Shown here: positions 1-64,000 of the stretch, in pieces | Numbering within the stretch: position 1 is the stretch's first letter | How the letters are laid out: every line of letters starts with the position of its first letter | Virus record (IMG/VR): IMGVR_UViG_3300045974_000167 | Span: 19,560-83,559 of that record | Reading direction: 5' to 3' (one strand) | DNA length: 64,000 nt | From: a virus | The notes under the pieces: generated by a model | Seen by the model: the letters and a program-made list of their open reading frames with translations, nothing else | What the model was told of the DNA's origin: nothing | Database searches by the model: none | Made by a program: the position numbers and the translations under genes

Positions 1-1
1 C

Positions 2-2131
2 AATGCCGGGATTGAACTAACCGGGGGAAATAGCCCTACGCTGGGTAGCGCCTATGCCGCCGCCAGTCTCTCTAACTGGGGCGAAGTCATTCTCCGCACA
101 ACCGCACCAGCAGGAGCAGCACTTGCTCAATTCATGCTCCGTGTATCCAGCCATAGTTCTGGTACATGGCAGGTAGATAACGCTTATCTATACCTAGCGG
201 ATCAATCCTCGCTTTCTACCGCCGATAGAAACGCGCTGGATAGTATGGCGGCGGCGCTAGATGACAGCAAGCTTTCTTCCTTAGAGAAAGCCTCCATTGT
301 CCCCGCGTATAAGTCGATGCTGCGGGCGTATTTCGGTACATCTGGGTCTAACGGACTAGCGTATACGGCAGGTCAGTACGCGGCCCCGCATACAATCGCC
401 ACCACCAGCTACACCTCCGCTATCACCACTCTTAAGGCAACTCTAGAGGGGTACGGTCTTAAGTTCGGAACAGTTAATACTGTTGTATGGGACTCCGGAC
501 CCTCCACCGAAGTAGCTTGGACGGCGGATCCCACCCCCACCACCGTCGATGGGCCTGCGCTGCGGGCGCAGTACACCTCTGCCCTTCTGGAAGAGTCGGC
601 ACTTCGGCAATCGATTGCAGACGCGGAGCGCCTAACCCGCCTAGACCTTGCTGGGACTATTACGCAGGTCGGCGGGGACGGGTACCTAACTCCTAGCGAG
701 CGCCGCACAATGCGGTTGATTTACCAGAACACGGTATCTCAGGGTACGGTAATCCTAACTAGGATTGTAACTGAGCTTGACCCCAAGAGTATCCCCTGCG
801 ATCACTCCGCGTATGATTCCGCTTTAACAGCACTAACCACGTATTTGAATGGGTTATCCCCGGATCTACGTGTAGATCCCGCCACTCTTACCGCGCCGCA
901 GCAGGTTGCTAATACTCCTATCACTGATAGGGCCGCGTGGTATAACGCATGGAAGGCATTCCTAGACGGGTTCACGCTGTTACAGACCAACTTCACCAAG
1001 GCGGCGCAGGATACTGCAAATTCTGCCATGGATATTTTATCCGCGATTGGATCGGATAATATCCTGTCTAAAGGTGCAGAAAAACAAGCACTAATTCAGA
1101 TATACCGTGCGGCGCAGAAAGACTATTCTGCGGCGTATTCCATACACCAGAAGTTATCCCCTAATCAATCTTGGGGTGTAAATCTTACAACGGATACCGG
1201 GCCAATGTGCTGGCACACCCCCGCCGGGGATGCTACGCACTGGTTCTATGCCCTAACCCGTATGACCTCCGCTAACCCACAAACCCCGGTGGTTGGTGGT
1301 AGCGCGTATTGGTATGATCTAGGGGTAGCTATTGATAACTCCGTATCCGGTACTCCAGCAGGGGCGTATAATTTATTCAACGTAGCGGGGGCAGACCTCG
1401 TTTCTTACATCGGCAGCACTTTAGGGCTATCAGATCCTCTAGTAGTATGGCCCGCAGGTACGTACGTGCCTGGAAACGAAGCCACCTGGATTACGTATGA
1501 CACCCCGATAGATGGGGCCTTATTACGGCAGAAGTTTGCCACGTTCTATTCTGCACAGGCTAATTTTGAGGCTAGTGTAGATACTATAAAGACTAGCATT
1601 CGTGCGGCGCAGGCTAAGTCCGGTGGTTTAGTCCTCGCTAGTGCATCTAGGTTAGGGTCTGTTAGGGTTGGCAGCGGACTAACAATCGATTCTAACGGGA
1701 TTCTAAGTGCGTTAGGTGGCGGCGGTGGGGGCGGTGACGCTACTACCTTAGGTTCCAAGTACCCGGATGTTTCCGCTACCGCCGATACGATTGCACAGCG
1801 CGATCTAAACGGGTGGTTGTTTGCGGTAGATGTTTCTACTTCGTCTGACGCCCGCCTAAAGTACGATGTAGCATCCATCAAGGGCGCGCTTGATAAGGTG
1901 CTTGCGATGCGCGGCGTGACCTTCACCCGTGTAGGTGACACCCGTAAACAGATGGGGGTTATTGCCCAGGAGATGGAAGAGGTTGCTCCCGAGGTTGTTC
2001 ATACTGACGATGAGGGCATGAAATCTGTTACGTATGGTAACCTTGTAGGGGTGTTGATTGAGGCTGTGAAGGAACAGCAGGCAACCATCGTGCAACTGAT
2101 TGCACAGGTTGATGCCCTGACCAAGAACTAG
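2..2131 (+). CDS. Tail fibre/tailspike with C-terminal intramolecular chaperone (peptidase S74-like); 5'-truncated by the window edge
   Basis: Frame is open from position 2. C-terminus has SSDARLKYDV...GVIAQEMEEVAPEVV...YGNLVGVLIEAVKE, the S74 chaperone signature. Three internal D-x-x-L-S/T-x-x-E-K/R repeats and a poly-Gly linker. Confidence 0.88.
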   Translation, partial: NAGIELTGGNSPTLGSAYAAASLSNWGEVILRTTAPAGAALAQFMLRVSSHSSGTWQVDNAYLYLADQSSLSTADRNALDSMAAALDDSKLSSLEKASIVPAYKSMLRAYFGTSGSNGLAYTAGQYAAPHTIATTSYTSAITTLKATLEGYGLKFGTVNTVVWDSGPSTEVAWTADPTPTTVDGPALRAQYTSALLEESALRQSIADAERLTRLDLAGTITQVGGDGYLTPSERRTMRLIYQNTVSQGTVILTRIVTELDPKSIPCDHSAYDSALTALTTYLNGLSPDLRVDPATLTAPQQVANTPITDRAAWYNAWKAFLDGFTLLQTNFTKAAQDTANSAMDILSAIGSDNILSKGAEKQALIQIYRAAQKDYSAAYSIHQKLSPNQSWGVNLTTDTGPMCWHTPAGDATHWFYALTRMTSANPQTPVVGGSAYWYDLGVAIDNSVSGTPAGAYNLFNVAGADLVSYIGSTLGLSDPLVVWPAGTYVPGNEATWITYDTPIDGALLRQKFATFYSAQANFEASVDTIKTSIRAAQAKSGGLVLASASRLGSVRVGSGLTIDSNGILSALGGGGGGGDATTLGSKYPDVSATADTIAQRDLNGWLFAVDVSTSSDARLKYDVASIKGALDKVLAMRGVTFTRVGDTRKQMGVIAQEMEEVAPEVVHTDDEGMKSVTYGNLVGVLIEAVKEQQATIVQLIAQVDALTKN

Positions 2132-2133
2132 CC

Positions 2134-2613
2134 ATGGCACTTCCCGCATCAGGAATACTGAAACTCTCAGATATTATTGCTGAATTCGGTGGGCCGGGGA
2201 ATCTGCGGGCGTATCTGTACGGTGGGACATATGTAACCGTCGCGGACTACGCCCCTAACGTACCGTCCAGCGGGAACATTACCCTTCGTAATTTCTTGGA
2301 CGCGGCAAAGGCAGGAAACCGACTATCCGTAGTCGCTAATCCCAACTACATTGATGGCTTTGGCGTCGGTATATCTGCCCAGAACGTGAACACCGGAGGA
2401 ACTACAATAAGCTCTGACGGCACCGGCCCATTCACGTACGCATGGTCTGTACTCTCCGGTGGAGGGACTATTATCGGGACCGGGGCCGGGGTGTACGTAC
2501 GGGAAAGATTACCATTGTGGGGCATGGATTCAGGACAGATCCAATGCGTAGTTACGGACTCTACCGGGCGTACTGGATCTGCCATAATAGACTACTACCT
2601 AGATAACTCCTAA
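2134..2613 (+). CDS. Tail fibre-associated/adhesin protein
   Basis: N-terminus MALPASGILKLSDIIAEFGG is typical of small proteins that follow S74 tail fibres; Gly/Thr-rich Ig-like C-terminus. Confidence 0.65.
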   Translation: MALPASGILKLSDIIAEFGGPGNLRAYLYGGTYVTVADYAPNVPSSGNITLRNFLDAAKAGNRLSVVANPNYIDGFGVGISAQNVNTGGTTISSDGTGPFTYAWSVLSGGGTIIGTGAGVYVRERLPLWGMDSGQIQCVVTDSTGRTGSAIIDYYLDNS

Positions 2614-2628
2614 CCTTTTGAATTCTCG

Positions 2629-2676
2629 GCGGGGCGGGGACCGGGTAACACCGGCCTTGACCCCGCTATTTTTTTG
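2629..2676 (+). terminator. Intrinsic terminator
   Basis: GCGGGG...CCCCGC stem with an inner CCGG/CCGG stem, followed by TATTTTTTT. Confidence 0.7.
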
Positions 2677-2761
2677 CCCATAAGTAACTGACTGCGATCA
2701 ATTGCAGGAAAATACCCCCCCGGGGGGTTGCTAGAACCCACAGTTAATGTAGTATGAGGGG

Positions 2762-3124
2762 ATGCTATTATTCAAGCCTGGGGTAGACCTCAATAATTTG
2801 AAGCCTCAGGCGGCGGCTGCTATGACTGTAGCTGCTGGTGTATTTGATTTTTACCGGTCCCACTGCATGGTCACCTCCGTAGGGGACAGCAAGCACGGAA
2901 TTGACTCACTGCATTATAAAGGTCTTGCATTTGATTGCAGACTTGCCTCCCGGTACAACTCGACACTTCAGGGAGTAGACGCCGCCGTCGTAGCTAAACT
3001 TAAGGAGTCTCTGACGGCCCAGTACGATGTTGTTCTTGAGGGTGAGGATACCCCGGGGGCCTCAGGTGCTCACATCCATATTGAGTATGATCCGCTCCAC
3101 GACGGTAAGCCCGTTATTGTCTGA
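2762..3124 (+). CDS. Endolysin, M15-like Zn peptidase
   Basis: SLHYKGLAFD and HIHIEYD zinc-ligand motifs (H-x6-D, HxH). Confidence 0.75.
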   Translation: MLLFKPGVDLNNLKPQAAAAMTVAAGVFDFYRSHCMVTSVGDSKHGIDSLHYKGLAFDCRLASRYNSTLQGVDAAVVAKLKESLTAQYDVVLEGEDTPGASGAHIHIEYDPLHDGKPVIV

Positions 3125-3131
3125 GGTTCCT

Positions 3132-3377
3132 ATGGCCTGGTTTTTCAATAATGCTAAAGGCAAGCCTGACGCGATGCTAACGTTCGCCATCTTCGGGTTC
3201 TCCGGGGTGATGATCAAGGCCATTCTGAACGGCGTAACCATTGGGACGGTGAACTGCGGAACAATGGACGCCGCCCTTGCCGCCGCCATCCTTGGATCCA
3301 CTCTAGGGGCTTACGTTATCCGCAGGGGGCAGGACAACAAGAAGGAAGTTTCGTTAGCTTCGTTCAAGGCGGAATAA
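3132..3377 (+). CDS. Putative holin (2 TM)
   Basis: Small, with two hydrophobic segments and a charged C-terminus; directly after the endolysin; GAGG RBS. Confidence 0.55.
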   Translation: MAWFFNNAKGKPDAMLTFAIFGFSGVMIKAILNGVTIGTVNCGTMDAALAAAILGSTLGAYVIRRGQDNKKEVSLASFKAE

Positions 3378-4108
3378 TGCTAGAGAAGATCAAGCCCTGG
3401 ATTCTTCCCGCCGCCTTACTGGTGGCGGTGGTTTTCTTGGCTGTCAAATTCTCCTCTGCTAACAAGGCCGTGACAGAGGCACAGGCCGCTCTTGAACGCA
3501 TCCAGCTAAAGTTAAATGAGGTTCCTGTCGGTGATCCTGTCGCCCAGGCGAAACTCGATGCCGCGCTCCTACAGATTGAGGCATTGAACAAGCTTGTAAC
3601 CGACTTGAAGAAGGATTTGCCCAAGGGGTCCAAGACTATCTACGTACAGTCTGGGGGCACGGGCGCGGGAACGGTCGGCGGCACCCCTCGACCCCCCGAA
3701 CCTCCTGCGAAGCCTGATGAGCCCGCAAAACCTGCGGTCGAATGCCTACTTGCGGTAGGGGACAAGATGGAGATCACGGTTGCCAATGCGGGCATCGAAA
3801 CCCCCAAGGGCAATCTCGTCTTTACTGGAATTGCCTCGGCTACCCGGCTGTCACCGGAACCTAAGACCGAACTCTTCAAGTCTGAACTGAAATACTCCAC
3901 TGAATTTAGGGAGAGGGAAGCTGAAGTAATGGGTTGGGGCGCAGGGGTCTCACTGGCGGCGGGGAAGTTCGGATGGGCGCTAGGGCCTGCGCTGGCGTTC
4001 CCTCCGGTGAATATCTGGGTAGGTAATCTAGAAACCCTCTTCACTATCAACTTCGGTGGGGACGGCCAATGGGTTACGACGGTCAACGGATTCGTCAGGT
4101 TCAAATGA
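3377..4108 (+). CDS. Membrane-anchored coiled-coil protein, spanin-like
   Basis: N-terminal TM/signal, coiled coil, Pro-rich linker, beta-rich C-terminus ending FVRFK; lysis-cassette context. Confidence 0.45.
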   Translation: MLEKIKPWILPAALLVAVVFLAVKFSSANKAVTEAQAALERIQLKLNEVPVGDPVAQAKLDAALLQIEALNKLVTDLKKDLPKGSKTIYVQSGGTGAGTVGGTPRPPEPPAKPDEPAKPAVECLLAVGDKMEITVANAGIETPKGNLVFTGIASATRLSPEPKTELFKSELKYSTEFREREAEVMGWGAGVSLAAGKFGWALGPALAFPPVNIWVGNLETLFTINFGGDGQWVTTVNGFVRFK

Positions 4109-4284
4109 GAGATACGTGGTCGTTGTCTAAGAAGCGATTTCACTTAGATAATTACTGTCCCGGGTGTGGGCACCATTGGGATGTGCATATCCCAGAGGTG
4201 GGGTGTAGGGCGTGGTGTTTGGAGGGGGTCTGTAAATGTCTAAGGACGCAACATCAGGAGACACAACCCCCTACCCGCCCGTAG
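4105..4284 (+). CDS. Small Cys-rich hypothetical protein
   Basis: ATGA overlap with the upstream stop; CPGCGH motif. Confidence 0.4.
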   Translation: MRDTWSLSKKRFHLDNYCPGCGHHWDVHIPEVGCRAWCLEGVCKCLRTQHQETQPPTRP

Positions 4285-4694
4285 TCGGGTATAGTCGTCC
4301 CATTGGACAGCCACAGGGGCCTACTACCGGGCGCTGGGAGTTGTTAGAGCACGTACGCGGTAAGGATGTATCTCGCGGACGCCGCTGGAACGAAGTGCCC
4401 ATGTGGTACCGGGTACTTGACCGTTTCGGCCTCCCCACACTTTTACTCCTTGGGTTATCCTGGGGGGTGTGGACTGTCGGAAATAATGTTATCGAGCGGT
4501 GGGACAAACAGCAGAAGGAAGTTGCTGCGGCTATGACGCGGCAGGCAGAGGCTACCGGGAGGATAGTAGATAAAATCGATAAGATGGCCGATGACACCCA
4601 CCTTGTAACTGGGATTATCCTTGATAGAATCGGTCGTCCGATGCCCTTCGCTACTATAGGCCCCGCTCCTGAGAAGAAAGAGGACAAGAAGTGA
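4236..4694 (+). CDS. Single-TM membrane protein (lysis-associated?)
   Basis: One TM segment (FGLPTLLLLGLSWGVW) followed by a coiled coil; GGAGG RBS. Confidence 0.55.
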   Translation: MSKDATSGDTTPYPPVVGYSRPIGQPQGPTTGRWELLEHVRGKDVSRGRRWNEVPMWYRVLDRFGLPTLLLLGLSWGVWTVGNNVIERWDKQQKEVAAAMTRQAEATGRIVDKIDKMADDTHLVTGIILDRIGRPMPFATIGPAPEKKEDKK

Positions 4695-5191
4695 GTTACA
4701 ATCGGACAATCCTACTCATTCTTGGGGGTATACTCTTGTTCTTGGGGGTGGCTGCCGCCGCAGACCCGGATCATTTAGACCTGATTGCTCGGGCGGGGTT
4801 TTGGTACGACCACGGCGCGGCGCTTATGCTGATGTCGGCTGACCTGATTACTTTAGTTATCCTCCTAATCGTTACAATGCTACACCGAGCCAAGTTTACC
4901 CGACTTAGGATTTCTATCGAGAGCAACCGTCTAGAGGTTAAACGTCTTGGCGGCGTAGCCGAGGAGCGGAAGTCCATGCTTGACCGGGTGGAACGGCACA
5001 TTCAGACGTTGAAGGAACGTACCATGCAACTGCGGGCGTGTGATGAAGACCACGAACGCCGGGTTATGTACCTTGAGAACAAGCTCAATCTCGCCCACGA
5101 TAGGGCGGTGGCGCGGCTAGCACTTAGGGGCGATGCATGGAAGGATGATCTTGCGGCAAACCCTGATAATTTCATGCCCAAGACCCCCTGA
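4691..5191 (+). CDS. Membrane protein with coiled coil
   Basis: Two hydrophobic segments, then a heptad-rich region; GTGA overlap. Confidence 0.55.
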   Translation: MSYNRTILLILGGILLFLGVAAAADPDHLDLIARAGFWYDHGAALMLMSADLITLVILLIVTMLHRAKFTRLRISIESNRLEVKRLGGVAEERKSMLDRVERHIQTLKERTMQLRACDEDHERRVMYLENKLNLAHDRAVARLALRGDAWKDDLAANPDNFMPKTP

Positions 5192-5285
5192 CCGATTGCA
5201 ATCGATTGCAAAGAATGAGAAGATGACCTCGTGGACTAGGTTTGGGCCTGCGGCCCGCATTGATTTTTAATAACAGGAGATACAC

Positions 5286-5702
5286 ATGGCCGGTAAGACC
5301 AACTATCTTGAGGGACAGTTCCTTAACCTTCTTCTGCGGACCCAGGTTGCCTGGAAGCCCGCCGGAATCTGGGTTGGGCTCTTTACCGCTGCCCCTACTG
5401 ATGCCGGTGGAGGTACTGAGGTAACCATTGGGTCCAATGCCTACGGTCGCGCCGCTGTTACCCAGGCGGATGCTAGCTGGAACGCGCCTGCTGGTACGCC
5501 CCGAGCCACCACGAACGCGATTGCCATCAACTTCGCCACCCCCACTCCTGCTGGCTGGGGCCTCGTCACCCACTTCGGCCTGTTTGATGCTGTCTCTGCT
5601 GGCAACCTACTGTACTGGGCGGCGCTGGGTACCTCCAAGACCATCAACGCCAACGACACGGTTAGCTTCGGGATCGGCACTCTCAGCATCACCGAAGACT
5701 AA
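5286..5702 (+). CDS. Virion/tail-associated structural protein
   Basis: MAGKTNYLE...VGLFTAAPTDAGGGTEV...WG.VTHFGLFDA.SAGNLL, a widespread phage tail-region family; AGGAG RBS. Confidence 0.75.
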   Translation: MAGKTNYLEGQFLNLLLRTQVAWKPAGIWVGLFTAAPTDAGGGTEVTIGSNAYGRAAVTQADASWNAPAGTPRATTNAIAINFATPTPAGWGLVTHFGLFDAVSAGNLLYWAALGTSKTINANDTVSFGIGTLSITED

Positions 5703-5709
5703 GCTCTAA

Positions 5710-6696
5710 ATGCCGATCAAACACGCATTCACCAGCGCGAAAGCGGATGGCGGTGATACTACCGTCGTACGTCCTTCGGACTGGAATGCTGATCACGAAG
5801 TAGATGTCGGCGGTGCGTCCTTGGCTTCTCGCACGGACGGTACAGACCCGGCTGCGCCCGCCGCCGATCATCTACTTATCTACGCTAAGACCGTTGCCGG
5901 AAGGGTGATGCCTAAGTGGATCGGCCCTTCCGGCGTGGACATGATCATCCAGCCCCATCTGGGGACCAACAACGTCAGGATGATCCTCCCCGGTGTCGGT
6001 ACGGCGGTGGGCGCCTCTCCTGGCACCGCCTATTCTCTAGTGTCGGTAGGAATGGCGATCACCTCCGCGCTAATTTCTACTGGTGGCGGCAACTCGATTC
6101 CCGCAATCGCCGCGACGAACCTGCTTACACAGACGAAGCGGGCGGCCCTCTCGACAGGCACCACCATCAACGCCGGGATCTCGGTCTACAGCACGGCGCA
6201 TGAGGTGTGGCGTGGTAACGCGGCTGGGCTGGGCGGGTTCTTCTTCGTCTGCCGCTTCGGCAATAGCGTAAACACCACCAACGGACGCTTGTTCGTTGGC
6301 CTGCGCGATGTAACCACAGCGGCAACCATCGTAGACTACACCGCTGCCGCCACTACTACCCCCGGGCGTATCGGGGTAGCCCGTACCGGTACTGGCAACC
6401 TGTACCTAGTCAACTGCGTATCTGGCACAGCTCCTACAGCTCTAGATTTGGGCGCTAACTTCGCCGTCAACACCGCGCACCTGTACGAGCTGATTCTATT
6501 CGCCAAGCCCAACGATTCAACGGTCTACTACCGAGTAACGAATCTCTCGACAGGTAACTCCGCGACAGGATCCCTGACCACGAACATCCCAGCAGCAACT
6601 TCGTTCCTGTCGCCCATCTGCACCATTGGCTCCATTGCGGCGACCTCCGCGAATACGCTTGATTTAATCAAGCTATATCTTGAGACTGACTTCTAG
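5710..6696 (+). CDS. Virion structural protein (minor tail/fibre-like)
   Basis: N-terminal IKHAFTSAKADGGDTTVVRPSDWNADH motif; Thr/Ala/Gly-rich beta-type body. Confidence 0.6.
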   Translation: MPIKHAFTSAKADGGDTTVVRPSDWNADHEVDVGGASLASRTDGTDPAAPAADHLLIYAKTVAGRVMPKWIGPSGVDMIIQPHLGTNNVRMILPGVGTAVGASPGTAYSLVSVGMAITSALISTGGGNSIPAIAATNLLTQTKRAALSTGTTINAGISVYSTAHEVWRGNAAGLGGFFFVCRFGNSVNTTNGRLFVGLRDVTTAATIVDYTAAATTTPGRIGVARTGTGNLYLVNCVSGTAPTALDLGANFAVNTAHLYELILFAKPNDSTVYYRVTNLSTGNSATGSLTTNIPAATSFLSPICTIGSIAATSANTLDLIKLYLETDF

Positions 6697-6704
6697 GGAG
6701 TAAA

Positions 6705-8285
6705 ATGGCTCAGGCGTTCCAGACCGACTTCGTACAGTCGGACGCCTTTGAGGCCGCTGCTCCTTCGGGTGCGCTTGATGGAAGCATCGTTGCGCCTACT
6801 AGTACCGTAACCGGATCTCTTTCCGTAGTAAAAGCACTAACCGGTACGGTTGCGGCGCAGGTTTCTACTGTTTCCGGGTCATTATCTGTAGTAAAGACCC
6901 TCACCGGTACTGTAGCTGCTCAAGTCTCTACTGTAACTGGTGATCTAACTGCTTTTGGTAGTCTAACAGGGGCCGTCGCCGCCGTAACAAGCACGGTTAC
7001 CGGCGATTTATCTGTAGTAAAGACCCTTCAGGGCGCGGTTGTCGCCCCCGCGTCTACTGTCTCCGGAGAGCTAGCTAAAACCGCAGCCCTTGCTGGTGCA
7101 ATCAATTGCACAAGTACGGTGGTCGGCGGTATCTCCCTAGCGGTCAATCTCACCGGTACTGTAACTGGGATCCCTTCAACCGTTTCCGGTACTGTCTCCC
7201 AGGTTGTAAACCTAGCGGGCGCTGTACCCGGGATTACTTCTACCGTAACTGGGTCCGTCAATAAGACGGATACTCTAACCGGTGTAATCGCCGCCCAGGT
7301 AAGTACGGTCGCAGGTGACTTGACCGTCATTTCTTTGACGGCACTAACCGGCAGTATCGCCGCCCCCGCATCAACCGTTACCGGTGAGTTAGCAGTAACT
7401 AAGACTCTCTCCGGGGCGGTTGTCTCTGCTGCCTCAACTGTAGCGGGGTCCATAACTAAGGTCGCCACTCTTACAGGGGCGGTGCCCGCAGTTACGTCCG
7501 TTGTATCCGGGTCACTTGCCTTAGTTAAGGCGTTATCCGGCGCTATTAGTGCCATCACCAGTACCGTTACCGGTTCCCTAACCTCGGTAGGGGACACTCA
7601 ACTAAGCGGAACAATCGCCGCTATTCCCAGTATTGTTACTGGTGATCTAGGCGTAAGTAAGAACCTGACCGGTAGTGTCCCGGCCCAGGTATCTATCGTT
7701 ACCGGTAAACTGACCATCGACCTGCACGGGGCTATAGGCATTGCCCCTTCGGTTGTTACCGGTGAACTGACGGTAGGAAAGAGTCTGTCGGGATCGATCA
7801 TTTCCCCGGCATCTATCGTTAGTGGCGATCTCTATAAGGTAGTCACGTTAGTCGGCAGCATCCCGGGGCAAGTATCTGTTGTCTCCGGTGAACTACTGTC
7901 CTCGTCCACCCTTACTGGGTCAGTATACGGAACTGCCACCGTCGCCGCTGAATTATCGAAGCGGGTTAACCTAGATGGCTTCGTTCTTTGCCCCAGTAGC
8001 GATGTTGCTGGGGAGCTAACTTACGTCGTCAATCTATCCGGCAACGTCGTAGCCCTAGCCACCCTGCTGGGTGAATTGTACGTATCCCAACCGGGCGTTA
8101 GTGTCTCAATCGATATTGGGAAACGTGTCTTAACTATTTACGGGCTGGGGCCGATAGCGGTAGTTAAGACGATATTCCCTACCGCTGACATCAATACTAT
8201 GCGGCCCGCCCACAAGATTTATGCCGCCGAACCCGTGGCAACATGGGTAGTTACTGGCGCTAAGAACAAAACTTTCGTATCATAG
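6705..8285 (+). CDS. Repeat-rich virion fibre/surface protein
   Basis: About 20 tandem ~20-21 aa repeats (LxGxV/IxAxxSxVxGxL), very rich in Ser/Thr/Val/Gly. Confidence 0.65.
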   Translation: MAQAFQTDFVQSDAFEAAAPSGALDGSIVAPTSTVTGSLSVVKALTGTVAAQVSTVSGSLSVVKTLTGTVAAQVSTVTGDLTAFGSLTGAVAAVTSTVTGDLSVVKTLQGAVVAPASTVSGELAKTAALAGAINCTSTVVGGISLAVNLTGTVTGIPSTVSGTVSQVVNLAGAVPGITSTVTGSVNKTDTLTGVIAAQVSTVAGDLTVISLTALTGSIAAPASTVTGELAVTKTLSGAVVSAASTVAGSITKVATLTGAVPAVTSVVSGSLALVKALSGAISAITSTVTGSLTSVGDTQLSGTIAAIPSIVTGDLGVSKNLTGSVPAQVSIVTGKLTIDLHGAIGIAPSVVTGELTVGKSLSGSIISPASIVSGDLYKVVTLVGSIPGQVSVVSGELLSSSTLTGSVYGTATVAAELSKRVNLDGFVLCPSSDVAGELTYVVNLSGNVVALATLLGELYVSQPGVSVSIDIGKRVLTIYGLGPIAVVKTIFPTADINTMRPAHKIYAAEPVATWVVTGAKNKTFVS

Positions 8286-8294
8286 AGGGCATAT

Positions 8295-8621
8295 ATGATT
8301 ACCGTGACGATGGATCAGGGCGAGTACAAAAGGATTGAGGTTGATTACCTCGGATCCGGTACCCCGTGGGATGATTTAACAGGTTGCACTATTGAAATGT
8401 CTGGGAAACTCGATATTAAATCTGCAACCGCTGATTTCACGGCGGCGGGCGCTCTAGGAGCGGCTAATTCGGATGGCAAGATTACAAAGTGGGGAGCAGC
8501 GGTACCATCGAACGTAGTGGCAGGTATTTACGAGGTAGCACTCACTCTATCTAAGTCGGGGGCGACGTTCGGCTTTCCACAGATCGAAACGTGTAAGCTG
8601 ATCGTCTTGAAACACGCATGA
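8295..8621 (+). CDS. Virion protein, BppU-N/Ig-like
   Basis: QGE...DLTG.TI...AGIYEV pattern; structural-gene context. Confidence 0.45.
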   Translation: MITVTMDQGEYKRIEVDYLGSGTPWDDLTGCTIEMSGKLDIKSATADFTAAGALGAANSDGKITKWGAAVPSNVVAGIYEVALTLSKSGATFGFPQIETCKLIVLKHA

Positions 8622-9049
8622 TTCCAGAAGAGTTACGAACCGGGCACGAGATCATAGACACACAGCATAACTCAATTCTCACCGAGTTGAATTTGCTCAA
8701 GAAGGTGCTAGACGAAGGGGGTCTTTCAACCCCGGTCGTCTTAGAATTCGTAACATTCTTACGCAACCACTTCACGGACCACTTCACAGATGAAGAGGTC
8801 TTGATGCATAGGTTGAATTATCCAGCGGCTAACTTGCATGTAGACGAACACCTCAAGTTCTTCGATGTGTTCATCCATACGCGAGCTAAGATTCTTGCTA
8901 ACGGTGCCACCACTGAGAACATCGATAACCTAGTAAGTTCATTGAGTGGTTGGCTGACAGATCACATCCTAAGCACTGATGTTTTACTTGCCAGATTCGT
9001 CCGTGGGGAAAAACTGCCCGAAATCCCCATGTATGAGCGCGGATATTAA
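8618..9049 (+). CDS. Bacteriohemerythrin (single domain)
   Basis: TGHEIIDTQH, HFTDEEVLM, YP...HVDEH, WLTDHILSTD: all di-iron ligands present. Confidence 0.92.
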   Translation: MIPEELRTGHEIIDTQHNSILTELNLLKKVLDEGGLSTPVVLEFVTFLRNHFTDHFTDEEVLMHRLNYPAANLHVDEHLKFFDVFIHTRAKILANGATTENIDNLVSSLSGWLTDHILSTDVLLARFVRGEKLPEIPMYERGY

Positions 9050-9076
9050 AAATCTGGGCCGCAACGATAAATTTCC

Positions 9077-9105
9077 TTGCGCCCTTTAGTTAATTTCTGT
9101 ACCTT
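9077..9105 (+). promoter_or_regulatory. sigma70-type promoter (fixed-AG spacer class)
   Basis: TTGCGC-17-TACCTT; AG at spacer positions 6-7. Confidence 0.55.
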
Positions 9106-9142
9106 CTAAATCGTCGGCAACACCTACCCGCCGCCCAATGGA

Positions 9143-10351
9143 GTGCGCTTGTTTGACCTAGCTTTCAAGGCTCGTCTGCCCATTATCGGTGTGCAGACGG
9201 ATGATACCGCTAACTTCGATAAGGTACTCGCGTTTTACGCGGCCCCTAAGAAGGTGGCTTCTCTTGCGGAGAAGCACAAGACGCTAGGTCCGTACCTCTA
9301 CTGGACTGATGATGAGGATCTGGTTACCACGGATACCTACGAGGAATTCCGCGCCGCAGGATTGTCGCTAATAGTCCTTAATTTCGATACTTCCCGCAAG
9401 AATCCACTGATTTTCGACGGAGGCATCCTCCCGACCCCGGATCCTTTAGTCAGGTATCTTCTATCTGATATGCTAGGGGAAGAATGGGTAGAGCCAATCA
9501 TCCCAGGTCTTCGCGGCCTGTCTCTGAAATCCATTAGGGAAGTCCTACTACTTACCCAAGCACGAGTTAATGGAATTACCCTCGCTGAGATCCGGCGCAC
9601 TAGGTCGTCCCTCGTGGGTGGGGCTACCGGACTCTATCTTGAGGATTCTAGCTATGACTTTTACCAGTGGCCGGAACATCTTAGGGCGTGGTTGGAGCTT
9701 AATAAGTCGTATTTTCACAAGGAAACGCACCACAAGCTTGTACCAAGGGGACTTATGTTTAACGGACCTCCCGGTGTGGGGAAGTCCATGGCGGCTAAGG
9801 CCATCGCAAATACGTTTGGTGTACCGCTATACCGATTCGATATCTCAAGCACTCTCGACAAATACATCGGAGTCTCCGAGGGTCGAGTTCAGAACGTTCT
9901 TGATCTCGTCAACCGAGAAGCCCCCTGTGTTCTTCTCCTAGACGAAGTAGAGAAAATCTTCCAGGGTAAGGAGGATTCGGGGGTAATCAATCGACTGTTA
10001 TCTAAGTTACTGTGGTGGCTTGCAGAACATCAGAGCCGGGTGTTCACGGTTATGACCACTAATGATAAGAGTTCGATCCCTCCCGAGTTGTACCGGACAG
10101 GCCGCATCGATAAGGTGATGCCTATCTCCAAGTTGACGTTCAATGAATCCCGTAAGTTTGCGGCGCAGGTGTTCGAGAGTATCCTAGAGATGAAGCCCGC
10201 TCTAGGACAAGTCCCGACGATTACGAAGGCTCTGCAATCGATTGCGCCCGCAGACTATCATCCTGACTTTCCCCTACTAGCCCACGCCGATGTAACGGAG
10301 GTAGTCGTTAACGAAATTAAAAAGCACGGTTGGGACGTTCCCAAAAAATAA
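9143..10351 (+). CDS. AAA+ ATPase (Ycf46-like)
   Basis: Walker A GPPGVGKS, Walker B LLLDEVEK, SRH TTN...PPELYRTGRID. Confidence 0.9.
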   Translation: MRLFDLAFKARLPIIGVQTDDTANFDKVLAFYAAPKKVASLAEKHKTLGPYLYWTDDEDLVTTDTYEEFRAAGLSLIVLNFDTSRKNPLIFDGGILPTPDPLVRYLLSDMLGEEWVEPIIPGLRGLSLKSIREVLLLTQARVNGITLAEIRRTRSSLVGGATGLYLEDSSYDFYQWPEHLRAWLELNKSYFHKETHHKLVPRGLMFNGPPGVGKSMAAKAIANTFGVPLYRFDISSTLDKYIGVSEGRVQNVLDLVNREAPCVLLLDEVEKIFQGKEDSGVINRLLSKLLWWLAEHQSRVFTVMTTNDKSSIPPELYRTGRIDKVMPISKLTFNESRKFAAQVFESILEMKPALGQVPTITKALQSIAPADYHPDFPLLAHADVTEVVVNEIKKHGWDVPKK

Positions 10352-10355
10352 TCGG

Positions 10356-10384
10356 TTGACAAATCTAGGTTGATTTGTTACGGT
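10356..10384 (+). promoter_or_regulatory. sigma70-type promoter (fixed-AG spacer class)
   Basis: TTGACA-aatctAGgttgatttgt-TACGGT. Confidence 0.75.
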
Positions 10385-10426
10385 GCAAATCGCTGTTGCG
10401 GTACAACCCAAACAATGGAGTGATAC

Positions 10427-11032
10427 TTGAATCCTGCACTTAAGACGGTCGAAGACGTTGAGAAGCACTTTGCTCCCCTCGTTGGGGAGAAGCCGGTGTT
10501 CCGTACGGGGACCGGTCGTCCGTACATCCGCATCGCAAACAAGGGTGATGCCAGCCTTTTCCTCAATGTTGTCCTTGAATCCTTCGAGTACAAGGAGAAG
10601 CCGGTGCGCGGAGTCGTTGCCCGGTTCTTCCAGACAGGGGGGGTGCCTACGTCCTTCGCCCCGCCGCTCAAGGTCCGCGCCGAAGGGAACTTTGAGGGAA
10701 CTAAGCTGTTCCGGCTGTCGAAGCTGAATTTCGCGCTGTGTGATTACGCGCATCCCGCGCCGATCACGGCATGGCACAACCAGAAGGTCACGCTCCAGCT
10801 TGTTGAGTGGCTTCAGGGCGTGGTTCAGTTTGCCTCTGCGACCCCGGTGGGTCCGGAGGTGCTCGCTCAGATCGTAGAGCTGACGATCCCTTCCGCCGAT
10901 AAGGTGTCGGATGCGAAGGAACTGTTCTCTCTCGACCCGTTCGATGGGGACGACAAGAACGCGAAGGCTGTTCCCTCTGAGGGCGATGCCGAAGAGGCTG
11001 ATGAGCCCGACGAGGATGTCGAGGGAGAGTAG
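10427..11032 (+). CDS. Hypothetical protein with acidic C-terminal tail
   Basis: GC3-rich coding pattern; promoter and ATGGAG RBS upstream. Confidence 0.7.
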   Translation: MNPALKTVEDVEKHFAPLVGEKPVFRTGTGRPYIRIANKGDASLFLNVVLESFEYKEKPVRGVVARFFQTGGVPTSFAPPLKVRAEGNFEGTKLFRLSKLNFALCDYAHPAPITAWHNQKVTLQLVEWLQGVVQFASATPVGPEVLAQIVELTIPSADKVSDAKELFSLDPFDGDDKNAKAVPSEGDAEEADEPDEDVEGE

Positions 11033-11143
11033 GCCGTACTGAGGGGCTGCCCACGCTGCACCGCCACGCCGCCCCCCTCAGTTGCAGCCCCCCGCGCCGG
11101 GTCGGGGCTCCCAAAACCCGGCACTTTCTATTTGAGGGGATAG

Positions 11144-12154
11144 ATGCCCGAAAACGTGATAGTCGTTAAGCCTGTGTATAAACAGATCACGGGCAGCATG
11201 AATTCTGCGGCGCTCCTAGCTCAAATAATTTATTGGCATACCCCCGGCGCTACCGGCGCGACTAAGCTGCGCGTAAAACGCGATGGGGAATTGTGGCTCG
11301 TTAAATCGTGGAAGGATTGGGAAACCGAAATCGGCCTTTCCCGAATGCAGAGCCGTGTAGCTCTTGACAAACTGCGGGCATTGGGGCTTATATTCACCCA
11401 AGTCCACAAGTTTAACAGCACGCCAACGACGTACATCAAGCTCCGGGTAGACATGCTTGATGCGGCCATCGAAAAGGTCAATGATTCCGCCGAAAAGTTA
11501 CCGGTAACCAATCACGGAATGGTTACCAAGGGCCAATCCGATTGGTTACCGGTAACCAATCTTATAACAGAGACTACTAAACAAGAGACTACACATGACA
11601 CTTTGTCCGCAAAATCAGAGAATGTCAAAGAAGCAGTAGAGAAGGAAAATATGGCAACATTAGAAGAGACATTAAAATTTAAGAAAGAACAGGCTGAAAA
11701 AGTTTTAGCGGGAACGAATCCGGCGAAACTCGCTCTACGCTGGAAGAAGCGACTAGCCAAGACATATGGCGGTTATGTGAAAGATTTGACCGGTGCCGAA
11801 ATGGGACAGCTCGGTCTACTCGCTAAGATGATGGGGCCTACGGACACGGCTAAGTACATCGAAAAGACCGTGGATCTCGCGGCTACGAACTGGGAGGAGT
11901 ATGTATTTGAGGTCAGGGCCAAGTACGGGTTAACCACGACACCCGAAAGACCCGTTGTAGGTTTCCTACTGAAGTACCATGATGTTGCTATTCAGATGTT
12001 GCAATCGAGTGCAAAACAGGTTAAGCCTCAGAATGTAACTCCGTTGAAGGCGGAATCTGTTGCCGCGCCTCAAGAAGTGACTAAGACTAAGGTTGACGTA
12101 GCTTCTAAACAAATGGTCGCGGAGGCCCTCGCAAAACTGAAGCAACAGAAATGA
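11144..12154 (+). CDS. Replication initiator / replisome organiser (winged-HTH)
   Basis: AALLAQIIYW...WLVKSWKDWETEIGLS...ALDKLRALGLI and ITETTKQETT linker, typical of phage O-like initiators; upstream of DnaC-like and DnaB genes. Confidence 0.75.
   Translation: MPENVIVVKPVYKQITGSMNSAALLAQIIYWHTPGATGATKLRVKRDGELWLVKSWKDWETEIGLSRMQSRVALDKLRALGLIFTQVHKFNSTPTTYIKLRVDMLDAAIEKVNDSAEKLPVTNHGMVTKGQSDWLPVTNLITETTKQETTHDTLSAKSENVKEAVEKENMATLEETLKFKKEQAEKVLAGTNPAKLALRWKKRLAKTYGGYVKDLTGAEMGQLGLLAKMMGPTDTAKYIEKTVDLAATNWEEYVFEVRAKYGLTTTPERPVVGFLLKYHDVAIQMLQSSAKQVKPQNVTPLKAESVAAPQEVTKTKVDVASKQMVAEALAKLKQQK
11499..11562. repeat. Candidate iterons inside the initiator gene
   Basis: GTTACCGGTAACCAATC occurs twice (~11497 and ~11545), with GGTTACC between; the core is palindromic. 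Confidence 0.5.
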
Positions 12155-12163
12155 GGAGAAGTC

Positions 12164-12694
12164 ATGCTAAACGCAGAACATCACGACCGACTCATTAAGA
12201 ACTTGGACGCGATTTGCCATACCGCAAACGTGCCCAAGACCTTTATGCAGAAGTCGGCCAAGGAGTTCTGCTCCGGGGTAGAGCTGGATTGGCTCACTCG
12301 CTTCCCTGTTTTCCAGCGAGAGGGCAAAGGTCTTGTGCTTGTTGGTAAGCACGAAACCGCTCCCGATATAAAGATGATGGCAATGGCCGCAACACTCCTG
12401 CGTAACTATATCGACGCCCGTGTCATTACCGTGCAGACGTTGCTTGAGGCTTCCGAGCATCACCATGAGATCCCTGATCCCACGGTGCTGCTCATTCCGA
12501 ACCTGTATGTACGACAGGGCGGAAAGGGAATCCCCTCTTGGAAGATGAGCCTCATCTACGACCTACTCCTGTCCCGCTTCACGGCGGGGAAGGTTACGGT
12601 CGCCTACGTTGAGGATATGAAGGTACTAGCCGCTGATTACGGGGCATTAATGGCGCAGCACTTGAAGTCGGGCTACCTAATCTCCGAAGGGTAG
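12164..12694 (+). CDS. DnaC/IstB-like helicase loader (degenerate Walker motifs)
   Basis: GKGLVLVG...MAATLLR...VLLIPNL...IYDLLLSRF..GK.T layout; lies between initiator and helicase. Confidence 0.55.
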   Translation: MLNAEHHDRLIKNLDAICHTANVPKTFMQKSAKEFCSGVELDWLTRFPVFQREGKGLVLVGKHETAPDIKMMAMAATLLRNYIDARVITVQTLLEASEHHHEIPDPTVLLIPNLYVRQGGKGIPSWKMSLIYDLLLSRFTAGKVTVAYVEDMKVLAADYGALMAQHLKSGYLISEG

Positions 12695-12698
12695 AACT

Positions 12699-13157
12699 GT
12701 GTCTAAAACTATTGAGCTAACCGGTCTTCGCTTCGGAAGACTGGTGGTGGGAGATTTTGCCGGAATTTCTAAATTTGGGAGTAAACTTTGGGAATGCCTC
12801 TGTGATTGCGGAACAACCAAGATAATCTCGTCCGCAAGCTTGCGGCAAGGTGGTACTGTCTCCTGCGGTTGCAAGATGCGTGAGGGTCGTCCCCCTAAAC
12901 ACGGTAAAACTGGTTCTAAAGTATGGAAAGCATGGGAAGCCATGCTTGACCGTTGCCATAATCCTAAGAACAAGCGGTTCCACGATTACGGAGGGCGTGG
13001 AATCGTCGTATGTTACCGATGGCTAAAGTTTGAAAACTTTTACGAGGATATGTGGGATCCCGCAAAGGGTATGTCCCTAGATAGACTTAATAACGACGGC
13101 AATTACGAACCAAGTAACTGCCGATGGGCTACGGCAAAAACAACAGGCATCGAATAG
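12699..13157 (+). CDS. HNH-type homing endonuclease, apparently +1 frameshifted near the C-terminus
   Basis: GLRFGRLVV, WECLCDCG, SCGC, YGGRGI.VC.RW..FENF, SLDRLNNDGNYEPSNCRWAT; one extra A in the run at 13136-13140. Confidence 0.85.
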   Translation: MSKTIELTGLRFGRLVVGDFAGISKFGSKLWECLCDCGTTKIISSASLRQGGTVSCGCKMREGRPPKHGKTGSKVWKAWEAMLDRCHNPKNKRFHDYGGRGIVVCYRWLKFENFYEDMWDPAKGMSLDRLNNDGNYEPSNCRWATAKTTGIE

Positions 13158-13199
13158 ACGTAAACCCAAACCCTACGCGCCGCGAAAGAAGGTTGCGTA

Positions 13200-14480
13200 A
13201 TGTCTACGTTCATGCTCGGGGCAAAAGCTATAAAGAAATTGGCCCTCGAACAGAATGCTCTTGCGTTCTTCCAGGCGAAATTTTCTCCTCCGATGTTCAA
13301 GGGCGAGAAAGAGCTTGCGCTGCTGGAATTCACAAGAAAGCACTATGACGAGTGCCACACACTCCCAACGATTCAAACTCTGGAAACGAAGTTCCCGGAG
13401 ATCAAGGAGATAGACGTACCCGAACCGTCGATTTACTACGTCAAGCAGATGGAGAAGAGGTTTGGATATGACCTCTTGAGCAAGGCGACGGCGGAAAGCA
13501 GGGATATCTTAAAGAAGGACGACGAAGCTGTTGAAAATGCATGGAAGATTCTGCGGGATGCCCAAAATACTTGGACCCAGCAGAAGTACAGACATAAGAT
13601 CCTAGATGTAAATGTAGACCTGCCCGAATTGCTGCTCACGCAGTACCACGGGAACCTACTGGGATCGGATATGGCCCCCGCATTCTTCGGGTGGCCGTAT
13701 CTAGACGACCTTGGTGGGATTGCCCCTGCCGAGGTTGTTTCTTTTGTGGGCCGTCCTGCTACTGGGAAGTCCTACAAGATGCTGTATTGCGCCCTCCATA
13801 ACTGGAGCAAGCGCCACGAAAACGTGCTGTTTGTGTCGATGGAGATGGGGCACCTGCTCATCGGTCAGCGCGTTGGTGCCATGTATACCAACACGCCCGT
13901 CAAGCAACTGATGGCGGGGGGGTTCTCAAGTCAGACGTTCTTGATGTTCGCTGAGAAGATTACGGATATCAAGAAAGAGCCCGCAAAGTTCTACGTTATC
14001 GACGGTAATCTCGCGGCCAGCGTAGACGATATTTACAACCTCGCACTTCTCCTGAAGTGTAGAATCGTCTTCATCGACGGTGCCTATATGTTGAGGCACC
14101 CGAACCCTAGACTCGATAGGTATACGAAGGTTGCCGAAAACATCGAATGGATCAAGCGTGTCTCGTCGGATAACAAGTTCATTACGTTCTGTTCGTGGCA
14201 GTTTGCCAAGACGGCCGTGACGAAGAAGAAGCAGAAAGGGGCGAAAGAGGGGCTAGAGGATATCGGCTACTCCGATGCGATTGGTCAAATCAGCGCCCTC
14301 GTCATAGGTATCATGCAGGAAGAGGGCGTAGAAACGATAATGAAGCGAAAGCTTGAGTTACTGAAGGGTCGTAACGGTGAAATCGGTTCGTGGGAAATCA
14401 ATTGGAATTTCATGGAGATGGACTTCCAACAGGTAGATGTTAATACCCAAAAAACCTCCGACGAATTGCAGTATGTATGA
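13200..14480 (+). CDS. DnaB-like replicative helicase
   Basis: GRPATGKS, LFVSMEM, VFIDGAY, IGYSDAIGQ, LKGRNGE (SF4 motifs). Confidence 0.88.
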   Translation: MSTFMLGAKAIKKLALEQNALAFFQAKFSPPMFKGEKELALLEFTRKHYDECHTLPTIQTLETKFPEIKEIDVPEPSIYYVKQMEKRFGYDLLSKATAESRDILKKDDEAVENAWKILRDAQNTWTQQKYRHKILDVNVDLPELLLTQYHGNLLGSDMAPAFFGWPYLDDLGGIAPAEVVSFVGRPATGKSYKMLYCALHNWSKRHENVLFVSMEMGHLLIGQRVGAMYTNTPVKQLMAGGFSSQTFLMFAEKITDIKKEPAKFYVIDGNLAASVDDIYNLALLLKCRIVFIDGAYMLRHPNPRLDRYTKVAENIEWIKRVSSDNKFITFCSWQFAKTAVTKKKQKGAKEGLEDIGYSDAIGQISALVIGIMQEEGVETIMKRKLELLKGRNGEIGSWEINWNFMEMDFQQVDVNTQKTSDELQYV

Positions 14481-14701
14481 GCGGAAATCCCTGGACAAAA
14501 CTAGATTCCGCCCCTATAATAAACATACTAACGGTTGAACCCTGTAAGTGTCTAAAATATAAGTACCCGCACGTTCATAAGCCGATTCAGGATAAAGACG
14601 GCGATATCTTCGCGTGGGATGATCAACCGGTAGCGTTACCCCCGGGAATGACCAGCTTCAAATTTAATTTACTCAAACCTTTTAAGGGAATATACAAATG
14701 A
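14477..14701 (+). CDS. Hypothetical protein
   Basis: ATGA overlaps at both ends. Confidence 0.5.
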   Translation: MSGNPWTKLDSAPIINILTVEPCKCLKYKYPHVHKPIQDKDGDIFAWDDQPVALPPGMTSFKFNLLKPFKGIYK

Positions 14702-14991
14702 GCGAGCTTGCTGCTGTTCCTGACGTTGAGACTCCTGCCCCGGTTGCAAAGAACCGCGCCCGACTGATGATTGACTTCCTGAGCCCCGAGGATGTGCTTG
14801 AGTTCGTGAGCAAGCTTCGCCTCGCGGGCCACCTCCCCGACGCCGCCAAGGTCTACCAGTCGGATGCGCTGGACTTTCAGGCCCGTAAGATTCAGGGTGT
14901 TGGCCGCAAGCACACCTTCATCCTGCGTAACCCGGATGAGTCCCGCAAGGAGCTGAAGTTCGTGACGAAGAAGGTTCTGGCGGTAGAGTAA
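14698..14991 (+). CDS. Hypothetical protein
   Basis: Coupled ORF with a GC3-rich codon pattern. Confidence 0.6.
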   Translation: MSELAAVPDVETPAPVAKNRARLMIDFLSPEDVLEFVSKLRLAGHLPDAAKVYQSDALDFQARKIQGVGRKHTFILRNPDESRKELKFVTKKVLAVE

Positions 14992-15051
14992 TGCGGGCCG
15001 GTTGTGCCGGGGGAGTCTGCACTTGATTGCAGGCTCCCCTAATCTTTTCGT

Positions 15052-15080
15052 TTGACAAATGTAGACTGTTTGACTATCCT
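15052..15080 (+). promoter_or_regulatory. sigma70-type promoter (fixed-AG spacer class)
   Basis: TTGACA-aatgtAGactgtttgac-TATCCT. Confidence 0.75.
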
Positions 15081-15125
15081 GTATTTTGTAACGGCGCGGT
15101 TCGGCCACTAACCCATGGAGGGATT

Positions 15126-15590
15126 ATGACTGTCAAGGTCACTCAGCTTCAGAAGCCCGTTGCTAAGGTGAAGGATTCTCTCAAGTCTGCGGCGCTGTCC
15201 AAGGACACCCGTGCGGCCATCGACCGCCTTTGGGAAATCGAGCAGAAGCTTGCTCCCATGCGGGCACTTCTCAAGGAAGAGAAGAAGATTCGGGAGCATC
15301 TGTCGGAGGTTGCTTCCAACACCGAACGGTTTGACCCCAAGATGCCCGCCATCCTAGAGGGTGATGCTGCCGTCCTTGAATACGGCGCGGCTAGCTCTAC
15401 CCGGGAAATCTCCAACAAGGACGGAGCAATCCAGCTCCTCAAGGAGAAGATGGGCGGCTACGAGAAGCTTCTCGCAATCATCAAGATCAACCTCGGTGAT
15501 CTCGACCAGTACACGACCGAGGAGGAGCGGGCACCCTTCGTCAAGAGTGTTGTCGGCTCTAGAAAGTTTACGACCATCAAGGGGAAGTGA
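15126..15590 (+). CDS. Hypothetical coiled-coil protein
   Basis: CCATGGAGGGA RBS before ATG 15126. Confidence 0.7.
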   Translation: MTVKVTQLQKPVAKVKDSLKSAALSKDTRAAIDRLWEIEQKLAPMRALLKEEKKIREHLSEVASNTERFDPKMPAILEGDAAVLEYGAASSTREISNKDGAIQLLKEKMGGYEKLLAIIKINLGDLDQYTTEEERAPFVKSVVGSRKFTTIKGK

Positions 15591-15823
15591 TGGCCCTAAT
15601 TTGCATTGAAATCGATGATAAGTTTCTAGAGTTCAAGGCCGCATGTACCCCCCTGCTTAAATCTGGGATGTTGCCACTTGGCACGTATGTGCGTCCCATA
15701 GTCTCCACTATGGTCATTGCAATGGCCGAAAGCATCTACTACATCCGGCAGGGATCCATCTACAAAGTGAAAGACAGGAGCGGAAATGCGCTACAAGAGC
15801 CAAAAGCTGACGATCAAGAATGA
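15587..15823 (+). CDS. Hypothetical protein
   Basis: GTGA overlap with the upstream gene. Confidence 0.45.
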   Translation: MMALICIEIDDKFLEFKAACTPLLKSGMLPLGTYVRPIVSTMVIAMAESIYYIRQGSIYKVKDRSGNALQEPKADDQE

Positions 15824-15968
15824 GAACAAGATCCACGTTACCGATGCGGGAGAGATCACCCTCAAGTGTCCCGCCTGCGGTAAGCGTAAGCCCCTGACCG
15901 CTTTCGGGCTGCGGCAGATGAAGGACGGCTCCGTTCGTAATCAGCCTTGGTGCCGCGAGTGTAGGTGA
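15786..15968 (+). CDS. Zinc-ribbon protein
   Basis: CPACG...WCRECR; AGGAG RBS. Confidence 0.6.
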   Translation: MRYKSQKLTIKNENKIHVTDAGEITLKCPACGKRKPLTAFGLRQMKDGSVRNQPWCRECR

Positions 15969-16177
15969 TGGAAGTCTCGGGGATAGAGGTTTGTAAACAG
16001 AGAACCCCGACCGCCGATAGGCCCATAGCGTTCCATTGCTACCATCTCCAGCCCTGGTCAGCATCCTCTAACTGCCAAACAGAGATATGTTGCCATTGCG
16101 GGAATACTAGGACCGTAAACCACGGGTCGTTCAAGCCAGCATCGATATTAGGTATCATCTAGTCTGCAATCAATTGC

Positions 16178-17161
16178 ATGAAAAAAGAACTAGTCCTTAA
16201 CCTGATGAAGTCGTTAGGTATGCACGATCCCCTCCCCGTGAACGGGTGGTGGATGGCGCAATGCCCGCTGGCACCTTTTACCCACTCCAAGGGAAAGGAC
16301 ACGCGGCCATCGTTCGGAATGAACATGGAATCCGCTAACTATAACTGCTTTACCTGCGGCAGCGGGAGTGCCACGAAACTTGTGATGTCCCTGGATCTAT
16401 ACTCCAAGGACGACCCAATCCTTTCGGCGCGGTACCACTTCAAGCAAGCTTACGAAGTTCTACAGGGTATAGAGGACTACCTAGAGCCTTTACCCGAGTT
16501 CGGTGCTATAACCCCGAACATGCTAGAGTTTACTCCGTGGCCCGAATGGTGGCTTGAACAGTATCAACCGTGGCATCAGAGCACGACCGCCAAGTGGTAT
16601 CTACATGAGGGGCGTCCTGCGGCGGGCAGTCAGGGAATCCCGGCTGAGATAGCCATCCAGTTCGAGCTACGATACGATTACAAGTACAATCGAATCGTAT
16701 GCCCTTACCGTACCTATACAGGTAAGTTGGCGGGGGCCAGAGGTAGAGCGTGCGATCCAAACGCCACGCTCAAGCACTTCGATTACACCCACGACAAGAT
16801 CAATAATGCTCATGGGGTCTGGTACAACGAACAAGCATTGGAACTTGCGGCCCGCCACCATAAACCCGTAATCGTCGTAGAGGGCCAGTTCGACTGCATG
16901 AGTGTCGCCCGGATTTATCCCTACGTAGTGGCGGGCTTAACTGCCAAGTCTAGCGCCGAAAAGATCACTAAACTGCAAGGTTGTGATGGTGTTGTGACGA
17001 TGCTGGATAATGATGAGACAGGGGAATCGGCCCACATCCGGTACGAAACCCTGCTCCGGAAGCATGTTCCAATTGGGCGTGTTTCGTATCCAAAAGAGTA
17101 CAAAGACCCCGGTTCCCTGCCTCTCGAAGTGCTAGAAAAAGTGCTATCCGATCTTATTTAA
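16178..17161 (+). CDS. DNA primase (Zn finger + TOPRIM)
   Basis: CP...H...D.RPSF...NCFTCG; VVEGQFD; MLDNDETG; YKDPG. Confidence 0.9.
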   Translation: MKKELVLNLMKSLGMHDPLPVNGWWMAQCPLAPFTHSKGKDTRPSFGMNMESANYNCFTCGSGSATKLVMSLDLYSKDDPILSARYHFKQAYEVLQGIEDYLEPLPEFGAITPNMLEFTPWPEWWLEQYQPWHQSTTAKWYLHEGRPAAGSQGIPAEIAIQFELRYDYKYNRIVCPYRTYTGKLAGARGRACDPNATLKHFDYTHDKINNAHGVWYNEQALELAARHHKPVIVVEGQFDCMSVARIYPYVVAGLTAKSSAEKITKLQGCDGVVTMLDNDETGESAHIRYETLLRKHVPIGRVSYPKEYKDPGSLPLEVLEKVLSDLI

Positions 17162-17164
17162 CCT

Positions 17165-17193
17165 TTGACAATCATAGGTCGTTGTCGTACCGT
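17165..17193 (+). promoter_or_regulatory. sigma70-type promoter (fixed-AG spacer class)
   Basis: TTGACA-atcatAGgtcgttgtcg-TACCGT. Confidence 0.75.
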
Positions 17194-17251
17194 GTCACCT
17201 GTCGCACCAACCCGGATCACCGTAATGGTATCCATATAAAGGGGTAAAACA

Positions 17252-18034
17252 ATGGCTGTGTCTTGGTTAAAGCAGGGCGAAGATTCCGCGAAGCTGCACG
17301 AGCAGGAGAAGGCCGCGCAGATCAAGCGGCAGTCGGAGCAGGGTAAGTCCTTCCGGTTCTGGCTGAAGAAGGGCGACGAGGCCAGCATTTGGTTCGTCGA
17401 TGGCGCCCTCCACACGAAGGGCTACCTGGCCCCGCCCAGGTACTACGAGCATACGGTGTTCTTCAACAACACCTGGGACAACATCGTTTGCCCTCAGCAG
17501 ACGATGCCCAGCGCGAAGGAAGTTTGCCCGATTTGCGAGGGCAAGGACCGTGCGGCGCTGGTCAGCCTGTTCACGGTGATCGATACTAGGCCGTACACCA
17601 CGAAGAACGGAATCACCATCCCGTTCACCCGCAAGCTGTTCGTCGCCAAGCCCACCACGTTCGATATGCTGAACAAGATGGCTATCAAGCGCGGCGGTCT
17701 GACGGGGTGCCGGTTCGATGTTTCCCGTACCGGTGACAAGAGCCCGAACGTCGGAGATGTGTTCGACTTTCAGGAGAAGTCCACGGACGTTGAGGCGCTG
17801 ACCCAGATGTTCACCTCCACCTTCAAGGTGAAGGATAAGCAGTCGGGGTCGGATATTCAGAAGACCGTGAACCTCTGGGAGCCCCTCCCCTACGAGAAGG
17901 AGATCATCTTCCGTACCGGCGATGAGCTTCGTAAGATGGGCTTCGGCGCTCCCACCGGAGGGTCGGGCTTCTCGCAGGACACCTCCCCCGCCGCCGATGC
18001 TGGTAAGGGCGAGGATTACGAGACTCACCTCTAA
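17252..18034 (+). CDS. Single-stranded DNA-binding protein (gp32-like)
   Basis: RFWLKKG, YEH...C...CPIC Zn site, FTVID.R, acidic C-terminus. Confidence 0.75.
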   Translation: MAVSWLKQGEDSAKLHEQEKAAQIKRQSEQGKSFRFWLKKGDEASIWFVDGALHTKGYLAPPRYYEHTVFFNNTWDNIVCPQQTMPSAKEVCPICEGKDRAALVSLFTVIDTRPYTTKNGITIPFTRKLFVAKPTTFDMLNKMAIKRGGLTGCRFDVSRTGDKSPNVGDVFDFQEKSTDVEALTQMFTSTFKVKDKQSGSDIQKTVNLWEPLPYEKEIIFRTGDELRKMGFGAPTGGSGFSQDTSPAADAGKGEDYETHL

Positions 18035-18112
18035 AACGTAAAGGGCCGCGCCGCCCGACCTGTGAGGGTTTCCCCCTAAGCTAACCCAGGCGGCACTTTT
18101 AATGGAGTAACT

Positions 18113-18283
18113 ATGCCCTTGTACGTTTACGAATGCGAGAAATGCAATCTTGAGGTTGAAGTGCTTGAGAAGGTGAAGCACTATGCACCTGATTGCAAAC
18201 GCTGCGGTAGAGAGATGAAGAAGAAGATTGTTGCTTCTGCGGCCAAGGCGTTTCCAGGCGCTGCATCTTGGAGAAACGATTGA
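18113..18283 (+). CDS. FmdB-family zinc ribbon protein (absent from the ORF track)
   Basis: MPLYVYECEKC...PDCKRCG.EMKK; ATGGAG RBS. Confidence 0.75.
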   Translation: MPLYVYECEKCNLEVEVLEKVKHYAPDCKRCGREMKKKIVASAAKAFPGAASWRND

Positions 18284-19575
18284 TCAATCTGACTGAAATC
18301 CCGTTATGGACGGACGCTATGGCTGTCTATCCATACTCGGAAGGTATGGAGGCGGCGTTCACGTTTGTCTCTACCTACGGTGATGAAGTCAAGATGGCTG
18401 TGCGTAGCGGCAACCATATCCTTGTGCCCCGCCGTGTCGCCCCATTGGGTGGGCATGACAAACGGGTGAGTCGGCCGCTTCCTGCAATCGATTGCAAGAT
18501 GCCGCCTCTGGATGTGGAACAGGCTGGGTGTATTTCTTCCTCGCTGAAACTTCTACAGAACGGGGTTGACCACGTTCTAGAGGCCCCTACCGGGTTCGGC
18601 AAGACCTATATCGGTTCGGCAATCGCGGCGCGACTAGGACAAGCGACCCTGATTGTGGTCCCTAAACAGGACTTGATGGATTCTTGGTACAAGACCCTGA
18701 TCAATCTTGTGGGAGTAACCCCGGATGATATCGGAATCGCCCAAGGCGCTAAACTCGACTACAAAGGCAAACGATTCGTACTCGGCATGGTACAAAGTAT
18801 CATCCGACCCGGCAAGTATGAAGAAGATTTCTACCGATCTTTTGGATTGGTTATCTTCGACGAAACGCATCGTATGGCTGCGGAATGTTTCTCCCGAGCC
18901 TGCATGTTGTTTCCTGGTATGCATAGACTCGGACTTTCCGCCACTCCTAAAAGAAATGATGGAAAAACACCTGTCATTAGTGCCCATATCGGGCCTGTCC
19001 TCGTTAGAGGTGTCACCGTCCCCATGAGCCCGAAAATCCTCGTAGAGAGCACCGGTTGCGGGCTCCCTTCGTGGATGGACAACATCGACCCCGGTAGGAT
19101 GATGGCTGCCTACGGGGCGTTGTCCAAGAATACCCAACGTAACGAAAAGATCGTAGGTTTCACCAAGAATGCCTACGGCAAGGGTCGGACTATAGTGCTC
19201 ATGTCAGACCTCATTTCACACCTAAATCTCCTTAGCAACATGCTGATCCAGGCGGGCATCCCTCCCACGGATATCGGGATGTATACCGGCGAGGTTCAGC
19301 GTGTCCTGCTCAAGCCCAACGCCAACAAGCGGGTAATCCTCGCCACCTATGGAATGTGCTCCGAGGGCACAGACTATCCGCATTGGGATACCCTGATCAT
19401 GGTAACCCCCCGCGCTAACATCAAACAGCCGTTAGGGCGTATTCTACGTAAGAAGGCTGGCAAACCCACCCCCGTTGCCCTCGACCTAGTTGATAGCGGG
19501 CGCATCTTCAAGGGCTTCTACTACAAACGCTTGAAGCAATACCATGAGGTAGGAAGCGAGGTCGTTCAGCTATGA
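18268..19575 (+). CDS. SF2 DExH helicase (UvsW/ResIII-like)
   Basis: APTGFGKT, IFDETH, GLSATP.R.DG, SEGTD.P, QPLGRILR. Confidence 0.9.
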   Translation: MEKRLINLTEIPLWTDAMAVYPYSEGMEAAFTFVSTYGDEVKMAVRSGNHILVPRRVAPLGGHDKRVSRPLPAIDCKMPPLDVEQAGCISSSLKLLQNGVDHVLEAPTGFGKTYIGSAIAARLGQATLIVVPKQDLMDSWYKTLINLVGVTPDDIGIAQGAKLDYKGKRFVLGMVQSIIRPGKYEEDFYRSFGLVIFDETHRMAAECFSRACMLFPGMHRLGLSATPKRNDGKTPVISAHIGPVLVRGVTVPMSPKILVESTGCGLPSWMDNIDPGRMMAAYGALSKNTQRNEKIVGFTKNAYGKGRTIVLMSDLISHLNLLSNMLIQAGIPPTDIGMYTGEVQRVLLKPNANKRVILATYGMCSEGTDYPHWDTLIMVTPRANIKQPLGRILRKKAGKPTPVALDLVDSGRIFKGFYYKRLKQYHEVGSEVVQL

Positions 19576-20018
19576 GCAACGATACTCTGACCACCACCAA
19601 GGTTTCTTCGTTTAAGAAGTGGTACGACGCTAACAAGGAAGAATTCGCAAAGAGGCGGCGCGAGAGATACCATGCTGATGAAACTTTCCGGAAGAATGCC
19701 CTCGAAAGGTCAGCCTCTTACCGTAGAGGTAAGAGGGTTGAGGAACGCGGCCTCCCTCCCGGCTATTCTGTTACTCACTCGGATGCTTGCGAGAAACTGG
19801 GCATTGAGGCACCCGTTCTGCGAGCCTGGGCACGAAAGAACTACTACCCCGAACCCTTCCAGGCCAACAAGCGTATCTATTTCACAGAAGGGCAGATAAC
19901 CCTGCTAACGCACTTAGTTGCATTCTTCCAGATGCAGCCACCGCATCGTCGTCTTGGGCCTATTGCTCTAAAGAAACTAGACGAACTTACCTCCTACATC
20001 CACGCGAACTGGAACTAG
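19572..20018 (+). CDS. MerR-like HTH DNA-binding protein
   Basis: SDACEKLGIEAPVLRAWARKNYYPEP...RIYFTE. Confidence 0.65.
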   Translation: MSNDTLTTTKVSSFKKWYDANKEEFAKRRRERYHADETFRKNALERSASYRRGKRVEERGLPPGYSVTHSDACEKLGIEAPVLRAWARKNYYPEPFQANKRIYFTEGQITLLTHLVAFFQMQPPHRRLGPIALKKLDELTSYIHANWN

Positions 20019-20019
20019 A

Positions 20020-20490
20020 ATGGCTATCAATATGAAGCCCCCTGCGGGGATTCCGCAGGTGAAATCGGTTGCAAAGTACGACGAACATTTAGCCAAGGCT
20101 GCCACAGAAGAAGAGGCACTAACGGCTAAGGCAATGGCGGCAATCAACCTTCCCAACGAATTCATCCAGCATCTAAAGTCCCCGTCCTCCACCGGTACGG
20201 TGAAGGTTGATCACCTCAAGACTGACTACGGGAAGAAGACCGTAACCCCTGTGGAGGAAACCACTGAGTCGATGGTTGCCCCGCCCATTCCGCTCGATAA
20301 GCTGCACAATCTGGCGGTTGCGGGAAAGATGACTATCAATCTTGGTAACTACGAATCTGCCCAGATCATGGTGTCTCTCACGGTTCCATGCACCAAGGAA
20401 ACCCTAGAGGACGCCTATGCCTACGCCTCTGATTGGGTGTCCGACAAGATCGAGTCTGCTGTTGCCAAGGCGAAGAAGGGTAACTCCTAA
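20020..20490 (+). CDS. Hypothetical phage protein
   Basis: TINLGNYESA motif, common in phage replication regions. Confidence 0.6.
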   Translation: MAINMKPPAGIPQVKSVAKYDEHLAKAATEEEALTAKAMAAINLPNEFIQHLKSPSSTGTVKVDHLKTDYGKKTVTPVEETTESMVAPPIPLDKLHNLAVAGKMTINLGNYESAQIMVSLTVPCTKETLEDAYAYASDWVSDKIESAVAKAKKGNS

Positions 20491-21704
20491 TGGGTGTTTC
20501 CATCAAGAAGATCGCCGCCGACCCCGCGACATTACCCGTTGAACCCGTAGACCTCTCCCCAATTTCAACCCCCATCCAGGCAAAGCCCGAGAAGAAGAAC
20601 GGCAAAACTCCCGCCCCCGACTCCGCAAATCTAGACCATATTCTTGCGGCGGTACGTAAAGAAAAGGGCGATAAGATTGCCGTCAAAGGTAGCCAGATCC
20701 CCGATGTTGAGAGAATCCATACCGGCGTCTGCGAATTCGACGTAGGAACTGGCGGCGGATTCCCCAAGGGGCGCATCACCATCGTCTACGGTGTCGAATC
20801 CTCGGGCAAGACAAATCTCGCTCTAAAGGCAATCGCTTACATCCAGAAGTATTACCCGCCCGGAAAGAATCGGTGCGCCTTCATCAATCTCGAAGGCACG
20901 TTTGATCCTGCTTGGGCTACTAAAATGGGGGTGGACGTTGACCAGCTTGATGTCATTAATCCGGCATACGGAGAGGAAGCTGTTGACATTACGGATGCGG
21001 TCCTCCGAGCATCCGATCTTGCTATCTGCGTCGTGGACTCAATTGCTGTCATGGTATCAAGCAAGGAAATCGCCAAGTCTGTCGAAACCGCAGACATGGG
21101 AACTTCCGCCATCCTCATCAAGAGACTATGCAACAAGGCTGTCATTGCTCTCGCAGAAGAAGCCAGAAAAGACCACTACCCCGCCCTCGTCCTTATCAAC
21201 CAGCGACGTTTTAAGGTGGGTGTGATGTTCGGGGATCCCGAAACGATGCCCGGGGGCGAGACAATGAAGTTCCTGTCCAGCCTTACCGTGCGACTCTACG
21301 GGAAGAACATTGTAGACAAGAACTACCACCCCGACATTCCCTGCTGGAAGGACACCAGCGTAATCGTCAAGAAGGCCAAGATTCCTGTTACTTCGGCCAA
21401 CTTTGAGTACAAGATGGCGATGATGCCTGTTGGCGATATCGATATCGGGGATACGGACTCTTGGAACTTTGTATCCGGGTACCTCAAGTCCAACGGGACG
21501 CTTGTGAAGGAGAAGGAGGGGTGGCGTATGAAGATGCCCAACCTCAAGCCTGCCATCATGCCCACCCTCGCTGGGTGGGAGGAACAGTACGTCTGTGATC
21601 TTGGCTTCCGTGTGAATTGTCAGCAGGAAGTCGTGAAAATGCTACAGGATAAGAAGTTCACCGTTGCGGAGAAGGAAGAGTCCGCGCCTGCCGTTGATAA
21701 GTGA
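20490..21704 (+). CDS. recA: RecA-like recombinase
   Basis: GGGFPKGRI, YGVESSGKT, VVDSIA, INQRRFKVGVMFGDPETMPGG. Confidence 0.93.
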   Translation: MGVSIKKIAADPATLPVEPVDLSPISTPIQAKPEKKNGKTPAPDSANLDHILAAVRKEKGDKIAVKGSQIPDVERIHTGVCEFDVGTGGGFPKGRITIVYGVESSGKTNLALKAIAYIQKYYPPGKNRCAFINLEGTFDPAWATKMGVDVDQLDVINPAYGEEAVDITDAVLRASDLAICVVDSIAVMVSSKEIAKSVETADMGTSAILIKRLCNKAVIALAEEARKDHYPALVLINQRRFKVGVMFGDPETMPGGETMKFLSSLTVRLYGKNIVDKNYHPDIPCWKDTSVIVKKAKIPVTSANFEYKMAMMPVGDIDIGDTDSWNFVSGYLKSNGTLVKEKEGWRMKMPNLKPAIMPTLAGWEEQYVCDLGFRVNCQQEVVKMLQDKKFTVAEKEESAPAVDK

Positions 21705-21711
21705 GGCTGTC

Positions 21712-21876
21712 ATGGTGGAGGGGGAAGTTGCTAGGGAGTATGCGCGGGTTATTTGCGACAAATGCCGGGGGCAGGGATGTGAACCCAACTGGGCCACGCG
21801 CTGTGAGAGGTGTAACGGCGCTGGCTCTATGCTTGTACCGGTGACCAAAGATGAACCCGTATCTAAAACGGCTTGA
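21712..21876 (+). CDS. Small DnaJ-type CxxCxGxG zinc finger protein
   Basis: CDKCRGQG and CERCNGAG. Confidence 0.5.
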   Translation: MVEGEVAREYARVICDKCRGQGCEPNWATRCERCNGAGSMLVPVTKDEPVSKTA

Positions 21877-22207
21877 AAAGAGTGGTTCTTCGGGGCATGG
21901 AAAAAAGTCTGAAAAGAGGGTGGCTAAATCCCTAGCCGCCCGACTCACGCCCGCCAGCGGGGCTCTGCGGGGCGCTAAGGGGGACTTTAAGACAGAAGTA
22001 TATCTGTGCGAAGCCAAGAGCACGGTGAAAACTTCTCTCCCGATAGAACTAGCCTGGATGGTTAAAATCTCTGTAGAAGCACTCAATACCGGCAGGGTTC
22101 CTGCGGTCGCCCTTAGTTTCGTGACCCCTGACGGTTCTGCTAAGGCTTACGGTGATTGGGTGGCTATCCCCAAGCATGAATTTCAGCGGTTGACGGAAGA
22201 TAGATGA
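21851..22207 (+). CDS. PD-(D/E)xK nuclease, Hjc-like resolvase
   Basis: E.RVAK.L.ARLTPASGA...KGD...LCEAKST. Confidence 0.7.
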   Translation: MNPYLKRLEKSGSSGHGKKSEKRVAKSLAARLTPASGALRGAKGDFKTEVYLCEAKSTVKTSLPIELAWMVKISVEALNTGRVPAVALSFVTPDGSAKAYGDWVAIPKHEFQRLTEDR

Positions 22208-23109
22208 AATTCCTAGAGAACGCTGTGAAGAAGGCCCACGGCCCTACACACAGCATCATCCAAGCGTTGAAGGAACACCTAGGAAAGCCCCTCAAGGCTC
22301 GTTCCCACAAAGAGATCCATGCCTCCGACCTGACCAAAGAGCACTTCTGCCCGCGAGAGGTAGCTCTACTTGATACTCTGATCCTTACCCGTAAGGATCA
22401 GCACGTAGGTACGGCTATGCGGGTGACGTTCGACGTTGGGGAACTAACGGCTAAGGCGTTCACGGACAAGTGGCTGCGCGATAAGGTAGTCGGTGATTGG
22501 TATTGTCTGCGCTGTGCGGCTATGCGTAGGTTTGTGAAGTACCCCGACCCTACCGACTCCACCGGGGGCTGTAGCACTTTGGGCCATTTATGGGAACACA
22601 TGGAGATCCGGTTTAAGGACGAGTATTTCCAGTATTCAGGTGCAATCGATTGCATTCTTGACCTAGGAGCGCCGAAGCTCACGATTGTCGAGCTTAAAAT
22701 CATGGCACCCGAAATGTTCGCCAAGCTTGAGGCCCCGCTTGCCGAGCACCGGATCCGCACCAACCTCTACATGAACCTAGTTGAGAACTCGAAACACCCG
22801 AACAAGGACAAAATCAATACAAAGTGGGCCAAAATCCTGTATATCTCGCGGGGCTACGGGAAGAAGGGGGAATCCGGAGAAGTCCTACCCTTCAAAGAGT
22901 TCGATGTAGAACGCAACGATGATGATTTAGAGACTCCGCTAGGTAAGGCCCTCGCGGTTAAACACTTTAGAGTAACAGGCCAAATTCCTGGGGGCATCTG
23001 CCCTTTTTCCTATTCCCCGGAAGCAAAATCGTGTACGGTGAATAATCAATGCTTTTCCGGAAAGTACCCCCCCGTTAAAGGACTTGACTCCAACGGCGGG
23101 AAGTATTAA
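22204..23109 (+). CDS. Cas4-like PD-(D/E)xK exonuclease
   Basis: HASDL...FCPR, SGAIDCIL..IVELK, C-terminal C..C..C cluster ligands. Confidence 0.75.
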   Translation: MKFLENAVKKAHGPTHSIIQALKEHLGKPLKARSHKEIHASDLTKEHFCPREVALLDTLILTRKDQHVGTAMRVTFDVGELTAKAFTDKWLRDKVVGDWYCLRCAAMRRFVKYPDPTDSTGGCSTLGHLWEHMEIRFKDEYFQYSGAIDCILDLGAPKLTIVELKIMAPEMFAKLEAPLAEHRIRTNLYMNLVENSKHPNKDKINTKWAKILYISRGYGKKGESGEVLPFKEFDVERNDDDLETPLGKALAVKHFRVTGQIPGGICPFSYSPEAKSCTVNNQCFSGKYPPVKGLDSNGGKY

Positions 23110-23141
23110 TACATGGGTACAACGATTGAGGCAGGAACCGA

Positions 23142-23681
23142 GTGCCCGTAACGATAACGAAAAAGCTTGTATCGGTGCCATCCGCTACAAGCATCCTGGG
23201 ACGGGTGATGGGTGTTGACCCGTCAACGTACACCGGCATAATTGTACTAGACGGTGATACGGTAGTGTGTCGAAAAGTAATCAATTTCCCCGAAGTAGAG
23301 GGGTATAAGCGGTTGCAACTGATTGCACGGGAGTTTATGAGGTTGGTACGGATGAACACGCCGCGCCATATCTTCATCGAGCAACAGATTTTCGGCGGCA
23401 AGTTCAACCACGCCGTACAGGGTCAAATCAGCGCACTACTCAGAATGTCGTTGTTTGAGTACGGCGAGCCGTGGTACGACGTAACTCCTACCACGCTGAA
23501 GAAGTGGGCGACGGGAAGCGGTAAGGCTGACAAAAAACAGATGAAGTCAGCGGTACTTGCTAAGTGGGGATTTGATTCAAAGAGTGACGACGAAGTAGAT
23601 GCGTATGCAATCGCCCGTCTTGGGCAATTCGTAGTCGGCTCACCGTCGCCTACGATAAAGGGTGTAAATAAAGGAGTGTAG
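23142..23681 (+). CDS. ruvC: RuvC-like Holliday junction resolvase
   Basis: MGVDPS, IFIEQ, TPTTLKKWATGSGKADK, DEVDAYAIA. Confidence 0.88.
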   Translation: MPVTITKKLVSVPSATSILGRVMGVDPSTYTGIIVLDGDTVVCRKVINFPEVEGYKRLQLIAREFMRLVRMNTPRHIFIEQQIFGGKFNHAVQGQISALLRMSLFEYGEPWYDVTPTTLKKWATGSGKADKKQMKSAVLAKWGFDSKSDDEVDAYAIARLGQFVVGSPSPTIKGVNKGV

Positions 23682-23685
23682 AACA

Positions 23686-24444
23686 ATGGATACCAAGGAC
23701 TTCAAGCGCAACTCGTACAAGCTGCTTTCCCCGAAGACCGCGAAGGAGGGCTTCCGCGCCGTAGCCCGCAAGCGCCGTGATGTCAACGTCGCTAGCTCGA
23801 TCCTCAACATCGCGGCTGCGACCAACACCTTCCAGGGTGCCGTTGCAGAGCACATCCACCCCGGCGTTCAGCTTAACGACAAGCTGCGCGGCGCGGCCAA
23901 GCACGCCCTCGGCCCGTGCCTACAGCACGCCGTTGCTCTCGCCAAGGTGCTGAAGGTGAAGGTGCCCTCGTCCCACCGCAAGATCAAGTCGAAGAACACG
24001 GTGACCGGCGGCATCATGGACATCACCCGCCTGGGCGGCGACCTGCTCTACACCTACGTTGCAGCCGTTAACTCTGCTCGCGTAGTCCCCCTCACCGCCG
24101 AGGAGATCGCTGCCCTCCCTGCCCCCAAGCCGGTTGCCGAGGGCAAGAAGGCCAAGGTTGCCAAGACCGACAAGATCGTTGTTGATCCTGTCAACGTCGA
24201 GGTACTCAAGGTTCAGCTTTCCGCCTACCTCGCCGCTGTCTACGAGTTCTCCTGGCTGATGCTGCACGGTCCCGTTGCCGATGTCATGGGCGCGCACATC
24301 GCGCAGATCACGCCGAATCACCCCAAGGGCTTCTTCGACGCTCCCCCGAAGAAGGAGATGCCGAAGGGGTTAGTTCCCCGGAAGAAGAAGGATGCCGCCG
24401 CCGTGGTCGCCAAGGCAGAGGCAAAGAAGGCTGTCAAGGCGTAA
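23686..24444 (+). CDS. Basic hypothetical protein, possibly a degenerate MazG-like helical fold
   Basis: Helical repeats resemble an all-alpha NTP-PPase but lack the acidic EExxE motifs; Lys/Ala-rich tail; strongly GC3-biased. Confidence 0.55.
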   Translation: MDTKDFKRNSYKLLSPKTAKEGFRAVARKRRDVNVASSILNIAAATNTFQGAVAEHIHPGVQLNDKLRGAAKHALGPCLQHAVALAKVLKVKVPSSHRKIKSKNTVTGGIMDITRLGGDLLYTYVAAVNSARVVPLTAEEIAALPAPKPVAEGKKAKVAKTDKIVVDPVNVEVLKVQLSAYLAAVYEFSWLMLHGPVADVMGAHIAQITPNHPKGFFDAPPKKEMPKGLVPRKKKDAAAVVAKAEAKKAVKA

Positions 24445-24472
24445 AACAAACCGTCCATCGAGGCTTTTTCGA

Positions 24473-24501
24473 TTGACTTACATGGCGCGGTAATCTACGA
24501 T
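24473..24501 (+). promoter_or_regulatory. sigma70-type promoter; TGG variant at the fixed spacer position
   Basis: TTGACT-tacaTGGcgcggtaatc-TACGAT. Confidence 0.7.
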
Positions 24502-24544
24502 TCATCCACTTGCGGATTTCCCCGCGCCAACGGAGTGTAAAAAA

Positions 24545-25330
24545 ATGAGCGAAACCCCTGTTTCTGATGTGCAGGCTACGACCGAGGCTCCCCCCGTAGA
24601 GAAGGTTGCCAAGGCCAAGGTGAAGGCGGCTGGCAACTTCATCATGGACACCGCCACCGAGATCGAAACCCTCACCAAGACCAAGGCGCTGAATTACGCC
24701 GACAAGCTTGCCGAGGACATCGACAACAACAGCTTCAAGCTCGGCGGCTGCCTCAAGGTGATCCTCGATAACGGTTGGTTCGAGGGTGCCGAATCGTTCG
24801 GTGAGTTCGTCGCCAACCGGTTCGGGTTTCAGGAGCGTAAGGCCCGCTACCTGATGGAGATTTACGAGAACCTCGTTTCCAAGCAGATTCCTTGGGAGAA
24901 GGTTCAGATCCTAGGGTGGTCGAAGCTGAAGGATCTCGCCAAGCACCTGACGCCAGAGAACGTCGATGAGTGGGTCGCCAAGGCCCAGAACGTGACGGTC
25001 ACCGAGCTTCAGGCGATGCTCAAGGCCACCGCGTCGGACTCCCCCGACAAGACGACTTCGGACACCACCACGCTGAAGTTCAAGTTCAAGAACGACCAGC
25101 TTGAGACTGTTCAGTCGGCGCTGTCGAAGGCGAAGGCCGAGACCAACACCGAGTTCGACAACGTTGCCATCGAGAACATCTGCGCTGGCTACCTCGGCGG
25201 CACGGTCGCCGCTGCGAAGGGCGCTGACCTCAAGACCCAGATGCAGGGCGCTGGGTGGGAGGCTGTCCTGGGAATCTTCGGAGAGCTGTTCCCGAAGGTT
25301 GACCTCACGGTTTCGGTGCAGGACGGGTAG
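24545..25330 (+). CDS. Putative DNA-binding protein (DUF3102-like helical/HTH)
   Basis: FKLGGCLKVI...SFGEFV...FGFQERKARYLMEIY...LGWSKL. Confidence 0.55.
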   Translation: MSETPVSDVQATTEAPPVEKVAKAKVKAAGNFIMDTATEIETLTKTKALNYADKLAEDIDNNSFKLGGCLKVILDNGWFEGAESFGEFVANRFGFQERKARYLMEIYENLVSKQIPWEKVQILGWSKLKDLAKHLTPENVDEWVAKAQNVTVTELQAMLKATASDSPDKTTSDTTTLKFKFKNDQLETVQSALSKAKAETNTEFDNVAIENICAGYLGGTVAAAKGADLKTQMQGAGWEAVLGIFGELFPKVDLTVSVQDG

Positions 25331-25359
25331 ATAGGAACGGGTTACCCGTTGGCAACCAT

Positions 25360-25400
25360 GACCCCACCTGGGAATCCTCCCACGGTGGGGTCTTGTATTT
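25360..25400 (+). terminator. Intrinsic terminator
   Basis: GACCCCACC-TGGGA...TCCCA-GGTGGGGTC stem followed by TTGTATTT. Confidence 0.6.
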
Positions 25401-25409
25401 CACAATGGA

Positions 25410-25703
25410 GTGTTCCCCATGTTTTTTAATCCCAAGATTATTGTTTTAGAAACGTGGGCCGGTAAGAACGGCTCAGGTGCCGAGATTTGCAACTACCGGT
25501 GTGCGTGTAGAACCTGCGGCGCGTCGTGGACAATGACGGGGCACCCTGATTGGAACATCCGGTGCTTTCAATGCCAAGAGTCTACTTCCCCCGCTAGTTT
25601 CTTCCGTAGACTGAGGGAAGACTTTGCTGCTGGCGAATTCAAGTACGTCCCTAACGTTGATGGCACCAATCATCGCGTGCGTGATGGCTATAATAATCAG
25701 TAA
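25410..25703 (+). CDS. Zn-ribbon hypothetical protein
   Basis: CRTCG...CFQC; ATGGAG RBS. Confidence 0.55.
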   Translation: MFPMFFNPKIIVLETWAGKNGSGAEICNYRCACRTCGASWTMTGHPDWNIRCFQCQESTSPASFFRRLREDFAAGEFKYVPNVDGTNHRVRDGYNNQ

Positions 25704-26016
25704 GCAAGCCAAGAAGATTCTGAATCGCTCCGAAGTCCACGTTGAAAAGGTCAAACCGGTCCACAAAACCGGCACCCTCGTCCCCTCTACGAATGACCCT
25801 AATAGTTCCGTATTGGCTGCCCTGTGGGCTCTGCCCGGTCGCCCCGGTCAAACCCTTATGATCGTTAAACGCGCCACCGGTAGAACTTACCGAGTCATCT
25901 GCTACAACCCTGTTACTAGAGTAATGGGCCTAGCCAGTGAAGAACTGGCGGGCCATACCTTCGATGCACCTTACACTGAAGATGCGGAGGCCAGATACAC
26001 GCCACTATGGCGTTGA
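25684..26016 (+). CDS. Hypothetical protein
   Basis: ORF fills the gap up to the next promoter. Confidence 0.55.
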   Translation: MAIIISKQAKKILNRSEVHVEKVKPVHKTGTLVPSTNDPNSSVLAALWALPGRPGQTLMIVKRATGRTYRVICYNPVTRVMGLASEELAGHTFDAPYTEDAEARYTPLWR

Positions 26017-26035
26017 GTGCAACTGATTGCAGGAT

Positions 26036-26064
26036 TTGACAATCCTAGAGTGTTGATGTAATCT
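26036..26064 (+). promoter_or_regulatory. sigma70-type promoter of the modification cluster, with a TGCA-N6-TGCA palindrome at 26018-26031
   Basis: TTGACA-atcctAGagtgttgatg-TAATCT; CCATGGAGGGA RBS. Confidence 0.75.
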
Positions 26065-26083
26065 CCCGAAATCCCATGGAGGG

Positions 26084-27025
26084 ATGATGGAACAAAAAGA
26101 GATGTTCCCTGCGGTAACAGGGAACAGCCCAGCGCACCACTCCCAGGTGATGAGTGCGTTCATCAAGTGCATCCGGCTACGTCGAACCGACGACGCGGTG
26201 TACTGGTTCACGCACTTCAACCACTTCTGGCCGAAGGAACAGTTCCGGCTGACCCGCCGCATCCTGATCTGTTCAGCGGAAGATTGCATCGATGTCCCGG
26301 TGCAGAAGGAGGTCGCGGCGTGGTTTATCGGGGCCATCAATCAGAAGGATAGGACGGCGTGGTATCGTGGCGCTGTCGCCAAGATCCATCTGATTTGCGC
26401 CACACGTAACTGGTGGTGGCAACCGACCGGACGACGCTACGTCGTTCGATGGACGGAGACTGAACGAACACTGGGGCTCCTGCCGGAACTAACTAAGTCC
26501 GAGCTAGTAAAACTCCCTGTCGATTTCGATAAAGAGGGTGTAGCCCTAATTCAGCATATGCTACTCAATGCTGGATTTGAAGATTACAAGGCTAGAGGTG
26601 CATACGCTGCGATGCTTGAAGAGAGAGCGCGCACCACAGAAAATATGTCGGCGCGACTTTCTGCTGGAATCCATCGAAAGTACGCAAAGCTTCTCGGGAA
26701 GGATGAGAATTTCACGGGCCAAGCTCTGTATAAACTTGCCGGGGGAAGTCTTGGGATTAATGCTTACCCTGCAATAAAGGCAGAGGATGTCAGAGATTCC
26801 GTTCATAAGGCCCTAACGCGGTTGAAGAATCCAGAGAAGACGCCTTCATGGACCCACGACGGAATCCATTGCTATGGTAAAGATAGGCGATTTGCAGGCG
26901 TCCTTCGCAGTATGGTTGGATGCTGTAACGCATTTAGCCATTACGGACGCCTTGACCCCGCCGACGAATTCACTGAGGAAATGTATGAGCTCTCCAATGT
27001 CAGCTTCTCCCACAAGCTTCTTTAG
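26084..27025 (+). CDS. Stand-alone RarA/MgsA C-terminal-like helical protein (no ATPase domain)
   Basis: SAFIKCIR...DDAVYW...RRILICSAED resembles MgsA SAxxKSxRGSDxDAAxYW...RRLxxxASEDIG. Confidence 0.6.
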   Translation: MMEQKEMFPAVTGNSPAHHSQVMSAFIKCIRLRRTDDAVYWFTHFNHFWPKEQFRLTRRILICSAEDCIDVPVQKEVAAWFIGAINQKDRTAWYRGAVAKIHLICATRNWWWQPTGRRYVVRWTETERTLGLLPELTKSELVKLPVDFDKEGVALIQHMLLNAGFEDYKARGAYAAMLEERARTTENMSARLSAGIHRKYAKLLGKDENFTGQALYKLAGGSLGINAYPAIKAEDVRDSVHKALTRLKNPEKTPSWTHDGIHCYGKDRRFAGVLRSMVGCCNAFSHYGRLDPADEFTEEMYELSNVSFSHKLL

Positions 27026-27599
27026 GGATGATACAGAAACCCTGTACGTTGTCTCTGCCCATGAGCACGGGGCAACGTCCAAGGCCCTGTTCAGCCCAGA
27101 GGAATTGCACGATTCCCGTGTAGAACGCGCAGGGGAATTGCTCAAGATGGCGGCGGTGCAGGGGGATACTGTCCTAGATGTTGGATGCGGCTATGGCTCG
27201 CTAATTCCACACGTTCCGGCAGGTGTTAAGTATGTGGGGATGGACCCCAATCCAGCTTTTCTCAAAAAGGCAAGCGAGGATTACCCATCTACCTTGTTTA
27301 TCCACTCTGGGATTCCCCTGGCCGATAACATACCACCACCACTCTGCGATTACGTCGTTAGTCTCGGAGTTGCGTGTCACCTCATGTCCGGTGTCGCGTC
27401 CCTTGTTTGGTACGCTCATAAGCTCCAGTTAATGGCCCGTAAGGGCATCATTATCGAGATTCAAACACCAGCGTACAACGGCTCCTTCACCAAGTTTAGC
27501 ACGGAAGAGATCGTGCAGGCATTCTGCCAACGCATAAAAGCAGAGAATACACTATCCCACCCGAAGGATAGCGCCTCGACTTACCTGTTCTTCCTATGA
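26985..27599 (+). CDS. Class I SAM-dependent methyltransferase
   Basis: VLDVGCGYG, YVGMD, DYVVSLGV motifs. Confidence 0.8.
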   Translation: MSSPMSASPTSFFRDDTETLYVVSAHEHGATSKALFSPEELHDSRVERAGELLKMAAVQGDTVLDVGCGYGSLIPHVPAGVKYVGMDPNPAFLKKASEDYPSTLFIHSGIPLADNIPPPLCDYVVSLGVACHLMSGVASLVWYAHKLQLMARKGIIIEIQTPAYNGSFTKFSTEEIVQAFCQRIKAENTLSHPKDSASTYLFFL

Positions 27600-28198
27600 G
27601 CGTCCTAATCGTTAAAGCCTCACCCATCGAAAAGAAGTACAAGACAATTGCTGCCGATCCCCCGTGGGCTGAACACGGCGGCGGCAAGGTGCAGCGGGGG
27701 GCTGACCGGCACTATGACCTGATGAAAACTGCTGAGATTGCGGCGTTTGGTATGCGCGTGCAACTGATTGCAGATAAGGACGCCCACCTCTACCTTTGGG
27801 CCACGAACAACCACCTAGAGGATGCTCTATCCATCCTCCCCGCGTGGGGATTCAAGTTCGTGACAATGATTACGTGGGTCAAGGAAGGTAAACCCGGCCT
27901 GGGTCAATACTTCCGTGGACTTACTGAGCATTGCATCTTCGCCAAGCGCGGACAACCCACCTACCGCGTCGGAATCAACGGCAAGAGGGCACAAGGGCTT
28001 ACTGCACTTCTAGATGAAGGTCGCGGCCTCTGGTTCAAGGCCAAACGTGGCAAGCACTCTGAGAAACCTGCCCAGTTATACACTTGGGCACGTTCCGTTA
28101 GCCACGGACCCTACCTTGAAATGTTCGCCCGTGTCGCCCGCCCAGGTTGGGATAGCTGGGGAATCGAGGCCCCCACTTCTACCAAGGTCAATCTATGA
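27596..28198 (+). CDS. MT-A70 family N6-adenine methyltransferase
   Basis: ADPPW, HY.LM, HLYLWATN, WGF..ITWVK, GLGQYFRG.TEH, HSEKP, LEMFAR..RPGWDSWG. Confidence 0.92.
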   Translation: MSVLIVKASPIEKKYKTIAADPPWAEHGGGKVQRGADRHYDLMKTAEIAAFGMRVQLIADKDAHLYLWATNNHLEDALSILPAWGFKFVTMITWVKEGKPGLGQYFRGLTEHCIFAKRGQPTYRVGINGKRAQGLTALLDEGRGLWFKAKRGKHSEKPAQLYTWARSVSHGPYLEMFARVARPGWDSWGIEAPTSTKVNL

Positions 28199-28941
28199 AC
28201 AAGAACGAGATTTACACGGCTAATCAACCACTCTGTCTGGGTGGGCAGATTTATATGTGGAACCGGTATGCCAACGTTGGGCATATGGTTCACATGCCGG
28301 ATGCCCAATTCACCAAGGGCGGGCACATGAGCCGTATCGATTTCCTGGCCCCGGACGGGAAAGTGCAGCCAATGATCTTTCCCCTCAAGGACCGGTTCCT
28401 GACCCCCGTGAACGAGTGCCTACTGCACGAACAGGATAAGACTTTCAGGAAATTCTTTGGGACTATCCGTGCTCTGTACGCCAAGTTCTACTATTTCAAG
28501 ACCTACGAAGAAAAGCTGTATAGCCTTATCGAAGTATTAGACGGAACCTTGTTTTCCAAGCCAGTCAACCTAGCCACGTTGAATTCCTATCTCTGGAATT
28601 GGGTAGCGGAAGAAGTCGGTATCCGCAACGGCATCGAGCAGCATTACACCACCAAGCTAGGATTCGTGCGGCCCGATGACCCCTCCGAATGGGTGGCGAT
28701 GATGGGCGCTGCAATCGGTTGCAAGCTCTACCTCGGCGGCGGCACGGCAGCCAACGCCTACTTGAAGAAGGAACATTTCTCCAATAGGGGTATGGACTTC
28801 ATCTCCCAGGACTATAAGATGAAGCCATACCGTAGGACTAAGAGTCACATCAACGATAACGCTATGGTGTCAATCTTAGATCCTCTATTCATTGGGGGAC
28901 CGAACCTTGTCCAAGAACTTGTTGGAGTACCGGCTTGGTAG
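28195..28941 (+). CDS. WbqC-like protein
   Basis: ANQP, DAQFTKGG..SR, IRALYAK..YF, YLGG..A..YL, SILD.LF..G match the WbqC layout (HQP..., DDVQY, NR, YLSG, LSIID.LF..G). Confidence 0.72.
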   Translation: MNKNEIYTANQPLCLGGQIYMWNRYANVGHMVHMPDAQFTKGGHMSRIDFLAPDGKVQPMIFPLKDRFLTPVNECLLHEQDKTFRKFFGTIRALYAKFYYFKTYEEKLYSLIEVLDGTLFSKPVNLATLNSYLWNWVAEEVGIRNGIEQHYTTKLGFVRPDDPSEWVAMMGAAIGCKLYLGGGTAANAYLKKEHFSNRGMDFISQDYKMKPYRRTKSHINDNAMVSILDPLFIGGPNLVQELVGVPAW

Positions 28942-29856
28942 TTTCTTTGAACGATTCTGGTGCATTGTTTTCGGCCAACATCGCTACACAGAGAAAGCGC
29001 AGACATTCCCGGGCCGTAGGAAGACTTGGATTGGTCAAGATAACTACGTAGTTGACCCGGGGTTTATCGCTTCTTGGGAACAGTGTATTTACTGCGGAAA
29101 GCAGATTAACAAATCCTTCAGAGAGATAGAGTCGATTAACGACCCCTCTTACGAGCCCCCTAGACTATGACCAAGAGACATTTTCTAGAAGCCGCGATGC
29201 GTAGGGGGTACGCTCGCGTATACGTCTACGGTGAAACTTTGCCTAGACTGCTTTCATGGGACTTGGGTATGCCCGTGGAATTGAATAGTATGGGTATCAA
29301 GATGACCGTGATTCAAAACGACCTTCCAACTGAGATCGAGATCCCGTGGGACTCTATCTCTTCCATGGTAGCTCAGGATAGCGAGAGGTACCCGGAGGAT
29401 CTCAATGAGTAGCCTGATGGACTACCTCGACGCCCACGCTAATTTAGTGTATCTGCTACTCGGGCTGTGGTTATTAGCTTTCTTTGCCATGTGGTCGTTG
29501 GGGACATACCGGAAGCGCCGTAGGAGCCATCGGCATATCCTGCCGGGTCACACAAACGCTGTAGAGAAGACCGACGAAATCTGGTTGGATAAACTCAAAT
29601 AGGGGGCGTAATGTTTGTGAAGCGGAAGTTTGAACTAGCTTGGATTGAGGGAAACCCTGAAACGGGTCTGACGGTGGCGCGGAGGGAGTTTATCCTTGCT
29701 GGCGAAACCTTACAGATTAAGACGGAGGGCGGGATAGTTACCCTTGTGGTAACTTCTATCGGCGGGGATAAGCCCGTTGATGATAAAAAGGTGATGCAAA
29801 TCGTCACAGATCACATCATTGCCACCGACCCAAGCCCCTCCCCAAGCAAGCATTAG
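28892..29856 (+). other. Four small hypothetical CDSs (28892-29170, 29167-29412, 29405-29602 with 1 TM, 29611-29856)
   Basis: Abutting or overlapping + strand ORFs. Confidence 0.5.
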
Positions 29857-29884
29857 AATCTAACCACAAGATAACATTAGAGAA

Positions 29885-29918
29885 ACCCACAGGGACTTCG
29901 ACCCTTGTGGGTTTTTTT
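29885..29918 (+). terminator. Intrinsic terminator
   Basis: ACCCACAGGG-acttcga-CCCTTGTGGGT followed by TTTTTT. Confidence 0.8.
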
Positions 29919-29949
29919 ATGTTTGGACTTGAAGCCAACGGTAAATACC

Positions 29950-30476
29950 ATGTATATTCGAGGGCCTGGAGGAATCATTCTACCTATGGACAATTTTAGC
30001 GCACCACCTCCGAAGCCTGGCGACGGACTGAGCACCGTCTACCGAATCGGCGGCAAGCACCCCGGATTCAAGAAGTGTCGCCATTGCGGCGTAGCCGGAT
30101 ACGTTACAGAGCCGACTATTACGAAGGCACTCCGTAAGGGTCTAGAAGACGCCAAGTTTCAGATCGTTAGTGTTGCAAAGAAAGGTGAGCGTGAGGGTAC
30201 TTTCAACGTCATGCTCCGTCCGCTGATGAACATGCTTAGGTCGAAAGGAATGGTTGTTCGCTAATGGGATTCGCTACGTGCGGTAAAAGACTGCGGGCCG
30301 AATTAATCAAGCGCGGAGTCTCGGAGGCTACGTTCTCTTGGACTTCTGGAATTCCCCAAGGGGTTAAATCTGTCGAGAACACCCCTGAAGTTAGGAAATA
30401 TCTCCAGAATTTTAACATCAAGATCGATGATGTCGGCTGCGTCTGCCACGACAGCGGGGTCTGCGATTACAAATGA
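29950..30476 (+). other. Two small hypothetical CDSs (~29950-30264, 30264-30476)
   Basis: Coupled ORFs (TAATG), Cys motifs. Confidence 0.5.
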
Positions 30477-30516
30477 ACGCTGGTCAATGGTTCACTCCTA
30501 GTTTTATAATCTGACC

Positions 30517-31053
30517 ATGCCTTACGCCGACCCGGTAAAACGTAGAGAAGCGAATCGTCTTTGGGCGCGTAAATACCGCGAAAACAATAGAGAACTTGTT
30601 AATGCTGCGGCCAAAGAATACTACCACTCCAACCCCGCTTATCGTGCCAGGGCCATACAACTAGCAACCGCTAGGCAAGAATCTAACCCAGAAGCTAAAC
30701 GCGCCAGCGGCCAACGCTATTATCAGAATCATAAAGTAACACTTCGTAGTTACTACAAATCATGGACAAATACTCCTGATGGAAGACGTATTCGTAGGGA
30801 ACTAGAACAACGTAGACACGCATTAAAAACCGGTGCTCCCGGTGAGTTTACCAAGGAACAGTGGTTACAAAGAAAAAGCCTTTGGGGTGGAAAATGTTGG
30901 CTAAACTTGAATGGGTGCGCGTCCGTGGCAGGCTCTATTGACCATGTAATACCGCTTTCTAAGGGTGGAACCAATTGGCCCGCTAACTTGCGACCGGCTT
31001 GCCGAAGTTGCAATAGCAAGAAGAATGCACAGGATTGGCGGAAATATGTCTAA
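30517..31053 (+). CDS. HNH endonuclease
   Basis: IDHVIPLSKGGTNWPANLRPACRSCNSKK; own TATAAT just upstream; lower GC. Confidence 0.88.
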   Translation: MPYADPVKRREANRLWARKYRENNRELVNAAAKEYYHSNPAYRARAIQLATARQESNPEAKRASGQRYYQNHKVTLRSYYKSWTNTPDGRRIRRELEQRRHALKTGAPGEFTKEQWLQRKSLWGGKCWLNLNGCASVAGSIDHVIPLSKGGTNWPANLRPACRSCNSKKNAQDWRKYV

Positions 31054-32533
31054 CAGATTCCTAGTGGTTCCAACCATCGGACTCTGGAAATCACTCGCCA
31101 CCGATAGCTCGTTCGTCTTTATGATGAACACAGTTCGGAGGCTCATAGCACGAGGTAACTATGCCTACGTCGTCCTCCCCCGTGACATCGACATGGAGAA
31201 CGTGCCCAAGATTCCAGGGGTCATGTACTTTGTATGCGACGTACCTGCGAGGGCGCTCGACACGCAGATGGGAATCGTGGATCAAGCATTCATTTCAAAC
31301 ACCTTCGGGTTCCAGTACGGAAAGTACGTGGTTGACGCTGGGATTGTTCTGCACGGCTCTCAGGTACTACCACTCAAGGCCGCCGTCCATCCTAGAGGGC
31401 CTTTTGACTGTTTTCCTGTCTTTTGTCTTGAGCAGGGTGTTAGTTGGATTGATACTGCTCCTGGGTACGAGCCTGGAAGATATGATGAAGAACTGATGAT
31501 CCTGGGGGCCTCGTATTCCTACCTCTGCTGCGTATCCAAAAAAGACCTAGGGAGTTCTCTAGAAAAGGCCCGCCACTTCAACCTTAGCCATCAACAGTTC
31601 AACATTCTTAGGGAAAATGCCTTCGCGGGTGCGGCCCCTGTAGACGTACCCCTTATGCAATCGATTGCAGCGGAGACCAAGAAGAACGACACCACCACCC
31701 TGCTCTACGCCGCCAGAACAAACAAGACCAAACACCCTGAAGATATCGTCGAAATCTTCGATGCCCTATACAAACAGAATGAGCCCATCAACATTACTTA
31801 CGTCACTCAGACTTCACCTCTCAAGTTTGATGTCATCACTAAGAGGCGTCATCTCTTTGATGAGCGTGGATATATTGAGCCCCGTACGAGTTGCGGCCCG
31901 ATGGATTTCTACAAAGAAGCCGCCAAATCCCACGTTTACCTCTGCTGGTCGGATAGCGAGAGCTTCAATGCCTCTGCTGTTGAGGCTTCTCTTCTGGGTT
32001 GCGTGTATATGTGTCACGACACTAAGCCTCATCGTGATCTATATGATGGTGATCTGGGTGGGGACGTATTTTGGCTCCGCGACAAGGTGGACGCCATAGA
32101 GAAAGTGCGCTGGGTCATCCACCACTACGAAGAAGCTTACAAGATGCAGGCTCCCCTGCGGCAGAAATTCCTCGACCGCCAGATCGAAGGCGACCTCTCC
32201 AAGCACATCCATGAGAAAACCATCGAGTTTCATCGAGCTAACGTCAAAGGGACGCCCGGTAAGCTTTATTACTATAAGCTTGCGGAAAGTGCAGAACTTA
32301 CGAAAATTATCGATGGTTGTCTGTCGAATTGGGCAGATGAAACTATCGGCCTTGAGGATGTTCTTGTTTCCTTAGAATCCCACGGCGACGCCTTCTCGAC
32401 AGACAACCTATATCGAGCCATTTCACGAGTGATGCCGGTGAACTGGAACTTGCATCAAATGATGAAGCTGCACTATAACCTCCTCGACACCTGCGACAGC
32501 CGGTACCCCCGGTATAGGATCAAGAATGACTGA
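31046..32533 (+). CDS. GT-B fold (GT4-like) glycosyltransferase
   Basis: LLYAARTNKTKHPE and SHVYLCWSDSESFNASAVEASLLGC (E-x7-E donor-binding motif). Confidence 0.72.
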   Translation: MSNRFLVVPTIGLWKSLATDSSFVFMMNTVRRLIARGNYAYVVLPRDIDMENVPKIPGVMYFVCDVPARALDTQMGIVDQAFISNTFGFQYGKYVVDAGIVLHGSQVLPLKAAVHPRGPFDCFPVFCLEQGVSWIDTAPGYEPGRYDEELMILGASYSYLCCVSKKDLGSSLEKARHFNLSHQQFNILRENAFAGAAPVDVPLMQSIAAETKKNDTTTLLYAARTNKTKHPEDIVEIFDALYKQNEPINITYVTQTSPLKFDVITKRRHLFDERGYIEPRTSCGPMDFYKEAAKSHVYLCWSDSESFNASAVEASLLGCVYMCHDTKPHRDLYDGDLGGDVFWLRDKVDAIEKVRWVIHHYEEAYKMQAPLRQKFLDRQIEGDLSKHIHEKTIEFHRANVKGTPGKLYYYKLAESAELTKIIDGCLSNWADETIGLEDVLVSLESHGDAFSTDNLYRAISRVMPVNWNLHQMMKLHYNLLDTCDSRYPRYRIKND

Positions 32534-33257
32534 GCCTCTGAACAAAGAGAATGTGATGCGGGTGCCCATCGATTCCATCGAGCCGAACGATTGGAATCCT
32601 AACCAGATGCCCTCCCACCTGTTCAACGAGCTATCCCACGACATCGAAGAGGAGGGGATGGATCAGCCGGTAGTCGTGATTGAACGCGACGGCAAACGCA
32701 TCATCGTTGACGGCGAGCACCGTTACAGGGCCTCCAAAGCTGCCGGAAGAACGGACATCCTGATCTCTGTCCGCGACTACTCGGACGACGAGGCGAAAAT
32801 CCGGACAGTACGTAGAAACATGATTCACGGCACGACTGACCCCGCCAAGTTCACGAAACTCGTCATGGACTTGAACAATCGCGGCCTGCCTATCGATGAG
32901 ATTAAGCGGCGCATGGCTACCCCTGACAAGGAATTTATGAAGATGTACCAGGGGAACACCGCCGACAAATCCAAGAAAGCAGCCGAAGTCATTGCTGATG
33001 CTGAGAAGGGGGTTGCCCAGACCTTCCTCGTCGTCAACTTGTCCCAGATGATCAGGGATATCGTTGCCAAGTTCGGGGAAACCATCCAGCAGGGGTTCAT
33101 CGCCTTCTCCTACAAGGGACAGACTCACATGCTGATTTCGATGGACCCCAAACTCCACAAGGCTATGGTTGCCTTCAAATCGGCGGCGGAAGAGGATAAA
33201 CTGACTCAGGAACAAATCTCTGAGCGTCTAGCTAATGCTCTGATGAAGGCGTCGTAA
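32526..33257 (+). CDS. ParB/Srx N-terminal domain protein
   Basis: PNDWNPN.M, I.EEG..QPVVV, IVDGEHRYRA, RRN.IHG. Confidence 0.88.
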   Translation: MTEPLNKENVMRVPIDSIEPNDWNPNQMPSHLFNELSHDIEEEGMDQPVVVIERDGKRIIVDGEHRYRASKAAGRTDILISVRDYSDDEAKIRTVRRNMIHGTTDPAKFTKLVMDLNNRGLPIDEIKRRMATPDKEFMKMYQGNTADKSKKAAEVIADAEKGVAQTFLVVNLSQMIRDIVAKFGETIQQGFIAFSYKGQTHMLISMDPKLHKAMVAFKSAAEEDKLTQEQISERLANALMKAS

Positions 33258-34003
33258 TGACCGTCAAGTTCAACTCCCCATTCACCCCCAAGGTGATGCC
33301 AAAGATTGAGGATCTTCCCGGTGCCAAACCGGTTGACCTCAAGAAGCATAAGCGTACTGCCTCAGGGGAACTGCGGCGCGAACCCGCTGCGACCTCGGAA
33401 CGTCAGAAGGCTAAGGTAGAGGTCGAGGTAGCTGTTGAACGTGCGATTAAGACTGGCGAAATCGTCGTGCGGGAGAAGGGTGCAATCGTTGACACGACTG
33501 ACCCTGAGCTTAGAGAACACTTTGGTCGTATGTTGTTCATGGGGGCTACCCAAGACCTCATCTGCGAAGTCCTAAAGATCCAGCGGGACACCTACCGCCG
33601 ACTCAAGCGGCTGCACCTTGAATCCGTCGTAGAATCCCTTGCCGAAACCGGCGTGATGGGGATGGTTGCCCTCTCCTTCGACAAGATGGAGATGGCGTCT
33701 ACCAAAACCCTGCAACTCATCAACTCCCTTGGGGTATCGGAGAAGGACCGCGCCGACCTCATTGGTGCTGTCCGACTCTTAAAGGATATCGAAAACGATA
33801 AGGTGTCGATGCTCGTCAAGACGGGGGCAATCAAGGTGAAGAAGCGGGCCGAAATCTCCGCGCACCTTGAAGTTCTCTCCGGTAGCTCTCAGCCGCTCCT
33901 AACCGGTGAAAAGGCGCAGCAGGTTATGGTCAGGGTAATGGCCGACCTCGTTGATGCTATCGAGGACGACGATGAATCTGACGGCGGCGAAGAGAGCGAT
34001 TAG
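33257..34003 (+). CDS. Putative terminase small subunit
   Basis: HTH-like GATQDLICEVLKIQRDT plus helical oligomerisation region; overlaps the TerL start. Confidence 0.55.
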   Translation: MTVKFNSPFTPKVMPKIEDLPGAKPVDLKKHKRTASGELRREPAATSERQKAKVEVEVAVERAIKTGEIVVREKGAIVDTTDPELREHFGRMLFMGATQDLICEVLKIQRDTYRRLKRLHLESVVESLAETGVMGMVALSFDKMEMASTKTLQLINSLGVSEKDRADLIGAVRLLKDIENDKVSMLVKTGAIKVKKRAEISAHLEVLSGSSQPLLTGEKAQQVMVRVMADLVDAIEDDDESDGGEESD

Positions 34004-35792
34004 AGATGTAGCGCCGGAATACCGGCGTCACATGATGCTGTGCATCGAGGATGCGCTGCGGGGAGACAACCGCGCCCTCTCGAAGTACAAGCACATGCCC
34101 GTGGACGTTCGTACGTTCATCGAGGCTGATTATTACATGCAGTCTGTGACCGCTACCGGGCAGAAAATCATCTACCCGGAAGTGATGAAGCATCTCGTAG
34201 AAATCAATGAAGGTGACTACGACGAGGTTGTGCTAACAGGGGGCATCGGTGCTGCAAAATCCACTATTGGCGTCTATACTCAGGCGTATCAGCTCTACTT
34301 ACTTAGTTGTATGGCTGATCCTCAAGGTTACTTCGGCCTCGATCCCTCTTCCGAGATTGTCATCGTCTTCCAATCTCTTTCCAAGACGTTAGCGGAAGAG
34401 GTTGACTATGACCGGTTCCGGTCGATGGTGGAACGTACTCAATACTTCCAAGAGAAGTTCCCCCACAACAAATTCGTTGAGAACCAACTAGAGTTCCCGA
34501 ACCGCATCATCGTAAAACCAATCTCTGGTTTAGAGACAGGCGCAATCAGCCAAAACGTCATCGGGGGGATGATCGATGAAGTTAACTTCATGGCCGTTGT
34601 GGAAAAGTCTAAGATGGCGGATGGCGGTACTTACGACCAAGCGACTGCTCTTTACAATTCGATTGCACGCCGCCGTAAGTCGCGCTTCCTCAAAGCTGGG
34701 CGAATGCCTGGGCGACTTTGCTTGGTATCTTCTCGTCGTACTCCCGGTCAGTTTACGGATAAGAAAGAGGAAGAGGCTAAGTCCAACCCCAAGATTTACG
34801 TATATGACAAGCGTGTCTGGGAGATTAAGCCCCCCGGAACCTTCTCCAACGAAAGATTCCATATTTTTATCGGGGACGGAGCCCGACAGCCCCGGGTAAT
34901 TGCGGACGGGGAGATTATCTCAGAAGATGATCGGCACCTTATCGATGCCATCCCCATCGAGTTCAGGGCAGACTTCACCGATGACATCACCAAAGCCCTG
35001 CGTGATATTGCCGGTAAGAGCACGCTTGCCATACATCCGTTCATGCCTCGGCGGGAGGATGTGGCTGCTAACTTCGGGCGTCGTCCTAGCGTCTTCACGG
35101 TAGAGGTTTTCAACCAGCAGGGATTGAAACTTAGGATTCGGGATAACCTAGTTATTCGTAATCCTGATTGCCCCCGCTGGGTTCACATCGACTTAGGTAT
35201 TAGCAGCGACTCGGCGGGCCTCGTTATTGCTCACGTTCCTAAGTTCATGGAGATGAAAAGAGGGGAGGGTACAGAATACCTCCCCGTGATAGAGGTAGAT
35301 GGTGCCTTAGAGATTCCCCCTCCTCCGGGTAAGCGTGGGGAGATCGATTTCGCGGGCATCCGCCGAATCCTCTACAAGCTCCGGGACATGGGAATGCAGA
35401 TCAAGTGGGTCAGTCTTGACTCGTTCCAATCCACCGACACGATGCAGATCCTTAGAAGGAACGGGTTTATCGTAGGCTATCAATCGATAGATACGACTAA
35501 CGTGCCGTATGATTTAACGAAACAAGCCCTGTACGACCATCGGGTCATTGCCCCAGCCCATGAGAAACTGGTAAAAGAATTAGTGTCTCTAGAACGAGAC
35601 TTTAGGCGTGGGAAGGTAGACCACCCAGCCAAGGGGTCCAAGGATATCGCGGACTCGCTAGCTGGGGTTATTTTTGGCCTGAGTATGAGGCGTGATGTCT
35701 GGGCTCAACACCGTATTCCGCTATCCCAGGCAGTTTCAATCGCGTCCCATATCAATGACCATGAAGACTCAAGGAGTATCCCCCGTGAATAG
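33972..35792 (+). CDS. terL: Terminase large subunit
   Basis: VVLTGGIGAAKST, GGMIDEVNF, LVSS, nuclease HIDLG..SD, SLDSFQS, KVDHP..GSKDIADSLAG. Confidence 0.88.
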   Translation: MNLTAAKRAIRDVAPEYRRHMMLCIEDALRGDNRALSKYKHMPVDVRTFIEADYYMQSVTATGQKIIYPEVMKHLVEINEGDYDEVVLTGGIGAAKSTIGVYTQAYQLYLLSCMADPQGYFGLDPSSEIVIVFQSLSKTLAEEVDYDRFRSMVERTQYFQEKFPHNKFVENQLEFPNRIIVKPISGLETGAISQNVIGGMIDEVNFMAVVEKSKMADGGTYDQATALYNSIARRRKSRFLKAGRMPGRLCLVSSRRTPGQFTDKKEEEAKSNPKIYVYDKRVWEIKPPGTFSNERFHIFIGDGARQPRVIADGEIISEDDRHLIDAIPIEFRADFTDDITKALRDIAGKSTLAIHPFMPRREDVAANFGRRPSVFTVEVFNQQGLKLRIRDNLVIRNPDCPRWVHIDLGISSDSAGLVIAHVPKFMEMKRGEGTEYLPVIEVDGALEIPPPPGKRGEIDFAGIRRILYKLRDMGMQIKWVSLDSFQSTDTMQILRRNGFIVGYQSIDTTNVPYDLTKQALYDHRVIAPAHEKLVKELVSLERDFRRGKVDHPAKGSKDIADSLAGVIFGLSMRRDVWAQHRIPLSQAVSIASHINDHEDSRSIPRE

Positions 35793-36435
35793 TGGGAATA
35801 ATTGTTTAGGGCGAACTGTTCTAGTCATTGGGGCACATCCCGACGATTTGGAAATGAATGCCGGTGGGACAATCCATAAACTAATCCAATCTGGAGCAGT
35901 GGTATCCACTACAGTTTTAGCTAGCCATACCACCTTCAATGGTGATAGATTACTCGAATCAAACCGCGCCCAAATCAAATTGGGTATCGTCGGGATGGAG
36001 TTTGCTGGAGGGATTGACACTAAATTAGCTGATTCTAAGGCCATGTTAATTGATCTTCTTGATAGTAAGATAAAGATCATCAAACCGGATACAGTCATCA
36101 CCCATTTTCACGCTGATACGCATCAAGATCATGCCGCCTGCTACGATATCGTAATGGCGGCAGCGCGTTGTGTACCAAACATCCTGCTGTTCAAGCCGAC
36201 GTTTCCATCAGGCAGACCCGACATCCCGTTTCACCCTAACTTCATCAGCAAGCTCTCCGACGAGAATATGATCGCTAAGATTTCTGCCATGAGCGAGTTC
36301 GTATCTCAGCGTAATAAATACGGAGAGGATAAGTGGCTTGAATCCCTTAAGTCTACTGCGGCGGGCGATGCTTGGACGTATGGTGGCTTCCACGGGTATG
36401 CGGAAATCTTTCAAGTCTCACGTTTAATGGGGTAG
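35785..36435 (+). CDS. PIG-L/LmbE family de-N-acetylase
   Basis: VLVIGAHPDDLE..AGGTI, R..E, ITH..ADTHQDH. Confidence 0.9.
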   Translation: MNSGNNCLGRTVLVIGAHPDDLEMNAGGTIHKLIQSGAVVSTTVLASHTTFNGDRLLESNRAQIKLGIVGMEFAGGIDTKLADSKAMLIDLLDSKIKIIKPDTVITHFHADTHQDHAACYDIVMAAARCVPNILLFKPTFPSGRPDIPFHPNFISKLSDENMIAKISAMSEFVSQRNKYGEDKWLESLKSTAAGDAWTYGGFHGYAEIFQVSRLMG

Positions 36436-36444
36436 TGCAATCAA

Positions 36445-36909
36445 TTGCACGGAGGGCGTGTGGGAGTAACCTTAAGAACACAAAAATCTGAACGTCCGGT
36501 TGAGAGCCTGACGTTAGATGAAGCGATTGCTGAAAGGCAACGCTTAGTTAAAACTACGATGGACGCGCAGGATGAACTCAGCGACCGAAATCGTATCGGA
36601 ACCGATGGAAAAAGGATCTCTGCCCACGACTACTGGGCGTGGCACCGTACTGTATCGAAGGTAGTCCGCGACAATCAACACCGCATGGGTTTACTGCGTG
36701 AACACATCAGAAAGATGCGGCAGCGTTCGTCTGTCGCAGAGGCCAAGGTTGAGGACGTAACTGATCGGGGCCTACTCAAATCAGCATACGAACTGCTCTG
36801 CACGCTTGCTAGAGAAGATGTTGATTTTGATGCTCACGAACAGGCTCTCATGGACGTTATCCGAGAACGCATCCAGGGAACCTCACCAGTTAATGGAGGT
36901 CGTAAATGA
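36445..36909 (+). CDS. Hypothetical coiled-coil protein
   Basis: GGAGG RBS near GTG; coupled to tmk. Confidence 0.6.
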   Translation: MHGGRVGVTLRTQKSERPVESLTLDEAIAERQRLVKTTMDAQDELSDRNRIGTDGKRISAHDYWAWHRTVSKVVRDNQHRMGLLREHIRKMRQRSSVAEAKVEDVTDRGLLKSAYELLCTLAREDVDFDAHEQALMDVIRERIQGTSPVNGGRK

Positions 36910-37610
36910 TTTTCGTGCTTGAGGGGTTGGATGGGTGTGGCAAGGGGACACAAGCCGAAATTCTAATCAAGAGTCTGCTGAAAACAGATCCGACAACCGG
37001 ACTAGTAAAGTTTCCCGACTACACGACGCCCATCGGGAGACTGTTGCAGGATTGGATGCACGGAATGATCGGGGTCTGTGCAACCGACGAAGCACCCATC
37101 GTTCCCCTTCCCGGCCAGAGCGCACTCGCCCTACAGGCTATTCTCCTAGCAAACAAGACGGAGCAGGCCGACCTCTTGTGGGGTTATAAAACCATCGGAA
37201 ACCTCGTAGTAGACCGGTACTGGCAGTCGGGCGTTGCCTACGGTGCGGGCGTTGATGGTTTGGACTACGATTACATGGTCCGAATCAATAGAGGACTACC
37301 CGCCGCCGATATCAACTTCCTTATCAATATCCCTGTCTCAGTAGCTTTAGAACGTCAGGCTTTACGCGGCCGTAAGGATATCTACGAAGGCCGTCGTGAT
37401 GCGCGTGATGCGATGGAGCGGTGCAACACCGCGTACGTCCAGTTGTGGGCTAGAATGGCAAATCGTGATCCCACTGCTTGGGTAGTAGTTGATGGAACTC
37501 GTCCCCGTGATGAAGTGGCAGCCATGATTCTCGCGGAAGTAATGGCGTTCAAACAAGCACGAGATCCTAGCTGGCTGGCCGACGACTCTCATCCAGTTAG
37601 TGCGATTTGA
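36906..37610 (+). CDS. tmk: Thymidylate kinase
   Basis: VLEGLDGCGKGTQ, KFPDY.TPIG, VVDRYWQSGVAYG. Confidence 0.9.
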   Translation: MIFVLEGLDGCGKGTQAEILIKSLLKTDPTTGLVKFPDYTTPIGRLLQDWMHGMIGVCATDEAPIVPLPGQSALALQAILLANKTEQADLLWGYKTIGNLVVDRYWQSGVAYGAGVDGLDYDYMVRINRGLPAADINFLINIPVSVALERQALRGRKDIYEGRRDARDAMERCNTAYVQLWARMANRDPTAWVVVDGTRPRDEVAAMILAEVMAFKQARDPSWLADDSHPVSAI

Positions 37611-37654
37611 CCAAGCACGAGATCCTAGACATCTAGCTAGCAAGGACACGAGAC

Positions 37655-38131
37655 ATGGCTATCCACGGACTAGCAGCGAGACCCTCCCCCACCCCCATCC
37701 GGGATCCCGTAGTAGTAGAGAGACTGCCTAGTACGGAGAAGGACATCAAGTCTCCCTTCCGCGCAACTCCTGGCTCCGCTGGCCTAGATTGGTCCCTTCC
37801 TAGGGACGTTTCCATCTGGCCCGGACAGACCTTGGTTATTCCCTCAGGATTCAAGATCGAGATCCCGCATGGACTCGTCGGCCTGATGCGTACGAGGTCA
37901 TCCTCACGTAAGCGAGGGCTGTCCGTGGATGGCACCATCGATAGCGATTACCGTGGCGAGGTAGGAATCAGCCTAAGAAATCTTACGACTGAGCCTATCT
38001 GTGTTAAGCGAGGAGAAAGAATCGCCCAGATGGTAATCGTAGATGCCCACCTATATATCAATGTAATCGAGGGGCATGTTAATATGAACACCGTCCGAGG
38101 CGAGGGCGGCTTCGGCTCGACGGGGGTATAA
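37655..38131 (+). CDS. dut: dUTPase (trimeric)
   Basis: SAGLD, RSS, GTIDSDYRGE, GERIAQ, RGEGGFGSTG. Confidence 0.95.
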   Translation: MAIHGLAARPSPTPIRDPVVVERLPSTEKDIKSPFRATPGSAGLDWSLPRDVSIWPGQTLVIPSGFKIEIPHGLVGLMRTRSSSRKRGLSVDGTIDSDYRGEVGISLRNLTTEPICVKRGERIAQMVIVDAHLYINVIEGHVNMNTVRGEGGFGSTGV

Positions 38132-38172
38132 CCTATTGATTTTAGGGGAGTACCTGTGCTATACCAACCCGT

Positions 38173-38664
38173 ATGAGGGAACTACAAATCTCAAAGGGTT
38201 GTACCGCTTTAGTAGATGACGAAGATTTTGAGTTAGTTTCAAAATGGAGATGGTCGTATTGTAAGGGGTACGCCGTTAGGCGAGAGCGTTACGGGCCTCG
38301 TAAAGAGAACCGAGCCAAGTGGATATACCTACATAGATTCGTGTTGGGGCTCACGGATAACTCTGGATTATCCACCGATCATATAAATCGTAACCGTTTA
38401 GACTGTAGAAAAGAGAATCTACGATTAGTTTCTCACAGAGAAAATTGTCTCAACACCCCCAAGAAAACATACAAGCACGGAGCGTCCTCTAAATACAAAG
38501 GAGTTTCTTTCAACAAGAAACTTAAGAAATGGCGCGCTAGAGTGTACGAGCATGGAAAAGAAATGCTGGTTGGGAATTTCCTAACTGAAGACGAGGCCGC
38601 ATTAGCGTATAATGCTATGGTTACGAAGCTGCGTGGTAATCTAGCCACGCTAAACGCGGTTTAA
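38173..38664 (+). CDS. HNH homing endonuclease with AP2 domain
   Basis: ALVDDEDFE, LHRFV, DHINRNRLDCRKENLR, SSKYKGVS...KWRA...EAALAYN. Confidence 0.9.
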   Translation: MRELQISKGCTALVDDEDFELVSKWRWSYCKGYAVRRERYGPRKENRAKWIYLHRFVLGLTDNSGLSTDHINRNRLDCRKENLRLVSHRENCLNTPKKTYKHGASSKYKGVSFNKKLKKWRARVYEHGKEMLVGNFLTEDEAALAYNAMVTKLRGNLATLNAV

Positions 38665-38673
38665 GGAGAGACA

Positions 38674-38961
38674 ATGGGATTCGTTCTTGGTGGGACAAAC
38701 GTAGTCCAGGCTATTACTGCCAGCAGCGCCGTCGTTACCGGCGTCAAGTCTGGGCAGCCGTACCTTGTTACCTCTACTACAGATTGCTACCTTGCAATCG
38801 GTGGGGCGGCGGCGCTTAATGCCGGTATCTTCATCCCTGCTAAGTACCCGCAGGTGCTACGCTTCGGCTCAGACCTTGGTGCAGCTAACGTCGATCTCCG
38901 TGTAATCGGAACTACTGGGTACATTCATCTGAACCCTGGTAAAGAGATCGGCAACGACTAG
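38674..38961 (+). CDS. Hypothetical (beta-rich, possibly virion) protein
   Basis: AAGGAG RBS; small Gly/Ala/Val-rich ORF. Confidence 0.6.
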   Translation: MGFVLGGTNVVQAITASSAVVTGVKSGQPYLVTSTTDCYLAIGGAAALNAGIFIPAKYPQVLRFGSDLGAANVDLRVIGTTGYIHLNPGKEIGND

Positions 38962-39079
38962 CTGCAACTGATTGCAGGACGGACGCCCCAAAATGTAGGG
39001 GTGTCCGTCTTTCGTTTTGCAGAACGTTGTGCGATGCTCACCATCTCACGACGCCCGCACACCCATGGAGGGATTATTA

Positions 39080-39881
39080 GTGATTGACCTTATTCGCGGT
39101 ACCATGCTGGCGGCGATTGCCAACCGCCGTACAGGTACTTTCTCCTGGCCCGACGACTATTGCTGCTCAGAGAAGTGGTACTACTGGGTCCATGTTACCT
39201 GGGTAGACGACTGGAATCGTGAAGGTCGTGTAACTGAATGCATCGAGTTCCTGCTCAAGTGGCTTGATAGCGATGCCAACATCCAGCGGGCGCTCGATAA
39301 GGCCATCGAGTGGAAGGCCAAGTGGGGTACTGATACATGACCGAACCCAAGACTGACGAACTCGTTGGACCCTTCAAGATCAAGAAGACTGAACACGAAC
39401 GGGGGGAACCGGCCTGGGAGCGTATGGCTAACAACGTCGCCCGAAACTTCGTCGGGGGCATGGATGAATGCAAGACCTGCGGGCGTCCTCGCGTGCAGCG
39501 GTACTGCTGCACTTTCTGCGGGGGCGAGTGATGAGCATCAAGGACATGGAAGTCCCCTTCGGGTTCAACCAGGGGCATCGCACCGATACATTCGTTGCCA
39601 TTAGAGAACTGGGATTCAATTCCATGGGGGCGTTCGTAGTCAACGGCTACAGTACCCCGCCGCCTGAGCCCAGAGGAACGTTCTTCACCTCTATCCCGAT
39701 TAGCAAGAAGGAATACCGCGAGAAGCATCCTACCCAGGCGGGATTTCACCTTACTAGGCTAAGAATCATCTTCTACGATGATTGGGGTGAGAGGTACAGC
39801 ATCTACGCCGCCCCGGCAATCTTGAAGCAGCTTGCATACGAGTGCGTTATTAACGGTATTCCGGAGACAGCGGGGGGCTAA
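39080..39881 (+). other. Three small hypothetical CDSs (39080-39340, 39337-39531, 39531-39881)
   Basis: Coupled ORFs after a promoter (-10 at 39033) and CCATGGAGGGA RBS. Confidence 0.6.
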
Positions 39882-40279
39882 TGAACCTAGGATTCACCGG
39901 TACCCGTGAAGGGATGAGCCAACGGCAGAAACTTGCCCTTGGGGAACTCCTTGACGGTAGATACAGTATGAACATCGGTGACTTCCATCACGGGGACTGT
40001 CAAGGCGCGGATACCCAGGCGCACTTGATTGCAAAATCCCGGGGATGGAACATCATCATCCACCCGCCCGACCAGACCTACGCCAGAGCATACAACACAG
40101 GGTTCTCCTCCATTCGTATGCCCATGCCGTTCCTGGCTAGAAACCACAACATTGTCGATGAATGTAGTGCATTAATCGCGGCCCCGCGAACCGAGAAGGA
40201 AGAGTTAAGAAGTGGTACATGGGCCACCATCCGCTATGCTTGGAAACAGGGCAAGACCGTCGTAATCCTCAACCCGTAG
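39881..40279 (+). CDS. SLOG/DprA(YspA)-like nucleotide-binding protein
   Basis: GFTGTR, HHGDCQGAD, LARNHNIVD, SGTWATIRYA...GK.V. Confidence 0.75.
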   Translation: MNLGFTGTREGMSQRQKLALGELLDGRYSMNIGDFHHGDCQGADTQAHLIAKSRGWNIIIHPPDQTYARAYNTGFSSIRMPMPFLARNHNIVDECSALIAAPRTEKEELRSGTWATIRYAWKQGKTVVILNP

Positions 40280-40295
40280 TCAATGGAGTGACCAG

Positions 40296-42070
40296 ATGGG
40301 CAATGACTTCCCGAACGACCTCGTTGGTTCTTGGGCTACCTACCTTACCGCTTCCAAGGGCGAAGTCCCGTGCAAGATTCGCGGCGCACACGCTACGAAG
40401 GGTGATACCTACTTGGTGGTCGAGATTGCTTCCGGCCCCAACAAGGGCGAGCTTGTGACCGTCCCCGCCTTCCGCATCAAGATCGGATTGTCTGACGAGG
40501 CGCGAGCCATCCTCACCAAATAAACTTGTCAAACGTAGCGTGACCTGCTACAACACAATCTGACGTTGCACACAATCCATGGAGGGACGATGTTCTTTTC
40601 GATGCTCGACAGGTACAAGGACCGGATGGGGGACTACAATGCCCCCCCGCCTAACTTCAAGGAAGTCACTGCTGACGAGTTTGCGAAAATACCCCATCTT
40701 AGTGGGGTGCCGGACAAGCTCGAATACCGGCAGATTATCCTCACAGACAACCGTAGCCCTCTGATTGACGGGGTGTTGCATTGGTACAACGACGGTCACG
40801 GGTGGATGATCAATCAAGTGTACTGGAACAAGGAAAAGTCCCAGTTCGAGTACACGCTGCGCTTCTACACCTTCTCTATTTGCGAGCACGACTTCGGCAA
40901 GGACGAAGGTACCGCGATGTTTGAGCACAAGTTCACCTGCAAGAAGTGCGGCTATACGTACGGATACGACTCAAGCGGATAACCAACACAAAGGGGTGCG
41001 TCTTGAACAAAGAGAGCCGAGCCCTGTGGTTTCTCGTCGGTGCGATAGCAATCATTCTTCTAGAGGTCGGCGGCGCGGCTGTAGCCATGGGGACGTATGA
41101 CCCTCCTCCTGCTACCGCAGACTACGGAAGAAACATCGGACGAGAGGTAGTGGTCTACATCGATGAGCATGTCCCCGGCAACAAGCCGGTAGTTAAATAC
41201 TCCGGTTGCCGCCCTGAGGGGCTCGCATTCCGGCGCAAGCCACCCGAAACCACAAAGGCTAAGAACAAGTAATGTCGGATAACTTACCGTTCGGAAGTGA
41301 CGGACCCATCCGTAAGATCATCTCCAAGGAACCCTTCATCGACAAGATGTTCAAGATTGAACGCTTTCGGGTCAAGTTAGAGTGCGGTCATACCGTGTTT
41401 CGGCGGAAGCGGATGTTCCCCAAGGGTACCTTCATCAAGTGTGAGAAGTGCCCAGGCACGAAGGATCTATGAAACCCTGCACCCATTCTGCGATGGAAGC
41501 GCGTGAGGCATACGCAGTTGGCGTGTGCCCAAACTGTCTTGAGGCAGATATTGCCTTTCTGCGGGCTGCACTAGCGGACAAGGAAATGGAGATCGACGTT
41601 CTGCGGCGCTACGGAAACAAAGACTGTACTAGACAGGCGGATGAGGAGATAGCTAAGACTCGCGTAGAGAACTTGCGTGCCCGCTTCGGGAGGTAGGGAC
41701 TTATGACCACCAAAGCTAGGCCCCTCGTTACCAAGGTTCGTTGTATGTGGTGTCCTGCTGGGCATGGAGGAAAGAATACTGTTCTGTGTAAGCACTGCGG
41801 GAACACCGGGTTAACCGACCATGTTCCTTCGTGGAATAAGGCAAAAGGTAAAAAATGAAAACGCATATCGAGCTTCCGGAAGTGAACGAGTATTTCTGCC
41901 GTTCTATTCCGTATGGAACCCAAGCCCATATCTCCTACGAGCAGTTCCTAGCTACCGTAAACAAGGGATCCATCAGCGGGCGACTGTCCAGCCGCCCCAG
42001 CAGCAACGTCATAGTACCCTACTGCATCACTTGTCTTAGGCTGGCGAAGGCTCGATGCTACTCTAGCTGA
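40296..42070 (+). other. Run of small hypothetical CDSs (40296-40523, 40590-40982, ~41003-41272, 41272-41472, 41469-41696, 41855-42070)
   Basis: RBS-preceded or coupled ORFs, several with Cys pairs; promoter TTGTCA-17-TACAAC at 40526. Confidence 0.55.
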
Positions 42071-42155
42071 CACGCCCCAAATGATACTTCGCACTCCCAA
42101 GGGAAATGTGCGAATGTCAAATCATTGATGCGGTGAAACCCCATGGAGGGATTTA

Positions 42156-42512
42156 ATGCTGACATACGCTGGGATGTCGTTCATGCCCCACCCACGGGGC
42201 GGGTACATGAAGTACATCTGCGAATCCCCGTCTGGGAATTCCTATACTCTGTCCCTAGACCCCAACTGGAAGGGGGCACGTTGTTCCTGCCCTGGAGCGA
42301 TTCATCATCACGACCGGGTGTGTAAGCACGTTAGAGCATTCAACGAGATGATGGCCTCCAATAACATGAATACCGCTGTAGCTGTGGCGGCAATCATGCA
42401 GCACGAGACTATGGATAATGTTAGCGAGGAGGCCAGCGAGATTAGTGACATTTCCAATACCAATCGCCCCGCCCCTGTGGTAAGTGACTACCTCAAGAAG
42501 TTGGGATTCTAA
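42156..42512 (+). CDS. SWIM zinc-finger protein
   Basis: SGNSYT...CSCP...CKH. Confidence 0.7.
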   Translation: MLTYAGMSFMPHPRGGYMKYICESPSGNSYTLSLDPNWKGARCSCPGAIHHHDRVCKHVRAFNEMMASNNMNTAVAVAAIMQHETMDNVSEEASEISDISNTNRPAPVVSDYLKKLGF

Positions 42513-42517
42513 CTCAC

Positions 42518-42599
42518 GGTGTCCTGGCGGAAATGGTAGACGCGCTAGCCTTAGGAGCTAGTGCCGAAAGGCGTGAGGGTTCGATTCCCTCGGACACTA
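42518..42599 (+). tRNA. tRNA-Leu (anticodon TAG)
   Basis: GGTGTCC/GGACACT acceptor; CTAGC-CTTAGGA-GCTAG anticodon arm; long variable arm; TTCGATT T-loop. Confidence 0.93.
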
Positions 42600-42605
42600 C
42601 TTCAC

Positions 42606-42687
42606 GGGACTGTGGCGAAACTGGTAGACGCATGGGACTTAAAATCCCCCGCCGAAAGGCATCCCGGTTCGATTCCGGGCAGTCCTA
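42606..42687 (+). tRNA. tRNA-Leu (anticodon TAA)
   Basis: GGGACTG/CAGTCCT acceptor; CTTAAAA loop; variable arm; TTCGATT. Confidence 0.92.
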
Positions 42688-42691
42688 TCTT

Positions 42692-42767
42692 GCCTCCATA
42701 GCTCAGTTGGTAGAGCAGCGGGCTTTTAACCCGTTGGTCGTAGGTTCAAATCCTACTGGGGGTACCA
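42692..42767 (+). tRNA. tRNA-Lys (anticodon TTT)
   Basis: GCCTCCA/TGGGGGT acceptor; CTTTTAA loop; TTCAAAT; encoded CCA. Confidence 0.95.
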
Positions 42768-42773
42768 TTTTTC

Positions 42774-42848
42774 AGTCCCTTAGCTCAGAGGTAGAGCGAG
42801 GCCCTTACAAGGCTTAGGTCGTCGGTTCGATCCCGACAGGGGCTACCA
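42774..42848 (+). tRNA. tRNA-Val (anticodon TAC)
   Basis: AGTCCCT/AGGGGCT acceptor; CTTACAA loop; TTCGATC; encoded CCA. Confidence 0.95.
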
Positions 42849-42900
42849 GTTGCAATCGATTGCAGATGTAGGTTAATAGTAGTCAAACCGGTGAGAACAT

Positions 42901-43728
42901 ATGGGGGTCACCTTGATTCGTGTGATAGATAAACCCGTAGTTGTCGATGAACCCGCCGTAGTTGCACAGTCCTCCGTACATTACGACGAGCCCTCCGAGG
43001 ATATCCCAGCACACCCCTGCACGCATAATAACCTCATGCGTGTCAAGATGTTCGCTGGAGAATCTGTAGAGGAAGTAGAGGAAAAGGTCAATGCGTGGCT
43101 TTTTAAGCACTTCATTGTCAGCCCCCTCGCTATCAAGATGTCGGCGCGTCCTGGGATGATTGCTGTCCTGATTCAATACGAGTACGACCACGTTCCCAAG
43201 AAGAAGGGCGAGGATGAGGACTGACGCCCCAAACGGCGGCTTGCACCCCGGAGATACATCCTCTATTGTCGCATCATCGACACGGCGCAAACACCATGGA
43301 GGGAAAATGCCAGAACCGATGAAGCTCTCGATTAACATTGACGCGCAGGTTCGTCAGTTGGGGGAGCGGGAGTTTGAATGCTCTGTCGTGCTCACAGGTG
43401 ACACCGGCAAGCCGCATCCCGTGCTAGTTACGCGGCGCGGCGGTTCTGCTGGACAGGCTCTTTCGATTGCTGTATCTTGGGCGTTCGACTACGTTAAGAC
43501 CATGGAGGGAACATGAACGTTGCTACCTTTGCTGGGTTGTTCACGAATGCGAAGAGGATTGTCTCGCTGATCGGCGTCACCGAGAACAGGATTGATACCG
43601 CCGCCCGACTTCGGAAGATCGCAGGTGACGACCTTCTGATGCTTGACCTGTGCAGGGCGATTGATTCCCTGGACCTGCACCTTCGTACCGCTGGTAATAC
43701 CGACCTTGAAATTACCGTGAAGGAATAA
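42901..43728 (+). other. Three small hypothetical CDSs (42901-43224, 43307-43516, 43513-43728)
   Basis: RBS-preceded ORFs; promoter TTGCAC-17-TATTGT at 43241. Confidence 0.55.
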
Positions 43729-43734
43729 CCTTAA

Positions 43735-44094
43735 GGGGGCGAATTAGATTCGACAGATAACGCCAACATGAGATGCGTGCCGTGGTTGGTCAGCAGGCCA
43801 CGTAAAAAGCCGACCAAACGATCAAAGGCCAACGAGCCGATGGTCAGCCTCCGCGCCGTAGCTTAAGCGCGTAGGTTGCGGGGACTACGTGAGCCCCGCC
43901 GTTCTACCGGAAGATCACCCTTGTACCGGCTAGGGCGTAATTACAGGGTGCGGACCTAGGGATTAGAGGCTCGACTAGGAATGCTGTGCAAGAGAGTCCA
44001 TTGTCTGTAACCTGCCCAGGTCTACAGGGACACGCACGTAGTATCTGATGGAAACGTTGTTTGGACCGGGGTGCAATTCCCCGCGCCTCCACCA
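43735..44094 (+). ncRNA. ssrA: tmRNA; tag (A)ANEPMVSLRAVA*
   Basis: 5' GGGGGCG..GATTCGAC pairs with 3' CGCCTCC-ACCA, including the G3.U70 Ala determinant; T-arm CGGGG-TGCAATT-CCCCG; pk1 CGTGG/CCACG with TTGGTC/GACCAA; tag ORF 43828-43866. Confidence 0.92.
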
Positions 44095-44098
44095 ATAC

Positions 44099-44317
44099 GT
44101 TAGGGGTGGCCCTGCAAAACAGGGCATCGTAAAACCCCCCAGTAGGGTGCGACGCCCTACCTTTACACGGGTCGATGCCTCCTAAGACCCATTCAAATAA
44201 CTCTGGAGGCTTTTAATATGTTCATAGGGACAGGCCACGGCGACTAATCTACAGCCAATCCGCCTCCCAAAATGCAGAGAGTGGGCCGCTCCGCAGCCAC
44301 TTTAATTACTGGGGAGC
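44099..44317 (+). ncRNA. Unassigned structured RNA(s): tRNA-like unit plus two H-type pseudoknots
   Basis: T-arm-like TAGGG-TGCGACG-CCCTA; PK1 GGGTC/GACCC with GCCTCC/GGAGGC; PK2 AGTGG/CCACT with GCTCC/GGAGC. Confidence 0.5.
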
Positions 44318-44336
44318 TACTTTTCATGGAGGAACG

Positions 44337-45087
44337 ATGGCCGCGCCTATATATCTGAACAAAGACGGGTACTTAGTTAATATGTACGACTGTACCCCTT
44401 GCCCCAAGTGTAAGGACACGCACAGATACCCGTTTCCGCATGTAAATCCTGAGTGTTGTTGCGATGATTGCGGGTTCCGAGAACCTTGGATTCGGTCTAA
44501 CGGACGGCCCGACCCGGAGGAAGTGTGAGTGACCCTCACGGCTGTACCGAAGAATCTCCGTGCAGCAACCCCGCGTTGCGTTGGGTTCACTCCGACCGCT
44601 GCCAGATCGGATGCCTGGGTCGCACGGTGAAGGGGCTGAGAGAATTAGCCCGCTCCATCGAGAAGGAACGTAACTCGTTGCTGATAGCTCTACGGGATGC
44701 GTGTATCGGCCACGCTGATGATTGCAAGTGCGCGGGCTGTGCGCTCGCTTTCGCTCCCACCGGGGCACCAGATAAGGAGAAGCCGTGAGCATCAACGGAA
44801 ACTGCGGTATCTGCGGCGATGAGGTCGTCACAAAGGGACATGCCCAAGTGAGCGAATACTGCGAACGACACGGAGTACACAAGTCAACCTGCATGGATTG
44901 CCCAAACGAAGAGATCAAGCGATTGACCGCCGAGCTTGTCCGTTTTCGTGCAGTTCTGACGAATTCCCTGCGGTTCGCAGGGCACATTGGGAATTGCGAT
45001 TGGGCAGCTAGCACTTGCTCTTGCGGCTACCTAACGTGGAGGACAGACCGCTATCTAGTCCTGACCGGAAACGACGGATCCCGCTAG
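44337..45087 (+). other. Three small Cys-rich CDSs (44337-44528, 44525-44788, 44785-45087)
   Basis: GTGA-coupled ORFs with CxxC motifs. Confidence 0.55.
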
Positions 45088-45129
45088 CGCAACTGATTGC
45101 AAACCATAGAAACATGCTGTATTGTCAAA

Positions 45130-45540
45130 TCATTGATTGACGGATTCGCCGCGAGAGCATTTCCGAATGCCTCGTTCGCGGGGCAGGGGCCGCTGACCCC
45201 CTGCCCATTATTTACGCTGGGTCATCCCCGAAGGGTGGCGAATGGGCCGGGATAAACCGGGGCGGTGTTAACACTTCCATTCCTCTGGTAAGGAGGAAAT
45301 GCCAACCGAATCAACGGCAGCGTAGCAATCTGGTATTCGGCGGGCGCAGCGAGCCCTTGTGCTCGTTTGCGGTCCTGCTAGGGGCGAGGTTAAGGGGGCT
45401 AGCACTCCTGTTGCCGACCTGCCGGATACCGTTATCTTGGGCACAACGCCCAAGGCGGCGTAGGGCTGTACGTATCCCTCCCCCGGGGCATCGGGCAAGA
45501 GGCATCCGGCATAGCCGTGAACGGCCCTACGCCGCCCATA
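45130..45540 (+). ncRNA. Unassigned highly structured non-coding RNA cluster with its own promoter
   Basis: Promoter TTGCAA-17-TATTGT (45097-45125) with no RBS after it; several long GC stems up to 16 bp. Confidence 0.6.
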
Positions 45541-45609
45541 GATTGAAACTGATTGCAACCCGCAGAACGATGCGGTAACGTCAAACTATCGACGGTCCAT
45601 GGAGGGATT

Positions 45610-46279
45610 GTGCTATCTGAATACGAAAAGCGGGATTACGTCAAGCTCAACGGAACCCGTTGTCCCTACTGCGGGGACGACGATGTTGGCACCTTCCCCC
45701 AGGAAGCGACAGAGGGTCCACGCAAACCTAGCGACCCCCTGGGGTATTGCGACCCGGACGGTTCGCTTAGAATCCTCGCCATGTGCGGCTGCGGCAAGAG
45801 GTGGTACGACGTTTATCGACTCCACACCCTAGAGGAGACATGATGCCCACAAAAATCATTGGGAAGGCGAAAGTCAGCGGCGGCGCAAAGGCGCTTGCTG
45901 TGGTCGAGTACATGATGGCATTGAACCGACTTACTCGTCTTGCTGACGAGATTGAGCGCGGGATGCACGGTTATCTGCCCGGAGGTGTCCTTGGGGATAT
46001 CGCCAAGGACATCCGCACAGTTCTCGAACATAAGGTGCCCTAATGACCAAGAAACCGGATCTCGTTGAGGTGTGTTCCCGGCTTGAGGGGGAGTTGAAGA
46101 CGGCTCAGATGCTCCACCACCAAGCGGTGTCCGCGCTTATGAAGGTTAGAAATGACCTGCGTAACGCCGAGGAGCGCGTGGAGTTGAAGGAATCCCGCAT
46201 CGTTTCACGAGATAACGAGATAGCCAGATTGCAGAAGGTCATCGTCAACATGGCAAAGACCATGTTCAAAGATGCGTAG
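45610..46279 (+). other. Three small hypothetical CDSs (45610-45843 Zn-ribbon, 45840-46043, 46043-46279 coiled coil)
   Basis: Promoter at 45553 plus RBS; coupled ORFs. Confidence 0.55.
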
Positions 46280-46281
46280 CT

Positions 46282-46536
46282 ATGGGTGAGTGCGTCGGAT
46301 GCGGCTTTTGCTGCAAGAAAGCCATGTGCTCGTTGGGCGTCCACTTGTACGGCATCCATAAAGTATGTCCATCTCTAGTGTTTGAAAACGGGGGGTACTG
46401 GTGTTTGACCGCGAGATCATCAAGCACATTCAGGAAGGAATTGTACGTGGGGGAGGGATGTTGTGCCGGTCTGAACACGGACAGGTTGATAATCATCAGA
46501 GCAAGGAATTCCTCACTCACTTCATCCGCGCTATGA
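46282..46536 (+). CDS. CxxCxxCC (YkgJ-like) Cys-cluster protein
   Basis: ECVGCGFCC...CPSL...YWC...GCC. Confidence 0.55.
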   Translation: MGECVGCGFCCKKAMCSLGVHLYGIHKVCPSLVFENGGYWCLTARSSSTFRKELYVGEGCCAGLNTDRLIIIRARNSSLTSSAL

Positions 46537-46758
46537 TGGGGATGGCATCAGGGGATGCTGTTGCTCTTGCCATCTATAGCGCCGCCGACCGGTGCGGAAT
46601 GACCAAGAATGAAGCGCATGATCTTGTTAACCACGTTCTACGTAGTCGTAGGTCTGAGTTTCCTCCGGGGTTTATGCCGTAGATGAAATCGGTTGCACTC
46701 TGTAGAAACATACCGTATTGTCAAATCATTGCGGCGGTAACAACCCATGGAGGGAACG

Positions 46759-46956
46759 ATGTCTAAAATCCGATGGACGGAAGAGATAAAGAAGTCGGTC
46801 AGGACTCGCATCAAGCGCGGAACTTCCCCCAAGGAACTGAAGCGGAGTTTCTCCGCGATGGTGGATTCCATGTCCTCGCCGGTTTCTGAGGTGGAGTCGC
46901 TCAGGGCGGAACTGCGGCGGCTGCGTGCCCAGCTAAAGTCCAATCCCCGGCCCTAG
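46759..46956 (+). CDS. Small hypothetical protein
   Basis: Promoter at 46693 and CCATGGAGGGA RBS. Confidence 0.55.
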   Translation: MSKIRWTEEIKKSVRTRIKRGTSPKELKRSFSAMVDSMSSPVSEVESLRAELRRLRAQLKSNPRP

Positions 46957-46959
46957 GGG

Positions 46960-47268
46960 TTGCTCATGCTCTCACTCAAAGAGGTGCATGAAGTCAACCT
47001 CGTAGTTCTCAACAACCACTTCGCCCCAGATTTATGTGAGTCGTTGTTCGGCCCGCTGGAATGGGACGAATCCATCATCATGCTGTCCCCGGAGGATAAG
47101 CGTGACGTACTTGACTTGCTTGTGGAGATGGGCGTTTTCCCTTCCAAGGGTCAGGCCCGAAAGAACTGGAAGGGATCGGTCACGATTCCTTCTGGCTTCA
47201 GCGATTTTGCGGGCATCGGGAAGATGAGGCGTAGGTTAACGATATGGAACCCAATGGAGGAAACATGA
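46960..47268 (+). CDS. S4-like (TyrRS C-terminal-like) RNA-binding domain protein
   Basis: VLDLLVEMGVFPSKGQARKN...IGK resembles the TyrRS C-terminal LLv.xGL..SkseARR motif. Confidence 0.55.
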   Translation: MLMLSLKEVHEVNLVVLNNHFAPDLCESLFGPLEWDESIIMLSPEDKRDVLDLLVEMGVFPSKGQARKNWKGSVTIPSGFSDFAGIGKMRRRLTIWNPMEET

Positions 47269-47474
47269 CGACTGTTGTGAAACCGGAGAAGAGGGCAAAG
47301 GTTCGGCTCGTCGGCGTTGATGGTAACGCCTTCATGCTTATCGGCGTCTGCCGTCAGGCTGGAAAGCGCGCCGGATACACCCCTGAGCAGATCACGGCAT
47401 TTCAGGAAGAGGCGATGTCTGGAGATTACGATCACGTTATCCAGACTTGCATGGATTGGTTCGAGGTTTCGTAA
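47265..47474 (+). CDS. Conserved small phage protein
   Basis: VRLVGVDGNAF...AMSGDYDH motif, frequent in phages and plasmids. Confidence 0.65.
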   Translation: MTTVVKPEKRAKVRLVGVDGNAFMLIGVCRQAGKRAGYTPEQITAFQEEAMSGDYDHVIQTCMDWFEVS

Positions 47475-47538
47475 AGCACGAGATCCTGGCGAGCTGGCAG
47501 GAGAGCCCTAGATAGCGTAGTAACTCGAAAGGAATAGT

Positions 47539-47961
47539 ATGCCCGCAGTAGCAAAGATTACTCATCAAGAAGTGCTCCTTGCCCTCAAGAATGTTGGGGC
47601 GTGTGAAGGTCTGCGTAACCAGTTCGTTCGCCGGGTTAAAACGATGGGATTTAAGCGGGCGTATGAATCCCTGATTAAGCGGGTAGGCGGGCGGTACGAG
47701 AAGTACATCAAGTTCGTTAACAGCCCCGACTTTTTCACCAAGCACATGAGCGAGTACACCACAATCGGTAAGCACCAATGGGCGCTGTATGACATCGCAA
47801 CAATCATCGCTAGGATCATTAATCAGGCGGGGATTAAGCGGCCAGATACTTACAACCCCGGCAACGTTAAGAGCATCCTAAAGCACTTCCCGCCCGCCAC
47901 CATGGAGAAGTTGCTGAAGAAGCTCGCTACCGACAAGAACTTGGTTAGGCGGTGGTGGTAG
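47539..47961 (+). CDS. Hypothetical basic protein
   Basis: AAGGA RBS; GACEGL motif. Confidence 0.6.
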   Translation: MPAVAKITHQEVLLALKNVGACEGLRNQFVRRVKTMGFKRAYESLIKRVGGRYEKYIKFVNSPDFFTKHMSEYTTIGKHQWALYDIATIIARIINQAGIKRPDTYNPGNVKSILKHFPPATMEKLLKKLATDKNLVRRWW

Positions 47962-48062
47962 CCTGCAATCGATTGCAAAGATGATTGTGCTTGTCAAACG
48001 TAGAATCATGTGCGACCATGCACCATCAACGACGCACCAACGGTCCATGGAGGGACTAACCG

Positions 48063-48518
48063 ATGGGCAAAGTCATCATCTTGCAGGGCGTTCCCGGCTC
48101 TGGGAAGTCCACCTACCAGCGCCAGTTCTACCCCGACGCGGAAGTGTTCTCCGCCGACCACTACTTCACGGCTGGGGGACAGTACGACTTCAACCCCAAG
48201 ATGCTGCCCCACGCTCACGGGATGTGCCTGCGCGGGTTCATCAACTGGTGCAAGTCGAACTCGATGTTGAGCAAGAACGTCGCCATCGTGGACAACACGA
48301 ACACCACGGTCACAGAGATCGCACCGTACATGGCGGTGGCGGCGGCGTACAACCACGATGCCGAGATATTCGCCATGATGGTTGCCCCCGAGATCGCCGC
48401 CAAGCGGAACATCCACGGTGTCTCGCAGGGCGCGGTCGAGGGCATGGCACAACGCATCGTCGCCTCACACAAGCAACTGCCCCCCTGGTGGAAGCTCACC
48501 GTCTTCACGGAGTCATAA
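48063..48518 (+). CDS. P-loop kinase (AAA_33 / polynucleotide kinase-like)
   Basis: GVPGSGKST, FSADHYF, AH..C, IVDNTNT, RNIHGV. Confidence 0.85.
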   Translation: MGKVIILQGVPGSGKSTYQRQFYPDAEVFSADHYFTAGGQYDFNPKMLPHAHGMCLRGFINWCKSNSMLSKNVAIVDNTNTTVTEIAPYMAVAAAYNHDAEIFAMMVAPEIAAKRNIHGVSQGAVEGMAQRIVASHKQLPPWWKLTVFTES

Positions 48519-48519
48519 C

Positions 48520-50435
48520 ATGGGACGCCACCGCAAACTGACGATGCGCGAACAGATCGAGGATCAGCGGCTCACCATCCACGATCTACAGGTCACCCGT
48601 GACCGGCTCTGGCACGCCATCCACGAGAACCTGAGTAACTACCCCAACAACGAGGGCTCGATTCGTTTGAGGGCGGTTATGAACGAGAATGCCTACTGTT
48701 CCTGCGGGCGCAGGGCTAGTTGCTGGGCGAACGGAACCGGACCCAAGATGTGTGAAACCTGTGCTTGTTCCTAGGGAGAACCATGGTTGCTACCTTTTCA
48801 GTCGAAGTCGAGTATGACCCCGCGCTTCTGAACATCCGCGAGGTGAAGGAAGTTCTCAACAAACTGATTGAGAATGCCACTCAGGACGGCGGCGACCTCA
48901 TGGATGGCATCGCCTCCATTAGTGGATTTACCCACGAAACCCCGAACAGGAAGGTCGGTGGTTAGGTGCCCTTTTACACCCTCAATATCGATGGAAAGAC
49001 CATCACCAGTTGGGAAACCCCCAAATACTCTTGTGGCGAGGTAAGTACAGAACCCAACCTCTGTCTAAGTTCTGGGTATATCTGCACCCGCAGGAAAGGT
49101 CACAGCGGTGATCATATCGCTCGCGGACCCAAGCGACAGCTAATTGAACGCTGGCCCCGACGCCCCATTTGAAACCATGTGCAATGCAGCATAACCTGCT
49201 ACATTTGCACCATGACGTTGCACCCACAACACGGAGGATTCACATGGAAACGAACGGACTTGGTGGACACGCTGCTGGACAGGAATACCACGCGCAGGAA
49301 CGCACGCTCCGCGTCTACTGGGACGATGATCGGCTGGACAAGATCACTCGCCTTCGCCTCCTGAGCGATCCCTGCTGTAGCTGGTGGGATGTCAAATACT
49401 GTCACGGCGTTCTCGCAGATGGTACGCTGGTGAATGTAACCCTTCCATTCTCACAGTTACGGAAGGGCGGCATCAACGCTCAGATCATCAAGTACGCCCG
49501 GGAGGACAAGGTGTTCGCCAAGGGCCTGGGTGTCTTCGACGCGATTTCCACTCTCTGCTAGAGGTTAGCCATGTTCAAGATTCTTGCTGCGGTGCTGGTT
49601 GCTTGTTCGTTGATCGGATGCGGCTCGGAAGTCGAGGAACCCGCCCCCCCTACTCCTGAGGTTGTAGTTGTCCGTGAGGTCTGCACAGTCTATCTCCTCC
49701 CTGACGGTGGCGTGGTTTGTAAGTGCGAACCCAAGCCCCTGGTGACTCCATGAAGGTAGAAATCTGCTGGACGGATTGGCGGGATGCCAACGAACCCTCG
49801 TATCTTGTGGAGTGCGAGGTGTCTCCGGGTGAACCTGCTTCTCGGGATTGCCCCGGGGCAGACCCCGAGGTCGAGATCCTAGCGGTGTGGGAGGATAGCC
49901 CTAGAAAGGTAGGGGAACCGCGAGTTAAGGTCTTCCGGAAGGACATCGAAGAGTACCTCGACGCCAACCCAGACGAGATTTACGACGACGCCGTGTGCGA
50001 AGCTGACGACAAAGACGCAGGACTGCGTTCTGCCGCTGACGACCTCAGAAGCGATGAGGCAAGGGGAAAGTAATGGCTCTGAAAATCAGCATCATGGAGG
50101 ATGAGGCGTTCCGCAAGGAATTGCAGAAGTTTTGCCAGGAACAGTTGCGGCCCATCGCCAGGGAGGAAATCGCCAAGATTCTCACTCCCGGCTATGCCAA
50201 GGAAGAACTGACGAAATACATCAAGGGCGAACTTACCAAGAAGGCTCTAGATGAACTTCGTTGGAACATCTACCACAACATCAAGAACACGGATGCGTTC
50301 CGAGAGGAGATGAAGAAACACATCACGGAATACATCAAGTACGAGCGTAGCGCCGCCGATATGACGCTGCAAGGCAAGCTCGATGAACGCATCAAGAATC
50401 TGATCCACATAACCCTGCGGGAGATGTTCAAGTGA
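48520..50435 (+). other. Run of small CDSs (48520-48774, 48783-48965, 48966-49172, 49244-49561, 49571-49753 lipoprotein, 49750-50073, 50073-50435)
   Basis: Coupled or RBS-preceded ORFs; 49571 has a signal peptide with an LIGC lipobox. Confidence 0.55.
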
Positions 50436-50867
50436 AGACCTACCAAGTGACCCTCGACATCAACACTAATGAAGTAGAGCCGCCGCAGAATTGGGATTGG
50501 GTAACCCTGCTCGATCTAGACGTAGCCAAGGGTGAGGGGGTAGACGTTGCAGATGTGCAACTGATTGCAGACGATAGTGACTGCCCAGGAGAAGGGACGA
50601 ACGAGTAACGACGCCCCAAATGTTCCGCACACGTTTGCAGGATGTTCTGACATCATGCATCAATGACGACGCGGAAACACCCCCTGGAGGCCAAAATGCC
50701 GGTGCCGACCGTTGAGGAAACGAAGTCTGGTACGAAGGTTGTTCCCTTCTTCTGCTGCCCCATGGTGACGCTCACGATGTTGAGCGGGCGACCCCTGGCG
50801 CACACGGATGCGTGCCCGAACAACCCCAAGAACAAGCGGTAACTCGCTGCACCCCATGGAGGGACAC

Positions 50868-52561
50868 ATGACGCTCGCAGAGAAAAAGGCGAAGATCCAG
50901 CACCTTCTCGCCACGAACAACACCGCAGTCGAGGTCGCTCTGACCCGGCTCCTTGCTCGTCAGACGAGTGATGAGCGGTACAGCCACACGACCGTCCACG
51001 CCAACAACCGTGGGTTCAGCGGGCGCGATGCCGAGTTCGGCACCTCTCTCGCGGAATGGATCAACAAGGGACACTCCCTTTCCTACCGCCAGATGATCTA
51101 CGGCCGCAAGATGGTGATGAAGTATTGGCGGCAACTGATCGAAGAGGCTGATGCCCGCACCCCCGGCTGGGCTGATCCCGTCGCCATGGACGACTTCGAC
51201 GGTGTGCAGGTCGAGCTTGACGCCGAGGCCGCGTTGGAGGCGCAGGCCGAACTCGCGTACATGAAGATGCACGGCAGCGACCCCTTCTAGGCTTTTGGGC
51301 GGCGTGCCCCTTGCCATCCCTGCGGGGTCTATGGCAAGGAGAAAGGAGGTGCGGTGAGTGTAGAACTACTGCTGCTAATAGTTCTAGCCATGACAATTGG
51401 ACGAGCCCTGAATTCAAAGCGGAAGTAACGACAACCCCTTTGATACATTCTCCGTTCAAGTCTGCTGTGCGATGATGCACCATCAACGACGTACCCACAC
51501 CCCATGGAGGGATTATGAGCAACCCCATCGAAGCGATCATCAACAAGATCCAAAGCGAAATCGAATACGCGAACGATGCAATCGATGAGGCAAGGCTCGA
51601 AGCACGGTTCGATCCCCTGATTCCCAAGGCGGAACGCGCCGACACCTGCAAGCGCGCCCGCATCGACGGCATCGAGGGAACGATCAAGCACTACGACCGG
51701 CTCAAGTCGATGAACCGGATGCGGCTGAATCAGGCAGCCAACCACTTCCTCAAGTCGGCCGGATTCAACTGGGACGCGACCGCCTCCAAGTCGCGGTCGT
51801 AACGCAAACGACCTGGGGTAAGTCGCTAAACTGCCCCTGCCTTTCCAACCCACACAGCGGAGGATTCACAATGACGATCACCATGAAGAACTGGCTCGTG
51901 ACGGCGCGTGATCTTGGCGAGGAGAATCCCTACCTCGCCCCGGAATGCCGCAAGTCGGCGGCGTGCCTGAGCGGGCAGATCACCCACCACCCGGAGTTGG
52001 TGATCACGAAGGACGAGAACCGAGTCACGACCTCCTCCATCGTCAATGTCGATGGACGCATCGTGACGACGTTCTCCGGGCGCAAGTACAAGCTGTACGG
52101 TCGTCCCGACCCCCGCTTCATGGAGTTCCTCGGCAGCAAGGAACTGCCCTATAACCCCCGCAACCCGCTGGCACCGCTGGTCGGTGCCGGTTTCATCGCC
52201 ATCGGAGGCTGACATGGGATTCACGACCATCGCAACGACCGCAGACGGTAGCCGCTACATCGTCAAGTACCACGACGGCGTTTCGTGTGTGGTGTGGGGC
52301 GAGATGTCCGGGTATCGCGGACTCAAGACCAAGCACCAGGGCACGATGTCCCTGCGTGTCGCAGATGTCACCCTCGCCACCATCGAGATGACGCCCATCA
52401 TCGTGGAGGAACTGCTCCAACAGTACCTCCGGTCGGAACAGAAGAAGGGCAAGTACATCGCGTGGCGTGGGCGTCGTTACTCCATCTATAACTCCGAAGC
52501 GGAGTTCCTGAAGTACATGGCGATGCGTGCTGCCACCCGCAACATCCAGGGTCGGTACTAG
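50868..52561 (+). other. Putative early genes (50868-51290, 51515-51802, 51871-52212, 52214-52561)
   Basis: GC3-rich ORFs, each with a strong RBS; promoters with -10 at 50651 and 51471. Confidence 0.6.
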
Positions 52562-52806
52562 TACGAGATTATGGGGAGCTGGCAGGAGAGAACTAGAAAG
52601 GCTAGTGCAACTGATTGCAGTGAGTAAGGGCGGCGGCAGTAAGGAAGGGTGAAAATGCAGCACAAACGACCCTTCTGATACGTTGTAACGCACAGAATGT
52701 TGTGCGACCATGCATCATCGGTTGACGCGGAAACTGCCGGGGGGTACGGATTGGCCGTAATCCAACGGTATTGACCGAGAGCTTGACCGACCAATGGAGT
52801 GACACA

Positions 52807-53406
52807 ATGACGACCGAGATCAAGAAGCCCCGCAAGTCGAAGAAGATCGCCGCCGAGAACGTCGCTGCCGCCGAGGTTGCCGCCCCGGTGGACGCTCTCA
52901 CCCCCGAGGTCACCACCGTCGAGGCAGTCGCCGCCGTCGAGGTCGCTCCCGCCGCAGAGCCGACCCCGATGCCCGACCCCTGGAAGCTGTTCGATGAGGT
53001 GCCGTACGGGGGCGCGGACAAGAAGATCCCGGTCCTGGCGACGGCGATCAACGACGAGAACCGCGAGTACGTGCTCCGCGAGCTGATGAACGCGGTCCTG
53101 GCCGTCACCGGCCCCCGCGACGGGATGTCCTCCTCGCTGGACCGCCGCGCCTTCCACGCCGGAGTGCGGACGTACATCCCCGAGGGGCACTACAAGCGGG
53201 CGCCCCTCCAGGCCGTGAAGCCGCTCGACGAGGAAATCTACGTCGCCCGCGTCGGCAGCCGCATCCTCGACACCATCAACGAGAAGAAGCTCCCGCTGTC
53301 CGGGGGCCTCAACTCCCACGAGAACGCGCAGGTCCGCATCGGCGCTCTCTACGAGGCGCTCGTTTCGGTCGCCGCGTCGAAGGGCCTGATCTTCGCCGCC
53401 CAGTAA
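52807..53406 (+). CDS. Putative early protein: basic N-terminus, Ala/Glu/Pro linker, globular C-domain
   Basis: Own promoter (TTGTAA-17-GACCAT, 52683) and terminator; very high GC3. Confidence 0.7.
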   Translation: MTTEIKKPRKSKKIAAENVAAAEVAAPVDALTPEVTTVEAVAAVEVAPAAEPTPMPDPWKLFDEVPYGGADKKIPVLATAINDENREYVLRELMNAVLAVTGPRDGMSSSLDRRAFHAGVRTYIPEGHYKRAPLQAVKPLDEEIYVARVGSRILDTINEKKLPLSGGLNSHENAQVRIGALYEALVSVAASKGLIFAAQ

Positions 53407-53428
53407 CACCTGAGTACGAGACTCCCGC

Positions 53429-53467
53429 GCTCCCGCACCCATACAACGGTGCGGGGGCGTTCTTTTT
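53429..53467 (+). terminator. Intrinsic terminator
   Basis: GCTCCCGCACC...GGTGCGGGGGC followed by GTTCTTTTT. Confidence 0.7.
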
Positions 53468-53803
53468 GGCTAGTTAGCAGGTGAGATAGACTAGAAATTC
53501 CCGGCCCGCGTCACCCCGTTAAGCTAGTAGACCATTATTGATACGAGGCTCGTACAAGCACGCAAAAACCCTACCCGCTACCCCCCCACCACCCCGACCC
53601 GCCAAAGGTCACCATGAGGCTCCTGCGCGTTCTAATAGGAATCCTAATTGCCCCCTCTGACCTCACTTCCGACCTAGAGCGTTTCTGCAATCGTGTGCAA
53701 AGTATAGGGGGCAGTACGCACGCCCCAAATGTTCCCACCCACCCCACAGAATGCCCTGCTACGGTTGACCATCAACGCCGTATTCAACCAATGGAGTGAC
53801 CCA

Positions 53804-55920
53804 ATGGCGAACAAGATGAATCACCGGCACGGCGGCGGCAGGCGGAACGAGGGAAAGTCGGAAGTCGATCTTCGCTTCCTCCTTCGTCCCGAGCCCCTGG
53901 CACTCGATCAGATCACCGAGGGTCTGGACGACGCCTTCATCGATTCCGAGATGTTCGACACCGGATGCTGCGCGGAGTGCGAGGACATGGCCCGCCGCTA
54001 CTCCACCGACAACAACGAGGGATGAAATGAACGAGCACGAGACTCCAGCACATGCACCACACACGGACGGACAGCTAGTGAGGTGCCCCAAGTGCAAGGG
54101 TCTGAGCACCGTGCAGGGTACGCACATCAGAACGTACTGCTGTTGCAGCAAGTCGCCGCCAGAGGGCAGTCTCATGGTACCCTACAACCGAACCCCCATC
54201 CGGAGGAAGTAAATGCACGGACGAGAGATGTGCGAACGCCACGAACCCGACATGAGGAAGTGTCGGTTCTGCACGGATTTCACCAAGGAACCGTGCTACA
54301 AGCCCAAGCTCATTGATCCTCCAAAGGACAAGACCAATGGACGACCCTAAGTACATCTACATCGACACCCATGAGGCAGGCCCAGACTTCTTCATCTTCC
54401 CTAACTGGTACGACCACAAGCGGGTGGCTGAGTTTGTGGGCGGGGAAGTGCTGAGTGCTGGATTCGTGTGTTTCAACGTGCCCAAGCCATTCTGTCATGG
54501 GAAGTCTACTTCTCTGAACGTCGGAGCTACCGAGTTCGCCACGAAATACTTGAGGAAGAGGTACGGGATCAACGAGGACTAACACCCCAAAATCCTGCAC
54601 ACGATTGCAGAACGGCGTGTTACCTTGACCATACGGCAATGACGCCGTGGGAAACGGAGAGACAATGGCACGGTACTTCATCGACCACAAGACGGGGCTG
54701 ATCACGGAGATCACCCTGGACGACATCGCCCCCGCCGGTCCCTGGCAACTCGCGGCCTGCGAAATGCGGGAAGTCCAGGCCCTCAGGAACGACGAGTTCT
54801 GCCTGACCGACCAGGGTGTGCTCCTCCGTGACGACGCGGGACAGATCATCGACGGGCTCCACATCGTCCTCAACCGCTACGGGGTTGGGACGACCTACGG
54901 ATACCCCGAAGAGAACCTCATCGAGTTCTTCAACTAGTACGAGATTCCAGCGCATTACGCGCATACGACCCACTAGCTAGGGAGGCAACAGTGCTGAGAA
55001 TCGACTTCGCAGAGCGTTGTGCATGGCGAGCCATGTACCTCTCGTACACCAAACACGACAAGTCCGGATACAAGTGGCAGCACCAGTTCTTCCACATCGG
55101 ATTCGACCCCAACCAGAATAGCGGGAGGCCGCAGATTTTCGGCGGCGCGTGGGGGCTGGCCTGGAGATTCAATATCCCCCACATCCGTTGGAACATGAAG
55201 ATGAACAGCATCACACGCTTCCTCTACCGCTGGCAAAGCAACATCCTGTTCCGCCTCGACGGACGCTTCAAGTGCTGGCCTGGGCAGACCCCCCGCCCCT
55301 AAATCCCGCAAACGATTGCAAGACGGTCTTAGACCGCCCTGTTACTGTGACTGTGCCGCAACCACGCGGCACCAACGGAGGCACAGACATGAGCAACTAC
55401 TGCGTCGAAACCTACCACGCCAGGCTGTCCGACTCGGTGATCACGGACATGGACGGAGACACGGCAGAGGAACTGAACGACGAAACGCTCGCCTACGCGA
55501 ACGAGCTGTTTGAGGCAGCCAAGGCGAACTGCCCGCCCGACGAATACTGCGAGGTTTGGGTTGCCCGCTTCCGGCCCAACCTGCCCGCCCAGCCTGTCTA
55601 CATCTTCACCTCCCTGGTGCATTAGACCGGGGATCGACGCCCCAAACGTCTGCACACGATTGCAGACCGCCGTGTTACGGTGACTCTGCCGCACTTGCGG
55701 CCACCAACGCTGGAGACACGCAATGGACACCATCACGCTGACCCGGCACGAAGCTGACCATGTGGTTGCGGCCCTCGCCACCCTGCACGCCATCTTGGGG
55801 AAGAACTACGAAACCGGCCACCCCAACGCCGAAGAGGACAGGAAGTGGGTGGCGGGCATCCTCCAGAACTTCAACGAGAAACTCGGAAACACCACCGTTT
55901 CCTGGCTGAACATCGAGTAA
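53804..55920 (+). other. Small putative early CDSs (53804-54025, 54027-54212, 54337-54582, 54666-54937, 54991-55302, 55389-55625, 55723-55920)
   Basis: Repeated promoter-RBS-ORF cassettes (-10 at 53760, 54621, 55343, 55676). Confidence 0.55.
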
Positions 55921-55963
55921 CAGACCGAACACCGAACGACGCGCCAACCAATGGAGTGACCCC

Positions 55964-56203
55964 ATGGCCTACGACGCCCAGAAAGATGTCCTCGTTCACG
56001 CCTTCCCCAAGTTCCAGACCGCCGACGGACACATCGAGATCGGAGTCTACAAGTACAACGGCGCGGCCCCCAAGATCAGGATGCACGCCGTCACGGTGTC
56101 CAAGTCCACGGGCAAAGAGTACAGGAACTCCATCGGCAACATGACCCGAGCCCAGTTCGAGTTGTTCGTCGGACTGTCCCCCGAGATCCTCAACAAGCTG
56201 TAG
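55964..56203 (+). CDS. PC4/YdbC-like ssDNA-binding protein
   Basis: IEIGVYKYNGAAPKIRM...G.MTRAQF pattern resembles the PC4/YdbC family. Confidence 0.5.
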   Translation: MAYDAQKDVLVHAFPKFQTADGHIEIGVYKYNGAAPKIRMHAVTVSKSTGKEYRNSIGNMTRAQFELFVGLSPEILNKL

Positions 56204-56249
56204 AAAAAGAACCCCAAATCGGCGGCGCGTCTGCTGCTGCGAGGTAGAC

Positions 56250-56510
56250 ATGAGATTCCATATCAATCCCTCCTACGCCCCAGGTCGTAGACTCTGGCTA
56301 GAGGTCACCCAAGACAGATTCTTCACCGAGGATGAGTACCGCCTCTTCTGGATGCTCAACAAACTGTCCATCTGGCACGGACAGGACAAGCACGGCGCGA
56401 ACTACAAATCGTGGGAATTTGCTCCAGATATGGAGCCTGCCGTGCGGCGCGTCCTCGAATACCTGAGATACGAGGAAGGAGACTTTGAACTGATCCCTCA
56501 GACCTACTAG
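56250..56510 (+). CDS. Hypothetical protein
   Basis: GAGGT RBS; followed by a terminator-like hairpin at 56532-56563. Confidence 0.55.
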   Translation: MRFHINPSYAPGRRLWLEVTQDRFFTEDEYRLFWMLNKLSIWHGQDKHGANYKSWEFAPDMEPAVRRVLEYLRYEEGDFELIPQTY

Positions 56511-57201
56511 ATCGAGATTCACACCCGCCCGCCCCCCTATGCTTGCACAGATAGGGGGCTTTTCACGTTAGTATCTAGCAAAAATCGGCGGCGGCGTCTG
56601 GTCCCCTTAGTATAGAAGATATAGAGGACAATAGGAGGGCTAATAGGGATACTAAAACTAGGGAAGCAATAGGTGGAATAGACCTGTAATCTCGATCACT
56701 TAGGTCTACCCTTTAGACAGTCCAGAATCTCCATAAATCCACCCAATCTAGCTAAAAAGCTGCCTCTTGCTCACTCAAAATCCTAAAAAGTCGAGACAAG
56801 ATTGGGTCGGGCACGAGACTATGGCGAGCTAGCGAGCACAGACAGAAAGATAGATCGAGACTCTAGCAAGCAGGCTGGAATAGATAGATAGACGAGCAAG
56901 TGGGAGGGCAGCAAGGCAAGAAAGGTAAGAAAGGCAAGACTGGGCTTGGCTCTCCCTCCCTATAGGAGATTGCGCTCTGAAAAGTTGAGAAAGTGTAGTT
57001 AGCGTTCAGACCCCTTGTTTTTAGTAGTGTAGAAAACACGATTTAGTAGCAAGACTGCTCCAACCATGCGCCGCCGATTCTCTACTCGTGCAGAAAGACG
57101 AGAGTGGTTGGAATGAACTACCCAAATGTTCTGCAATCAATTGCAGAACGCCCTGCTATGCTCCTTCCATGACGTACCACCCAAACGACGGAGACACTTC
57201 A

Positions 57202-57508
57202 ATGCGGACCTACTTCATGGTGTACGACGCAAGCGGCAACATGGTCATCGCCTGCTCCGACTGTGTGGAGCGGCACCTGCCGAGCGCGATGTGCGTCGAG
57301 ACACTGTTCACCCTGGACGACATCGACCACATCCACCAGACGAACCGCCCGATGTTCTCCAAGCCCGCCCGCCGCAGCGAGAGCAACTAACATGACCGGC
57401 ATGGACGACGCCATCTTCTTCTCCATCTGGTTCACAGCCGGAATCACGATGATGGGACTTATCTCCGGAGGATTCCGAGTCATCACCCGCCGCACCTTCT
57501 GGAGATGA
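57202..57508 (+). other. Two small CDSs (57202-57390; 57392-57508, single TM)
   Basis: Promoter (-10 TATGCT at 57157) and GGAG RBS; hairpin plus T-run at 57547-57566. Confidence 0.5.
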
Positions 57509-57579
57509 CATGATCCACAAGTACGGCTGTTAAGCAAAATGCCCTCGCCCACCGTGGCGGGCTTTTCTGCAACTGATTG

Positions 57580-57851
57580 CAGACAGCACGAGACTCTAGG
57601 TGGCTGGGAGGAAAGAAAGATAGGAAGGCTGGTACCCAGTACGAGACTATGGCTAGCTGGGTAGGAGTAGCAAGAAAGATAGAAGGAGCAGCAAAGCAAG
57701 ACAAGAAAGGAAAGCAAGAAAGAAGTAGAAAGACTGGAAAGACGAGAAAGAAAGACAGCAGGAGAAAGACGAGAGTGAGATCGAGACTATGGCTGGGTAG
57801 GTAGGTGAGCATAGCGAGGTAAGGCAGGCTGGGCGAGCGAGGCTGGACAAG
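57580..57851 (+). repeat. AG-saturated purine tract with CGAGACT(A/C)T repeats
   Basis: For example AGAAGTAGAAAGACTGGAAAGACGAGAAAGAAAGACAGCAGGAGAAAGACGAGAGTGAGA; ends abruptly at 57851. Confidence 0.8.
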
Positions 57852-58343
57852 ACCGTTTTTTCAAAATCGACCGACCTGCTCTGTCTACTTTGCGTCGGCA
57901 CGCCTTTTTCCCGTGCCAAAACGAACGCCCCTTTCCGTGTCGTGTGCGTTCGGTACGTGTCCCGTGTCTTTTGCCCCACCCAACATGACCCATCTGTTTT
58001 CATGCACTTACCTCGTTTCTTGCGTGTACCATGCGTCTTTTGCCCCAACCATGCCCCACCCCCCCGCGCCCCTTGACGTTCCAACATGTTGAAATCACTG
58101 CAAACGATTGCGCCCGTGTTTCGGCACGGTCGCTGCAATGACTCCGGAATGTCGTTGTTGAATCTTCGGTCCCGCCGCTGAAAATCGGACCTGCGAACGA
58201 CCGACCCGGCCCCCGGCAATCGACCCGAAACCCGAAAAAACGTTCTCGGAACGTGCCTTTGCGGTGTTTCGGCATACCCCAACGGATCGACCGTTGAACC
58301 TTGAACGGCGACCGAAACCCGTTGTATCCATACGGAAAATCAA

Positions 58344-59150
58344 ATGAAAATCTCGAAATCGGAACGTCGCGCCCGCCTCGTTGCCTCGAACGCCGCTCTG
58401 CATGCTGCGGCGGTCGCTGCGGTCGTTGCGGACCCCGAATCTCCCGAAACCGAATCCATCCTCATGATGAACGCCGGCGCCGATGTTCCGCCGGTCACGC
58501 CTGCGGATGTCGCTGCGGCGTCCGCTGATGCCCCGCCATGCGACGCACCGGTCGCGGTCGATGCTCCGGCCCCGGACGCCCCTGCGGACGCCCCTGCGGT
58601 ACCGGTGCGCTCCGACGTTCGATACTCCGCGCCTCGACTGTCGATGCCGGTCGGAACCCTGATTCCGGTCGGTGCGAATCACACCGGTACCCGCGGCATC
58701 TCCCGGCGGTACCTGTACGCGATTCCCGGCGGTGACTTCCTCGCGACCGGTGATTCCCGCCTCCCCTCGTCCCTCGAATCCATCGACCTTGCCCTGTCGA
58801 TGATCGACGACGCTGCGACGCTGATCGAACGCACCGATTCGACCACGTTCGCACCGACGGTCGATGCCTGCGGCTTGCGGTACGGTGCGTCACCGCGCCA
58901 TGCAACGACACACGCCGCGATGCGACTTGATGCGCATGACTTCGCGGTCTCGTTCACGGCCCGCGTGATCGATTCGGTCCCGCCCGGACTGCGGCCCGCC
59001 TCGTGCCATTCGGTCCTGTCGCGCCTCCCCGGCGCACGGTCGAACCACGCCGATGCGTCGGCCCGCCTCTCCTTCGTTCGTACCATCGCGGTGAACGTTC
59101 GGACGCTTCTCGCTGCTGACGCTGCGGCCGTGACCGCTCCGACGGTCTAA
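58344..59150 (+). CDS. Hypothetical protein encoded entirely without AG; candidate first-expressed factor
   Basis: 268 aa with no Trp or Gln and only two Lys (AAA); basic N-terminus, Ala/Pro/Asp linker, globular C-domain; strong terminator directly after the stop. Confidence 0.72.
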   Translation: MKISKSERRARLVASNAALHAAAVAAVVADPESPETESILMMNAGADVPPVTPADVAAASADAPPCDAPVAVDAPAPDAPADAPAVPVRSDVRYSAPRLSMPVGTLIPVGANHTGTRGISRRYLYAIPGGDFLATGDSRLPSSLESIDLALSMIDDAATLIERTDSTTFAPTVDACGLRYGASPRHATTHAAMRLDAHDFAVSFTARVIDSVPPGLRPASCHSVLSRLPGARSNHADASARLSFVRTIAVNVRTLLAADAAAVTAPTV

Positions 59151-59158
59151 CGTGACTT

Positions 59159-59214
59159 GACCGACGGTTGTGCATGCCTTCCATGACATGCGCAACCGTC
59201 GGTCTTATTTTTTT
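59159..59214 (+). terminator. Strong intrinsic terminator
   Basis: GACCGACGGTTGTGCATG / CATGCGCAACCGTCGGTC 18-bp stem followed by TTATTTTTTT. Confidence 0.85.
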
Positions 59215-59398
59215 CGCCCGTTGGGATGTGCTCACATGAGGGGGGATATTTTGGTGTGATTTGACAAACGGGAATCTGACTTCCCACGCAAGCGGTTGCG
59301 GGAGGGGAAATGTTTAGGGTGAGGGGAACAGGGTGGGGGGTCGTTGGGGGACAGGAGGAAAAATTTTAGGGGCTCCTTTTCGACTTAGATGAAATGAA

Positions 59399-59427
59399 TT
59401 GACAAATGTAGGGTGCTTCGGTAATGT
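59399..59427 (+). promoter_or_regulatory. sigma70-type promoter (fixed-AG spacer class)
   Basis: TTGACA-aatgtAGggtgcttcgg-TAATGT. Confidence 0.75.
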
Positions 59428-59472
59428 TGTTTCCTGATTTCGGCGGTGCAATCCCAATCATGGAGGCTCCTA

Positions 59473-60080
59473 ATGTCTGACCCTGTTGACAGGATGTGCG
59501 AGTGTGGGCACCTTGAATCCCGGCATGGCTACACCTCGTCTGGGCAGTTTACTTGTAACGACCCCCTGTGTATGTGCAGGGTGAACTTCAAGCCTGTAGA
59601 GGTTGCTCACGTTGCTCTATCCGGCTCGATTGTGGGCAAGGGTTCGATGAAGTAATCCTGTTGTAAGAAGCCTCAATGGAGTGAGGATGGACCGTTCGGC
59701 TATCAATGGGGAATTCGCTCGACATAGAGTCGTGGCGGGTTCCCCTTTTACTACTGACTTCGCGTTGGAAGAAATCTACAGGGCGTGGGTGGAGCTTTCT
59801 AAACCTACTGACTGTTGGATTGGGTATGACCTAGACAACGAACACAAACGGATAATCTCCGTTGTGAGGAAAGAGGCTGAGGATGAAGGAGAAGGAGTCG
59901 GCCTACGAAGCGTTGATGGTGGCGAAGCATTATGTGGGTAAGGGGTGCGGGGATAACTCTTGCCTACTCGTTAGACCTACTGGAATGGCTACGAATGGCG
60001 GGTGCCGGTGTGCGAACCGGCCTGCGGTGTTCTCCGCGCTGTGCAGGCTATTCCGCGCAAGCATGGAGGAGAATTCGTGA
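59473..60080 (+). other. Three small CDSs (59473-59655, 59681-59941, 59883-60080)
   Basis: RBS-preceded ORFs; Cys motifs (CECGH; GMATNGGCRC). Confidence 0.5.
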
Positions 60081-60700
60081 AAGTCGTCGTCGGGGTTCCT
60101 GCGGGGGATAGAGTCCACACAGAGTTTGTGGTGTGCCTGGGGGATATGCTGCTCTATACGGCTAAGGCATTACCTGACCTGGAATTAGAGCTTCGGATGC
60201 AGATGAGTTCGCTCGTCGCGTTTAATCGTAATGAGCTTGCGAAATATGCTCTAGAGCAGAAGGCCGACTACCTCCTGTTTATTGATTCGGATATGGAGTT
60301 TCCTCCGTATGCGCTGAATCGGATTTTGGATGAAGCCTTAGGCGGGGAGTATGAAATCCTTGGGTACAACTACACGCAGCGGGGGCCACCGTTCCAGGGA
60401 TTAGCTCTTGATCTTGCTGGAAAGCAGGTGGAACACGGCAAGTGGGTGATTGAAGTTTCTAGGTTGCCTACCGGATTTATGTTGATTAATCTGGGTGTTT
60501 TTGCCAAATTGAAATCACCGTATTTCCACCATCCGATTGAGGACGGACATATCGTTTCAGAGGATTATGCGTTCTGCGACGATGCACGAAAGGCTGGAAT
60601 CAGACTTTGGATGGACGCGGATATGTCTAGGGAGATTAGGCATATCGGAACTGCATATACACGGTGGGTTTCGGGGTTAGGGTGCCAGAATGAGTTTTGA
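60077..60700 (+). CDS. GT-A fold (GT2-like) glycosyltransferase 1
   Basis: RNELA..AL...ADYLLFIDSDM.FP, PTGFMLI..VF, SEDYAFC..AR..G..LW.D...HIG. Confidence 0.82.
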   Translation: MKVVVGVPAGDRVHTEFVVCLGDMLLYTAKALPDLELELRMQMSSLVAFNRNELAKYALEQKADYLLFIDSDMEFPPYALNRILDEALGGEYEILGYNYTQRGPPFQGLALDLAGKQVEHGKWVIEVSRLPTGFMLINLGVFAKLKSPYFHHPIEDGHIVSEDYAFCDDARKAGIRLWMDADMSREIRHIGTAYTRWVSGLGCQNEF

Positions 60701-61313
60701 TATTGTTCAGGTGGTTGTGCCTACGCGGGGGAATCCACGAGCTGAAGTAGTTTCCTCTATTGAGAGGGTTTGTCGGCGTAGCCTTGCTCCCAAATACTTG
60801 ATTGGGAATGCGGGTGCAGCGGAAACGAAGGCCCGTGCGGTTAAGTGGTTCATGGAGGAATGCGTTGCGGATAGATTAATCATCGTGGACGACGACATTA
60901 TCGTGCCGCCCAATTTCTTGGATTTAGCGTGCAGGGATGCCGATATAGTCGCAGCGATTTGTCCGGTATGGGTGGTGGGGACTAAGCAGGTGCCGTTCTA
61001 CAATGCCTACCGTGCGGTGCAGGGTGGATACGCGCACGCGGAGATTAATCTAAAGGGAATGCAGGAGGTAGATGCTGTTGGAGGAGGCGCTCTTTGTCTG
61101 ACTCGGAAAGTCCTTGCCGACCTAAAGCCTGTGTTCACGGATAAGTACGACGAGTGGGGAGTGCTTGCTCTGGGGGAAGATTTCCACTTTTGCCAAAGGG
61201 CTAAGGCTAAGGGCTATAAGGTGTGGGCGGATTTCAGTATCCGATGCGAACACATCAAGACCGTACTTCTAGAGGACTACGCCATCCGCGTGATTAAGGG
61301 GTTGCAGCCATGA
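60690..61313 (+). CDS. GT-A fold glycosyltransferase 2
   Basis: IIVDDDI, EVDAVGGGALC, GEDFHFCQRAKAKGYKVWADFSIRCEH. Confidence 0.8.
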   Translation: MSFDIVQVVVPTRGNPRAEVVSSIERVCRRSLAPKYLIGNAGAAETKARAVKWFMEECVADRLIIVDDDIIVPPNFLDLACRDADIVAAICPVWVVGTKQVPFYNAYRAVQGGYAHAEINLKGMQEVDAVGGGALCLTRKVLADLKPVFTDKYDEWGVLALGEDFHFCQRAKAKGYKVWADFSIRCEHIKTVLLEDYAIRVIKGLQP

Positions 61314-61921
61314 CGGTACAAGTAGTCATTCCTACGAGGGGAAATCCCCGCGTAGAGACTGTTGCCTCTATTGAAAATATTTGCAGGGGCAAGACCCCCC
61401 CGCACTACGTAGGGGGCTCGATGGGTGCAGCAGAGACAAAGAGTCGGATTGTTCAATGGTTTCTGCTAAAGACGAATGCCTCGCACTTAATCATCTTAGA
61501 TGATGACGTTATTCCTCCAACGAATTTCTTGAGTCTCGCAGAACGGGGAGTTGAGATAGTAGCAGGAGCAGTACCACTATTCGGTGCTCACTCCGCAAGG
61601 GTTCCGTTCGATGCTGTTTATAGGAGAAATGCCGCTGGAACCTATATTCCCGTAGAAGCCGGATTAACTGGAATGCATGAAGTAGACGCAGTAGGAGGAG
61701 CTTCTATCTGTATTGCTCGCCACGTTCTGGTAGATGTGCGGCCCGCCTTTACCGATGTGTACGACGAAGACGGAAGGGCGGTTATCAGTGAGGACTTCCA
61801 TTTCTGTCAGCTAGCCAAGGCGAAGGGATATAAAATCTGGGCCGACTTCGATGTCCGGTGTGAACACGTTAAGCAAATGCCGTTGTCGGACATGGCGATG
61901 CGCGTGCGAGCGAACCCGTGA
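61310..61921 (+). CDS. GT-A fold glycosyltransferase 3 (paralogue of 60690)
   Basis: VVIPTRGNPR.E, ILDDDV, EVDAVGGA, SEDFHFCQLAKAKGYKIWADFDVRCEH. Confidence 0.8.
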   Translation: MTVQVVIPTRGNPRVETVASIENICRGKTPPHYVGGSMGAAETKSRIVQWFLLKTNASHLIILDDDVIPPTNFLSLAERGVEIVAGAVPLFGAHSARVPFDAVYRRNAAGTYIPVEAGLTGMHEVDAVGGASICIARHVLVDVRPAFTDVYDEDGRAVISEDFHFCQLAKAKGYKIWADFDVRCEHVKQMPLSDMAMRVRANP

Positions 61922-62259
61922 GTGATTGCTCTATTCCTTGTACCGGTCGATGTTGTGAGATGTTGGCACTACCGTTTCTCATGGAGGAATACAAACAATC
62001 TTATGAGAACTGGCTGGCGGGTCGGCCCCACCTAAAAGATATCTGGATTATCTACCCGATGCTGAAACCGCCACCAGAGAAACTCTATAAAGAACTTCTC
62101 GATACAGTCGGAGGCGATCCATATAAGCTTGTCTCCTTCCACTACGGATGCAAGCACTTAACAGAGGATAAGAAGTGTAGCATCTACGATGCTAGACCTC
62201 AGATGTGCAGGACGTTCCCAGATGATCATCCTTGCCAGTTTTGCGGAGTAACAGCATGA
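61918..62259 (+). CDS. YkgJ-family Fe-S/Zn Cys-cluster protein
   Basis: CTGRCC...CKHL....CSIYDARPQMCRTFP. Confidence 0.8.
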   Translation: MSDCSIPCTGRCCEMLALPFLMEEYKQSYENWLAGRPHLKDIWIIYPMLKPPPEKLYKELLDTVGGDPYKLVSFHYGCKHLTEDKKCSIYDARPQMCRTFPDDHPCQFCGVTA

Positions 62260-62353
62260 AGAAGGCTCTGATTTACGCGGCGTGGTTTCTGGCGGGATTC
62301 TTCATCGGGCCTATCCTTGCCTATTTCGGAATTATGAGTCTCTGGAGGCCGTA

Positions 62354-63084
62354 ATGACATTAGGAAAAAATCTTGGAACGGTCGGCGGGCACAACTGGTA
62401 CCGTCTACCGTCCAAGTTCGTAGAACGGTTGTGGTGTACCCGCTGCGGGTGTCTTGCCGAGGGCGACTTGCTCTGGGCAATGAATCTGAAGTTAACCCGC
62501 TGGGATTGGCAGTTCACACTACCCGGGAATCCTGTAAAGGTGATTAAGAGTTCCGAGGATGTTCCTAAATGCCCCAACGGTGTTGGGTACAACCAGACCA
62601 CGCTCATGCGGGAGCAGGGACTACAGAAACTAGAGCGTCAGGCCAAGGGAGAAATCGAATGATTGAAAAGAACACCATCAATTTCTGCGGAAGGCCCTTG
62701 CTCGATTGGGAACCCGGCGACGAACAGTTCAAGAAGATTTTGAAGATTACGTATGATAAGGGCTGCGAACATTACATCGCCAAGCCCAGCGATACTATTA
62801 TCTTCCTAATGCGGAAGGTGAAGGAACTTGGCAATCAATTGCACGACGTAGAGGCTACCCCTATGTCGGAGTGGGCGGCTACTCTCGCGGCTGCGAAGGA
62901 GAACGTGGAGGGAACGGCGGCTTTGTTACATGAGGCCGAGAAGCGTATTGCGAAACTGGAGGCGATGATTCCGCAGTATGCACCGGAACCTCCAACGCAT
63001 TGCCATTGTCCCCGTAGCGTTCCTCTAACGCAAGATCAGAAACGATGCTCTTGGTGTTGGTTACCTCGTAAGGAAAAGACCTAA
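62354..63084 (+). other. Two hypothetical CDSs (~62354-62662, 62659-63084)
   Basis: GGAGG RBS and ATGA coupling. Confidence 0.5.
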
Positions 63085-64000
63085 TGCGCGAGTGTGTGGA
63101 GTGTGGGCATATTACGTGTTCTCACCTAGCTGAGTTTGAACAGCTACAGGCCAATGCGTTAGAGGGCCTGCGTGATCGCGTTAAGCAGGCAGAGCAGGAT
63201 GCGCGTGCGGCGGGGTATAGGGCGCATGATTTCCCTGCCGTGGCTGCGGAACGTGACGTTCTCCGCGCCCGCGTGGCTGAGGTCGAGCGGGACTTGGCAA
63301 GCGAAGTGCGGCAGCACGGGGAAACGGCTGCGAGCTATTTCGATGCCCGCGCCGAGTCCGAGAGGCTGCGGGCGGCGCTGCGGGCGGTCCTCGACACGCA
63401 CGATGCCTGGGACGCCGCCGAGGTTGAGAGGTTCTCGCAGGAGAGCCTGTCGCGCCGGATGGTCCGGTGCGAAGCGTTCTACGGGGCGAAGAAGGAGGCC
63501 CGCGCCGCGCTGGCCGAGGCCGAGGCGGGGAGGCTGCGGGCGCAGGTCGATTCCTGGGAAGCTGGCTGGCACAAGAAGCACGGGGAGGTCGTTCGGTTGA
63601 CGGAGGTGCTGCGGGACGTTTTCGACTCCGGCTACATCCCGCACGACTACGCAACCTGTGACGAGAACAGGTCCGTCAACGCGGATCGAGCGTGCCTCGC
63701 GTGCAGGACCCGCGCCGCCCTCGCCGCCGATCCGGTAGCGGAGGGCGGGGACGCGCCGTGGAGGTGCCCCATCTGCGAGAACGGCACGCTAATTGCGCCG
63801 TGGAACTGCGTGTGCAACGGGATTGCCCCCACCGCTCCGGTGCCAAGCGCCCCTGACCCCGAGGACGTTCCTGTCACTCGCCCCTGGAAGGATGCCAGCC
63901 CAGACTTCCAGTCAGGTTATCGGGCCGGGTGGGCTGACCGGGAGGCGGACATCTTGTGCGGCATCGACAGGGTAGCGCCCCCGGTGCCGAGCGGGCCGCG
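63084..64000 (+). CDS. Hypothetical coiled-coil/Cys-rich protein, 3'-truncated by the window edge (absent from the ORF track)
   Basis: TAATG coupling; frame MRECVECGH...VAAERDVLRARVAEVER... appears open to the end; GC rises markedly after ~63200. Confidence 0.6.
   Translation, partial: MRECVECGHITCSHLAEFEQLQANALEGLRDRVKQAEQDARAAGYRAHDFPAVAAERDVLRARVAEVERDLASEVRQHGETAASYFDARAESERLRAALRAVLDTHDAWDAAEVERFSQESLSRRMVRCEAFYGAKKEARAALAEAEAGRLRAQVDSWEAGWHKKHGEVVRLTEVLRDVFDSGYIPHDYATCDENRSVNADRACLACRTRAALAADPVAEGGDAPWRCPICENGTLIAPWNCVCNGIAPTAPVPSAPDPEDVPVTRPWKDASPDFQSGYRAGWADREADILCGIDRVAPPVPSGP

Follow-up and report, generated by a model that had tools for sequence, protein, structure and literature searches.

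The phage genome carries an array of a 14–16-bp palindrome, at a mean density of one per approximately 2 kb and extending through the genes, and this array is genuine and under selection at the DNA level. We consider it somewhat more probable than otherwise that the word TGCAAY-NN-RTTGCA is a docking site on double-stranded DNA, read by a dimer of the protein encoded at 24545–25330 and serving both promoter control and genome-wide coverage. We found no published description of such a palindrome array in the literature.

Counts, consensus and spacing of the sites

The window (the whole 64-kb stretch of DNA analyzed here) contains 26 exact copies of TGCA-N6-TGCA, compared to 0.87 expected and a maximum of five among 100 dinucleotide shuffles, and the whole 83.5-kb contig contains 29. 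Sites were called using a position weight matrix with a cut-off score of 10 or more, which identified approximately 43 sites in the whole contig (38 of them in the window), compared to about one in shuffled sequences. This set takes in the degenerate sites at 606, 45088, 45544, 46684 and 62830 that were listed in the original prediction, and agrees with its count of more than 30 copies; the constrained cores ATCGAT, ACTGAT, ATCAAT and CACGAT were seen as claimed. The full consensus in this phage is the 16-bp palindrome CTGCAATCGATTGCAG.

Approximately 17 of the window sites are within coding sequence, where they encode peptides such as LQSIA, VQLIA and AIDC, consistent with the earlier estimate that about half are intragenic. 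The original prediction had proposed a codon-preserving shuffle as a check, and under such a synonymous shuffle of the coding sequence (n = 200 randomizations) the enrichment holds: there are 14 exact sites compared to 0.83 (shuffle maximum 4), and 20 sites with no more than two mismatches compared to 1.56 (maximum 5). The even distribution that had been noted was also confirmed, the gaps having a coefficient of variation of 0.63, where random placement gives 0.96 (P = 0.002).

The intragenic sites are at 606–619 (GGCAATCGATTGCA, encoding RQSIA), 2091–2104 (TGCAACTGATTGCA, + strand, VQLIA, with a stop 27 nt further on), 2926–2939 (TGCATTTGATTGCA, +), 7097–7110 (TGCAATCAATTGCA), 10233–10246 (TGCAATCGATTGCG, LQSIA) and 12000–12013 (TGCAATCGAGTGCA); within the genes for the helicase (18483–18496, TGCAATCGATTGCA, AIDC), exonuclease (22641–22654, TGCAATCGATTGCA), RuvC (23314–23327, TGCAACTGATTGCA, +), MT-A70 (27759–27772, TGCAACTGATTGCA, +), a WbqC-like protein (28710–28723, TGCAATCGGTTGCA) and a glycosyltransferase (31656–31669, TGCAATCGATTGCA); and in a small ORF (50556–50569, TGCAACTGATTGCA, +, VQLIAD). 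Degenerate sites in coding sequence are found at 20060–20073 (TGAAATCGGTTGCA), 40020–40033 (CGCACTTGATTGCA, +) and 62830–62843 (GGCAATCAATTGCA). At the alignment column of the helicase site, G005 and DLP5 also have a site.

The remaining sites are intergenic, often 0–5 nt past a stop codon, as at 5197–5210 (TGCAATCGATTGCA, stop 5 nt before), 36436–36449 (TGCAATCAATTGCA, stop immediately before) and 38963–38976 (TGCAACTGATTGCA, +, stop 1 nt before). Others are at 2693–2706 (TGCGATCAATTGCA), 16165–16178 (TGCAATCAATTGCA, adjoining the ATG of the primase gene), 18184–18197 (TGCACCTGATTGCA, +, with the helicase gene downstream), 45544–45557 (degenerate, TGAAACTGATTGCA, +), 52606–52619 (TGCAACTGATTGCA, +), 53686–53699 (TGCAATCGTGTGCA, − strand, a reversed CACGAT form) and 57568–57581 (TGCAACTGATTGCA, +, in a noncoding stretch). 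The site at 42851–42864 (TGCAATCGATTGCA) is 2 nt past the CCA of what appears, from its flank, to be a tRNA-like sequence. The degenerate site at 50626–50639 (CGCACACGTTTGCA) is part of the CGCCCCAAAnGTTC module, and the sites at 54596–54609 (TGCACACGATTGCA, +), 55307–55320 (degenerate, CGCAAACGATTGCA, +), 55651–55664 (TGCACACGATTGCA, +) and 57132–57145 (TGCAATCAATTGCA) belong to the longer repeated module. The asymmetric variants mostly run one way, as had been reported: TGCAACTGATTGCA occurs 11 times on the + strand and never on the − strand, an orientation that a symmetric dimer leaves unexplained.

Association with promoters

The original prediction described the noncoding sites as following stop codons or overlapping promoters. 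The first part stands; the promoter-linked sites, however, adjoin the −35 boxes on their upstream side. TTGACA-17-TAATCT begins 4 bp downstream of the site at 26018–26031 (TGCAACTGATTGCA, +, stop 1 nt before), and a promoter-like TTGACA-17-TATCCT begins 20 bp downstream of the intergenic site at 15018–15031 (TGCACTTGATTGCA, +). A shared TTGTCA promoter-like block follows the sites at 45088–45101 (CGCAACTGATTGCA, +) and 46684–46697 (degenerate, TGAAATCGGTTGCA, stop 1 nt before), and TTGTCA lies 13 bp downstream of 47964–47977 (TGCAATCGATTGCA, stop 2 nt before). At 58099–58112 (degenerate, TGCAAACGATTGCG) a TTGACG box is upstream of the site. In the Vibrio phage VH2_2019, 10 of 17 strong TTGACAAAA promoters have a site 8–13 bp upstream of the −35 box. 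Two of these 10 sites were scanned, and both closely follow an intrinsic terminator-like hairpin and its T run; the gap holding the site is therefore probably untranscribed in these two cases.

This position bears on the proposal, which we regard as very unlikely, that the palindrome folds into a hairpin, in RNA or in single-stranded DNA, and serves in termination, in processing or stability, or in priming. Many intergenic sites are indeed 1–35 nt past a stop and 11–25 nt ahead of the next start, the variants in G000 are oriented with transcription, and one site is behind a tRNA-like 3′ end. In G001 and G002 the palindrome is extended outward by 3–12 variable base pairs at 19 of 39 sites (approximately 2% by chance), some of them followed by T runs, which hints at hairpin use in those two genomes. 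Against this, half of the sites are intragenic, the two scanned VH2 sites come after a terminator-like hairpin, the stem in most genomes is just 5 bp long, G-T mismatches are about as common in the flanks as A-C mismatches, and the arms are invariant, with no compensatory changes, in phages ranging from 36 to 62% GC. Across carriers the central pair is variable, and arm position 6/9 differs by lineage, being T/A, R/Y or C/G. The combination of invariant arms, a variable center and a lineage switch at 6/9 is the pattern of a site for a dimeric protein, not of a hairpin.

Occurrence of the array in other genomes

Arrays of TGCAAY-NN-RTTGCA were also found in five other IMG/VR metagenomic phage contigs, in eight cultured phages with hosts from six bacterial genera (Stenotrophomonas DLP5, Rhodobacter RcZahn and RcTiptonus, Vibrio VH2_2019, Rhizobium RHph_Y1_11 and L338C, Pseudomonas UF_RH6 and Aeromonas HJ05), and in one Rhizobium plasmid, and were not found in six terminase-related phages. 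Carriers have 17–47 sites per approximately 100 kb. Spacing is even in all 10 genomes tested, with coefficients of variation of 0.22–0.69 compared to about 0.9 for random placement; the probability of such evenness under random placement is below 0.05 in nine of them and 0.08 in RcZahn. The conserved module common to the carriers is that of replication and recombination (RecA/helicase/exonuclease).

The palindrome matches the LacI/GalR operator pattern TGnAAnCGnTTnCA, so that the phage copies might be decoys for a host LacI-family regulator or a means of hijacking a host factor. In Paraburkholderia sp. GAS448, a catabolic cluster includes a LacI-family regulator gene with six copies around it. 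However, in bacterial chromosomes the word occurs at chance level, the arms are constant over phages of Vibrio, Aeromonas, Pseudomonas, Stenotrophomonas, Rhodobacter and Rhizobium, and several lineages replace the central CG, which is important for LacI-type binding, with TA, CA or any pair. A host reader is thus highly improbable.

A candidate reader protein

The gene at 24545–25330 (+ strand) encodes a protein of 261 aa (phrog_17202, with a weak match to DUF3102) containing a ParB/KorB-like helix-turn-helix domain and lacking the CTPase domain. Its family is found at 53–67% identity over many contigs of 90–115 kb. The AlphaFold2 model has a mean pLDDT of 80.6, and matches the DNA-binding domains of ParB with parS (6s6h, Z 7.8), Spo0J (1vz0, Z 7.6) and KorB with its operator (1r71, Z 6.6), as well as SopB, VirB and P1 ParB, although at Z 6–8 helical domains may match through their arrangement alone.

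Every one of the 13 array carriers with adequate sequence has a member of the family, and the six array-free terminase-related phages have none. We note that this co-occurrence is partly phylogenetic, because the family accompanies the replication module as a whole, and that no homologue was detectable in the array carriers G001 (81% complete, 28 sites) and G004 (55% complete). In 11 of 13 genomes a palindrome is present at most 200 bp ahead of the gene, the exceptions being G002 and the phage of this window; for 20 other conserved gene families, an upstream site was seen in at most two of eight genomes. The 24545 product, which was among the proteins that the original prediction proposed to test, is therefore the most likely reader of the palindromes.

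We suggest that a dimer of this protein would bind the palindrome (CTGCAATCGATTGCAG and its variants here) through its helix-turn-helix domain. From the sites just upstream of −35 boxes it would regulate early and middle promoters, including its own in most relatives, while the evenly spaced remaining sites, including those in long genes, would cover the whole genome. Its action might resemble that of KorB on plasmid RK2 or Noc on the Bacillus chromosome, silencing or organizing the phage DNA, and its role would probably be greatest in the plasmid-prophage state, which is known for DLP5. Because the protein lacks a CTPase domain, KorB-like sliding would require a partner.

Even spacing and sites in long genes would also suit some other process requiring coverage of the whole genome, the sites then being read at the DNA level by another factor and serving as hot spots of recombination or replication, as packaging signals scattered over the genome, or as nick sites. 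The common replication/recombination module, the lack of a detectable 24545 homologue in G001 and G004, and the headful packaging of the RcF phages and RcZahn (PMC8601537) agree with this. However, a signal of the Chi or primase type would be short and confined to one strand, unlike a 14–16-bp dyad, and the near-fixed place upstream of −35 boxes and of one particular gene suggests a transcription-linked binder. We consider such a factor unlikely.

The ParB-N protein

The original prediction, which is partly supported overall, held that the ParB-N protein encoded at 32526–33257 (+ strand) is a CTP-dependent sliding clamp that loads at the sites and so confines modification or packaging to phage DNA. 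Its idea of docking by a ParB-type protein agrees with the appearance of the sites, which seem to act at the DNA level. This ParB-N is a true ParB relative, with a GEHRYRA box and Foldseek matches to ParB, Noc and KorB (E about 1e-8) across approximately 140 residues; most array carriers encode it, the gene order GT–ParB-N–TerS-like–TerL is kept in DLP5, and a pair of ParB-N genes comes immediately after the 24545-like gene in UF_RH6. As the best reader it does not hold up: G003 (a complete genome of 134 kb, with terminal repeats) has 23 sites but no ParB-N, the ParB-N gene has an upstream site in none of eight genomes, and its homologues are fewer and more divergent than those of 24545. The link to modification or packaging was not borne out, since nothing ties the sites to either and the MT-A70, WbqC and GT-B genes are not common to all carriers. 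The clamp model is accordingly rather improbable. The array exists without ParB-N, which is a possible partner of the 24545 protein and may act as a separate CTPase helper.

Comparison with known systems

The 60-kb IncP plasmid RK2 has 12 OB operators, from which KorB represses at distances of 4 bp or 1.5 kb upstream of the −35 box (PMC11790492). The phage array resembles this system in having a short palindrome scattered over the entire replicon, with some copies just upstream of −35 boxes and others far from promoters, a site ahead of the putative regulator's own gene, and a KorB/ParB-like DNA-binding domain in the candidate reader. It differs in its higher site load, with many sites intragenic, in the missing CTPase domain, and in being on a phage replicon in which we identified no KorA or ParA/IncC partner.

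The 14–16-bp dyad and the ParB-type fold of both phage candidates also recall ParB–parS and Noc with its approximately 70 dispersed sites. However, parS sites are few and clustered near the origin, the phage helix-turn-helix protein and ParB-N are separate polypeptides, and the phage encodes no Walker A ORF of the ParA type.

The alternatives named in the original prediction, a stoperator-like network or a nucleoid organizer, are close to our present reading. Cluster A mycobacteriophages have dozens of stoperators throughout a temperate genome, mostly at gene boundaries and one at the early promoter; each is an asymmetric 13-mer recognized by a monomeric repressor (gp71 in L5) whose fold is different. 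The phage array shares the dozens of copies of one short site genome-wide, with variants oriented with transcription, but is a dyad with about half of its copies deep in genes, and any immunity role is putative. We know of no reader protein proposed for the 17-bp dyad repeats of Cluster O mycobacteriophages (the Corndog group). These repeats, of a different sequence and in a different phage lineage, are likewise scattered in more than 30 copies over a siphovirus genome.

A dispersed palindrome in the phage genome

The window corresponds to bases 19560–83559 of an IMG/VR phage contig of 83,559 bp, with a completeness of about 87% as estimated by CheckV, and nearly all of its genes lie on the plus strand according to our own ORF-based calls. 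The window contains 26 copies of TGCA-N6-TGCA, where 0.87 would be expected. A weight matrix derived from these exact sites identifies approximately 43 sites over the contig, of which 38 fall within the window, compared with about one in shuffled sequence, and also recovers the degenerate copies at 606, 45088, 45544, 46684 and 62830. The genome-wide array described in the original prediction is therefore real. Its consensus in this phage is the 16-bp palindrome CTGCAATCGATTGCAG.

The positions of the sites also bear out the earlier observation that roughly half of them are intragenic, in frames that encode LQSIA, VQLIA or AIDC; the remaining sites are intergenic, frequently 0–5 nt past a stop codon. 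Coding sequence contains 14 exact sites and 20 near sites, compared with 0.83 and 1.56 respectively in a codon shuffle that holds fixed both the protein sequence and the codon usage of each gene. It is therefore clear that the word has been written into the genes by codon choice. The sites are spaced more evenly than under random placement, as had been suggested, with a coefficient of variation of 0.63 compared to 0.96 (P = 0.002).

An asymmetric variant, TGCAACTGATTGCA (core ACTGAT), occurs 11 times in the contig (window positions 2091, 23314, 26018, 27759, 38963, 50556, 52606 and 57568, and others), always on the coding strand. This 11:0 orientation is not accounted for by a symmetric dimer.

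Occurrence of the array in other genomes

Close relatives were sought by DNA and by TerL peptide patterns; megablast returned none and a related-locus search returned one weak match. Relatives were found using the motif itself, together with tblastn. An exact 16-mer scan of IMG/VR gave several multi-copy contigs, of which five were retrieved: G001 (105 kb, incomplete), G002 (38 kb), G003 (134 kb, complete with terminal repeats), G004 (48 kb, 38% GC, incomplete) and G005 (85 kb). All five contain TGCAATCGATTGCA once per 2–9 kb, and in all five the spacing is over-even. The kinship among the metagenomic carriers is distant: the present contig, G002, G003 and G005 have a common replication and recombination module at 25–33% identity, G001 and G003 have structural genes in common, and TerL plus a few genes link G004 to the other contigs.

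TerL is about 50% identical to the TerL of cultured siphoviruses, which also bear the array. The sites number 35 in Stenotrophomonas phage DLP5 (TGCAAT-CA/TG-ATTGCA), 34 in Vibrio VH2_2019 (TGCAATTAATTGCA or TGCAATTAACTGCA), 19 in Rhodobacter RcZahn (TGCAATCAATTGCA, TGCAATCAACTGCA and TGCAATTAATTGCA), 29 in Rhodobacter RcTiptonus (mainly identical to the word in this window), 17 in Rhizobium RHph_Y1_11 (TGCAACAAATTGCA and others), 47 in Rhizobium L338C (TGCAACNNGTTGCA), 30 in Pseudomonas UF_RH6 (TGCAARCGYTTGCA) and 16 in Aeromonas HJ05 (TGCAAC-YR-GTTGCA). The general form over all carriers is TGCAAY-NN-RTTGCA. Six more distant terminase relatives (Maribacter Molly_4, Gordonia Hello, Streptomyces Yaboi, Acinetobacter Ab1-TPeters, Xanthomonas phiXF1 and Rhizobium TM40) have no array, with zero sites or chance singletons.

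The word also occurs on Rhizobium bangladeshense plasmid p7 (NZ_CP071625.1, locus L257), with 16 sites of the form TGCAACNNGTTGCA in a 40-kb stretch. This complete circular plasmid of 109 kb contains the phage replication module, together with a gene of the 24545 family and two adjacent ParB-N genes (both described below). It is likely to be a phage-plasmid like L338C that resides in its host.

A host-wide repeat was rejected. A search for the exact 16-mer over the genomes of 185,579 species gave scattered matches, nearly all single among the matches listed, with one stretch carrying two copies; and in five whole bacterial genomes there are 1–6 copies, equal to a control pattern. Bacterial genomes carry the word at chance level. 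In Paraburkholderia sp. GAS448 there are six sites of the TGCAATCGATTGCA type within 11 kb (G009:C4:115025-126002, loci L254–L256). They surround the gene for a LacI-family regulator in an aromatic-catabolism cluster, one of them lying 138 bp upstream of the regulator gene. A prophage was ruled out here: the locus is a LacI-regulated catabolic one, with zero phage genes and zero homologues of the candidate reader described below, and the 14-mer is probably a LacI-type operator there. The 14-mer is a simple marker by which the phage clade can be spotted in metagenomes, with the caution that it has this probable second use in one bacterium.

A full-text literature search on forms of the word gave primers or nothing, and no phage paper; nor is the word mentioned in the published descriptions of DLP3 and the Rhodobacter phages.

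The palindrome as a binding site

In VH2, 10 of the 17 TTGACAAAA promoters have a palindrome 8–13 bp upstream of the −35 element, and these include the five best sigma-70 matches of a 20-kb stretch that was scanned. The promoters were called by a scan for the −35 element only, a strict −35/−10 pattern scan having under-called them. Two of the five best-scoring promoter sites are downstream of a scanned terminator-like hairpin. The site there lies between the hairpin and the −35 element, so this gap is probably not transcribed. In the window, the same arrangement is seen at sites 26018 and 15018, with TTGACA 4 bp and 20 bp downstream respectively, and at site 47964, with TTGTCA 13 bp downstream.

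The arms show no compensatory change in any phage compared, over a range of 36–62% GC, while the central pair is unconstrained: it is CG in this phage, CA or TG in DLP5 and TA in Vibrio, while in L338C it can be any pair. Arm positions 6 and 9, which are related by the dyad, change between lineages as a symmetric pair. Together with the placement of the sites at VH2 promoters, these features favour a dyad that is bound, as double-stranded DNA, by a dimeric protein.

The alternative is that the palindrome works as a hairpin, an RNA element of the intrinsic terminator type, and this retains some weight because in G001 and G002 (loci L191–L198) the palindrome often forms the tip of a longer stem with 3–12 extra pairs, whose outer pairs vary from site to site. 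Such extended stems are confined to these two contigs, where a few are followed by T runs, and the extension may reflect no more than a dyad set at the tip of pre-existing terminators where the space between genes is very tight. The stems in the window are 5–8 bp long and have no T run, and the arms never covary, unlike the covarying stem plus U run of an intrinsic terminator. Comparison of G-U with A-C mismatches in the flanks, as a test for RNA, gave no clear difference.

Two groups of sites in the window lie within longer repeated blocks. The three sites at 45088–47990 are followed by a common block, 'tagaaacat..gtaTTGTCAaatcattg', which looks like a promoter. At 50626–57145, six palindromes are embedded in a longer repeat, CGCCCCAAAnGTTC-[palindrome]-GAnCGCCnTGTTAC, and this module may represent a second promoter or regulatory class belonging to the small-gene region.

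A candidate reader of the array

Searches with BLASTP, phmmer and iterated profiles gave no protein common to all six metagenomic carriers. The families present in every complete carrier are DnaB, a gp32-like SSB, a helicase, a RecA-like protein, resolvases, an exonuclease, TerL and two unknowns. The SSB (window 17252–18034, conserved in eight genomes) was rejected as reader. It is T4 gp32-like, having an acidic tail at its C-terminus and a His-Cys3 zinc site (H67, C80, C92 and C95), and hence is not a sequence-specific reader. A MerR-like regulator (19572) was rejected because it occurs in three genomes only.

One of the two unknowns, the 261-residue product of 24545–25330 (phrog_17202), is a stronger candidate. 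The family is 53–67% identical over many contigs of 90–115 kb, including DLP5, whose TerL is 53% identical. Members in cultured phages include DLP05_067 of DLP5, the VH2 gene at 6496–7485 and gene 82 of RcTiptonus, and the cultured carriers of the family number 50. A profile of the family hits each of the 13 array carriers for which enough sequence is available, and the six relatives that have no array give no match; in G001 and G004, both incomplete contigs, the array is present and no homologue was detected. In the 200 bp upstream of the gene, 11 of the 13 carriers have a site (this phage and G002 have none there), whereas none of 20 other conserved families exceeds 2 of 8 and the per-gene background is 6–29%. 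This pattern is typical of a DNA-binding protein that regulates its own gene.

The AlphaFold2 model of the protein has a mean pLDDT of 80.6, and from about residue 42 to residue 177 it matches the DNA-binding domains of the ParB family. The VIA-align hits are ParB with parS (6s6h, Z 7.8), Spo0J (1vz0, Z 7.6), the DNA-binding domain of KorB with its operator (1r71, Z 6.6) and 8qa8 (Z 6.2), followed by SopB, VirB and P1 ParB. Foldseek gave probabilities of 0.5–0.9, yet E values of about 1. These scores are moderate and within the range of chance matches for helical domains, the RuBisCO factor Raf1 scoring comparably; the ParB/KorB-like reading of the fold is based on the agreement of the hits in family. 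Searches by sequence or profile against solved structures gave nothing useful, and in Pfam there is a weak match to DUF3102 in two members of the family. The protein has no match to PF02195, the ParB/Srx CTPase domain with its GxxRxxA box: in the model there is only disorder before the helical domain, and longer homologues equally lack a CTPase domain. Among 12 sequences, residues covarying with the switch at arm positions 6 and 9 gave no clean pattern.

The ParB-N protein

The original prediction had proposed that the palindrome is a loading site for a ParB-type clamp, the product of 32526–33257. This protein is indeed a genuine relative of ParB, with a PF02195 match at an E value of 3.6e-13; it contains a GEHRYRA box, and matches ParB, Noc and KorB in Foldseek (E 1.5e-8, about 140 residues). 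Its gene is located between glycosyltransferase and terminase genes, a position kept in DLP5. The role as loader fared less well, since the protein is missing from the complete array-bearing genome G003 and its gene has no upstream site in any genome compared; its conservation is also below that of the 24545 family. ParB-N is thus unnecessary for the array.

It may nevertheless be a partner of the 24545-type reader. In UF_RH6 (locus L246, record 60965–63429), two ParB-N genes come directly after the 24545-like gene (449 aa) in the same orientation, possibly as an operon.

Proposed function and relation to known systems

In the function that we propose as most likely, the candidate 24545 protein would dock as a dimer on the dyads. 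Docking close to promoters would modulate host RNA polymerase, while the other, evenly spaced sites could provide coverage of the whole genome for silencing or organization, and perhaps for maintenance. The closest precedent for the promoter-proximal step is KorB, which can repress when its operator is 4 bp upstream of the −35 element and also when the distance is 1.5 kb (PMC11790492). The proposal fits the lifestyle of the clade, since DLP5 is temperate and maintained as a phagemid, as the authors also suggested for DLP3 (PMC5834331, PMC7326821), and a family member is found on the 109-kb Rhizobium plasmid.

In having a palindrome of 13–16 bp in several copies per replicon, the array resembles ParABS, KorB-OB and Noc-NBS. 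It differs from ParABS in that a pattern scan of ORFs of at least 45 aa in this phage, G003, DLP5 and VH2 found zero partners with the ParA-type deviant Walker A motif, KGGxGK[ST]. The stoperators of Cluster A mycobacteriophages are asymmetric, oriented with transcription and bound by the immunity repressor. The consensus here is a dyad; a stoperator-like orientation is limited to the ACTGAT variant of this phage, and in VH2 and DLP5 both orientations are found. We describe the system as a KorB/Noc/stoperator-like dispersed operator array in phages, with a putative HTH-only ParB-like reader.

If correct, this would represent a genome-wide operator lattice in widespread phages of 80–135 kb, infecting Vibrio, Aeromonas, Pseudomonas, Stenotrophomonas, Rhodobacter and Rhizobium, read by an unannotated and highly conserved protein. 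It would give a function to phrog_17202, a large family of 'hypothetical proteins', would extend whole-replicon control of the KorB/Noc type beyond plasmids and chromosomes to phages, and would raise the question of how a phage marks, silences or organizes its own DNA. With eight members already cultured, the group would be a tractable model. A more elaborate and rather doubtful version is a split ParB, in which the HTH-only 24545 protein reads some 20–50 evenly spaced palindromes and a separate ParB-N CTPase acts with it to coat, silence or partition the whole genome in a large clade of plasmid-prophage siphoviruses of Proteobacteria. Self-marking on such a chromosome-wide scale is not known to have been described for phages.

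Individual sites at conserved positions

Some intragenic sites are kept at orthologous positions. The site in the helicase gene is at the same alignment column in this phage, G005 and DLP5, and that in a WcaG-like gene is retained in DLP5, RHph_Y1_11 and RcZahn. Elsewhere in the window, at 42820–42864, a perfect palindrome begins 2 nt after a tRNA-like 3′ end (GGTTCGATCCCGACAGGGGCTACCA).

Follow-up and report, generated by a model that had tools for sequence, protein, structure and literature searches.

The phage considered here is an uncultured, 83.5-kb pond phage, represented by a metagenomic record (IMGVR_UViG_3300045974_000167) that is 87% complete, so genes missing from it constitute weak evidence. 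The window analysed, a 64-kb stretch of this record, carries 23 predicted promoters of the host's sigma70 type, one exceptional site, and an island devoid of the words AG, TGG, and GGG (Table 1). The original prediction, that about 24 promoters are depleted of AG except for one AG at a fixed spacer position, is confirmed: AG occurs at every one of the 23 listed coordinates, at -24/-23.

Table 1. Predicted promoters, the exceptional site and the AG-free island in the 64-kb window, all on the + strand
Feature	Position	-35	Extended -10	-10	AG	Remarks
Promoter	9077..9105	TTGCGC	no TG	TACCTT	9088-9089	Weakest member; leave-one-out rank 65
Promoter	10356..10384	TTGACA	TG	TACGGT	10367	Leave-one-out rank 1
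Promoter	15052..15080	TTGACA		TATCCT	15063
Promoter	17165..17193	TTGACA		TACCGT	17176	Long AG-free leader, to +64
Exception	24473..24501	TTGACT		TACGAT		N17 spacer; TGG replaces AG; score 9.8, noise level
Promoter	26036..26064	TTGACA		TAATCT	26047	Another AG at +2
Promoter	39010..39038	none	TG	GATGCT	39021	AG inside TTTGCAG
Promoter	40526..40554	TTGTCA	TG	TACAAC	40537
Promoter	42089..42117	none	TG	GAATGT	42100	ACGCCCCAAA 25 nt upstream
Promoter	43241..43269	TTGCAC		TATTGT	43252
Promoter	45097..45125	TTGCAA		TATTGT	45108	-35 comes from right half of 14-bp palindrome
Promoter	45553..45581	TTGCAA		TAACGT	45564	-35 comes from a palindrome half
Promoter	46693..46721	TTGCAC		TATTGT	46704
Promoter	47991..48019	TTGTCA	TG	GACCAT	48002	Leave-one-out rank 1
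Promoter	49177..49205	none	TG	TACATT	49188
Promoter	50628..50656	none	TG	CATCAT	50639	AG inside GTTTGCAG; ACGCCCCAAA upstream
Promoter	51448..51476	none	TG	GATGAT	51459
Promoter	52683..52711	TTGTAA	TG	GACCAT	52694	Leader AG-free to +84
Promoter	53737..53765	none	TG	TACGGT	53748	ACGCCCCAAA upstream
Promoter	54598..54626	none	TG	TACCTT	54609	AG is final two letters of palindrome TGCACACGATTGCAG
Promoter	55320..55348	none	TG	TACTGT	55331	Weak member; leave-one-out rank 60
Promoter	55653..55681	none	TG	TACGGT	55664	AG closes a palindrome
Promoter	57134..57162	none	TG	TATGCT	57145	AG closes TGCAATCAATTGCAG
Promoter	59399..59427	TTGACA		TAATGT	59410	Shortly 3' of the island
AG-free island	57851..59221					No AG, TGG or GGG; 268-aa gene at 58344-59150

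Promoter architecture and the register of AG

The sites have -10 hexamers of the sigma70 type (TAnnnT, with A at -11 and T at -7). In an alignment on AG, the A of position -11 stands at +13 in all 23 and the T of -7 at +17 in 22, with T at +12 in 17; the G thus lies 11 nt before the hexamer, as predicted, and the distance from AG to the downstream -11A is 13 nt without exception. A TTG -35 occupies -11 to -9 from AG in 13 sites (the prediction had counted 14), giving a 17-bp spacer, within the sigma70 range of 17 ± 1 bp. The extended -10 dinucleotide TG (+9/+10 from AG) is found in 14: all 10 promoters without TTG, versus 4 of the 13 with it. Orientation and position upstream of genes are also as expected, and 20 of the sites lead to a GGAG ribosome-binding site 46-56 nt later.

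In these respects (near-invariant -11A and -7T, TG where the -35 is missing, and a 17-bp spacer), the promoters resemble other mix-and-match sigma70 promoters. The textbook sigma70 model, to our knowledge, has neither a conserved base at -24/-23 nor a dinucleotide banned across footprint and leader; this phage adds both. AG is as constant as -11A, and more so than -7T, -12T, TTG, or TG. Its flanks are half-conserved, with a local consensus from -27 to -17 of Y-n-Y-A-G-R-n-y-G-n-Y: a pyrimidine at -27 and at -17 (23/23 each); G at -19 (16/23); and, following AG, A (14/23), A (11/23), and Y (18/23) before the -17 pyrimidine. Other spacer columns are near random.

The claim that this alignment is not circular is borne out in several ways. 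First, a generic pattern with no AG requirement, TTG[ACT][CA]A-N17-TAnnnT, has eight matches on the + strand and none on the - strand. All seven independent matches have AG at spacer positions 6-7, for which chance is ~3e-9 given a genome-wide AG frequency of 0.061. Second, when the AG columns were set to zero, leave-one-out matrices ranked 21 of the 23 sites 11th or better among 167,022 positions (the two weak members are marked in Table 1) and kept the register in all 23. Third, AG and -11A fall in fully conserved columns in an alignment made by MAFFT alone. Positional enrichment therefore persists in alignments made independently of AG. With the extended -10 as the only anchor, AG falls at the proper offset in 9 of 28 intergenic + strand matches, compared with 6.9% in coding sequence and 0 of 22 on the - strand.

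No AG-less site scoring above noise was found. The exception at 24473, in which TGG replaces AG, does exist as described, and its leader lacks AG until ACGGAG. Its score, however, is at noise level, so the proposed equivalence of AG and DGG within promoters depends on this one case.

Depletion of AG in leaders and island

Apart from the spacer dinucleotide, the 23 promoters contain almost no AG between about -55 and the ribosome-binding site. Between +2 and +43 from AG there are 3 AGs where 52 are expected (z -8.9), and 9 DGGs versus 32, whereas CGG is enriched (27 versus 12.5); that is, TGG, GGG, and AGG are depleted between spacer and Shine-Dalgarno sequence. The prediction that the -10 and initial transcribed region lack AG and DGG up to the ribosome-binding site thus holds. 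Column-specific base frequencies give the same picture for the leader (2 AG versus 22.8 expected; P 3.5e-8). The next AG after the spacer is that of the Shine-Dalgarno GGAG in 20 of the 23, and the AG-free zone ends there whatever the leader length, as two long leaders illustrate (17165 and 52683; Table 1).

Upstream of the start site depletion is weaker: 19 AG versus ~45 expected, summed from UP region to discriminator with the invariant AG left out. Here AG is depleted on the + strand but CT is not; in the transcribed leader CT is depleted too. In intergenic regions without a promoter AG is normal, and in the 64-kb window as a whole it is near-normal (observed/expected 0.91).

The island (length given as 1.39 kb) follows the same word rule as promoters and leaders: no AG, no TGG or GGG, CGG allowed. 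It retains 77 CT.

Related phages, with TerL identities of 49-63%, resemble this one in their promoters and ribosome-binding sites and carry the same palindromes, but invariant AG, AG depletion, or an AG-free island was not found in them. Since these relatives lack the AG, it does not reflect a lineage-wide polymerase preference. Among five lineage members the island and the promoter AG occur only in this phage, as do an MT-A70 DNA methyltransferase, a GT4, and two GT2 glycosyltransferases.

Candidate readers of the spacer AG

How is AG read? The explanation that we favour, with about an even chance of being right, combines a spacer element read as sequence by RNA polymerase or a bound factor with a distinct constraint, acting on RNA, that keeps AG out of leaders. 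The 23 sites would serve the host's sigma70-type polymerase in mix-and-match fashion, the -35-less ones all using the extended -10 TG. Domains of a phage sigma region 4, MotA, or AsiA were not found in the phage, so the host holoenzyme is the likely enzyme. Superimposed on this would be an element centred on AG and fixed 13 nt from -11A. Because it lies one helical turn both from the -35 TTG and from the -15/-14 TG, AG faces the polymerase. The holoenzyme itself (the β' zipper or zinc-binding region over the spacer is a candidate), or a small factor attached to it, would recognise AG as plain double-stranded DNA sequence in a single orientation, and the element would be obligatory rather than compensatory. 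Additional same-strand AGs in the region contacted by polymerase may compete for register, which would explain why depletion before the start site is milder and limited to one strand. The canonical geometry and restriction to the + strand support this explanation.

The stronger AG/DGG ban in the leader would be a second constraint, acting on RNA, whereby each transcript's first AG would be its Shine-Dalgarno. Leader depletion tracks leader length and includes CT, which fits avoidance of Shine-Dalgarno-like or complementary words. Against the combined explanation, we know of no RNA polymerase so strict about two spacer bases. It also has to explain one word rule by two distinct causes and offers no account of the 1.39-kb island, and the relatives that share the ribosome-binding site and palindromes lack the AG. 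That island, leaders, and promoter AG are found together in this phage alone hints at one agent specific for AG.

The closest known element is the Z-element of Yuzenkova et al. (2011), a mid-spacer block that aids promoter opening (PMC3173786). In Thermus, E. coli, and Bacillus, the β' zipper mediates the effect of spacer sequence between -24 and -18, which can sustain promoters lacking a -35; the Z pentamer occupies spacer positions 9-13, with 4 bp between it and the -10 (PMC3173786). Its consensus is loose, single substitutions have less than twofold effects, and it makes up for a missing -35 (PMC3173786). As a mid-spacer block that works without a -35, given a strong or extended -10, it is comparable, and the letters following the phage AG (AAC or AAT, and the -17 pyrimidine) partly resemble AACCT, AACAT, and AATGT. 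The pentamers vary among the 23 promoters in their likeness to AAC(C/A)T or AATGT. Position and behaviour also differ: the phage AG is at spacer positions 6-7, 2-3 bp upstream of the Z-element, with only half-conserved letters at 9-13; and it is present in 23 of 23 promoters whatever the quality of the -35, whereas the Z-element is compensatory. AG avoidance around Z-elements is not described (PMC3173786). Middle promoters of the T4 MotA/AsiA type, with a box in place of the -35, are a poor fit: MotCF and AsiA domains were not found in the record, and AG is at -24/-23 rather than -30.

Alternatively, another DNA-binding protein, of phage or host origin, could recognise AG as the core of a short operator or half-site and act from the spacer as activator or repressor; we consider this unlikely but the strongest competitor. 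A MerR-like transcriptional regulator is encoded at 19572-20018, and one candidate is a protein binding the genome-wide 16-bp palindrome CTGCAA-N4-TTGCAG. AG ends TTGCAG or TGCAG in six promoters, ending the full palindrome in the same register in three of them (54609, 55664, and 57145), and the columns at -5 to +1 around AG have the consensus A-T-T-G-Y-A-G. Moreover, in two relatives (G005 and G004) the end of the palindrome is found 8 nt before the -35 in four promoters each, tying it to promoters in this lineage. The remaining 17 promoters, however, share just Y-n-Y-A-G, too little for a stand-alone protein site; the palindromes lie in several different registers relative to promoters; the -24 face of the spacer is turned to polymerase; and the earliest-firing promoters cannot await a phage-made protein.

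In the mechanism originally proposed, the island protein (the 58344 gene) reads a modified base and so compensates for a weak -35. What survives is that -24/-23 is constrained and acts as a positive element. In its general form, the proposal makes AG and KGG targets of a DNA-marking enzyme, with promoters kept mark-free except for one licensing mark at -24/-23; we regard this as improbable. It offers one word rule for promoters, leaders, and island; it suits an AG that is obligatory rather than mix-and-match; and it matches the confinement of AG rule, island, MT-A70, GT4, and two GT2 enzymes to this phage of the five. Precedents are familiar: GcrA reads m6A at CcrM sites in Caulobacter, and SPO1 middle promoters need hydroxymethyluracil. 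There too a short word within the promoter serves as licence besides -35 and -10. Those marks, however, have been shown chemically, whereas this phage is known from assembled sequence; and GANTC is palindromic, whereas AG is asymmetric.

A duplex mark would not be expected to spare CT upstream of the start, or to leave it 77 times in the island. The proposal that melted DNA must stay unmodified is not supported either: the AG-free zone extends along the leader to the Shine-Dalgarno, well past the -11 to +2 bubble and past polymerase contact. AG is equally invariant in the 13 TTG and the 10 TTG-less promoters, and it is TG that compensates. The sole candidate base modifier is the MT-A70 enzyme, which marks adenine and so cannot account for TGG or GGG. 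A guanine-modifying gene (TGT/DpdA) and a GcrA domain or GcrA-like reader were not found in the 87%-complete record, and the near-normal overall AG frequency also counts against a mark. The island protein belongs to no Pfam or PHROG family and has a low-confidence fold, and hence bears no sign of being a DNA-binding activator or dedicated modification reader. Finally, since every recognisable promoter has AG, including the earliest-firing, a phage-expressed activator could not be the sole reader unless injected.

More doubtful still is an RNA-level signal, in which an AG-specific RNA enzyme, of phage or host, processes or modifies read-through transcripts at the lone AG, and the AG-free leaders and island represent escape from that enzyme. 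Strand specificity, leader-length dependence, and the AG-free transcription unit all fit a reader of single-stranded RNA. CmdT of the CmdTAC defence system, which ADP-ribosylates GA in single-stranded mRNA and blocks translation, is a precedent for a dinucleotide-specific mRNA modifier (PMC11618068). It reads a purine dinucleotide on one strand, as RNA, and hits Shine-Dalgarno regions; a coding-strand-only ban in leaders plus a whole transcription unit has its best precedent here. Its word, however, is GA rather than AG/KGG, and it would account for avoidance, not for a required AG in untranscribed promoter DNA. An RNA site needs no exact 13 nt from -11A in 23 of 23 promoters; no conserved RNA structure or consensus fold was found around AG; the AG-free zone upstream of the start is not part of the primary transcript; and other phage coding regions are AG-rich, so escape by the leader alone gives messages no protection.

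Least probable by far is that AG has no function and was inherited from a single ancestral cassette copied many times: the promoters do precede many small early genes with a common ribosome-binding-site cassette, and six pairs exceed 70% identity in the -22 to -1 segment, but mean pairwise identity is 31-40% across promoter and leader segments (31-36% for the leader and upstream segments), the sequences fall into 16 clusters at 55% identity, a pair of adjacent neutral columns would not have stayed 23/23 among near-random neighbours, and nearly all of the new AGs expected in leaders are missing. With leaders only 31% identical, common ancestry does not explain the AG/DGG depletion. T4-type phages have PeSL elements, repeated promoter cassettes before small early genes, and the promoter, leader, and ribosome-binding-site units here are similarly repeated before many small early genes. 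Outside functional positions, however, these units are only ~31% identical, which leaves the invariance unexplained by recent copying.

Together, the presence of AG at -24/-23 in all 23 recognisable promoters points, at the level of sequence, to an extra and strictly required promoter signal.

Register of the AG in the putative promoters

All 23 sites carry AG at the coordinates first assigned to them. When they are aligned on this dinucleotide and offsets are counted from it, A is present at +13 in every site, T at +17 in 22, and T at +12 in 17; TG occupies +9/+10 in 14 sites, and TTG occupies −11 to −9 in 13. By these columns the sites are predicted sigma70-type promoters with a 17-bp spacer and AG at −24/−23.

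The original prediction held that the AG lies at a fixed spacer position and that the alignment is not circular. Both points stand, as four checks set the register independently of the AG. First, the generic pattern TTG[ACT][CA]A-N17-TAnnnT, sought on both strands, gave eight matches on the + strand and none on the − strand. One is a shifted copy of a promoter already in the set and was left out; AG occupies spacer positions 6-7 in all seven that remain (chance about 3e-9). Second, when the AG columns of leave-one-out matrices were zeroed, 21 of the 23 sites ranked 11th or better among the 167,022 positions of the two strands, and the best local offset was the proposed register in all 23. (Sites 9088 and 55331 are weak in this ranking.) Third, unguided MAFFT aligned the sites gap-free through the −10, with only AG and −11A fully conserved. 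Fourth, the anchor TGn[T/G/C]AnnnT matched 28 times in intergenic + strand sequence, and nine of these matches have AG at the expected offset (P about 5e-5); the corresponding rate is 6.9% for coding sequence, and none of 22 − strand matches has it.

Our own EM motif finder, run on intergenic regions at widths 40, 20, and 24, masked and unmasked, failed to detect the promoter motif and instead ranked highest the ribosome-binding site CCATGGAGGGA, the palindrome CTGCAA-N4-TTGCAG, or junk. It is thus the four checks that supply the unbiased support. Standing alone is not enough to identify a promoter AG: 144 AGs on the + strand and 148 on the − strand of the genome are isolated. The matrix without AG columns yielded no more family members above − strand noise, which argues against a hidden population of AG-less promoters. 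The proposed exception at 24473, a TTGACT promoter with TGG instead of AG, could be upheld only in part: it scores 9.8, at the noise level. The AG observation is confirmed, and is statistically very strong.

As predicted promoters, the set obeys the classical mix-and-match rule: the extended −10 TG is present in all 10 promoters that lack TTG, versus 4 of the 13 that have it. The AG is found in both classes, and so appears obligatory rather than compensatory; the proposal that it makes up for a weak −35 fails on this point. Other preferences surround it: a pyrimidine at −27 and −17 in 23 of 23 promoters, and at −25 in 20; a purine at −22 in 19; and G at −19 in 16. The AG lies one helical turn from the −35 TTG and likewise from the TG at −15/−14, so helix geometry would place it on the DNA face turned toward polymerase. 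Mainly in promoters without a −35, ACGCCCCAAA (10 copies on the + strand, one on the − strand) stands at a constant distance of 24-25 nt on the 5′ side of the AG, near position −49 relative to the start, and may be an UP-like or activator element that marks a second promoter class. Two other readings were rejected on inspection: for sigma54 (−24 GG / −12 GC), the G-to-G spacing is 9, not 11; for an ECF-type promoter (AAC...CGT), the AAC columns are not conserved.

Depletion of AG in leaders and island

A dot plot of the sites displays a lone AG within a clean window. From +2 to +43 after it, 3 AGs occur where base composition predicts 52 (z −8.9), and DGG (A/G/TGG) occurs 9 times versus 32 expected; CGG is enriched (27 versus 12.5). 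In 20 of 23 promoters no other AG occurs before the GGAG of the ribosome-binding site, 46-56 nt downstream. These ribosome-binding sites, all on the + strand, are near-identical: CCATGGAGGGA occurs 12 times; CAATGGAGTGA, six times exactly; and the 10-mer CAATGGAGTG, nine times. They are also found in the relative G005.

A region-wise test that allows for position-specific base preferences separates the components. The transcribed leader contains 2 AGs versus 22.8 expected (P 3.5e-8); upstream of the start site, counts are 17 of 28 expected in the UP region, 1 of 5.9 in the −35 hexamer, and 1 of 7.1 in the 3′ spacer. The ban is overwhelming in the transcribed leader, and can still be seen, in weaker form, ahead of the start site. 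For CT, AG's complement, depletion is confined to the leader (4 versus 16.9). AG is normal in promoter-free intergenic regions. The upstream limit of the clean zone is 22-35 nt from the AG, even in intergenic regions hundreds of bases long; downstream the zone reaches the Shine-Dalgarno sequence at any leader length (+64 at 17176, +84 at 52694), well past the melted region that the original prediction invoked to explain it.

The leader ban is best read as an RNA-level constraint, because it is strand-specific, tracks leader length, and extends to CT. Each message would then have its Shine-Dalgarno sequence as its first AG, and leaders would be free of words resembling that sequence or its complement. 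Agents of this general kind exist: CmdT, whose own word is GA, recognizes this purine dinucleotide in single-stranded RNA alone and stops translation (PMC11618068). DarT1 ADP-ribosylates guanine in single-stranded DNA with no defined motif (PMC11543638), and thus lends no specific support.

The island (1.37-1.39 kb) also lacks the dinucleotide on its + strand: AG is absent where 58 are expected, as are TGG and GGG, while CGG is frequent and 77 CTs remain. Its 268-residue gene, preceded by the ribosome-binding site ACGGA, is real and conserved, with two metagenomic homologues (84% and 56% identity). The protein matched no Pfam or PHROG family, and its predicted structure has a low pLDDT of 59.6. 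To see whether the DNA of the two homologues is AG-free as well, metagenome, viral, and genome contigs were scanned; no relative turned up.

The phage and its relatives

The window is the final 64 kb of an 83,559-bp record assembled from a pond metagenome and rated linear and 87% complete; contigs assembled from two pond-metagenome runs are identical to it. All genes lie on the + strand. They include the large terminase (TerL), an AAA ATPase, DnaB-like and ResIII helicases, RecA, primase, and RuvC, along with an MT-A70 DNA methyltransferase, a SAM methyltransferase, WbqC, GT4 and GT2 glycosyltransferases, a PIG-L deacetylase, ParB-N, and thymidylate kinase. The tRNA cluster has very high depth in the metagenome contigs, because tRNA sequences are conserved. 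A repeated element, CACGAGAYYNTGG...GCTGGCAGGAGAG...CTAGA, is present at several gene ends, with tandem copies in the AGGA-rich block directly before the island; it may encode a C-terminal motif common to these genes, or may act as an RNA element.

Features of the window and their positions
Feature	Window position
AGs of the 23 putative promoters	9088 to 59410
MT-A70 DNA methyltransferase, GT4, two GT2 glycosyltransferases	27596-28198, 31046-32533, 60077-61313
tRNA cluster, four genes: Leu(TAG), Leu(TAA), Lys(TTT), Val(TAC)	42518-42848
ACGCCCCAAA	42075, 43227, 50614, 53723, 54585, 55640, 38986
CACGAGAYYNTGG...GCTGGCAGGAGAG...CTAGA	37606, 47467, 52552, 56802, 57577-57800
AG-rich block flanking the island	57580-57850
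Island	57851-59221
Island gene	58344-59150
G-run block flanking the island	59240-59380
Palindrome (C)TGCAA-N4-TTGCA(G)	606-62843; e.g. 5197, 18483, 22641, 57132

By sequence, the nearest phages are distant. TerL identity is about 49-63% to uncultured contigs of 72-98 kb, and about 50% to Stenotrophomonas DLP5-like, Vibrio, and Rhodobacter siphophages; a 20-kb megablast query had no match among phage records. Four complete or near-complete genomes of relatives were compared. One distant relative, G005, has 12 TTGACA-N16-TAnnnT promoters and the same CAATGGAGTGA ribosome-binding site; these promoters display neither a conserved spacer AG nor AG depletion (33 versus 35 expected). In another, G001, TTGACAAACTAG occurs in three of six promoters, in a different register and in AG-rich surroundings. 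None of the four contains a long AG-free stretch, and tblastn found in them no counterpart of the island gene, the MT-A70 methyltransferase, GT4, or either GT2. (G002 does have a WbqC, a SAM methyltransferase, and a PIG-L that correspond to those of the phage.) Since these features lack counterparts in the four relatives, the invariant AG, the AG/DGG ban, and the island appear to be a package specific to one phage.

Candidate readers of the AG

We would place the action of the AG at the DNA level, within the promoter, because its spacing to −11A is exact, no conserved RNA fold was found around it, and it lies upstream of the start site. Searches for phage sigma, MotA, and AsiA domains found none; with AG in every recognisable promoter, this makes the host holoenzyme, or something bound to it, the simplest candidate reader. 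The nearest precedent is the Z-element, a spacer sequence from −24 to −18 that acts through the β′ zipper, can replace the −35, and is active in Thermus, E. coli, and Bacillus (PMC3173786). The two match only in part: the Z pentamer occupies spacer positions 9-13, whereas the phage AG is at 6-7, and the Z consensus is loose and compensatory, the AG strict and universal. For that reason the AG is filed not as a Z-element but as a putative new, unusually strict variant of a spacer promoter element. It sits within a strand-specific ban on the same dinucleotide.

The AG could instead belong to a separate regulator site, possibly related to the TTGCAG end of the palindrome, a reading that is possible though rather doubtful. 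The palindrome (14-16 bp, mostly within genes) has 43 copies in the genome versus 1.8 expected, and its lattice is conserved in three relatives (25, 26, and 42 copies in G002, G004, and G005). The right end of the palindrome lies 8 nt upstream of the −35 in four promoters each of G005 and G004, and this promoter-linked position suggests that the palindrome itself is a regulator site. (A viral-contig scan for the palindrome word returned mostly chance single matches, and led to relatives G002 and G003.)

Another reading, which we consider improbable, joins the promoters, leaders, and island: AG together with TGG/GGG would be what a single phage-specific system marks or reads, the island and leaders would have to escape that system, and the single copy at −24/−23 would license transcription through either a marked base or an AG-specific factor made only by the phage. 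It is kept alive because the same word rule holds in three places, and because the phage has its own methyltransferase and glycosyltransferases. The modified-base code of the original prediction is only partly supported. No guanine-modifying gene and no GcrA-like reader were found in the 87% complete record, and a duplex mark would not predict the strand asymmetry that is seen in the island and ahead of the start. MT-A70, the single candidate modifier, acts on adenine and cannot cover TGG/GGG.

That the AG is a site of RNA processing or escape is quite improbable, given its exact spacing to −11A and its position upstream of the start. Plain ancestry is scarcely credible: identity among the promoters is 31% in the leader and 36% in the upstream part, with 16 clusters, so descent alone accounts for neither the invariant AG nor the missing AGs.

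To our knowledge, textbook bacterial promoters have no conserved base in mid-spacer. Across these 23 independent promoters, two spacer letters vary no more than the −11 adenine, and those letters are nearly banned from the remaining promoter and leader. We know of no earlier description of a banned word with one required promoter copy, or of an agent that reads it. The single published spacer element is loose and dispensable (PMC3173786). If RNA polymerase or a riding factor reads the AG, it would be a new obligatory promoter element, and the 23 promoters would let spacer recognition be tested on a clean set provided by nature. Should a single AG-specific agent join the promoters, the leaders, and the island gene instead, the phage would write its regulatory DNA around a dinucleotide-reading system: a promoter code built from an otherwise banned dinucleotide.

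Follow-up and report, generated by a model that had tools for sequence, protein, structure and literature searches.

A conserved phage gene cassette built around a GT4-like glycosyltransferase and a ParB-N protein, with phage DNA as a possible acceptor

The window analyzed here, a 64,000-nucleotide stretch of DNA, comes from an uncultured pond phage whose 83.6-kb record is estimated to be 87% complete (CheckV). It carries a cassette of genes encoding exclusively soluble proteins, located between recombination genes (RecA, RuvC) and packaging and nucleotide genes, with the tail genes far off. Both the position and the solubility were counted in favor of DNA as the target. The features of the region are as follows:

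26084..27025, plus strand: unk313, all-alpha; its N-terminal domain resembles the C-terminal one of MgsA/RarA, and the motif DGIHxxGxDxRFAG is invariant
26985..27599, plus strand: SAM-MTase, class I, small-molecule type (Pfam Methyltransf_12/25/11, weak scores; motif I VLDVGCGYG)
27596..28198, plus strand: MT-A70 family DNA N6-adenine methyltransferase (PF05063, 1.5e-22; phrog_359, 1e-49; DPPW at residue 21)
28195..28941, plus strand: WbqC-family protein, putative N-acyl/aminoacyl transferase (PF08889, 8.5e-21)
28892..30476, plus strand: series of small ORFs, none with a family, between WbqC and HNH
29900-29913: terminator-like hairpin, splitting the upstream from the downstream unit
30481..30510, plus strand: promoter-like site TGGTCA-18-TATAAT, the best of the region, just 5' of HNH (consensus match only)
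30517..31053, plus strand: HNH endonuclease (PF01844, 4.6e-10), first in the overlap chain
31046..32533, plus strand: GT4-like GT-B glycosyltransferase (GT) of a small phage-type family of ~450-530 aa
32526..33257, plus strand: ParB_N protein, CTPase-type domain plus a unique C-terminal domain (PF02195, 3.6e-13; GEHRYRA box)
33257..34003, plus strand: putative TerS, by position only (phrog_25054, a family with no assigned function)
33972..35792, plus strand: TerL, by tblastn to annotated TerLs (start may be 33954)
35785..36435, plus strand: PIG-L/LmbE-family de-N-acetylase, BshB-like (PF02585, 1.7e-17; TIGR04001 BshB1, 1.5e-14; PDB 2ixd, 7e-8)
36460..36909, plus strand: 149-aa protein with no family, overlapping tmk by 4 nt
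36906-37610, plus strand: tmk, thymidylate kinase, in the downstream unit (PF02223, 4.9e-18)
37655-38131, plus strand: dut, dUTPase, in the downstream unit (PF00692, 1.2e-29)
38976..39011, plus strand: strong terminator-like hairpin with a 14-bp stem, closing the downstream unit
27759, 28710, 31656 and 36436 (span 27759..36449), no strand: four copies of the palindrome TGCAA-N4-TTGCA

All of the genes named in the first-pass annotation were found with intact catalytic motifs, and the chain of overlaps that it described from the GT through ParB, putative TerS and TerL to the PIG-L deacetylase was borne out, with the amendment that the chain is headed by the HNH gene, upstream of the GT. The overlaps are 8 nt (HNH/GT), 8 nt (GT/ParB), 1 nt (ParB/TerS), 32 nt (TerS/TerL) and 8 nt (TerL/PIG-L, the deacetylase having a GTG start; the same overlap occurs in the relative L006), while SAM-MTase/MT-A70 and MT-A70/WbqC overlap by 4 nt each. 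The cluster had been taken to begin at 26985, and its extent needed adjusting, as unk313 is a conserved sixth cassette gene just outside that start. The upstream unit consists of unk313, SAM-MTase, MT-A70 and WbqC, and the downstream unit (~30.5-39.0 kb) of HNH, GT, ParB, TerS, TerL, PIG-L, the 149-aa gene, tmk and dut; the closing hairpin begins at the final base of a further palindrome copy (38963-38976). The conserved cassette is read here as real and co-transcribed. Its order and overlaps are kept in relatives, and late expression is proposed.

TerL shares 47-53% identity over >90% of its length with annotated TerLs (~52% with those of DLP5, Summit and RcZahn). The TerS candidate gave no Pfam match; on visual inspection its sequence appears helical, with an acidic tail at the end, and weak homologs occupy its slot in L007, L003 and L004. 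No portal gene (PF04860) was found across the whole 83.6-kb record. The HNH gene is missing at that position in relatives and, from this comparison, is probably a mobile insertion. Searches of Pfam, NCBIfam and PHROGs detected no family for the 149-aa protein. Some 6 kb past the PIG-L stop there are four tRNA genes (Leu, Leu, Lys, Val).

The PIG-L deacetylase annotated earlier is BshB-like, and its zinc motifs (AHPDD and HQDH) are intact. The WbqC protein groups in the Atlas with WbqC clusters that include phage WbqC-GNAT fusions, and its homologs in L007 and VH2 adjoin homologs of the SAM-MTase (L007 and VH2_2019). The MT-A70 gene had been proposed as a pathway member; it is missing from the L007 and VH2 cassettes, was inserted only in the window phage and thus falls outside the conserved set. 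The embedding of this DNA methyltransferase in the cassette was counted in favor of a DNA target. Homologs of unk313 occupy the corresponding slot in L007 (37% identity) and VH2_2019 (29%), and some bear an N-terminal SWIM zinc finger. The AF2 model of unk313 (pLDDT 92) matched 2r9g with a Z of 10.9 and an rmsd of 1.3 A over 91 residues. To our knowledge, this domain is known only from the replication-associated protein MgsA/RarA, which was also counted for DNA.

The predicted structure of the GT (AF2 pLDDT 92.3) has BshA (3mbo), MshA, PimA, WaaG and PglA as its best Foldseek matches, with LmbT also close, and the sequence contains EX7E at 305-313 and conserved R224 and K229. The assignment as a GT4-type GT-B enzyme, with BshA and MshA as the nearest solved folds, was therefore upheld on predicted fold and motifs, while the match to Pfam Glycos_transf_1 reached only 19.9 bits, under the 26.4-bit cut-off. 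The family is rare (98 representatives among 1.8 billion proteins), and its N-terminal (acceptor) domain is family-specific. The enzymes with the nearest solved folds have small molecules or lipids as their substrates, and the pI of the GT is 6.1; both points were counted against DNA. The ParB protein has an NTP box and no recognizable HTH; its PDB profile matches span residues 4-131 only and include weak matches to free-serine kinases of the ParB/Srx fold.

The two genes are tightly associated. Every cultured phage examined with this type of ParB has the GT 0-2 genes upstream of it; full-length ParB matches led to a GT by tblastn in 17 records, and to two more by annotation and BLAST. The adjacency is seen across phyla, and the GTs of DLP5, RcZahn, KarBoss, Rhizobium, JP1, RcTiptonus and Arthrobacter phages form one family with that of the window. 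Vibrio phage R21Y, a close relative by TerL, has neither gene. The description of the cluster as packaging-linked was not supported: the constant partner of the GT is ParB and not the terminase, and in the Arthrobacter phages ~5 kb separate the pair from the terminase genes, across record ends. The cassette unk313-MTase-WbqC-GT-ParB-TerS-TerL plus PIG-L is kept in three lineages at GT identities of just 26-30%. From these comparisons, the ~490-aa GT and the ParB-N protein are the conserved core, and unk313, SAM-MTase, WbqC and PIG-L make up a tailoring set that is interchangeable with at least one other. The sets vary between lineages, and some relatives carry SDR and aminotransferase (plus N-acyltransferase) genes.

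The palindrome TGCAA-N4-TTGCA occurs 19 times in the window against 0.04 expected and is dispersed in eight proteobacterial GT-ParB genomes, that of the window included, at 9-33 copies each. KarBoss has a related variant, and the palindrome is absent from R21Y. This tracking of GT-ParB genomes was counted for DNA.

The pathway suggested by these families would begin with transfer of an N-acetylhexosamine from a UDP-sugar by the GT onto a hydroxyl or other nucleophile of a macromolecular acceptor. The BshB-like enzyme, whose family acts on GlcNAc conjugates, would then strip the N-acetyl group to leave a free amine, which WbqC may N-acylate; the group added could be an aminoacyl one. Methylation of the product would fall to the class I MTase. 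Glycine, suggested earlier, is a candidate acyl group for the WbqC step. This last stage is proposed by analogy with BshC/MshC and with a bacterial ProRSx-GT4-WbqC-LmbE-tRNA operon; that GT4, WbqC and LmbE share this one operon with a tRNA and an aaRS (PMC10404621) makes transfer, deacetylation and N-acylation a reasonable order. The chemistry first put forward is plausible. The ParB-like protein would serve as a DNA-side activator or loader, and the earlier view of such proteins as partners of DNA-modifying enzymes has documented precedents in the ParBs of phage T-dioxygenases and in DpdB, partner of DpdA (PMC13229309, PMC10164549).

The claim that DNA is the acceptor was among the points not borne out, as an enzyme making the hydroxyl handle was not found: ThyA (PF00303) and TET/JBP (PF12851) homologs are absent from the 87%-complete record and from 10 of 10 complete relatives, ThyX (PF02511) is absent from the same record, and there is no 2OG-oxygenase among 45 other ORFs. 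The suggested link to an AG/DGG context mark found no support, and no connection between the AG-free island and the cassette was found. About half of 6-bp palindromes have an O/E <0.5; the fraction is 0.50 in the phage itself, 0.42 in VH2, 0.47 in KarBoss and 0.55 in DLP5, all GT-bearing, and 0.43 in GT-less R21Y. Equal avoidance with and without the GT is not expected if the DNA were protected against type II enzymes by what the GT makes, and it speaks against a protective adduct that is bulky and genome-wide. The one wet-lab hint, a weak one, comes from Stenotrophomonas phage DLP3, whose DNA was reported to resist cutting by 15 enzymes (PMC7326821). The DLP3 genome has no site for ten of these and a single site for one, so that resistance is mostly due to missing sites; methylation could account for the remainder, namely EcoRI (7 sites), SmaI (68), ClaI (18, 15 overlapping GATC) and NdeI (4). 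A mark on DNA would probably be sparse or directed to certain sites and would not replace a base throughout. We tentatively propose that a retaining GT4-type enzyme and its obligate ParB-N partner are at the heart of a late cassette placing such a sparse mark, with the phage's own DNA as our best guess and the most likely, if still doubtful, target. The phage would in that case tag its own genome with a tailored amino sugar.

It is unlikely that the GT instead targets a phage protein (capsid, tail, portal, or ParB/TerS) for O-glycosylation, with PIG-L, WbqC and the MTase tailoring the glycan and late co-expression with packaging genes reflecting timing only. The failure to find a DNA hydroxylase and the GT-independent palindrome avoidance would fit, and some GT4 enzymes are protein O-GlcNAc transferases (the GT profile matches include one, Gtf1/GtfA, 4pqg). 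Mycobacteriophages are known to encode glycosylation of their own virions, and the SDR and aminotransferase (plus N-acyltransferase) sets of relatives resemble bacillosamine-type protein-glycosylation pathways. However, the constant partner of the GT is a ParB-N protein and no structural gene, the cassette is remote from capsid and tail genes in this phage family, and where ParB-like proteins are documented as partners of enzymes, they mostly work on DNA. Serine kinases of the ParB/Srx fold and sulfiredoxin exist as well, as a counterweight.

Rather improbable is a small-molecule or envelope product, such as a bacillithiol/mycothiol- or aminoglycoside-like GlcN conjugate or an altered undecaprenyl-linked host glycan (LPS, pilin), that would help to take over the host or to exclude superinfection. 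DLP3 and DLP5 attach to type IV pili, and similar sugars are used in pilin glycans. The structural neighbors of the GT, the BshB-like deacetylase and the weak ParB matches to free-serine kinases point the same way, as does the LPS seroconversion suggested by the DLP3 authors (PMC7326821). Yet the cassette contains no membrane protein, flippase, oligosaccharyltransferase or thiol-ligase (BshC/MshC) homolog, the GT acceptor domain is peculiar to its family, and translational coupling ties the genes, which are not moron-like, into the terminase operon of phages that have been described as lytic. That the RuvC-terminase site is merely a hot spot for unrelated accessory genes, the pathway being an artefact of neighbor reading, is very improbable: the insertion of MT-A70 and of HNH is clearly confined to particular lineages, the tailoring sets vary and the DLP3 cassette MTase has been read as an Erm-like rRNA methylase, but five enzymes recur jointly with order and overlaps kept at 26-30% GT identity, GT4, WbqC and LmbE co-occur in bacteria as well, and the GT-ParB adjacency crosses phyla.

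Among the closest known systems, the T4 alpha- and beta-glucosyltransferases are likewise GT-B phage enzymes adding sugar to phage DNA late in infection, but they need 5-hydroxymethylcytosine from a ThyA homolog, have no ParB partner or deacetylase, and are absent from the best 50 Foldseek matches listed for the GT. In the 7-deazaguanine Dpd system, DpdB is a ParB-like partner (PMC10164549), whereas DpdA is a base-swapping transglycosylase, unlike a sugar transferase, and no TGT-family protein is present in the phage. The Streptomyces ProRSx-GT4-WbqC-LmbE-tRNA(ProX)-murG operon has the GT4, WbqC and LmbE/PIG-L families in common with the cassette (PMC10404621, Fig. 2), and its aaRS and dedicated tRNA suggest aminoacyl-tRNA-dependent acylation; it is bacterial and has neither ParB nor terminase, while the phage cassette lacks an aaRS and the phage tRNAs are ~6 kb off. 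The bacillithiol (BshA-BshB-BshC) and mycothiol (MshA-MshB-MshC) pathways follow the proposed sequence of GT4 retaining GlcNAc transfer, PIG-L/LmbE deacetylation and amine acylation, with BshA and MshA among the best structural matches of the GT and BshB the best match of the deacetylase. The phage version differs in being ParB-paired and inside a terminase operon, in a GT acceptor domain unrelated in sequence, and in lacking a Cys ligase, a logical slot filled by WbqC. There are also the post-replicative DNA-glycosylation clusters of phages, built on 5mYOX (TET/JBP-like) or ThyS enzymes, in which phage GT-B enzymes resembling BshA, MshA and PglH, as here, are known from experiment, with ParB, terminase and epimerase neighbors (bioRxiv 2023.12.21.572611) and also O-methyltransferase and amino-acid transferase neighbors (bioRxiv 2023.12.21.572611; PMC13229309; Cell Rep 2024; PNAS 2026). 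The hydroxyl-making step of those clusters is missing here and in ten complete relatives (no 5mYOX or thymidylate-synthase homolog), and PIG-L/WbqC tailoring is not described by Pyle et al. or O'Toole et al. Their ParB, with NTP-binding and C-terminal domains and no obvious HTH or other DNA-binding domain, activates the DNA-modifying enzyme (PMC13229309), whereas here ParB pairs with the GT itself.

The window forms the final 64 kb of an 83,559-bp linear IMG/VR virus record that is 87% complete as estimated by CheckV. Megablast of the cassette region against phages gave zero matches, and the public sequence matches were two Logan contigs, both from pond metagenomes, one of which may be where the record comes from, with no RNA dataset listed. 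Every gene named in the first-pass annotation, which had proposed a packaging-linked DNA hypermodification pathway, was found to be present on the plus strand by Pfam, PHROG and tblastn searches and motif inspection. A 313-aa ORF (unk313, 26084-27025), which starts just upstream of the boundary drawn in that annotation and has same-slot homologs in two other lineages, is a conserved sixth gene of the cassette.

Features of the cassette region
26985-27599, plus strand, class I SAM-dependent methyltransferase (SAM-MTase; motif I VLDVGCGYG)
27596-28198, plus strand, MT-A70 (Pfam 1.5e-22; DPPW)
28195-28941, plus strand, WbqC (8.5e-21)
29900-29913, weaker terminator-like hairpin (consensus match only)
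30481-30510, top promoter-like site of the region (consensus match only)
30517-31053, plus strand, HNH endonuclease (PF01844 4.6e-10)
31046-32533, plus strand, GT4-like GT-B glycosyltransferase (GT; fold and motifs)
32526-33257, plus strand, ParB_N protein (ParB; 3.6e-13; GEHRYRA)
33257-34003, plus strand, putative small terminase subunit (TerS; 248 aa, no family match)
33972-35792, plus strand, TerL (47-53% identity over >90% of length to annotated TerLs)
35785-36435, plus strand, PIG-L deacetylase (1.7e-17; AHPDD and HQDH)
36460-36909, plus strand, 149-aa ORF without family
36906-37610, plus strand, tmk (PF02223)
37655-38131, plus strand, dut (PF00692)
38976-39011, terminator-like hairpin with a 14-bp stem (consensus match only)

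The reported chain of overlaps from HNH through GT, ParB, TerS and TerL to PIG-L is real, with 8, 8, 1, 32 and 8 nt shared in that order, and the SAM-MTase/MT-A70 and MT-A70/WbqC overlaps are 4 nt apiece. The promoter-like site and the two hairpins suggest that the cassette region comprises two predicted transcription units. No portal gene (PF04860) was detected across the whole 83,559-bp record at its 87% completeness. The portal of Stenotrophomonas phage DLP3 lies at the start of its record, ~23 kb beyond TerL, so a remote portal is also known within the same phage family. A second homing-type endonuclease (HNH_3 plus AP2 domain) is found at 38173-38664, 3' of dut.

The GT was modelled by AF2 as a two-Rossmann-domain GT-B fold (pLDDT 92.3), which upholds the earlier GT-B call, with Foldseek matches to BshA, MshA, PimA and WaaG (E ~1e-11, TM up to 0.73); PglA and LmbT joined these four as its best solved structural matches. 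The EX7E motif (E305-x7-E313) is conserved across 34 homologs, and the Arg/Lys phosphate-binding pair of the C-terminal domain (R224 and K229) is invariant or nearly so in the same set. Against Pfam Glycos_transf_1 the protein scores 19.9 bits, under the 26.4-bit gathering threshold, and it is thus placed in a divergent sister family rather than among the curated members. Run exhaustively over 1.8 billion representatives, phmmer returned only 98 relatives, almost all of 450-530 aa, and matches to PDB profiles were confined to the donor domain. The GT family, small and phage-type, is a sister of GT4 and has an N-terminal (acceptor) domain particular to it.

The neighbouring ParB scores 49.8 bits against Pfam ParB_N (cut-off 26.3), and 10 orthologs all keep G63, H65 and R66 of its GxxRxxA nucleotide box. 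PDB profile matches end near residue 131 and Pfam detects ParB_N alone, leaving room for a possible divergent DNA-binding domain; no helix-turn-helix was recognisable with Pfam or PDB profiles. TerL was identified through 352 records matched by tblastn, with no Pfam match and a weak PHROG match (phrog_2). The TerS candidate has no Pfam or NCBIfam match and falls in phrog_25054, which has no assigned function; its label is putative, taken from its position ahead of TerL and its acidic tail. It was also considered as a hidden dioxygenase and rejected, having by eye a helical look, an acidic C-terminal tail and no HxD...H pattern.

The unk313 protein is predicted to be all-alpha (AlphaFold, pLDDT 92), and its residues 17-110 match the MgsA/RarA C-terminal domain (Z 10.9, rmsd 1.3 A over 91 residues; next unrelated row 6.3). 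Beyond these residues there is no structural match, but an invariant DGIHxxGxDxRFAG motif, and several homologs have an added N-terminal SWIM zinc finger. An oxygenase role was rejected, as the questin oxidase and hydroquinone dioxygenase VIA rows (Z 5.4-5.8) are noise for helical proteins. The 371-375-aa "AAA-ATPase" of RcZahn and the Rhizobium phage was likewise discarded as a homolog, with a non-significant hhalign result and only an SxFxKxxRRG-like motif in common by eye.

PIG-L, WbqC and MT-A70 all score above their Pfam cut-offs. The PIG-L protein (64.6 bits, cut-off 28.2) has its zinc motifs AHPDD at 17 and HQDH at 113 and finds BshB1 as its best NCBIfam and PDB match, so that the original PIG-L call can be sharpened to a BshB-like enzyme with zinc ligands present. 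WbqC scores 75.2 bits against PF08889 (cut-off 21.3) and its Atlas structure matches WbqC clusters at TM 0.84, with phage WbqC-GNAT fusions among the Atlas matches, and MT-A70 scores 80.8 bits (cut-off 23.9) with DPPW at residue 21. PIG-L/LmbE enzymes act on acceptor-bound GlcNAc (GlcNAc-PI, GlcNAc-Ins, GlcNAc-malate), and WbqC-family proteins have been proposed as glycine transferases. The WbqC family has been described as functionally uncharacterised (PMC5532660). In a Streptomyces operon, GT4, WbqC and LmbE adjoin a ProRS paralog and a dedicated tRNA (PMC10404621), which by analogy offers a lead for possible WbqC acylation from aminoacyl-tRNA. Bacillithiol and mycothiol synthesis, like the pathway proposed for the cassette, runs from GT4 to PIG-L to amine acylation; the logic is similar, but the cassette is not a member of that pathway, as no BshC/MshC Cys ligase family was found in any cassette protein. 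The order of steps proposed in the first-pass annotation (glycosyl transfer, deacetylation, acylation) is reasonable given this shared logic, the BshB-like PIG-L and the Streptomyces operon. Two WbqC paralogs are present in the cassette of VH2_2019 (L003, 5931-6668 and 8256-9002). The DLP3 cassette methyltransferase DLP3_099 (17295-17975 of L045, part of DLP3) is annotated as Erm; the DLP3 authors credited it with erythromycin resistance from lysogen MIC differences at high drug dose, in an assay that is not gene-specific.

The set of unk313, SAM-MTase, WbqC, GT, ParB, TerS, TerL and PIG-L was also found in an 87-kb metagenome contig (L006/L007) and in the Vibrio phages VH2_2019, V-YDF132 and PG28; MT-A70 and HNH are local insertions. 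GT identity among the cassette-bearing lineages is just 26-30%, and the 8-nt GT/ParB and TerL/PIG-L overlaps are retained in L006. Elsewhere the GT has other neighbours.

GT neighbours in further lineages
DLP5, DLP3, Summit, RcZahn, KarBoss: deacetylase, SDR dehydratase/epimerase, aminotransferase, MTase (gene names from DLP5, DLP3 and RcZahn)
Rhizobium RHph_Y1_11: N-acyltransferase, SDR, aminotransferase
Agrobacterium JP1, RcTiptonus group: DprA-like gene alone
Arthrobacter Kelleziovirus: GT, small ORF, ParB; terminase genes ~5 kb off, across the record ends

The GTs of DLP5 and the Rhizobium phage belong to the same family as the cassette GT (hhalign probability 99%), as do those of the remaining lineages by HMM, tblastn, BLAST or fold matches. 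A full-length ParB match accompanies the GT in 17 phage records by tblastn and in 2 more by annotation and BLAST, leaving out three near-identical RcF-type records. Vibrio phage R21Y, with a TerL 49% identical, is without the GT and without any ParB_N. Since GT is kept with ParB in the carriers and both are absent from R21Y, the constant unit is GT plus ParB. The linkage of GT to terminase is frequent, not universal, so that "packaging-linked" holds as a common adjacency and fails as a rule in the Arthrobacter phages. The cassette is best read as a ParB-partnered GT4-type GT whose amino-sugar tailoring sets are interchangeable. In RcZahn, R21Y, RHph_Y1_11 and DLP3 the stretch from TerL to DNA polymerase I holds a pyruvate-phosphate-dikinase-like gene and, after it, one or two tyrosine-phosphatase-like genes; the dikinase-phosphatase pair also occurs in VH2_2019, and none was seen in our own, incomplete record.

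A dispersed 14-bp palindrome, TGCAA-N4-TTGCA, occurs in 19 copies in the window versus 0.04 expected (for example at 2091, 5197, 18483, 22641, 31656, 42851 and 47964). A non-palindromic variant, TGCAACTGATTGCA, has 9 copies, in plus orientation every time. The reversed-pattern control for TGCAA-N4-TTGCA gave 0 in all genomes checked.

Copies of TGCAA-N4-TTGCA by genome
Own genome: GT-ParB yes, 21
DLP5: GT-ParB yes, 31
JP1: GT-ParB yes, 33
RcTiptonus: GT-ParB yes, 27
RHph_Y1_11: GT-ParB yes, 15
VH2_2019: GT-ParB yes, 10
RcZahn: GT-ParB yes, 9
KarBoss: GT-ParB yes, 2 (plus 8 of TTGCA-N6-TGCAA)
R21Y: GT-ParB no, 0

DLP3 likewise carries dispersed copies, and in R21Y the GT, the ParB and the palindrome are jointly absent. 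These counts tie the dispersed site to genomes that carry the GT-ParB module. A palindrome search of Arthrobacter phage BeatusComedenti gave nothing clear (CCCGG-N4-CCGGG, 7 copies versus a null maximum of 4). A four-tRNA cluster (Leu(tag), Leu(taa), Lys(ttt), Val(tac)) lies at 42518-42848, directly ahead of the palindrome copy at 42851.

Several observations, published ones among them, favour DNA as the acceptor. Phage GT-Bs resembling BshA, MshA and PglH are proven DNA glycosyltransferases, in neighbourhoods where genes for ParB, terminase, epimerase and methyltransferase abound (bioRxiv 2023.12.21.572611). A ParB-fold partner is needed by phage T-dioxygenases on dsDNA (PMC13229309) and by DpdA (PMC10164549), and near phage 5mYOX genes GTs are found at 31%, ParBs at 27% and terminases at 19% (PMC13229309). 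The cassette has RecA/RuvC on one side and the packaging and nucleotide genes on the other, and it includes a DNA MTase and a replication-factor-domain protein. The NTP box of ParB and the dispersed palindrome count on the same side. Phage DNA is the likeliest target of the GT, at somewhat less than an even chance, and any such mark would probably be sparse. The mildly acidic character of the GT was counted against DNA. Transfer of the sugar to a protein instead is less likely. A small-molecule or envelope product, although BshA, MshA, PimA and WaaG are the nearest folds, is less probable again, with zero membrane proteins in the cassette.

The search for an enzyme that would make a hydroxyl handle speaks against DNA as the acceptor. 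PF00303 (ThyA) and PF12851 (TET/JBP) were absent from our own record (87% complete) and from ten complete relatives, PF02511 (ThyX) and the TGT family were absent from our own record, and no 2OG-oxygenase was found among 45 further window ORFs; divergent 5mYOXs may be missed by Pfam (PMC13229309). The scan of these 45 ORFs also gave single weak-to-moderate matches to hemerythrin (1.5e-10), ArdA antirestriction (0.003), YspA-type SLOG (7e-4) and MerR (6e-4). RcZahn has a true ThyX (1e-58; 75922-76539 of its record), and in DLP5 (73394-73921) and DLP3 (73827-74354 of their own records) a divergent ThyX-like ORF (Thy1, E ~2e-6, right at the cut-off) directly follows TerL, in the slot held here by PIG-L. 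Such proteins are possible handle-making candidates, in the DLP5, DLP3 and RcZahn lineages only.

A hydroxylase-free route of DNA glycosylation, giving a sparse cationic self-mark and not an anti-restriction coat, may be put forward as a doubtful proposal. The ParB-N partner would recruit the GT4-type enzyme to the phage chromosome, the TGCAA-N4-TTGCA sites being its docking points or those of another protein. There the GT would add HexNAc to a canonical base directly or to a novel handle, and de-N-acetylation would then be followed by WbqC aminoacylation, possibly from aminoacyl-tRNA.

Restriction-site statistics bear on the coat. In our own genome half of the 6-bp palindromes have O/E <0.5; AGATCT, AGGCCT, CGCGCG, CTGCAG, GGGCCC and GTCGAC have 0 copies versus 18-26 expected, while GAATTC, TCTAGA, GGATCC, GGTACC and CCCGGG have 21-32 each. 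The fraction at O/E <0.5 is 0.42, 0.47 and 0.55 in the GT-bearing VH2, KarBoss and DLP5, versus 0.43 in the GT-less R21Y. A bulky genome-wide adduct blocking type II enzymes would relax this avoidance, and the same fraction with and without the GT therefore argues against such an adduct and warns against presuming an anti-restriction role. The sole experimental hint is that DLP3 DNA resisted 15 restriction enzymes (PMC7326821). The DLP3 sequence (MT110073.1) has 0 sites for BamHI, HindIII, KpnI, SphI, PstI, SacI, SalI, ApaI, SpeI and XhoI, 1 for XbaI, 4 for NdeI, 7 for EcoRI, 18 for ClaI (15 overlapping GATC) and 68 for SmaI. With 10 of the 15 enzymes site-less and XbaI having a single site, the hint is weaker than it appears: the often-quoted resistance is mostly missing sites, and only EcoRI, SmaI, ClaI and NdeI are left to carry the published conclusion that the DNA is modified.

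The AG-free island to which the first-pass annotation had tied the cassette does exist (57850-59239, 1,389 bp without AG on the plus strand; gaps for all other dinucleotides reach 279 bp at most). Nothing was found that connects it to the cassette, and the proposed AG/DGG-context mark is unsupported. An ORF within it (58344-59150) has no family match. Just past it, at 60002-61921, three tandem overlapping GT-A/GT2-like ORFs (232, 207 and 203 aa) match phrog_1574 and, weakly, Glyco_trans_2_3; they had no match in five relatives and so lie outside the conserved module.

The module is carried by phages of Vibrio, Stenotrophomonas, Rhizobium, Agrobacterium, Rhodobacter and Arthrobacter, some of them proposed for therapy or biocontrol. 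Several carriers are cultured, which makes direct testing feasible with R21Y as a natural module-less comparison. A search of the literature gave nothing on the cassette, on phage WbqC, or on modified DNA in the relatives from Vibrio or Rhodobacter. Should DNA prove to be the acceptor, the cassette would stand for a widespread form of phage hypermodification that skirts both known sugar-handle routes, and the ParB-like activator role would be widened from dioxygenases to glycosyltransferases. Compared with published phage DNA glycosylation primed by 5mYOX or ThyS, the cassette is a variant without the defining hydroxylase, that is, without the TET/JBP or thymidylate-synthase step, and its ParB resembles the dioxygenase-associated ParBs in keeping the NTP box with no helix-turn-helix recognised, in its own case by Pfam and PDB profiles.

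Follow-up and report, generated by a model that had tools for sequence, protein, structure and literature searches.

What kind of boundary lies at 57851/57852 of a phage genome from a pond metagenome, where the composition of the + strand changes abruptly from purine rich to pyrimidine rich and the dinucleotide AG disappears? The window that we analyzed is the final 64 kb (64,000 nucleotides) of an 83,559-bp IMG/VR contig (IMGVR_UViG_3300045974_000167), which is linear and about 87% complete; positions are those of the window. Genes are oriented on the + strand throughout the contig. Tail genes are followed by a replication module (9 to 25 kb), by a region with glycosyltransferase, ParB, and terminase genes (26 to 38 kb), by a block of small promoter-led genes (38 to 57.5 kb), and then by the gene-poor zone around 57851, which is the largest non-coding zone of the phage. 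Three glycosyltransferase paralogues and a high-GC gene lie 3' of this zone, after which the contig ends.

The TerL protein (33951 to 35792) is about 52% identical to the TerL proteins of Stenotrophomonas phages DLP5 and DLP3, Rhodobacter phage RcZahn, and Vibrio SIO-2-like siphoviruses. Close relatives of the phage were not found by TerL in IMG/VR, nor were close relatives of the junction region found in the phage collection, and neither distant glycosyltransferase loci nor DLP5 contained a comparable island or tract. No RNA families or tRNAs were found in 56000 to 60000.

Composition of the DNA around 57851/57852

A first-pass annotation, made from the letters and open reading frames of the window, had reported a sharp switch of strand polarity at 57851, and the contig-wide profiles bear this out. 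When the 200 bp on the left of each position are compared with the 200 bp on the right, the largest purine step of the contig falls at 57855 (0.46, against a genome standard deviation of 0.053). In 150-bp windows over the 83,559 bp, a purine content of at least 70% is reached only at 56775 to 56953 (tract A, maximum 0.73) and at 57564 to 57878 (tract B, maximum 0.82), and a content of 33% or less only at 57870 to 58109. The last AG is found at 57850-57851, just before a run of six T (57856 to 57861), and the + strand is then AG-free from 57852 to 59238. There are 1,389 bp between the flanking AGs, for which 57 AG would be expected from composition, and the next-longest AG-free run in the contig measures 149 bp. 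The adjoining segment on the left, 57580 to 57851, has 53 AG over its 272 bp, more than any other segment of the genome (mean, 16.6; standard deviation, 5.1), and the runner-up is the window at 56788, in tract A, with 42 AG.

The annotation was therefore right that the + strand is pyrimidine rich and AG-free past 57851, and the two pairs of direct repeats that it listed there (57966/58035 and 58116/58264) are both present. Its description of AG-saturated tracts holds for 57580 to 57851, whereas 56600 to 56950 is just 62% purine overall and only its core, at 56775 to 56953, is dense. On the far side of the island, the G-run richness noted at 59239 to 59372 is confirmed by the window from 59242 to 59441, where GGG is denser than anywhere else in the contig (20 per 200 bp versus a mean of 4.3). 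The left flank is the most AG-dense and the right flank the most GGG-dense DNA of the contig, a bracketing of the island that goes far beyond chance. Between the flanks, CCC density reaches its contig maximum at 58042 to 58241, and the C/G ratio peaks at 57974 to 58073 (46 C and 13 G), its two lowest values in the contig lying on either side, in tract B and in the G-rich spacer. Two of the six G-quadruplex motifs of the contig flank the cassette ORF, on opposite strands. The island has terminators on both sides, which fits an "insulated unit."

Features on the two sides of the junction

On the left, the ORF at 56250 to 56510 is followed by a terminator-like hairpin with a short T-run (56524 to 56562, + strand), which was recognized by eye and is absent from the consensus scan. 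Behind it lies a non-coding zone with short ATAG-type repeats (56563 to 57128), which holds tract A and two repeat cores (56814 and 56856) and has no + strand ORF of at least 40 aa; ATAG occurs 14 times in 56563 to 57860, against 2.2 expected. A small + strand transcription unit (57129 to 57567) comes after it, with a 20-bp palindrome over a phage-type promoter, two ORFs (57169 to 57390 and 57392 to 57508) for which no protein family matches were found, and an intrinsic terminator (57544 to 57567, + strand) that closes the unit directly before tract B. Tract B itself (57564 to 57878, + strand) starts with a lattice-type palindrome (57565 to 57583), a copy of a 14-bp palindrome that occurs genome-wide, and contains five GGCTGG words and three repeat cores of the form CGAGACT[AC]T[AG]G (57589, 57642, and 57782).

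The two tracts are homologous, positions 56813 to 56942 matching 57641 to 57777 at 66% over 137 nt (E = 1e-9). Their shared repeat consists of the core, then GCTGG and AAGA-type runs; five of the six exact cores in the contig lie in tracts A and B, and no shuffle equalled the observed match count. A degenerate purine-rich copy (52554 to 52600 or, more narrowly, 52562 to 52600, + strand) directly follows a stop codon; after it come a lattice palindrome, a promoter, and one more gene of 68% GC. An exact 14-nt copy of the core (42401 to 42414, + strand) is located in the 3' part of an ORF, about 100 nt before a tRNA cluster. A scan of IMG/VR for the core returned 56 single matches, which is about the chance level, none of them within a purine tract, and no relative carrying the array was found in DLP5, the distant glycosyltransferase loci, or IMG/VR. 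That the tracts are non-coding, as first annotated, is a deduction: tract A has no + strand frame of at least 40 codons, but a 75-codon Lys/Arg-rich frame crosses tract B. This frame is probably spurious, because nothing comparable exists in the homologous tract A.

We read the left side, from its sequence and gene context, as a purine-rich intergenic repeat, specific to the phage, that is arrayed here and may serve as intergenic punctuation. With its short conserved core at gene ends and intergenic sites and its clustering in arrays, the repeat resembles REP-like elements and the module-boundary sequences of mosaic phages; unlike REP-like elements, it is purine rich and not palindromic, has no predicted RNA structure (z of -0.1), and has no relatives in IMG/VR. 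Predicted folding did not exceed that of shuffles in the tract A zone (z of -0.2), in tract B, or in the leader right of the junction (z of -0.9). A CsrB/RsmZ-like sponge RNA was rejected on these grounds (z of -0.09 for tract B, with no Rfam match at E values up to 1), and an H-DNA or triplex-forming polypurine tract, which calls for an extended homopurine mirror repeat without interruptions, was rejected too: no homopurine run in the tracts exceeds 15 nt, and longer ones occur elsewhere in the contig.

On the right, an AG-free, C-rich leader of 492 nt (57852 to 58343, + strand) carries both direct-repeat pairs, a degenerate lattice palindrome near 58098, and a G-quadruplex motif on the - strand (58043 to 58072). 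The consensus scan of the cassette found no promoter, and none adjoins 57852. Weak candidates lie at 58301 to 58330 (+ strand; TTGAAC at 58301, an 18-nt spacer, and TATCCA at 58325) and at 58039 to 58099, each falling slightly short of the 99.9th percentile in its score on the phage-promoter matrix. A T7-promoter-like core read by a single-subunit RNA polymerase was considered and rejected, as PF00940 had no match in the contig; the control profile likewise matched nowhere, and about 13% of the genome is missing from the contig.

The leader is followed by P0001 (58344 to 59150, + strand), an orphan ORF of 268 aa with coding-type position bias. Its GC content of 68% compares with about 52 to 54% for the phage and 51 to 52% for TerL and a glycosyltransferase gene. 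P0001 matched no Pfam or PHROG family, and its fold found no match by Atlas, an AlphaFold model (pLDDT of 62.5), or Foldseek. Behind the ORF lie a strong intrinsic terminator (59159 to 59215, + strand; 18-nt arms with 94% complementarity and a T-run), the G-run-rich spacer (59239 to 59372, + strand) with a G-quadruplex motif at 59317 to 59340, and, after the spacer, the sigma-70-like promoter of the next genes (59399 to 59427, + strand).

In a second pond study, we found a 936-bp contig that corresponds exactly to 58282 to 59217 at a depth of 7.6, compared with depths of 2 to 3 for identical pieces of the phage; the ends of this contig may reflect low depth as well as different flanks. Its higher depth fits a cassette that lives in other genomes as well, and we infer a moron-like cassette on the right side that is self-contained and moves horizontally. 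Like phage morons, it is a single gene with its own strong terminator and a foreign GC content, it sits in an accessory-gene zone beside glycosyltransferase paralogues, and an identical unit is present at higher depth in another sample. Unlike them, it has a promoter that is a weak candidate, and its product belongs to no known family. To our knowledge, no moron has been described that lacks a dinucleotide on one of its strands.

The AG, TGG, and GGG purge

Not only AG but also TGG and GGG are absent from the sense strand of the cassette, P0001 included. TGG and GGG resume at 59222 and AG at 59239, the avoidance ending 7 to 10 nt past the U-run of the terminator; it starts about 190 to 450 bp upstream of the candidate promoters. 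The purge affects a single strand, with 77 CT on the + strand of the island, that is, 77 AG on the other strand. It is not a by-product of high GC, because two other 68%-GC genes of the phage contain 61 to 67 AG per kb, and back-translations of P0001 with the codon usage of those genes contained 25.6 AG on average and never fewer than 12 (5,000 trials), against 0 observed. Mononucleotide shuffles of the leader contained 20.9 AG on average and at least 7, again against 0.

The word GGA occurs in the island at its expected frequency (14 versus 15), always with C as its 5' neighbor, and the target is therefore not the Shine-Dalgarno/CsrA core as such. Avoidance of CsrA or of Shine-Dalgarno sequences was rejected on this evidence, only the 5' neighbor of GGA being restricted. 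The apparent target is a purine, or TG/GG, ahead of G.

The purge leaves a footprint in protein sequence. Under it, K, E, and Q can use only their A-ending codons, and the codon for M has TG at its end, so a residue with a G-starting codon is barred from following any of the four. The P0001 family has four other members, retrieved from ENA, JGI, and Logan data, every one on a contig of 985 to 1,867 bp; tblastn or pattern scans of phages, plasmids, IMG/VR, JGI metagenome contigs, and GTDB genomes found no relatives of P0001 or P0004. In all family members, K, E, Q, and M never stand before a residue with a G-starting codon, and Trp is absent. Shuffled sequences matched this footprint in 9 of 20,000 cases for P0001, 31 of 20,000 for P0002, 1 of 20,000 for P0003 (56% identity), and 21 of 20,000 for P0004 (39% identity), and the same pattern of residue order was read by eye in P0007. 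The footprint in the homologues, whose AG content is deduced from protein order, suggests that the purge is a selected trait of the gene family and not of the locus at 57852 to 59238.

Candidate explanations and their meaning

We favor, tentatively and at somewhat less than an even chance, the reading of 57851/57852 as the seam where two kinds of DNA without relation to each other meet, the purine repeat array and an AG-purged mobile cassette endowed with a selected, strand-specific immunity, most likely at the RNA level. A constraint that acts on one strand, is independent of reading frame, covers both leader and ORF, and relaxes past the U-run would most simply act on RNA. The one-strand purge, its end no more than about 10 nt past the U-run, and the footprint in the homologues point to a selected property of the transcript and less to one of the sense DNA strand, so that the purge most likely acts on the predicted transcript of the cassette. 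Since it begins well upstream of the sole candidate promoters, such a reading needs read-through or processing from upstream.

We propose that the purge would confer immunity to a putative factor that recognizes purine-G steps in single strands and either cuts or binds them. Cassette RNA would survive or escape regulation, ordinary RNAs (about 60 AG per kb) would not, and what such a factor removes or occupies would be the AG-dense and GGG-dense flanks. A scan of the neighboring ORFs and a few large ORFs of the contig identified no RNase, nuclease, or RNA-binding candidate. DarT1, which ADP-ribosylates guanine, was considered as a reader of AG and set aside, the paper giving no consensus motif. 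In a more far-reaching version, possible but on the doubtful side, the flanks and the AG/TGG/GGG-free unit would work together as a single device: a factor encoded by the phage or its host, with specificity for single-stranded purine-G steps, would destroy or sequester ordinary RNA and trim read-through transcripts to the purged core, making a natural "single-protein production" module on a mobile cassette.

Selective survival of RNA that lacks a short word has precedents. mRNAs without ACA are translated in MazF-expressing cells (PMC5408214), and a MazF homologue cuts at a two-base step, U|G N (PMC13107127). Like the ACA-less mRNAs that escape MazF, the predicted transcription unit of the cassette lacks a short word on its sense strand only, with coding kept through synonymous choice and residue order. 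Unlike them, the cassette is natural and not engineered, its words are AG, TGG, and GGG, and its enriched flanks have no counterpart. We know of no cognate nuclease for these words. The T4 endoribonuclease RegB cuts GGAG in early mRNAs, and a phage RNase directed in this manner against purine-rich Shine-Dalgarno-like words would spare AG-free RNA; the purge is, however, far broader than GGAG and leaves GGA at its expected frequency. Phage genomes also show avoidance of restriction sites and other motifs, and strand-biased sites, as in T7 and type III enzymes. The cassette shares with these the strong, selected absence of a short word but differs in that its purge is local (one 1.39-kb unit), concerns a dinucleotide, and affects one strand.

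Part of the architecture could be explained by transcriptional insulation only, the purine-rich and G-quadruplex-prone spacers and the C-rich, G-poor leader (a candidate Rho-loading site) being punctuation unlinked to the purge. Every purine- or G-rich tract does follow a terminator or a stop codon and precede a promoter, the C/G extremes alternate as described above, and the leader RNA has no special structure. As this leaves unexplained both the zero AG in 1,389 bp and the adjacency of the two most AG-dense windows to the only AG-free run, we regard insulation as a rather unlikely full account; Rho-type insulation and post-terminator purine/G-quadruplex spacers are nevertheless compatible with the seam reading as additions to it. 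We consider it unlikely that the explanation lies in DNA, as in the maximally modifiable DNA that the first-pass annotation suggested, with AG as the target of a phage DNA modification, the tracts as hypermodified shields or roadblocks, and the sense strand of the island exempted for early reading. The phage does carry several glycosyltransferases, the AG-free unit is adjoined by AG-dense flanks, and DNA of its relative DLP3 withstood each of the 15 restriction enzymes used on it (PMC7326821), which makes DNA modification likely in the DLP3-related phage group. But several of the enzymes blocked in DLP3, EcoRI among them, have by our reading of the enzyme list neither AG nor CT in their sites, so the modification there is not AG-specific; the purge affects one strand, and the duplex, which retains 77 AG on the other, is not exempted; and the remaining genes of the phage, including the neighboring promoter-led units, have a normal AG content.

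The first-pass annotation had offered a genome terminus, pac region, or injection start as the reason for the switch, with an assembly chimera as the finding that would undo it. When the source run was assembled independently from k-mers (Logan), the result was a single contig of 19,560 bp that spans 50000 to 63376 without differences, the second assembler to cross the junction unchanged. The abrupt composition change and an island GC content unlike that of the phage would suit a chimera or sequencing artefact at 57851, yet a second study carries the island letter for letter and homologous proteins occur in ENA, JGI, and Logan data, so that a chimera is excluded as far as assemblies show and we give it next to no weight. 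A physical genome end, pac site, or terminal-repeat boundary with the cassette as the first-injected gene is unsupported and, in our view, highly improbable. In this case both strands that end 3' there would be rich in purine or G. It would agree with the location in the largest non-coding zone, with the purine richness, on both sides, of the strand running 5' to 3' toward the junction, and with the five GGCTGG words in 240 bp. Besides the continuity of both assemblies, it faces the absence of any repeat tying the site to the contig ends or elsewhere (the junction and the rest of the contig have no 15-mers or longer in common except the lattice palindromes and a promoter-like stretch), terminase genes about 24 kb away, and the relative RcZahn, which is reported to be circularly permuted with headful packaging (PMC8601537), against fixed-end packaging here. 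The GGCTGG words show no genome-wide Chi-like over-representation or skew, and a Chi-like exonuclease shield was rejected for the former reason.

A replication origin or priming zone has only a very faint likelihood. It would take + strand AG as CT(N) primase starts on the - strand template, saturated in the tracts and absent from the island. The forbidden NAG, TGG, and GGG correspond to CTN, CCA, and CCC on the - strand and resemble known DnaG start trinucleotides, and the phage encodes its own DnaG-like primase and DnaB-like helicase. However, the origin features are found at 11490 to 11707 and not at the junction: a lambda-type origin with three 24-nt iterons (11490 to 11561) inside an O-like initiator gene is followed by the most AT-rich window of the contig (32.7% GC at 11558), whereas the junction zone, with its minimum at 56607, has the fourth-lowest GC when 150-bp windows are used and the fifth-lowest with 300-bp windows. 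Moreover, 1.4 kb without priming sites brings no obvious benefit, and a gene family would not take such an absence along into other contexts.

For annotation, the junction is a warning that a sharp composition switch in a phage contig does not amount to a terminus without read-end evidence. Both the purge and the opposite loading of its flanks are out of the ordinary, and they lend themselves to experiment. Should strand-specific DNA chemistry be the correct reading, the cassette and the tracts would provide a built-in negative and positive control for mapping a new modification. If the immunity does operate at the RNA level, phage-infected cells would harbor a nuclease or RNA-binding activity that is new to science and specific at the scale of a dinucleotide, for the discovery of which the purged cassette and its AG-saturated neighbors would be ready-made resistant and hypersensitive substrates, and mobile genes would have a simple way to outlast such an activity.

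Genes around the AG-free cassette and a similar 68%-GC gene

We found that a block of three tandem glycosyltransferase-like paralogues (60002-61921; phrog_1574 / phrog_12406) starts 0.8 kb downstream of the AG-free cassette (57852-59238, + strand) and is followed by a gene for a CxxCxxCC zinc/iron-chelating domain protein (61918-62259). Another orphan gene of 68% GC (52771-53406) has the same layout as the cassette, with a copy of the phage-specific purine-rich repeat, a lattice palindrome (the 14-bp palindrome found genome-wide) and a promoter upstream, but it differs in lacking the purge of AG, TGG and GGG from the sense strand, its AG density being normal.

Recurrent promoters and a small two-ORF unit

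One promoter type recurs about every 1 kb across 39000-57200. These promoters carry a box resembling CGCCCCAAATG upstream, have TTGCAGAAC (one of the two lattice-palindrome halves) in the spacer, and end in a -10 element of the extended kind (TGn-TAYNNT or GAYNNT). The cassette leader contains direct repeats, GTCTTTTGCCCCA, that are similar to this upstream box. A perfect lattice palindrome lies at 42851, after a cluster of four tRNA genes (42518-42848; Leu-TAG, Leu-TAA, Lys-TTT, and Val-TAC).

The two-ORF unit at 57169-57508 is flanked by near-perfect palindromes of 19-20 bp and of the TTCTGCAAT..ATTGCAGAA type (57129-57148 and 57565-57583), the first of which overlaps its promoter. ORFs 57169-57390 and 54647-54937, neither of which had any family match, have in common a 21-nt stretch identical at 20/21 positions (57308-57328 and 54711-54731), and their products are probably paralogous small proteins.

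Contig end and candidate replication origin

The contig breaks off in a 68%-GC gene (63084-63998; segment 63076-64000). Summed contig depth jumps upward over this segment (51.6 versus 18.1). The assembled contigs of both pond runs show numerous diverging loose ends at 63485-63531. The assembly probably broke here because the segment is shared or variable.

The region 11490-11707, within an O-like initiator gene (11144-12154), is a probable lambda-type replication origin. It contains three 24-nt iterons spaced by 23-25 bp, two of which carry GGTTACCGGTAACC, followed by the most AT-rich 150-bp window of the contig (32.7% GC).
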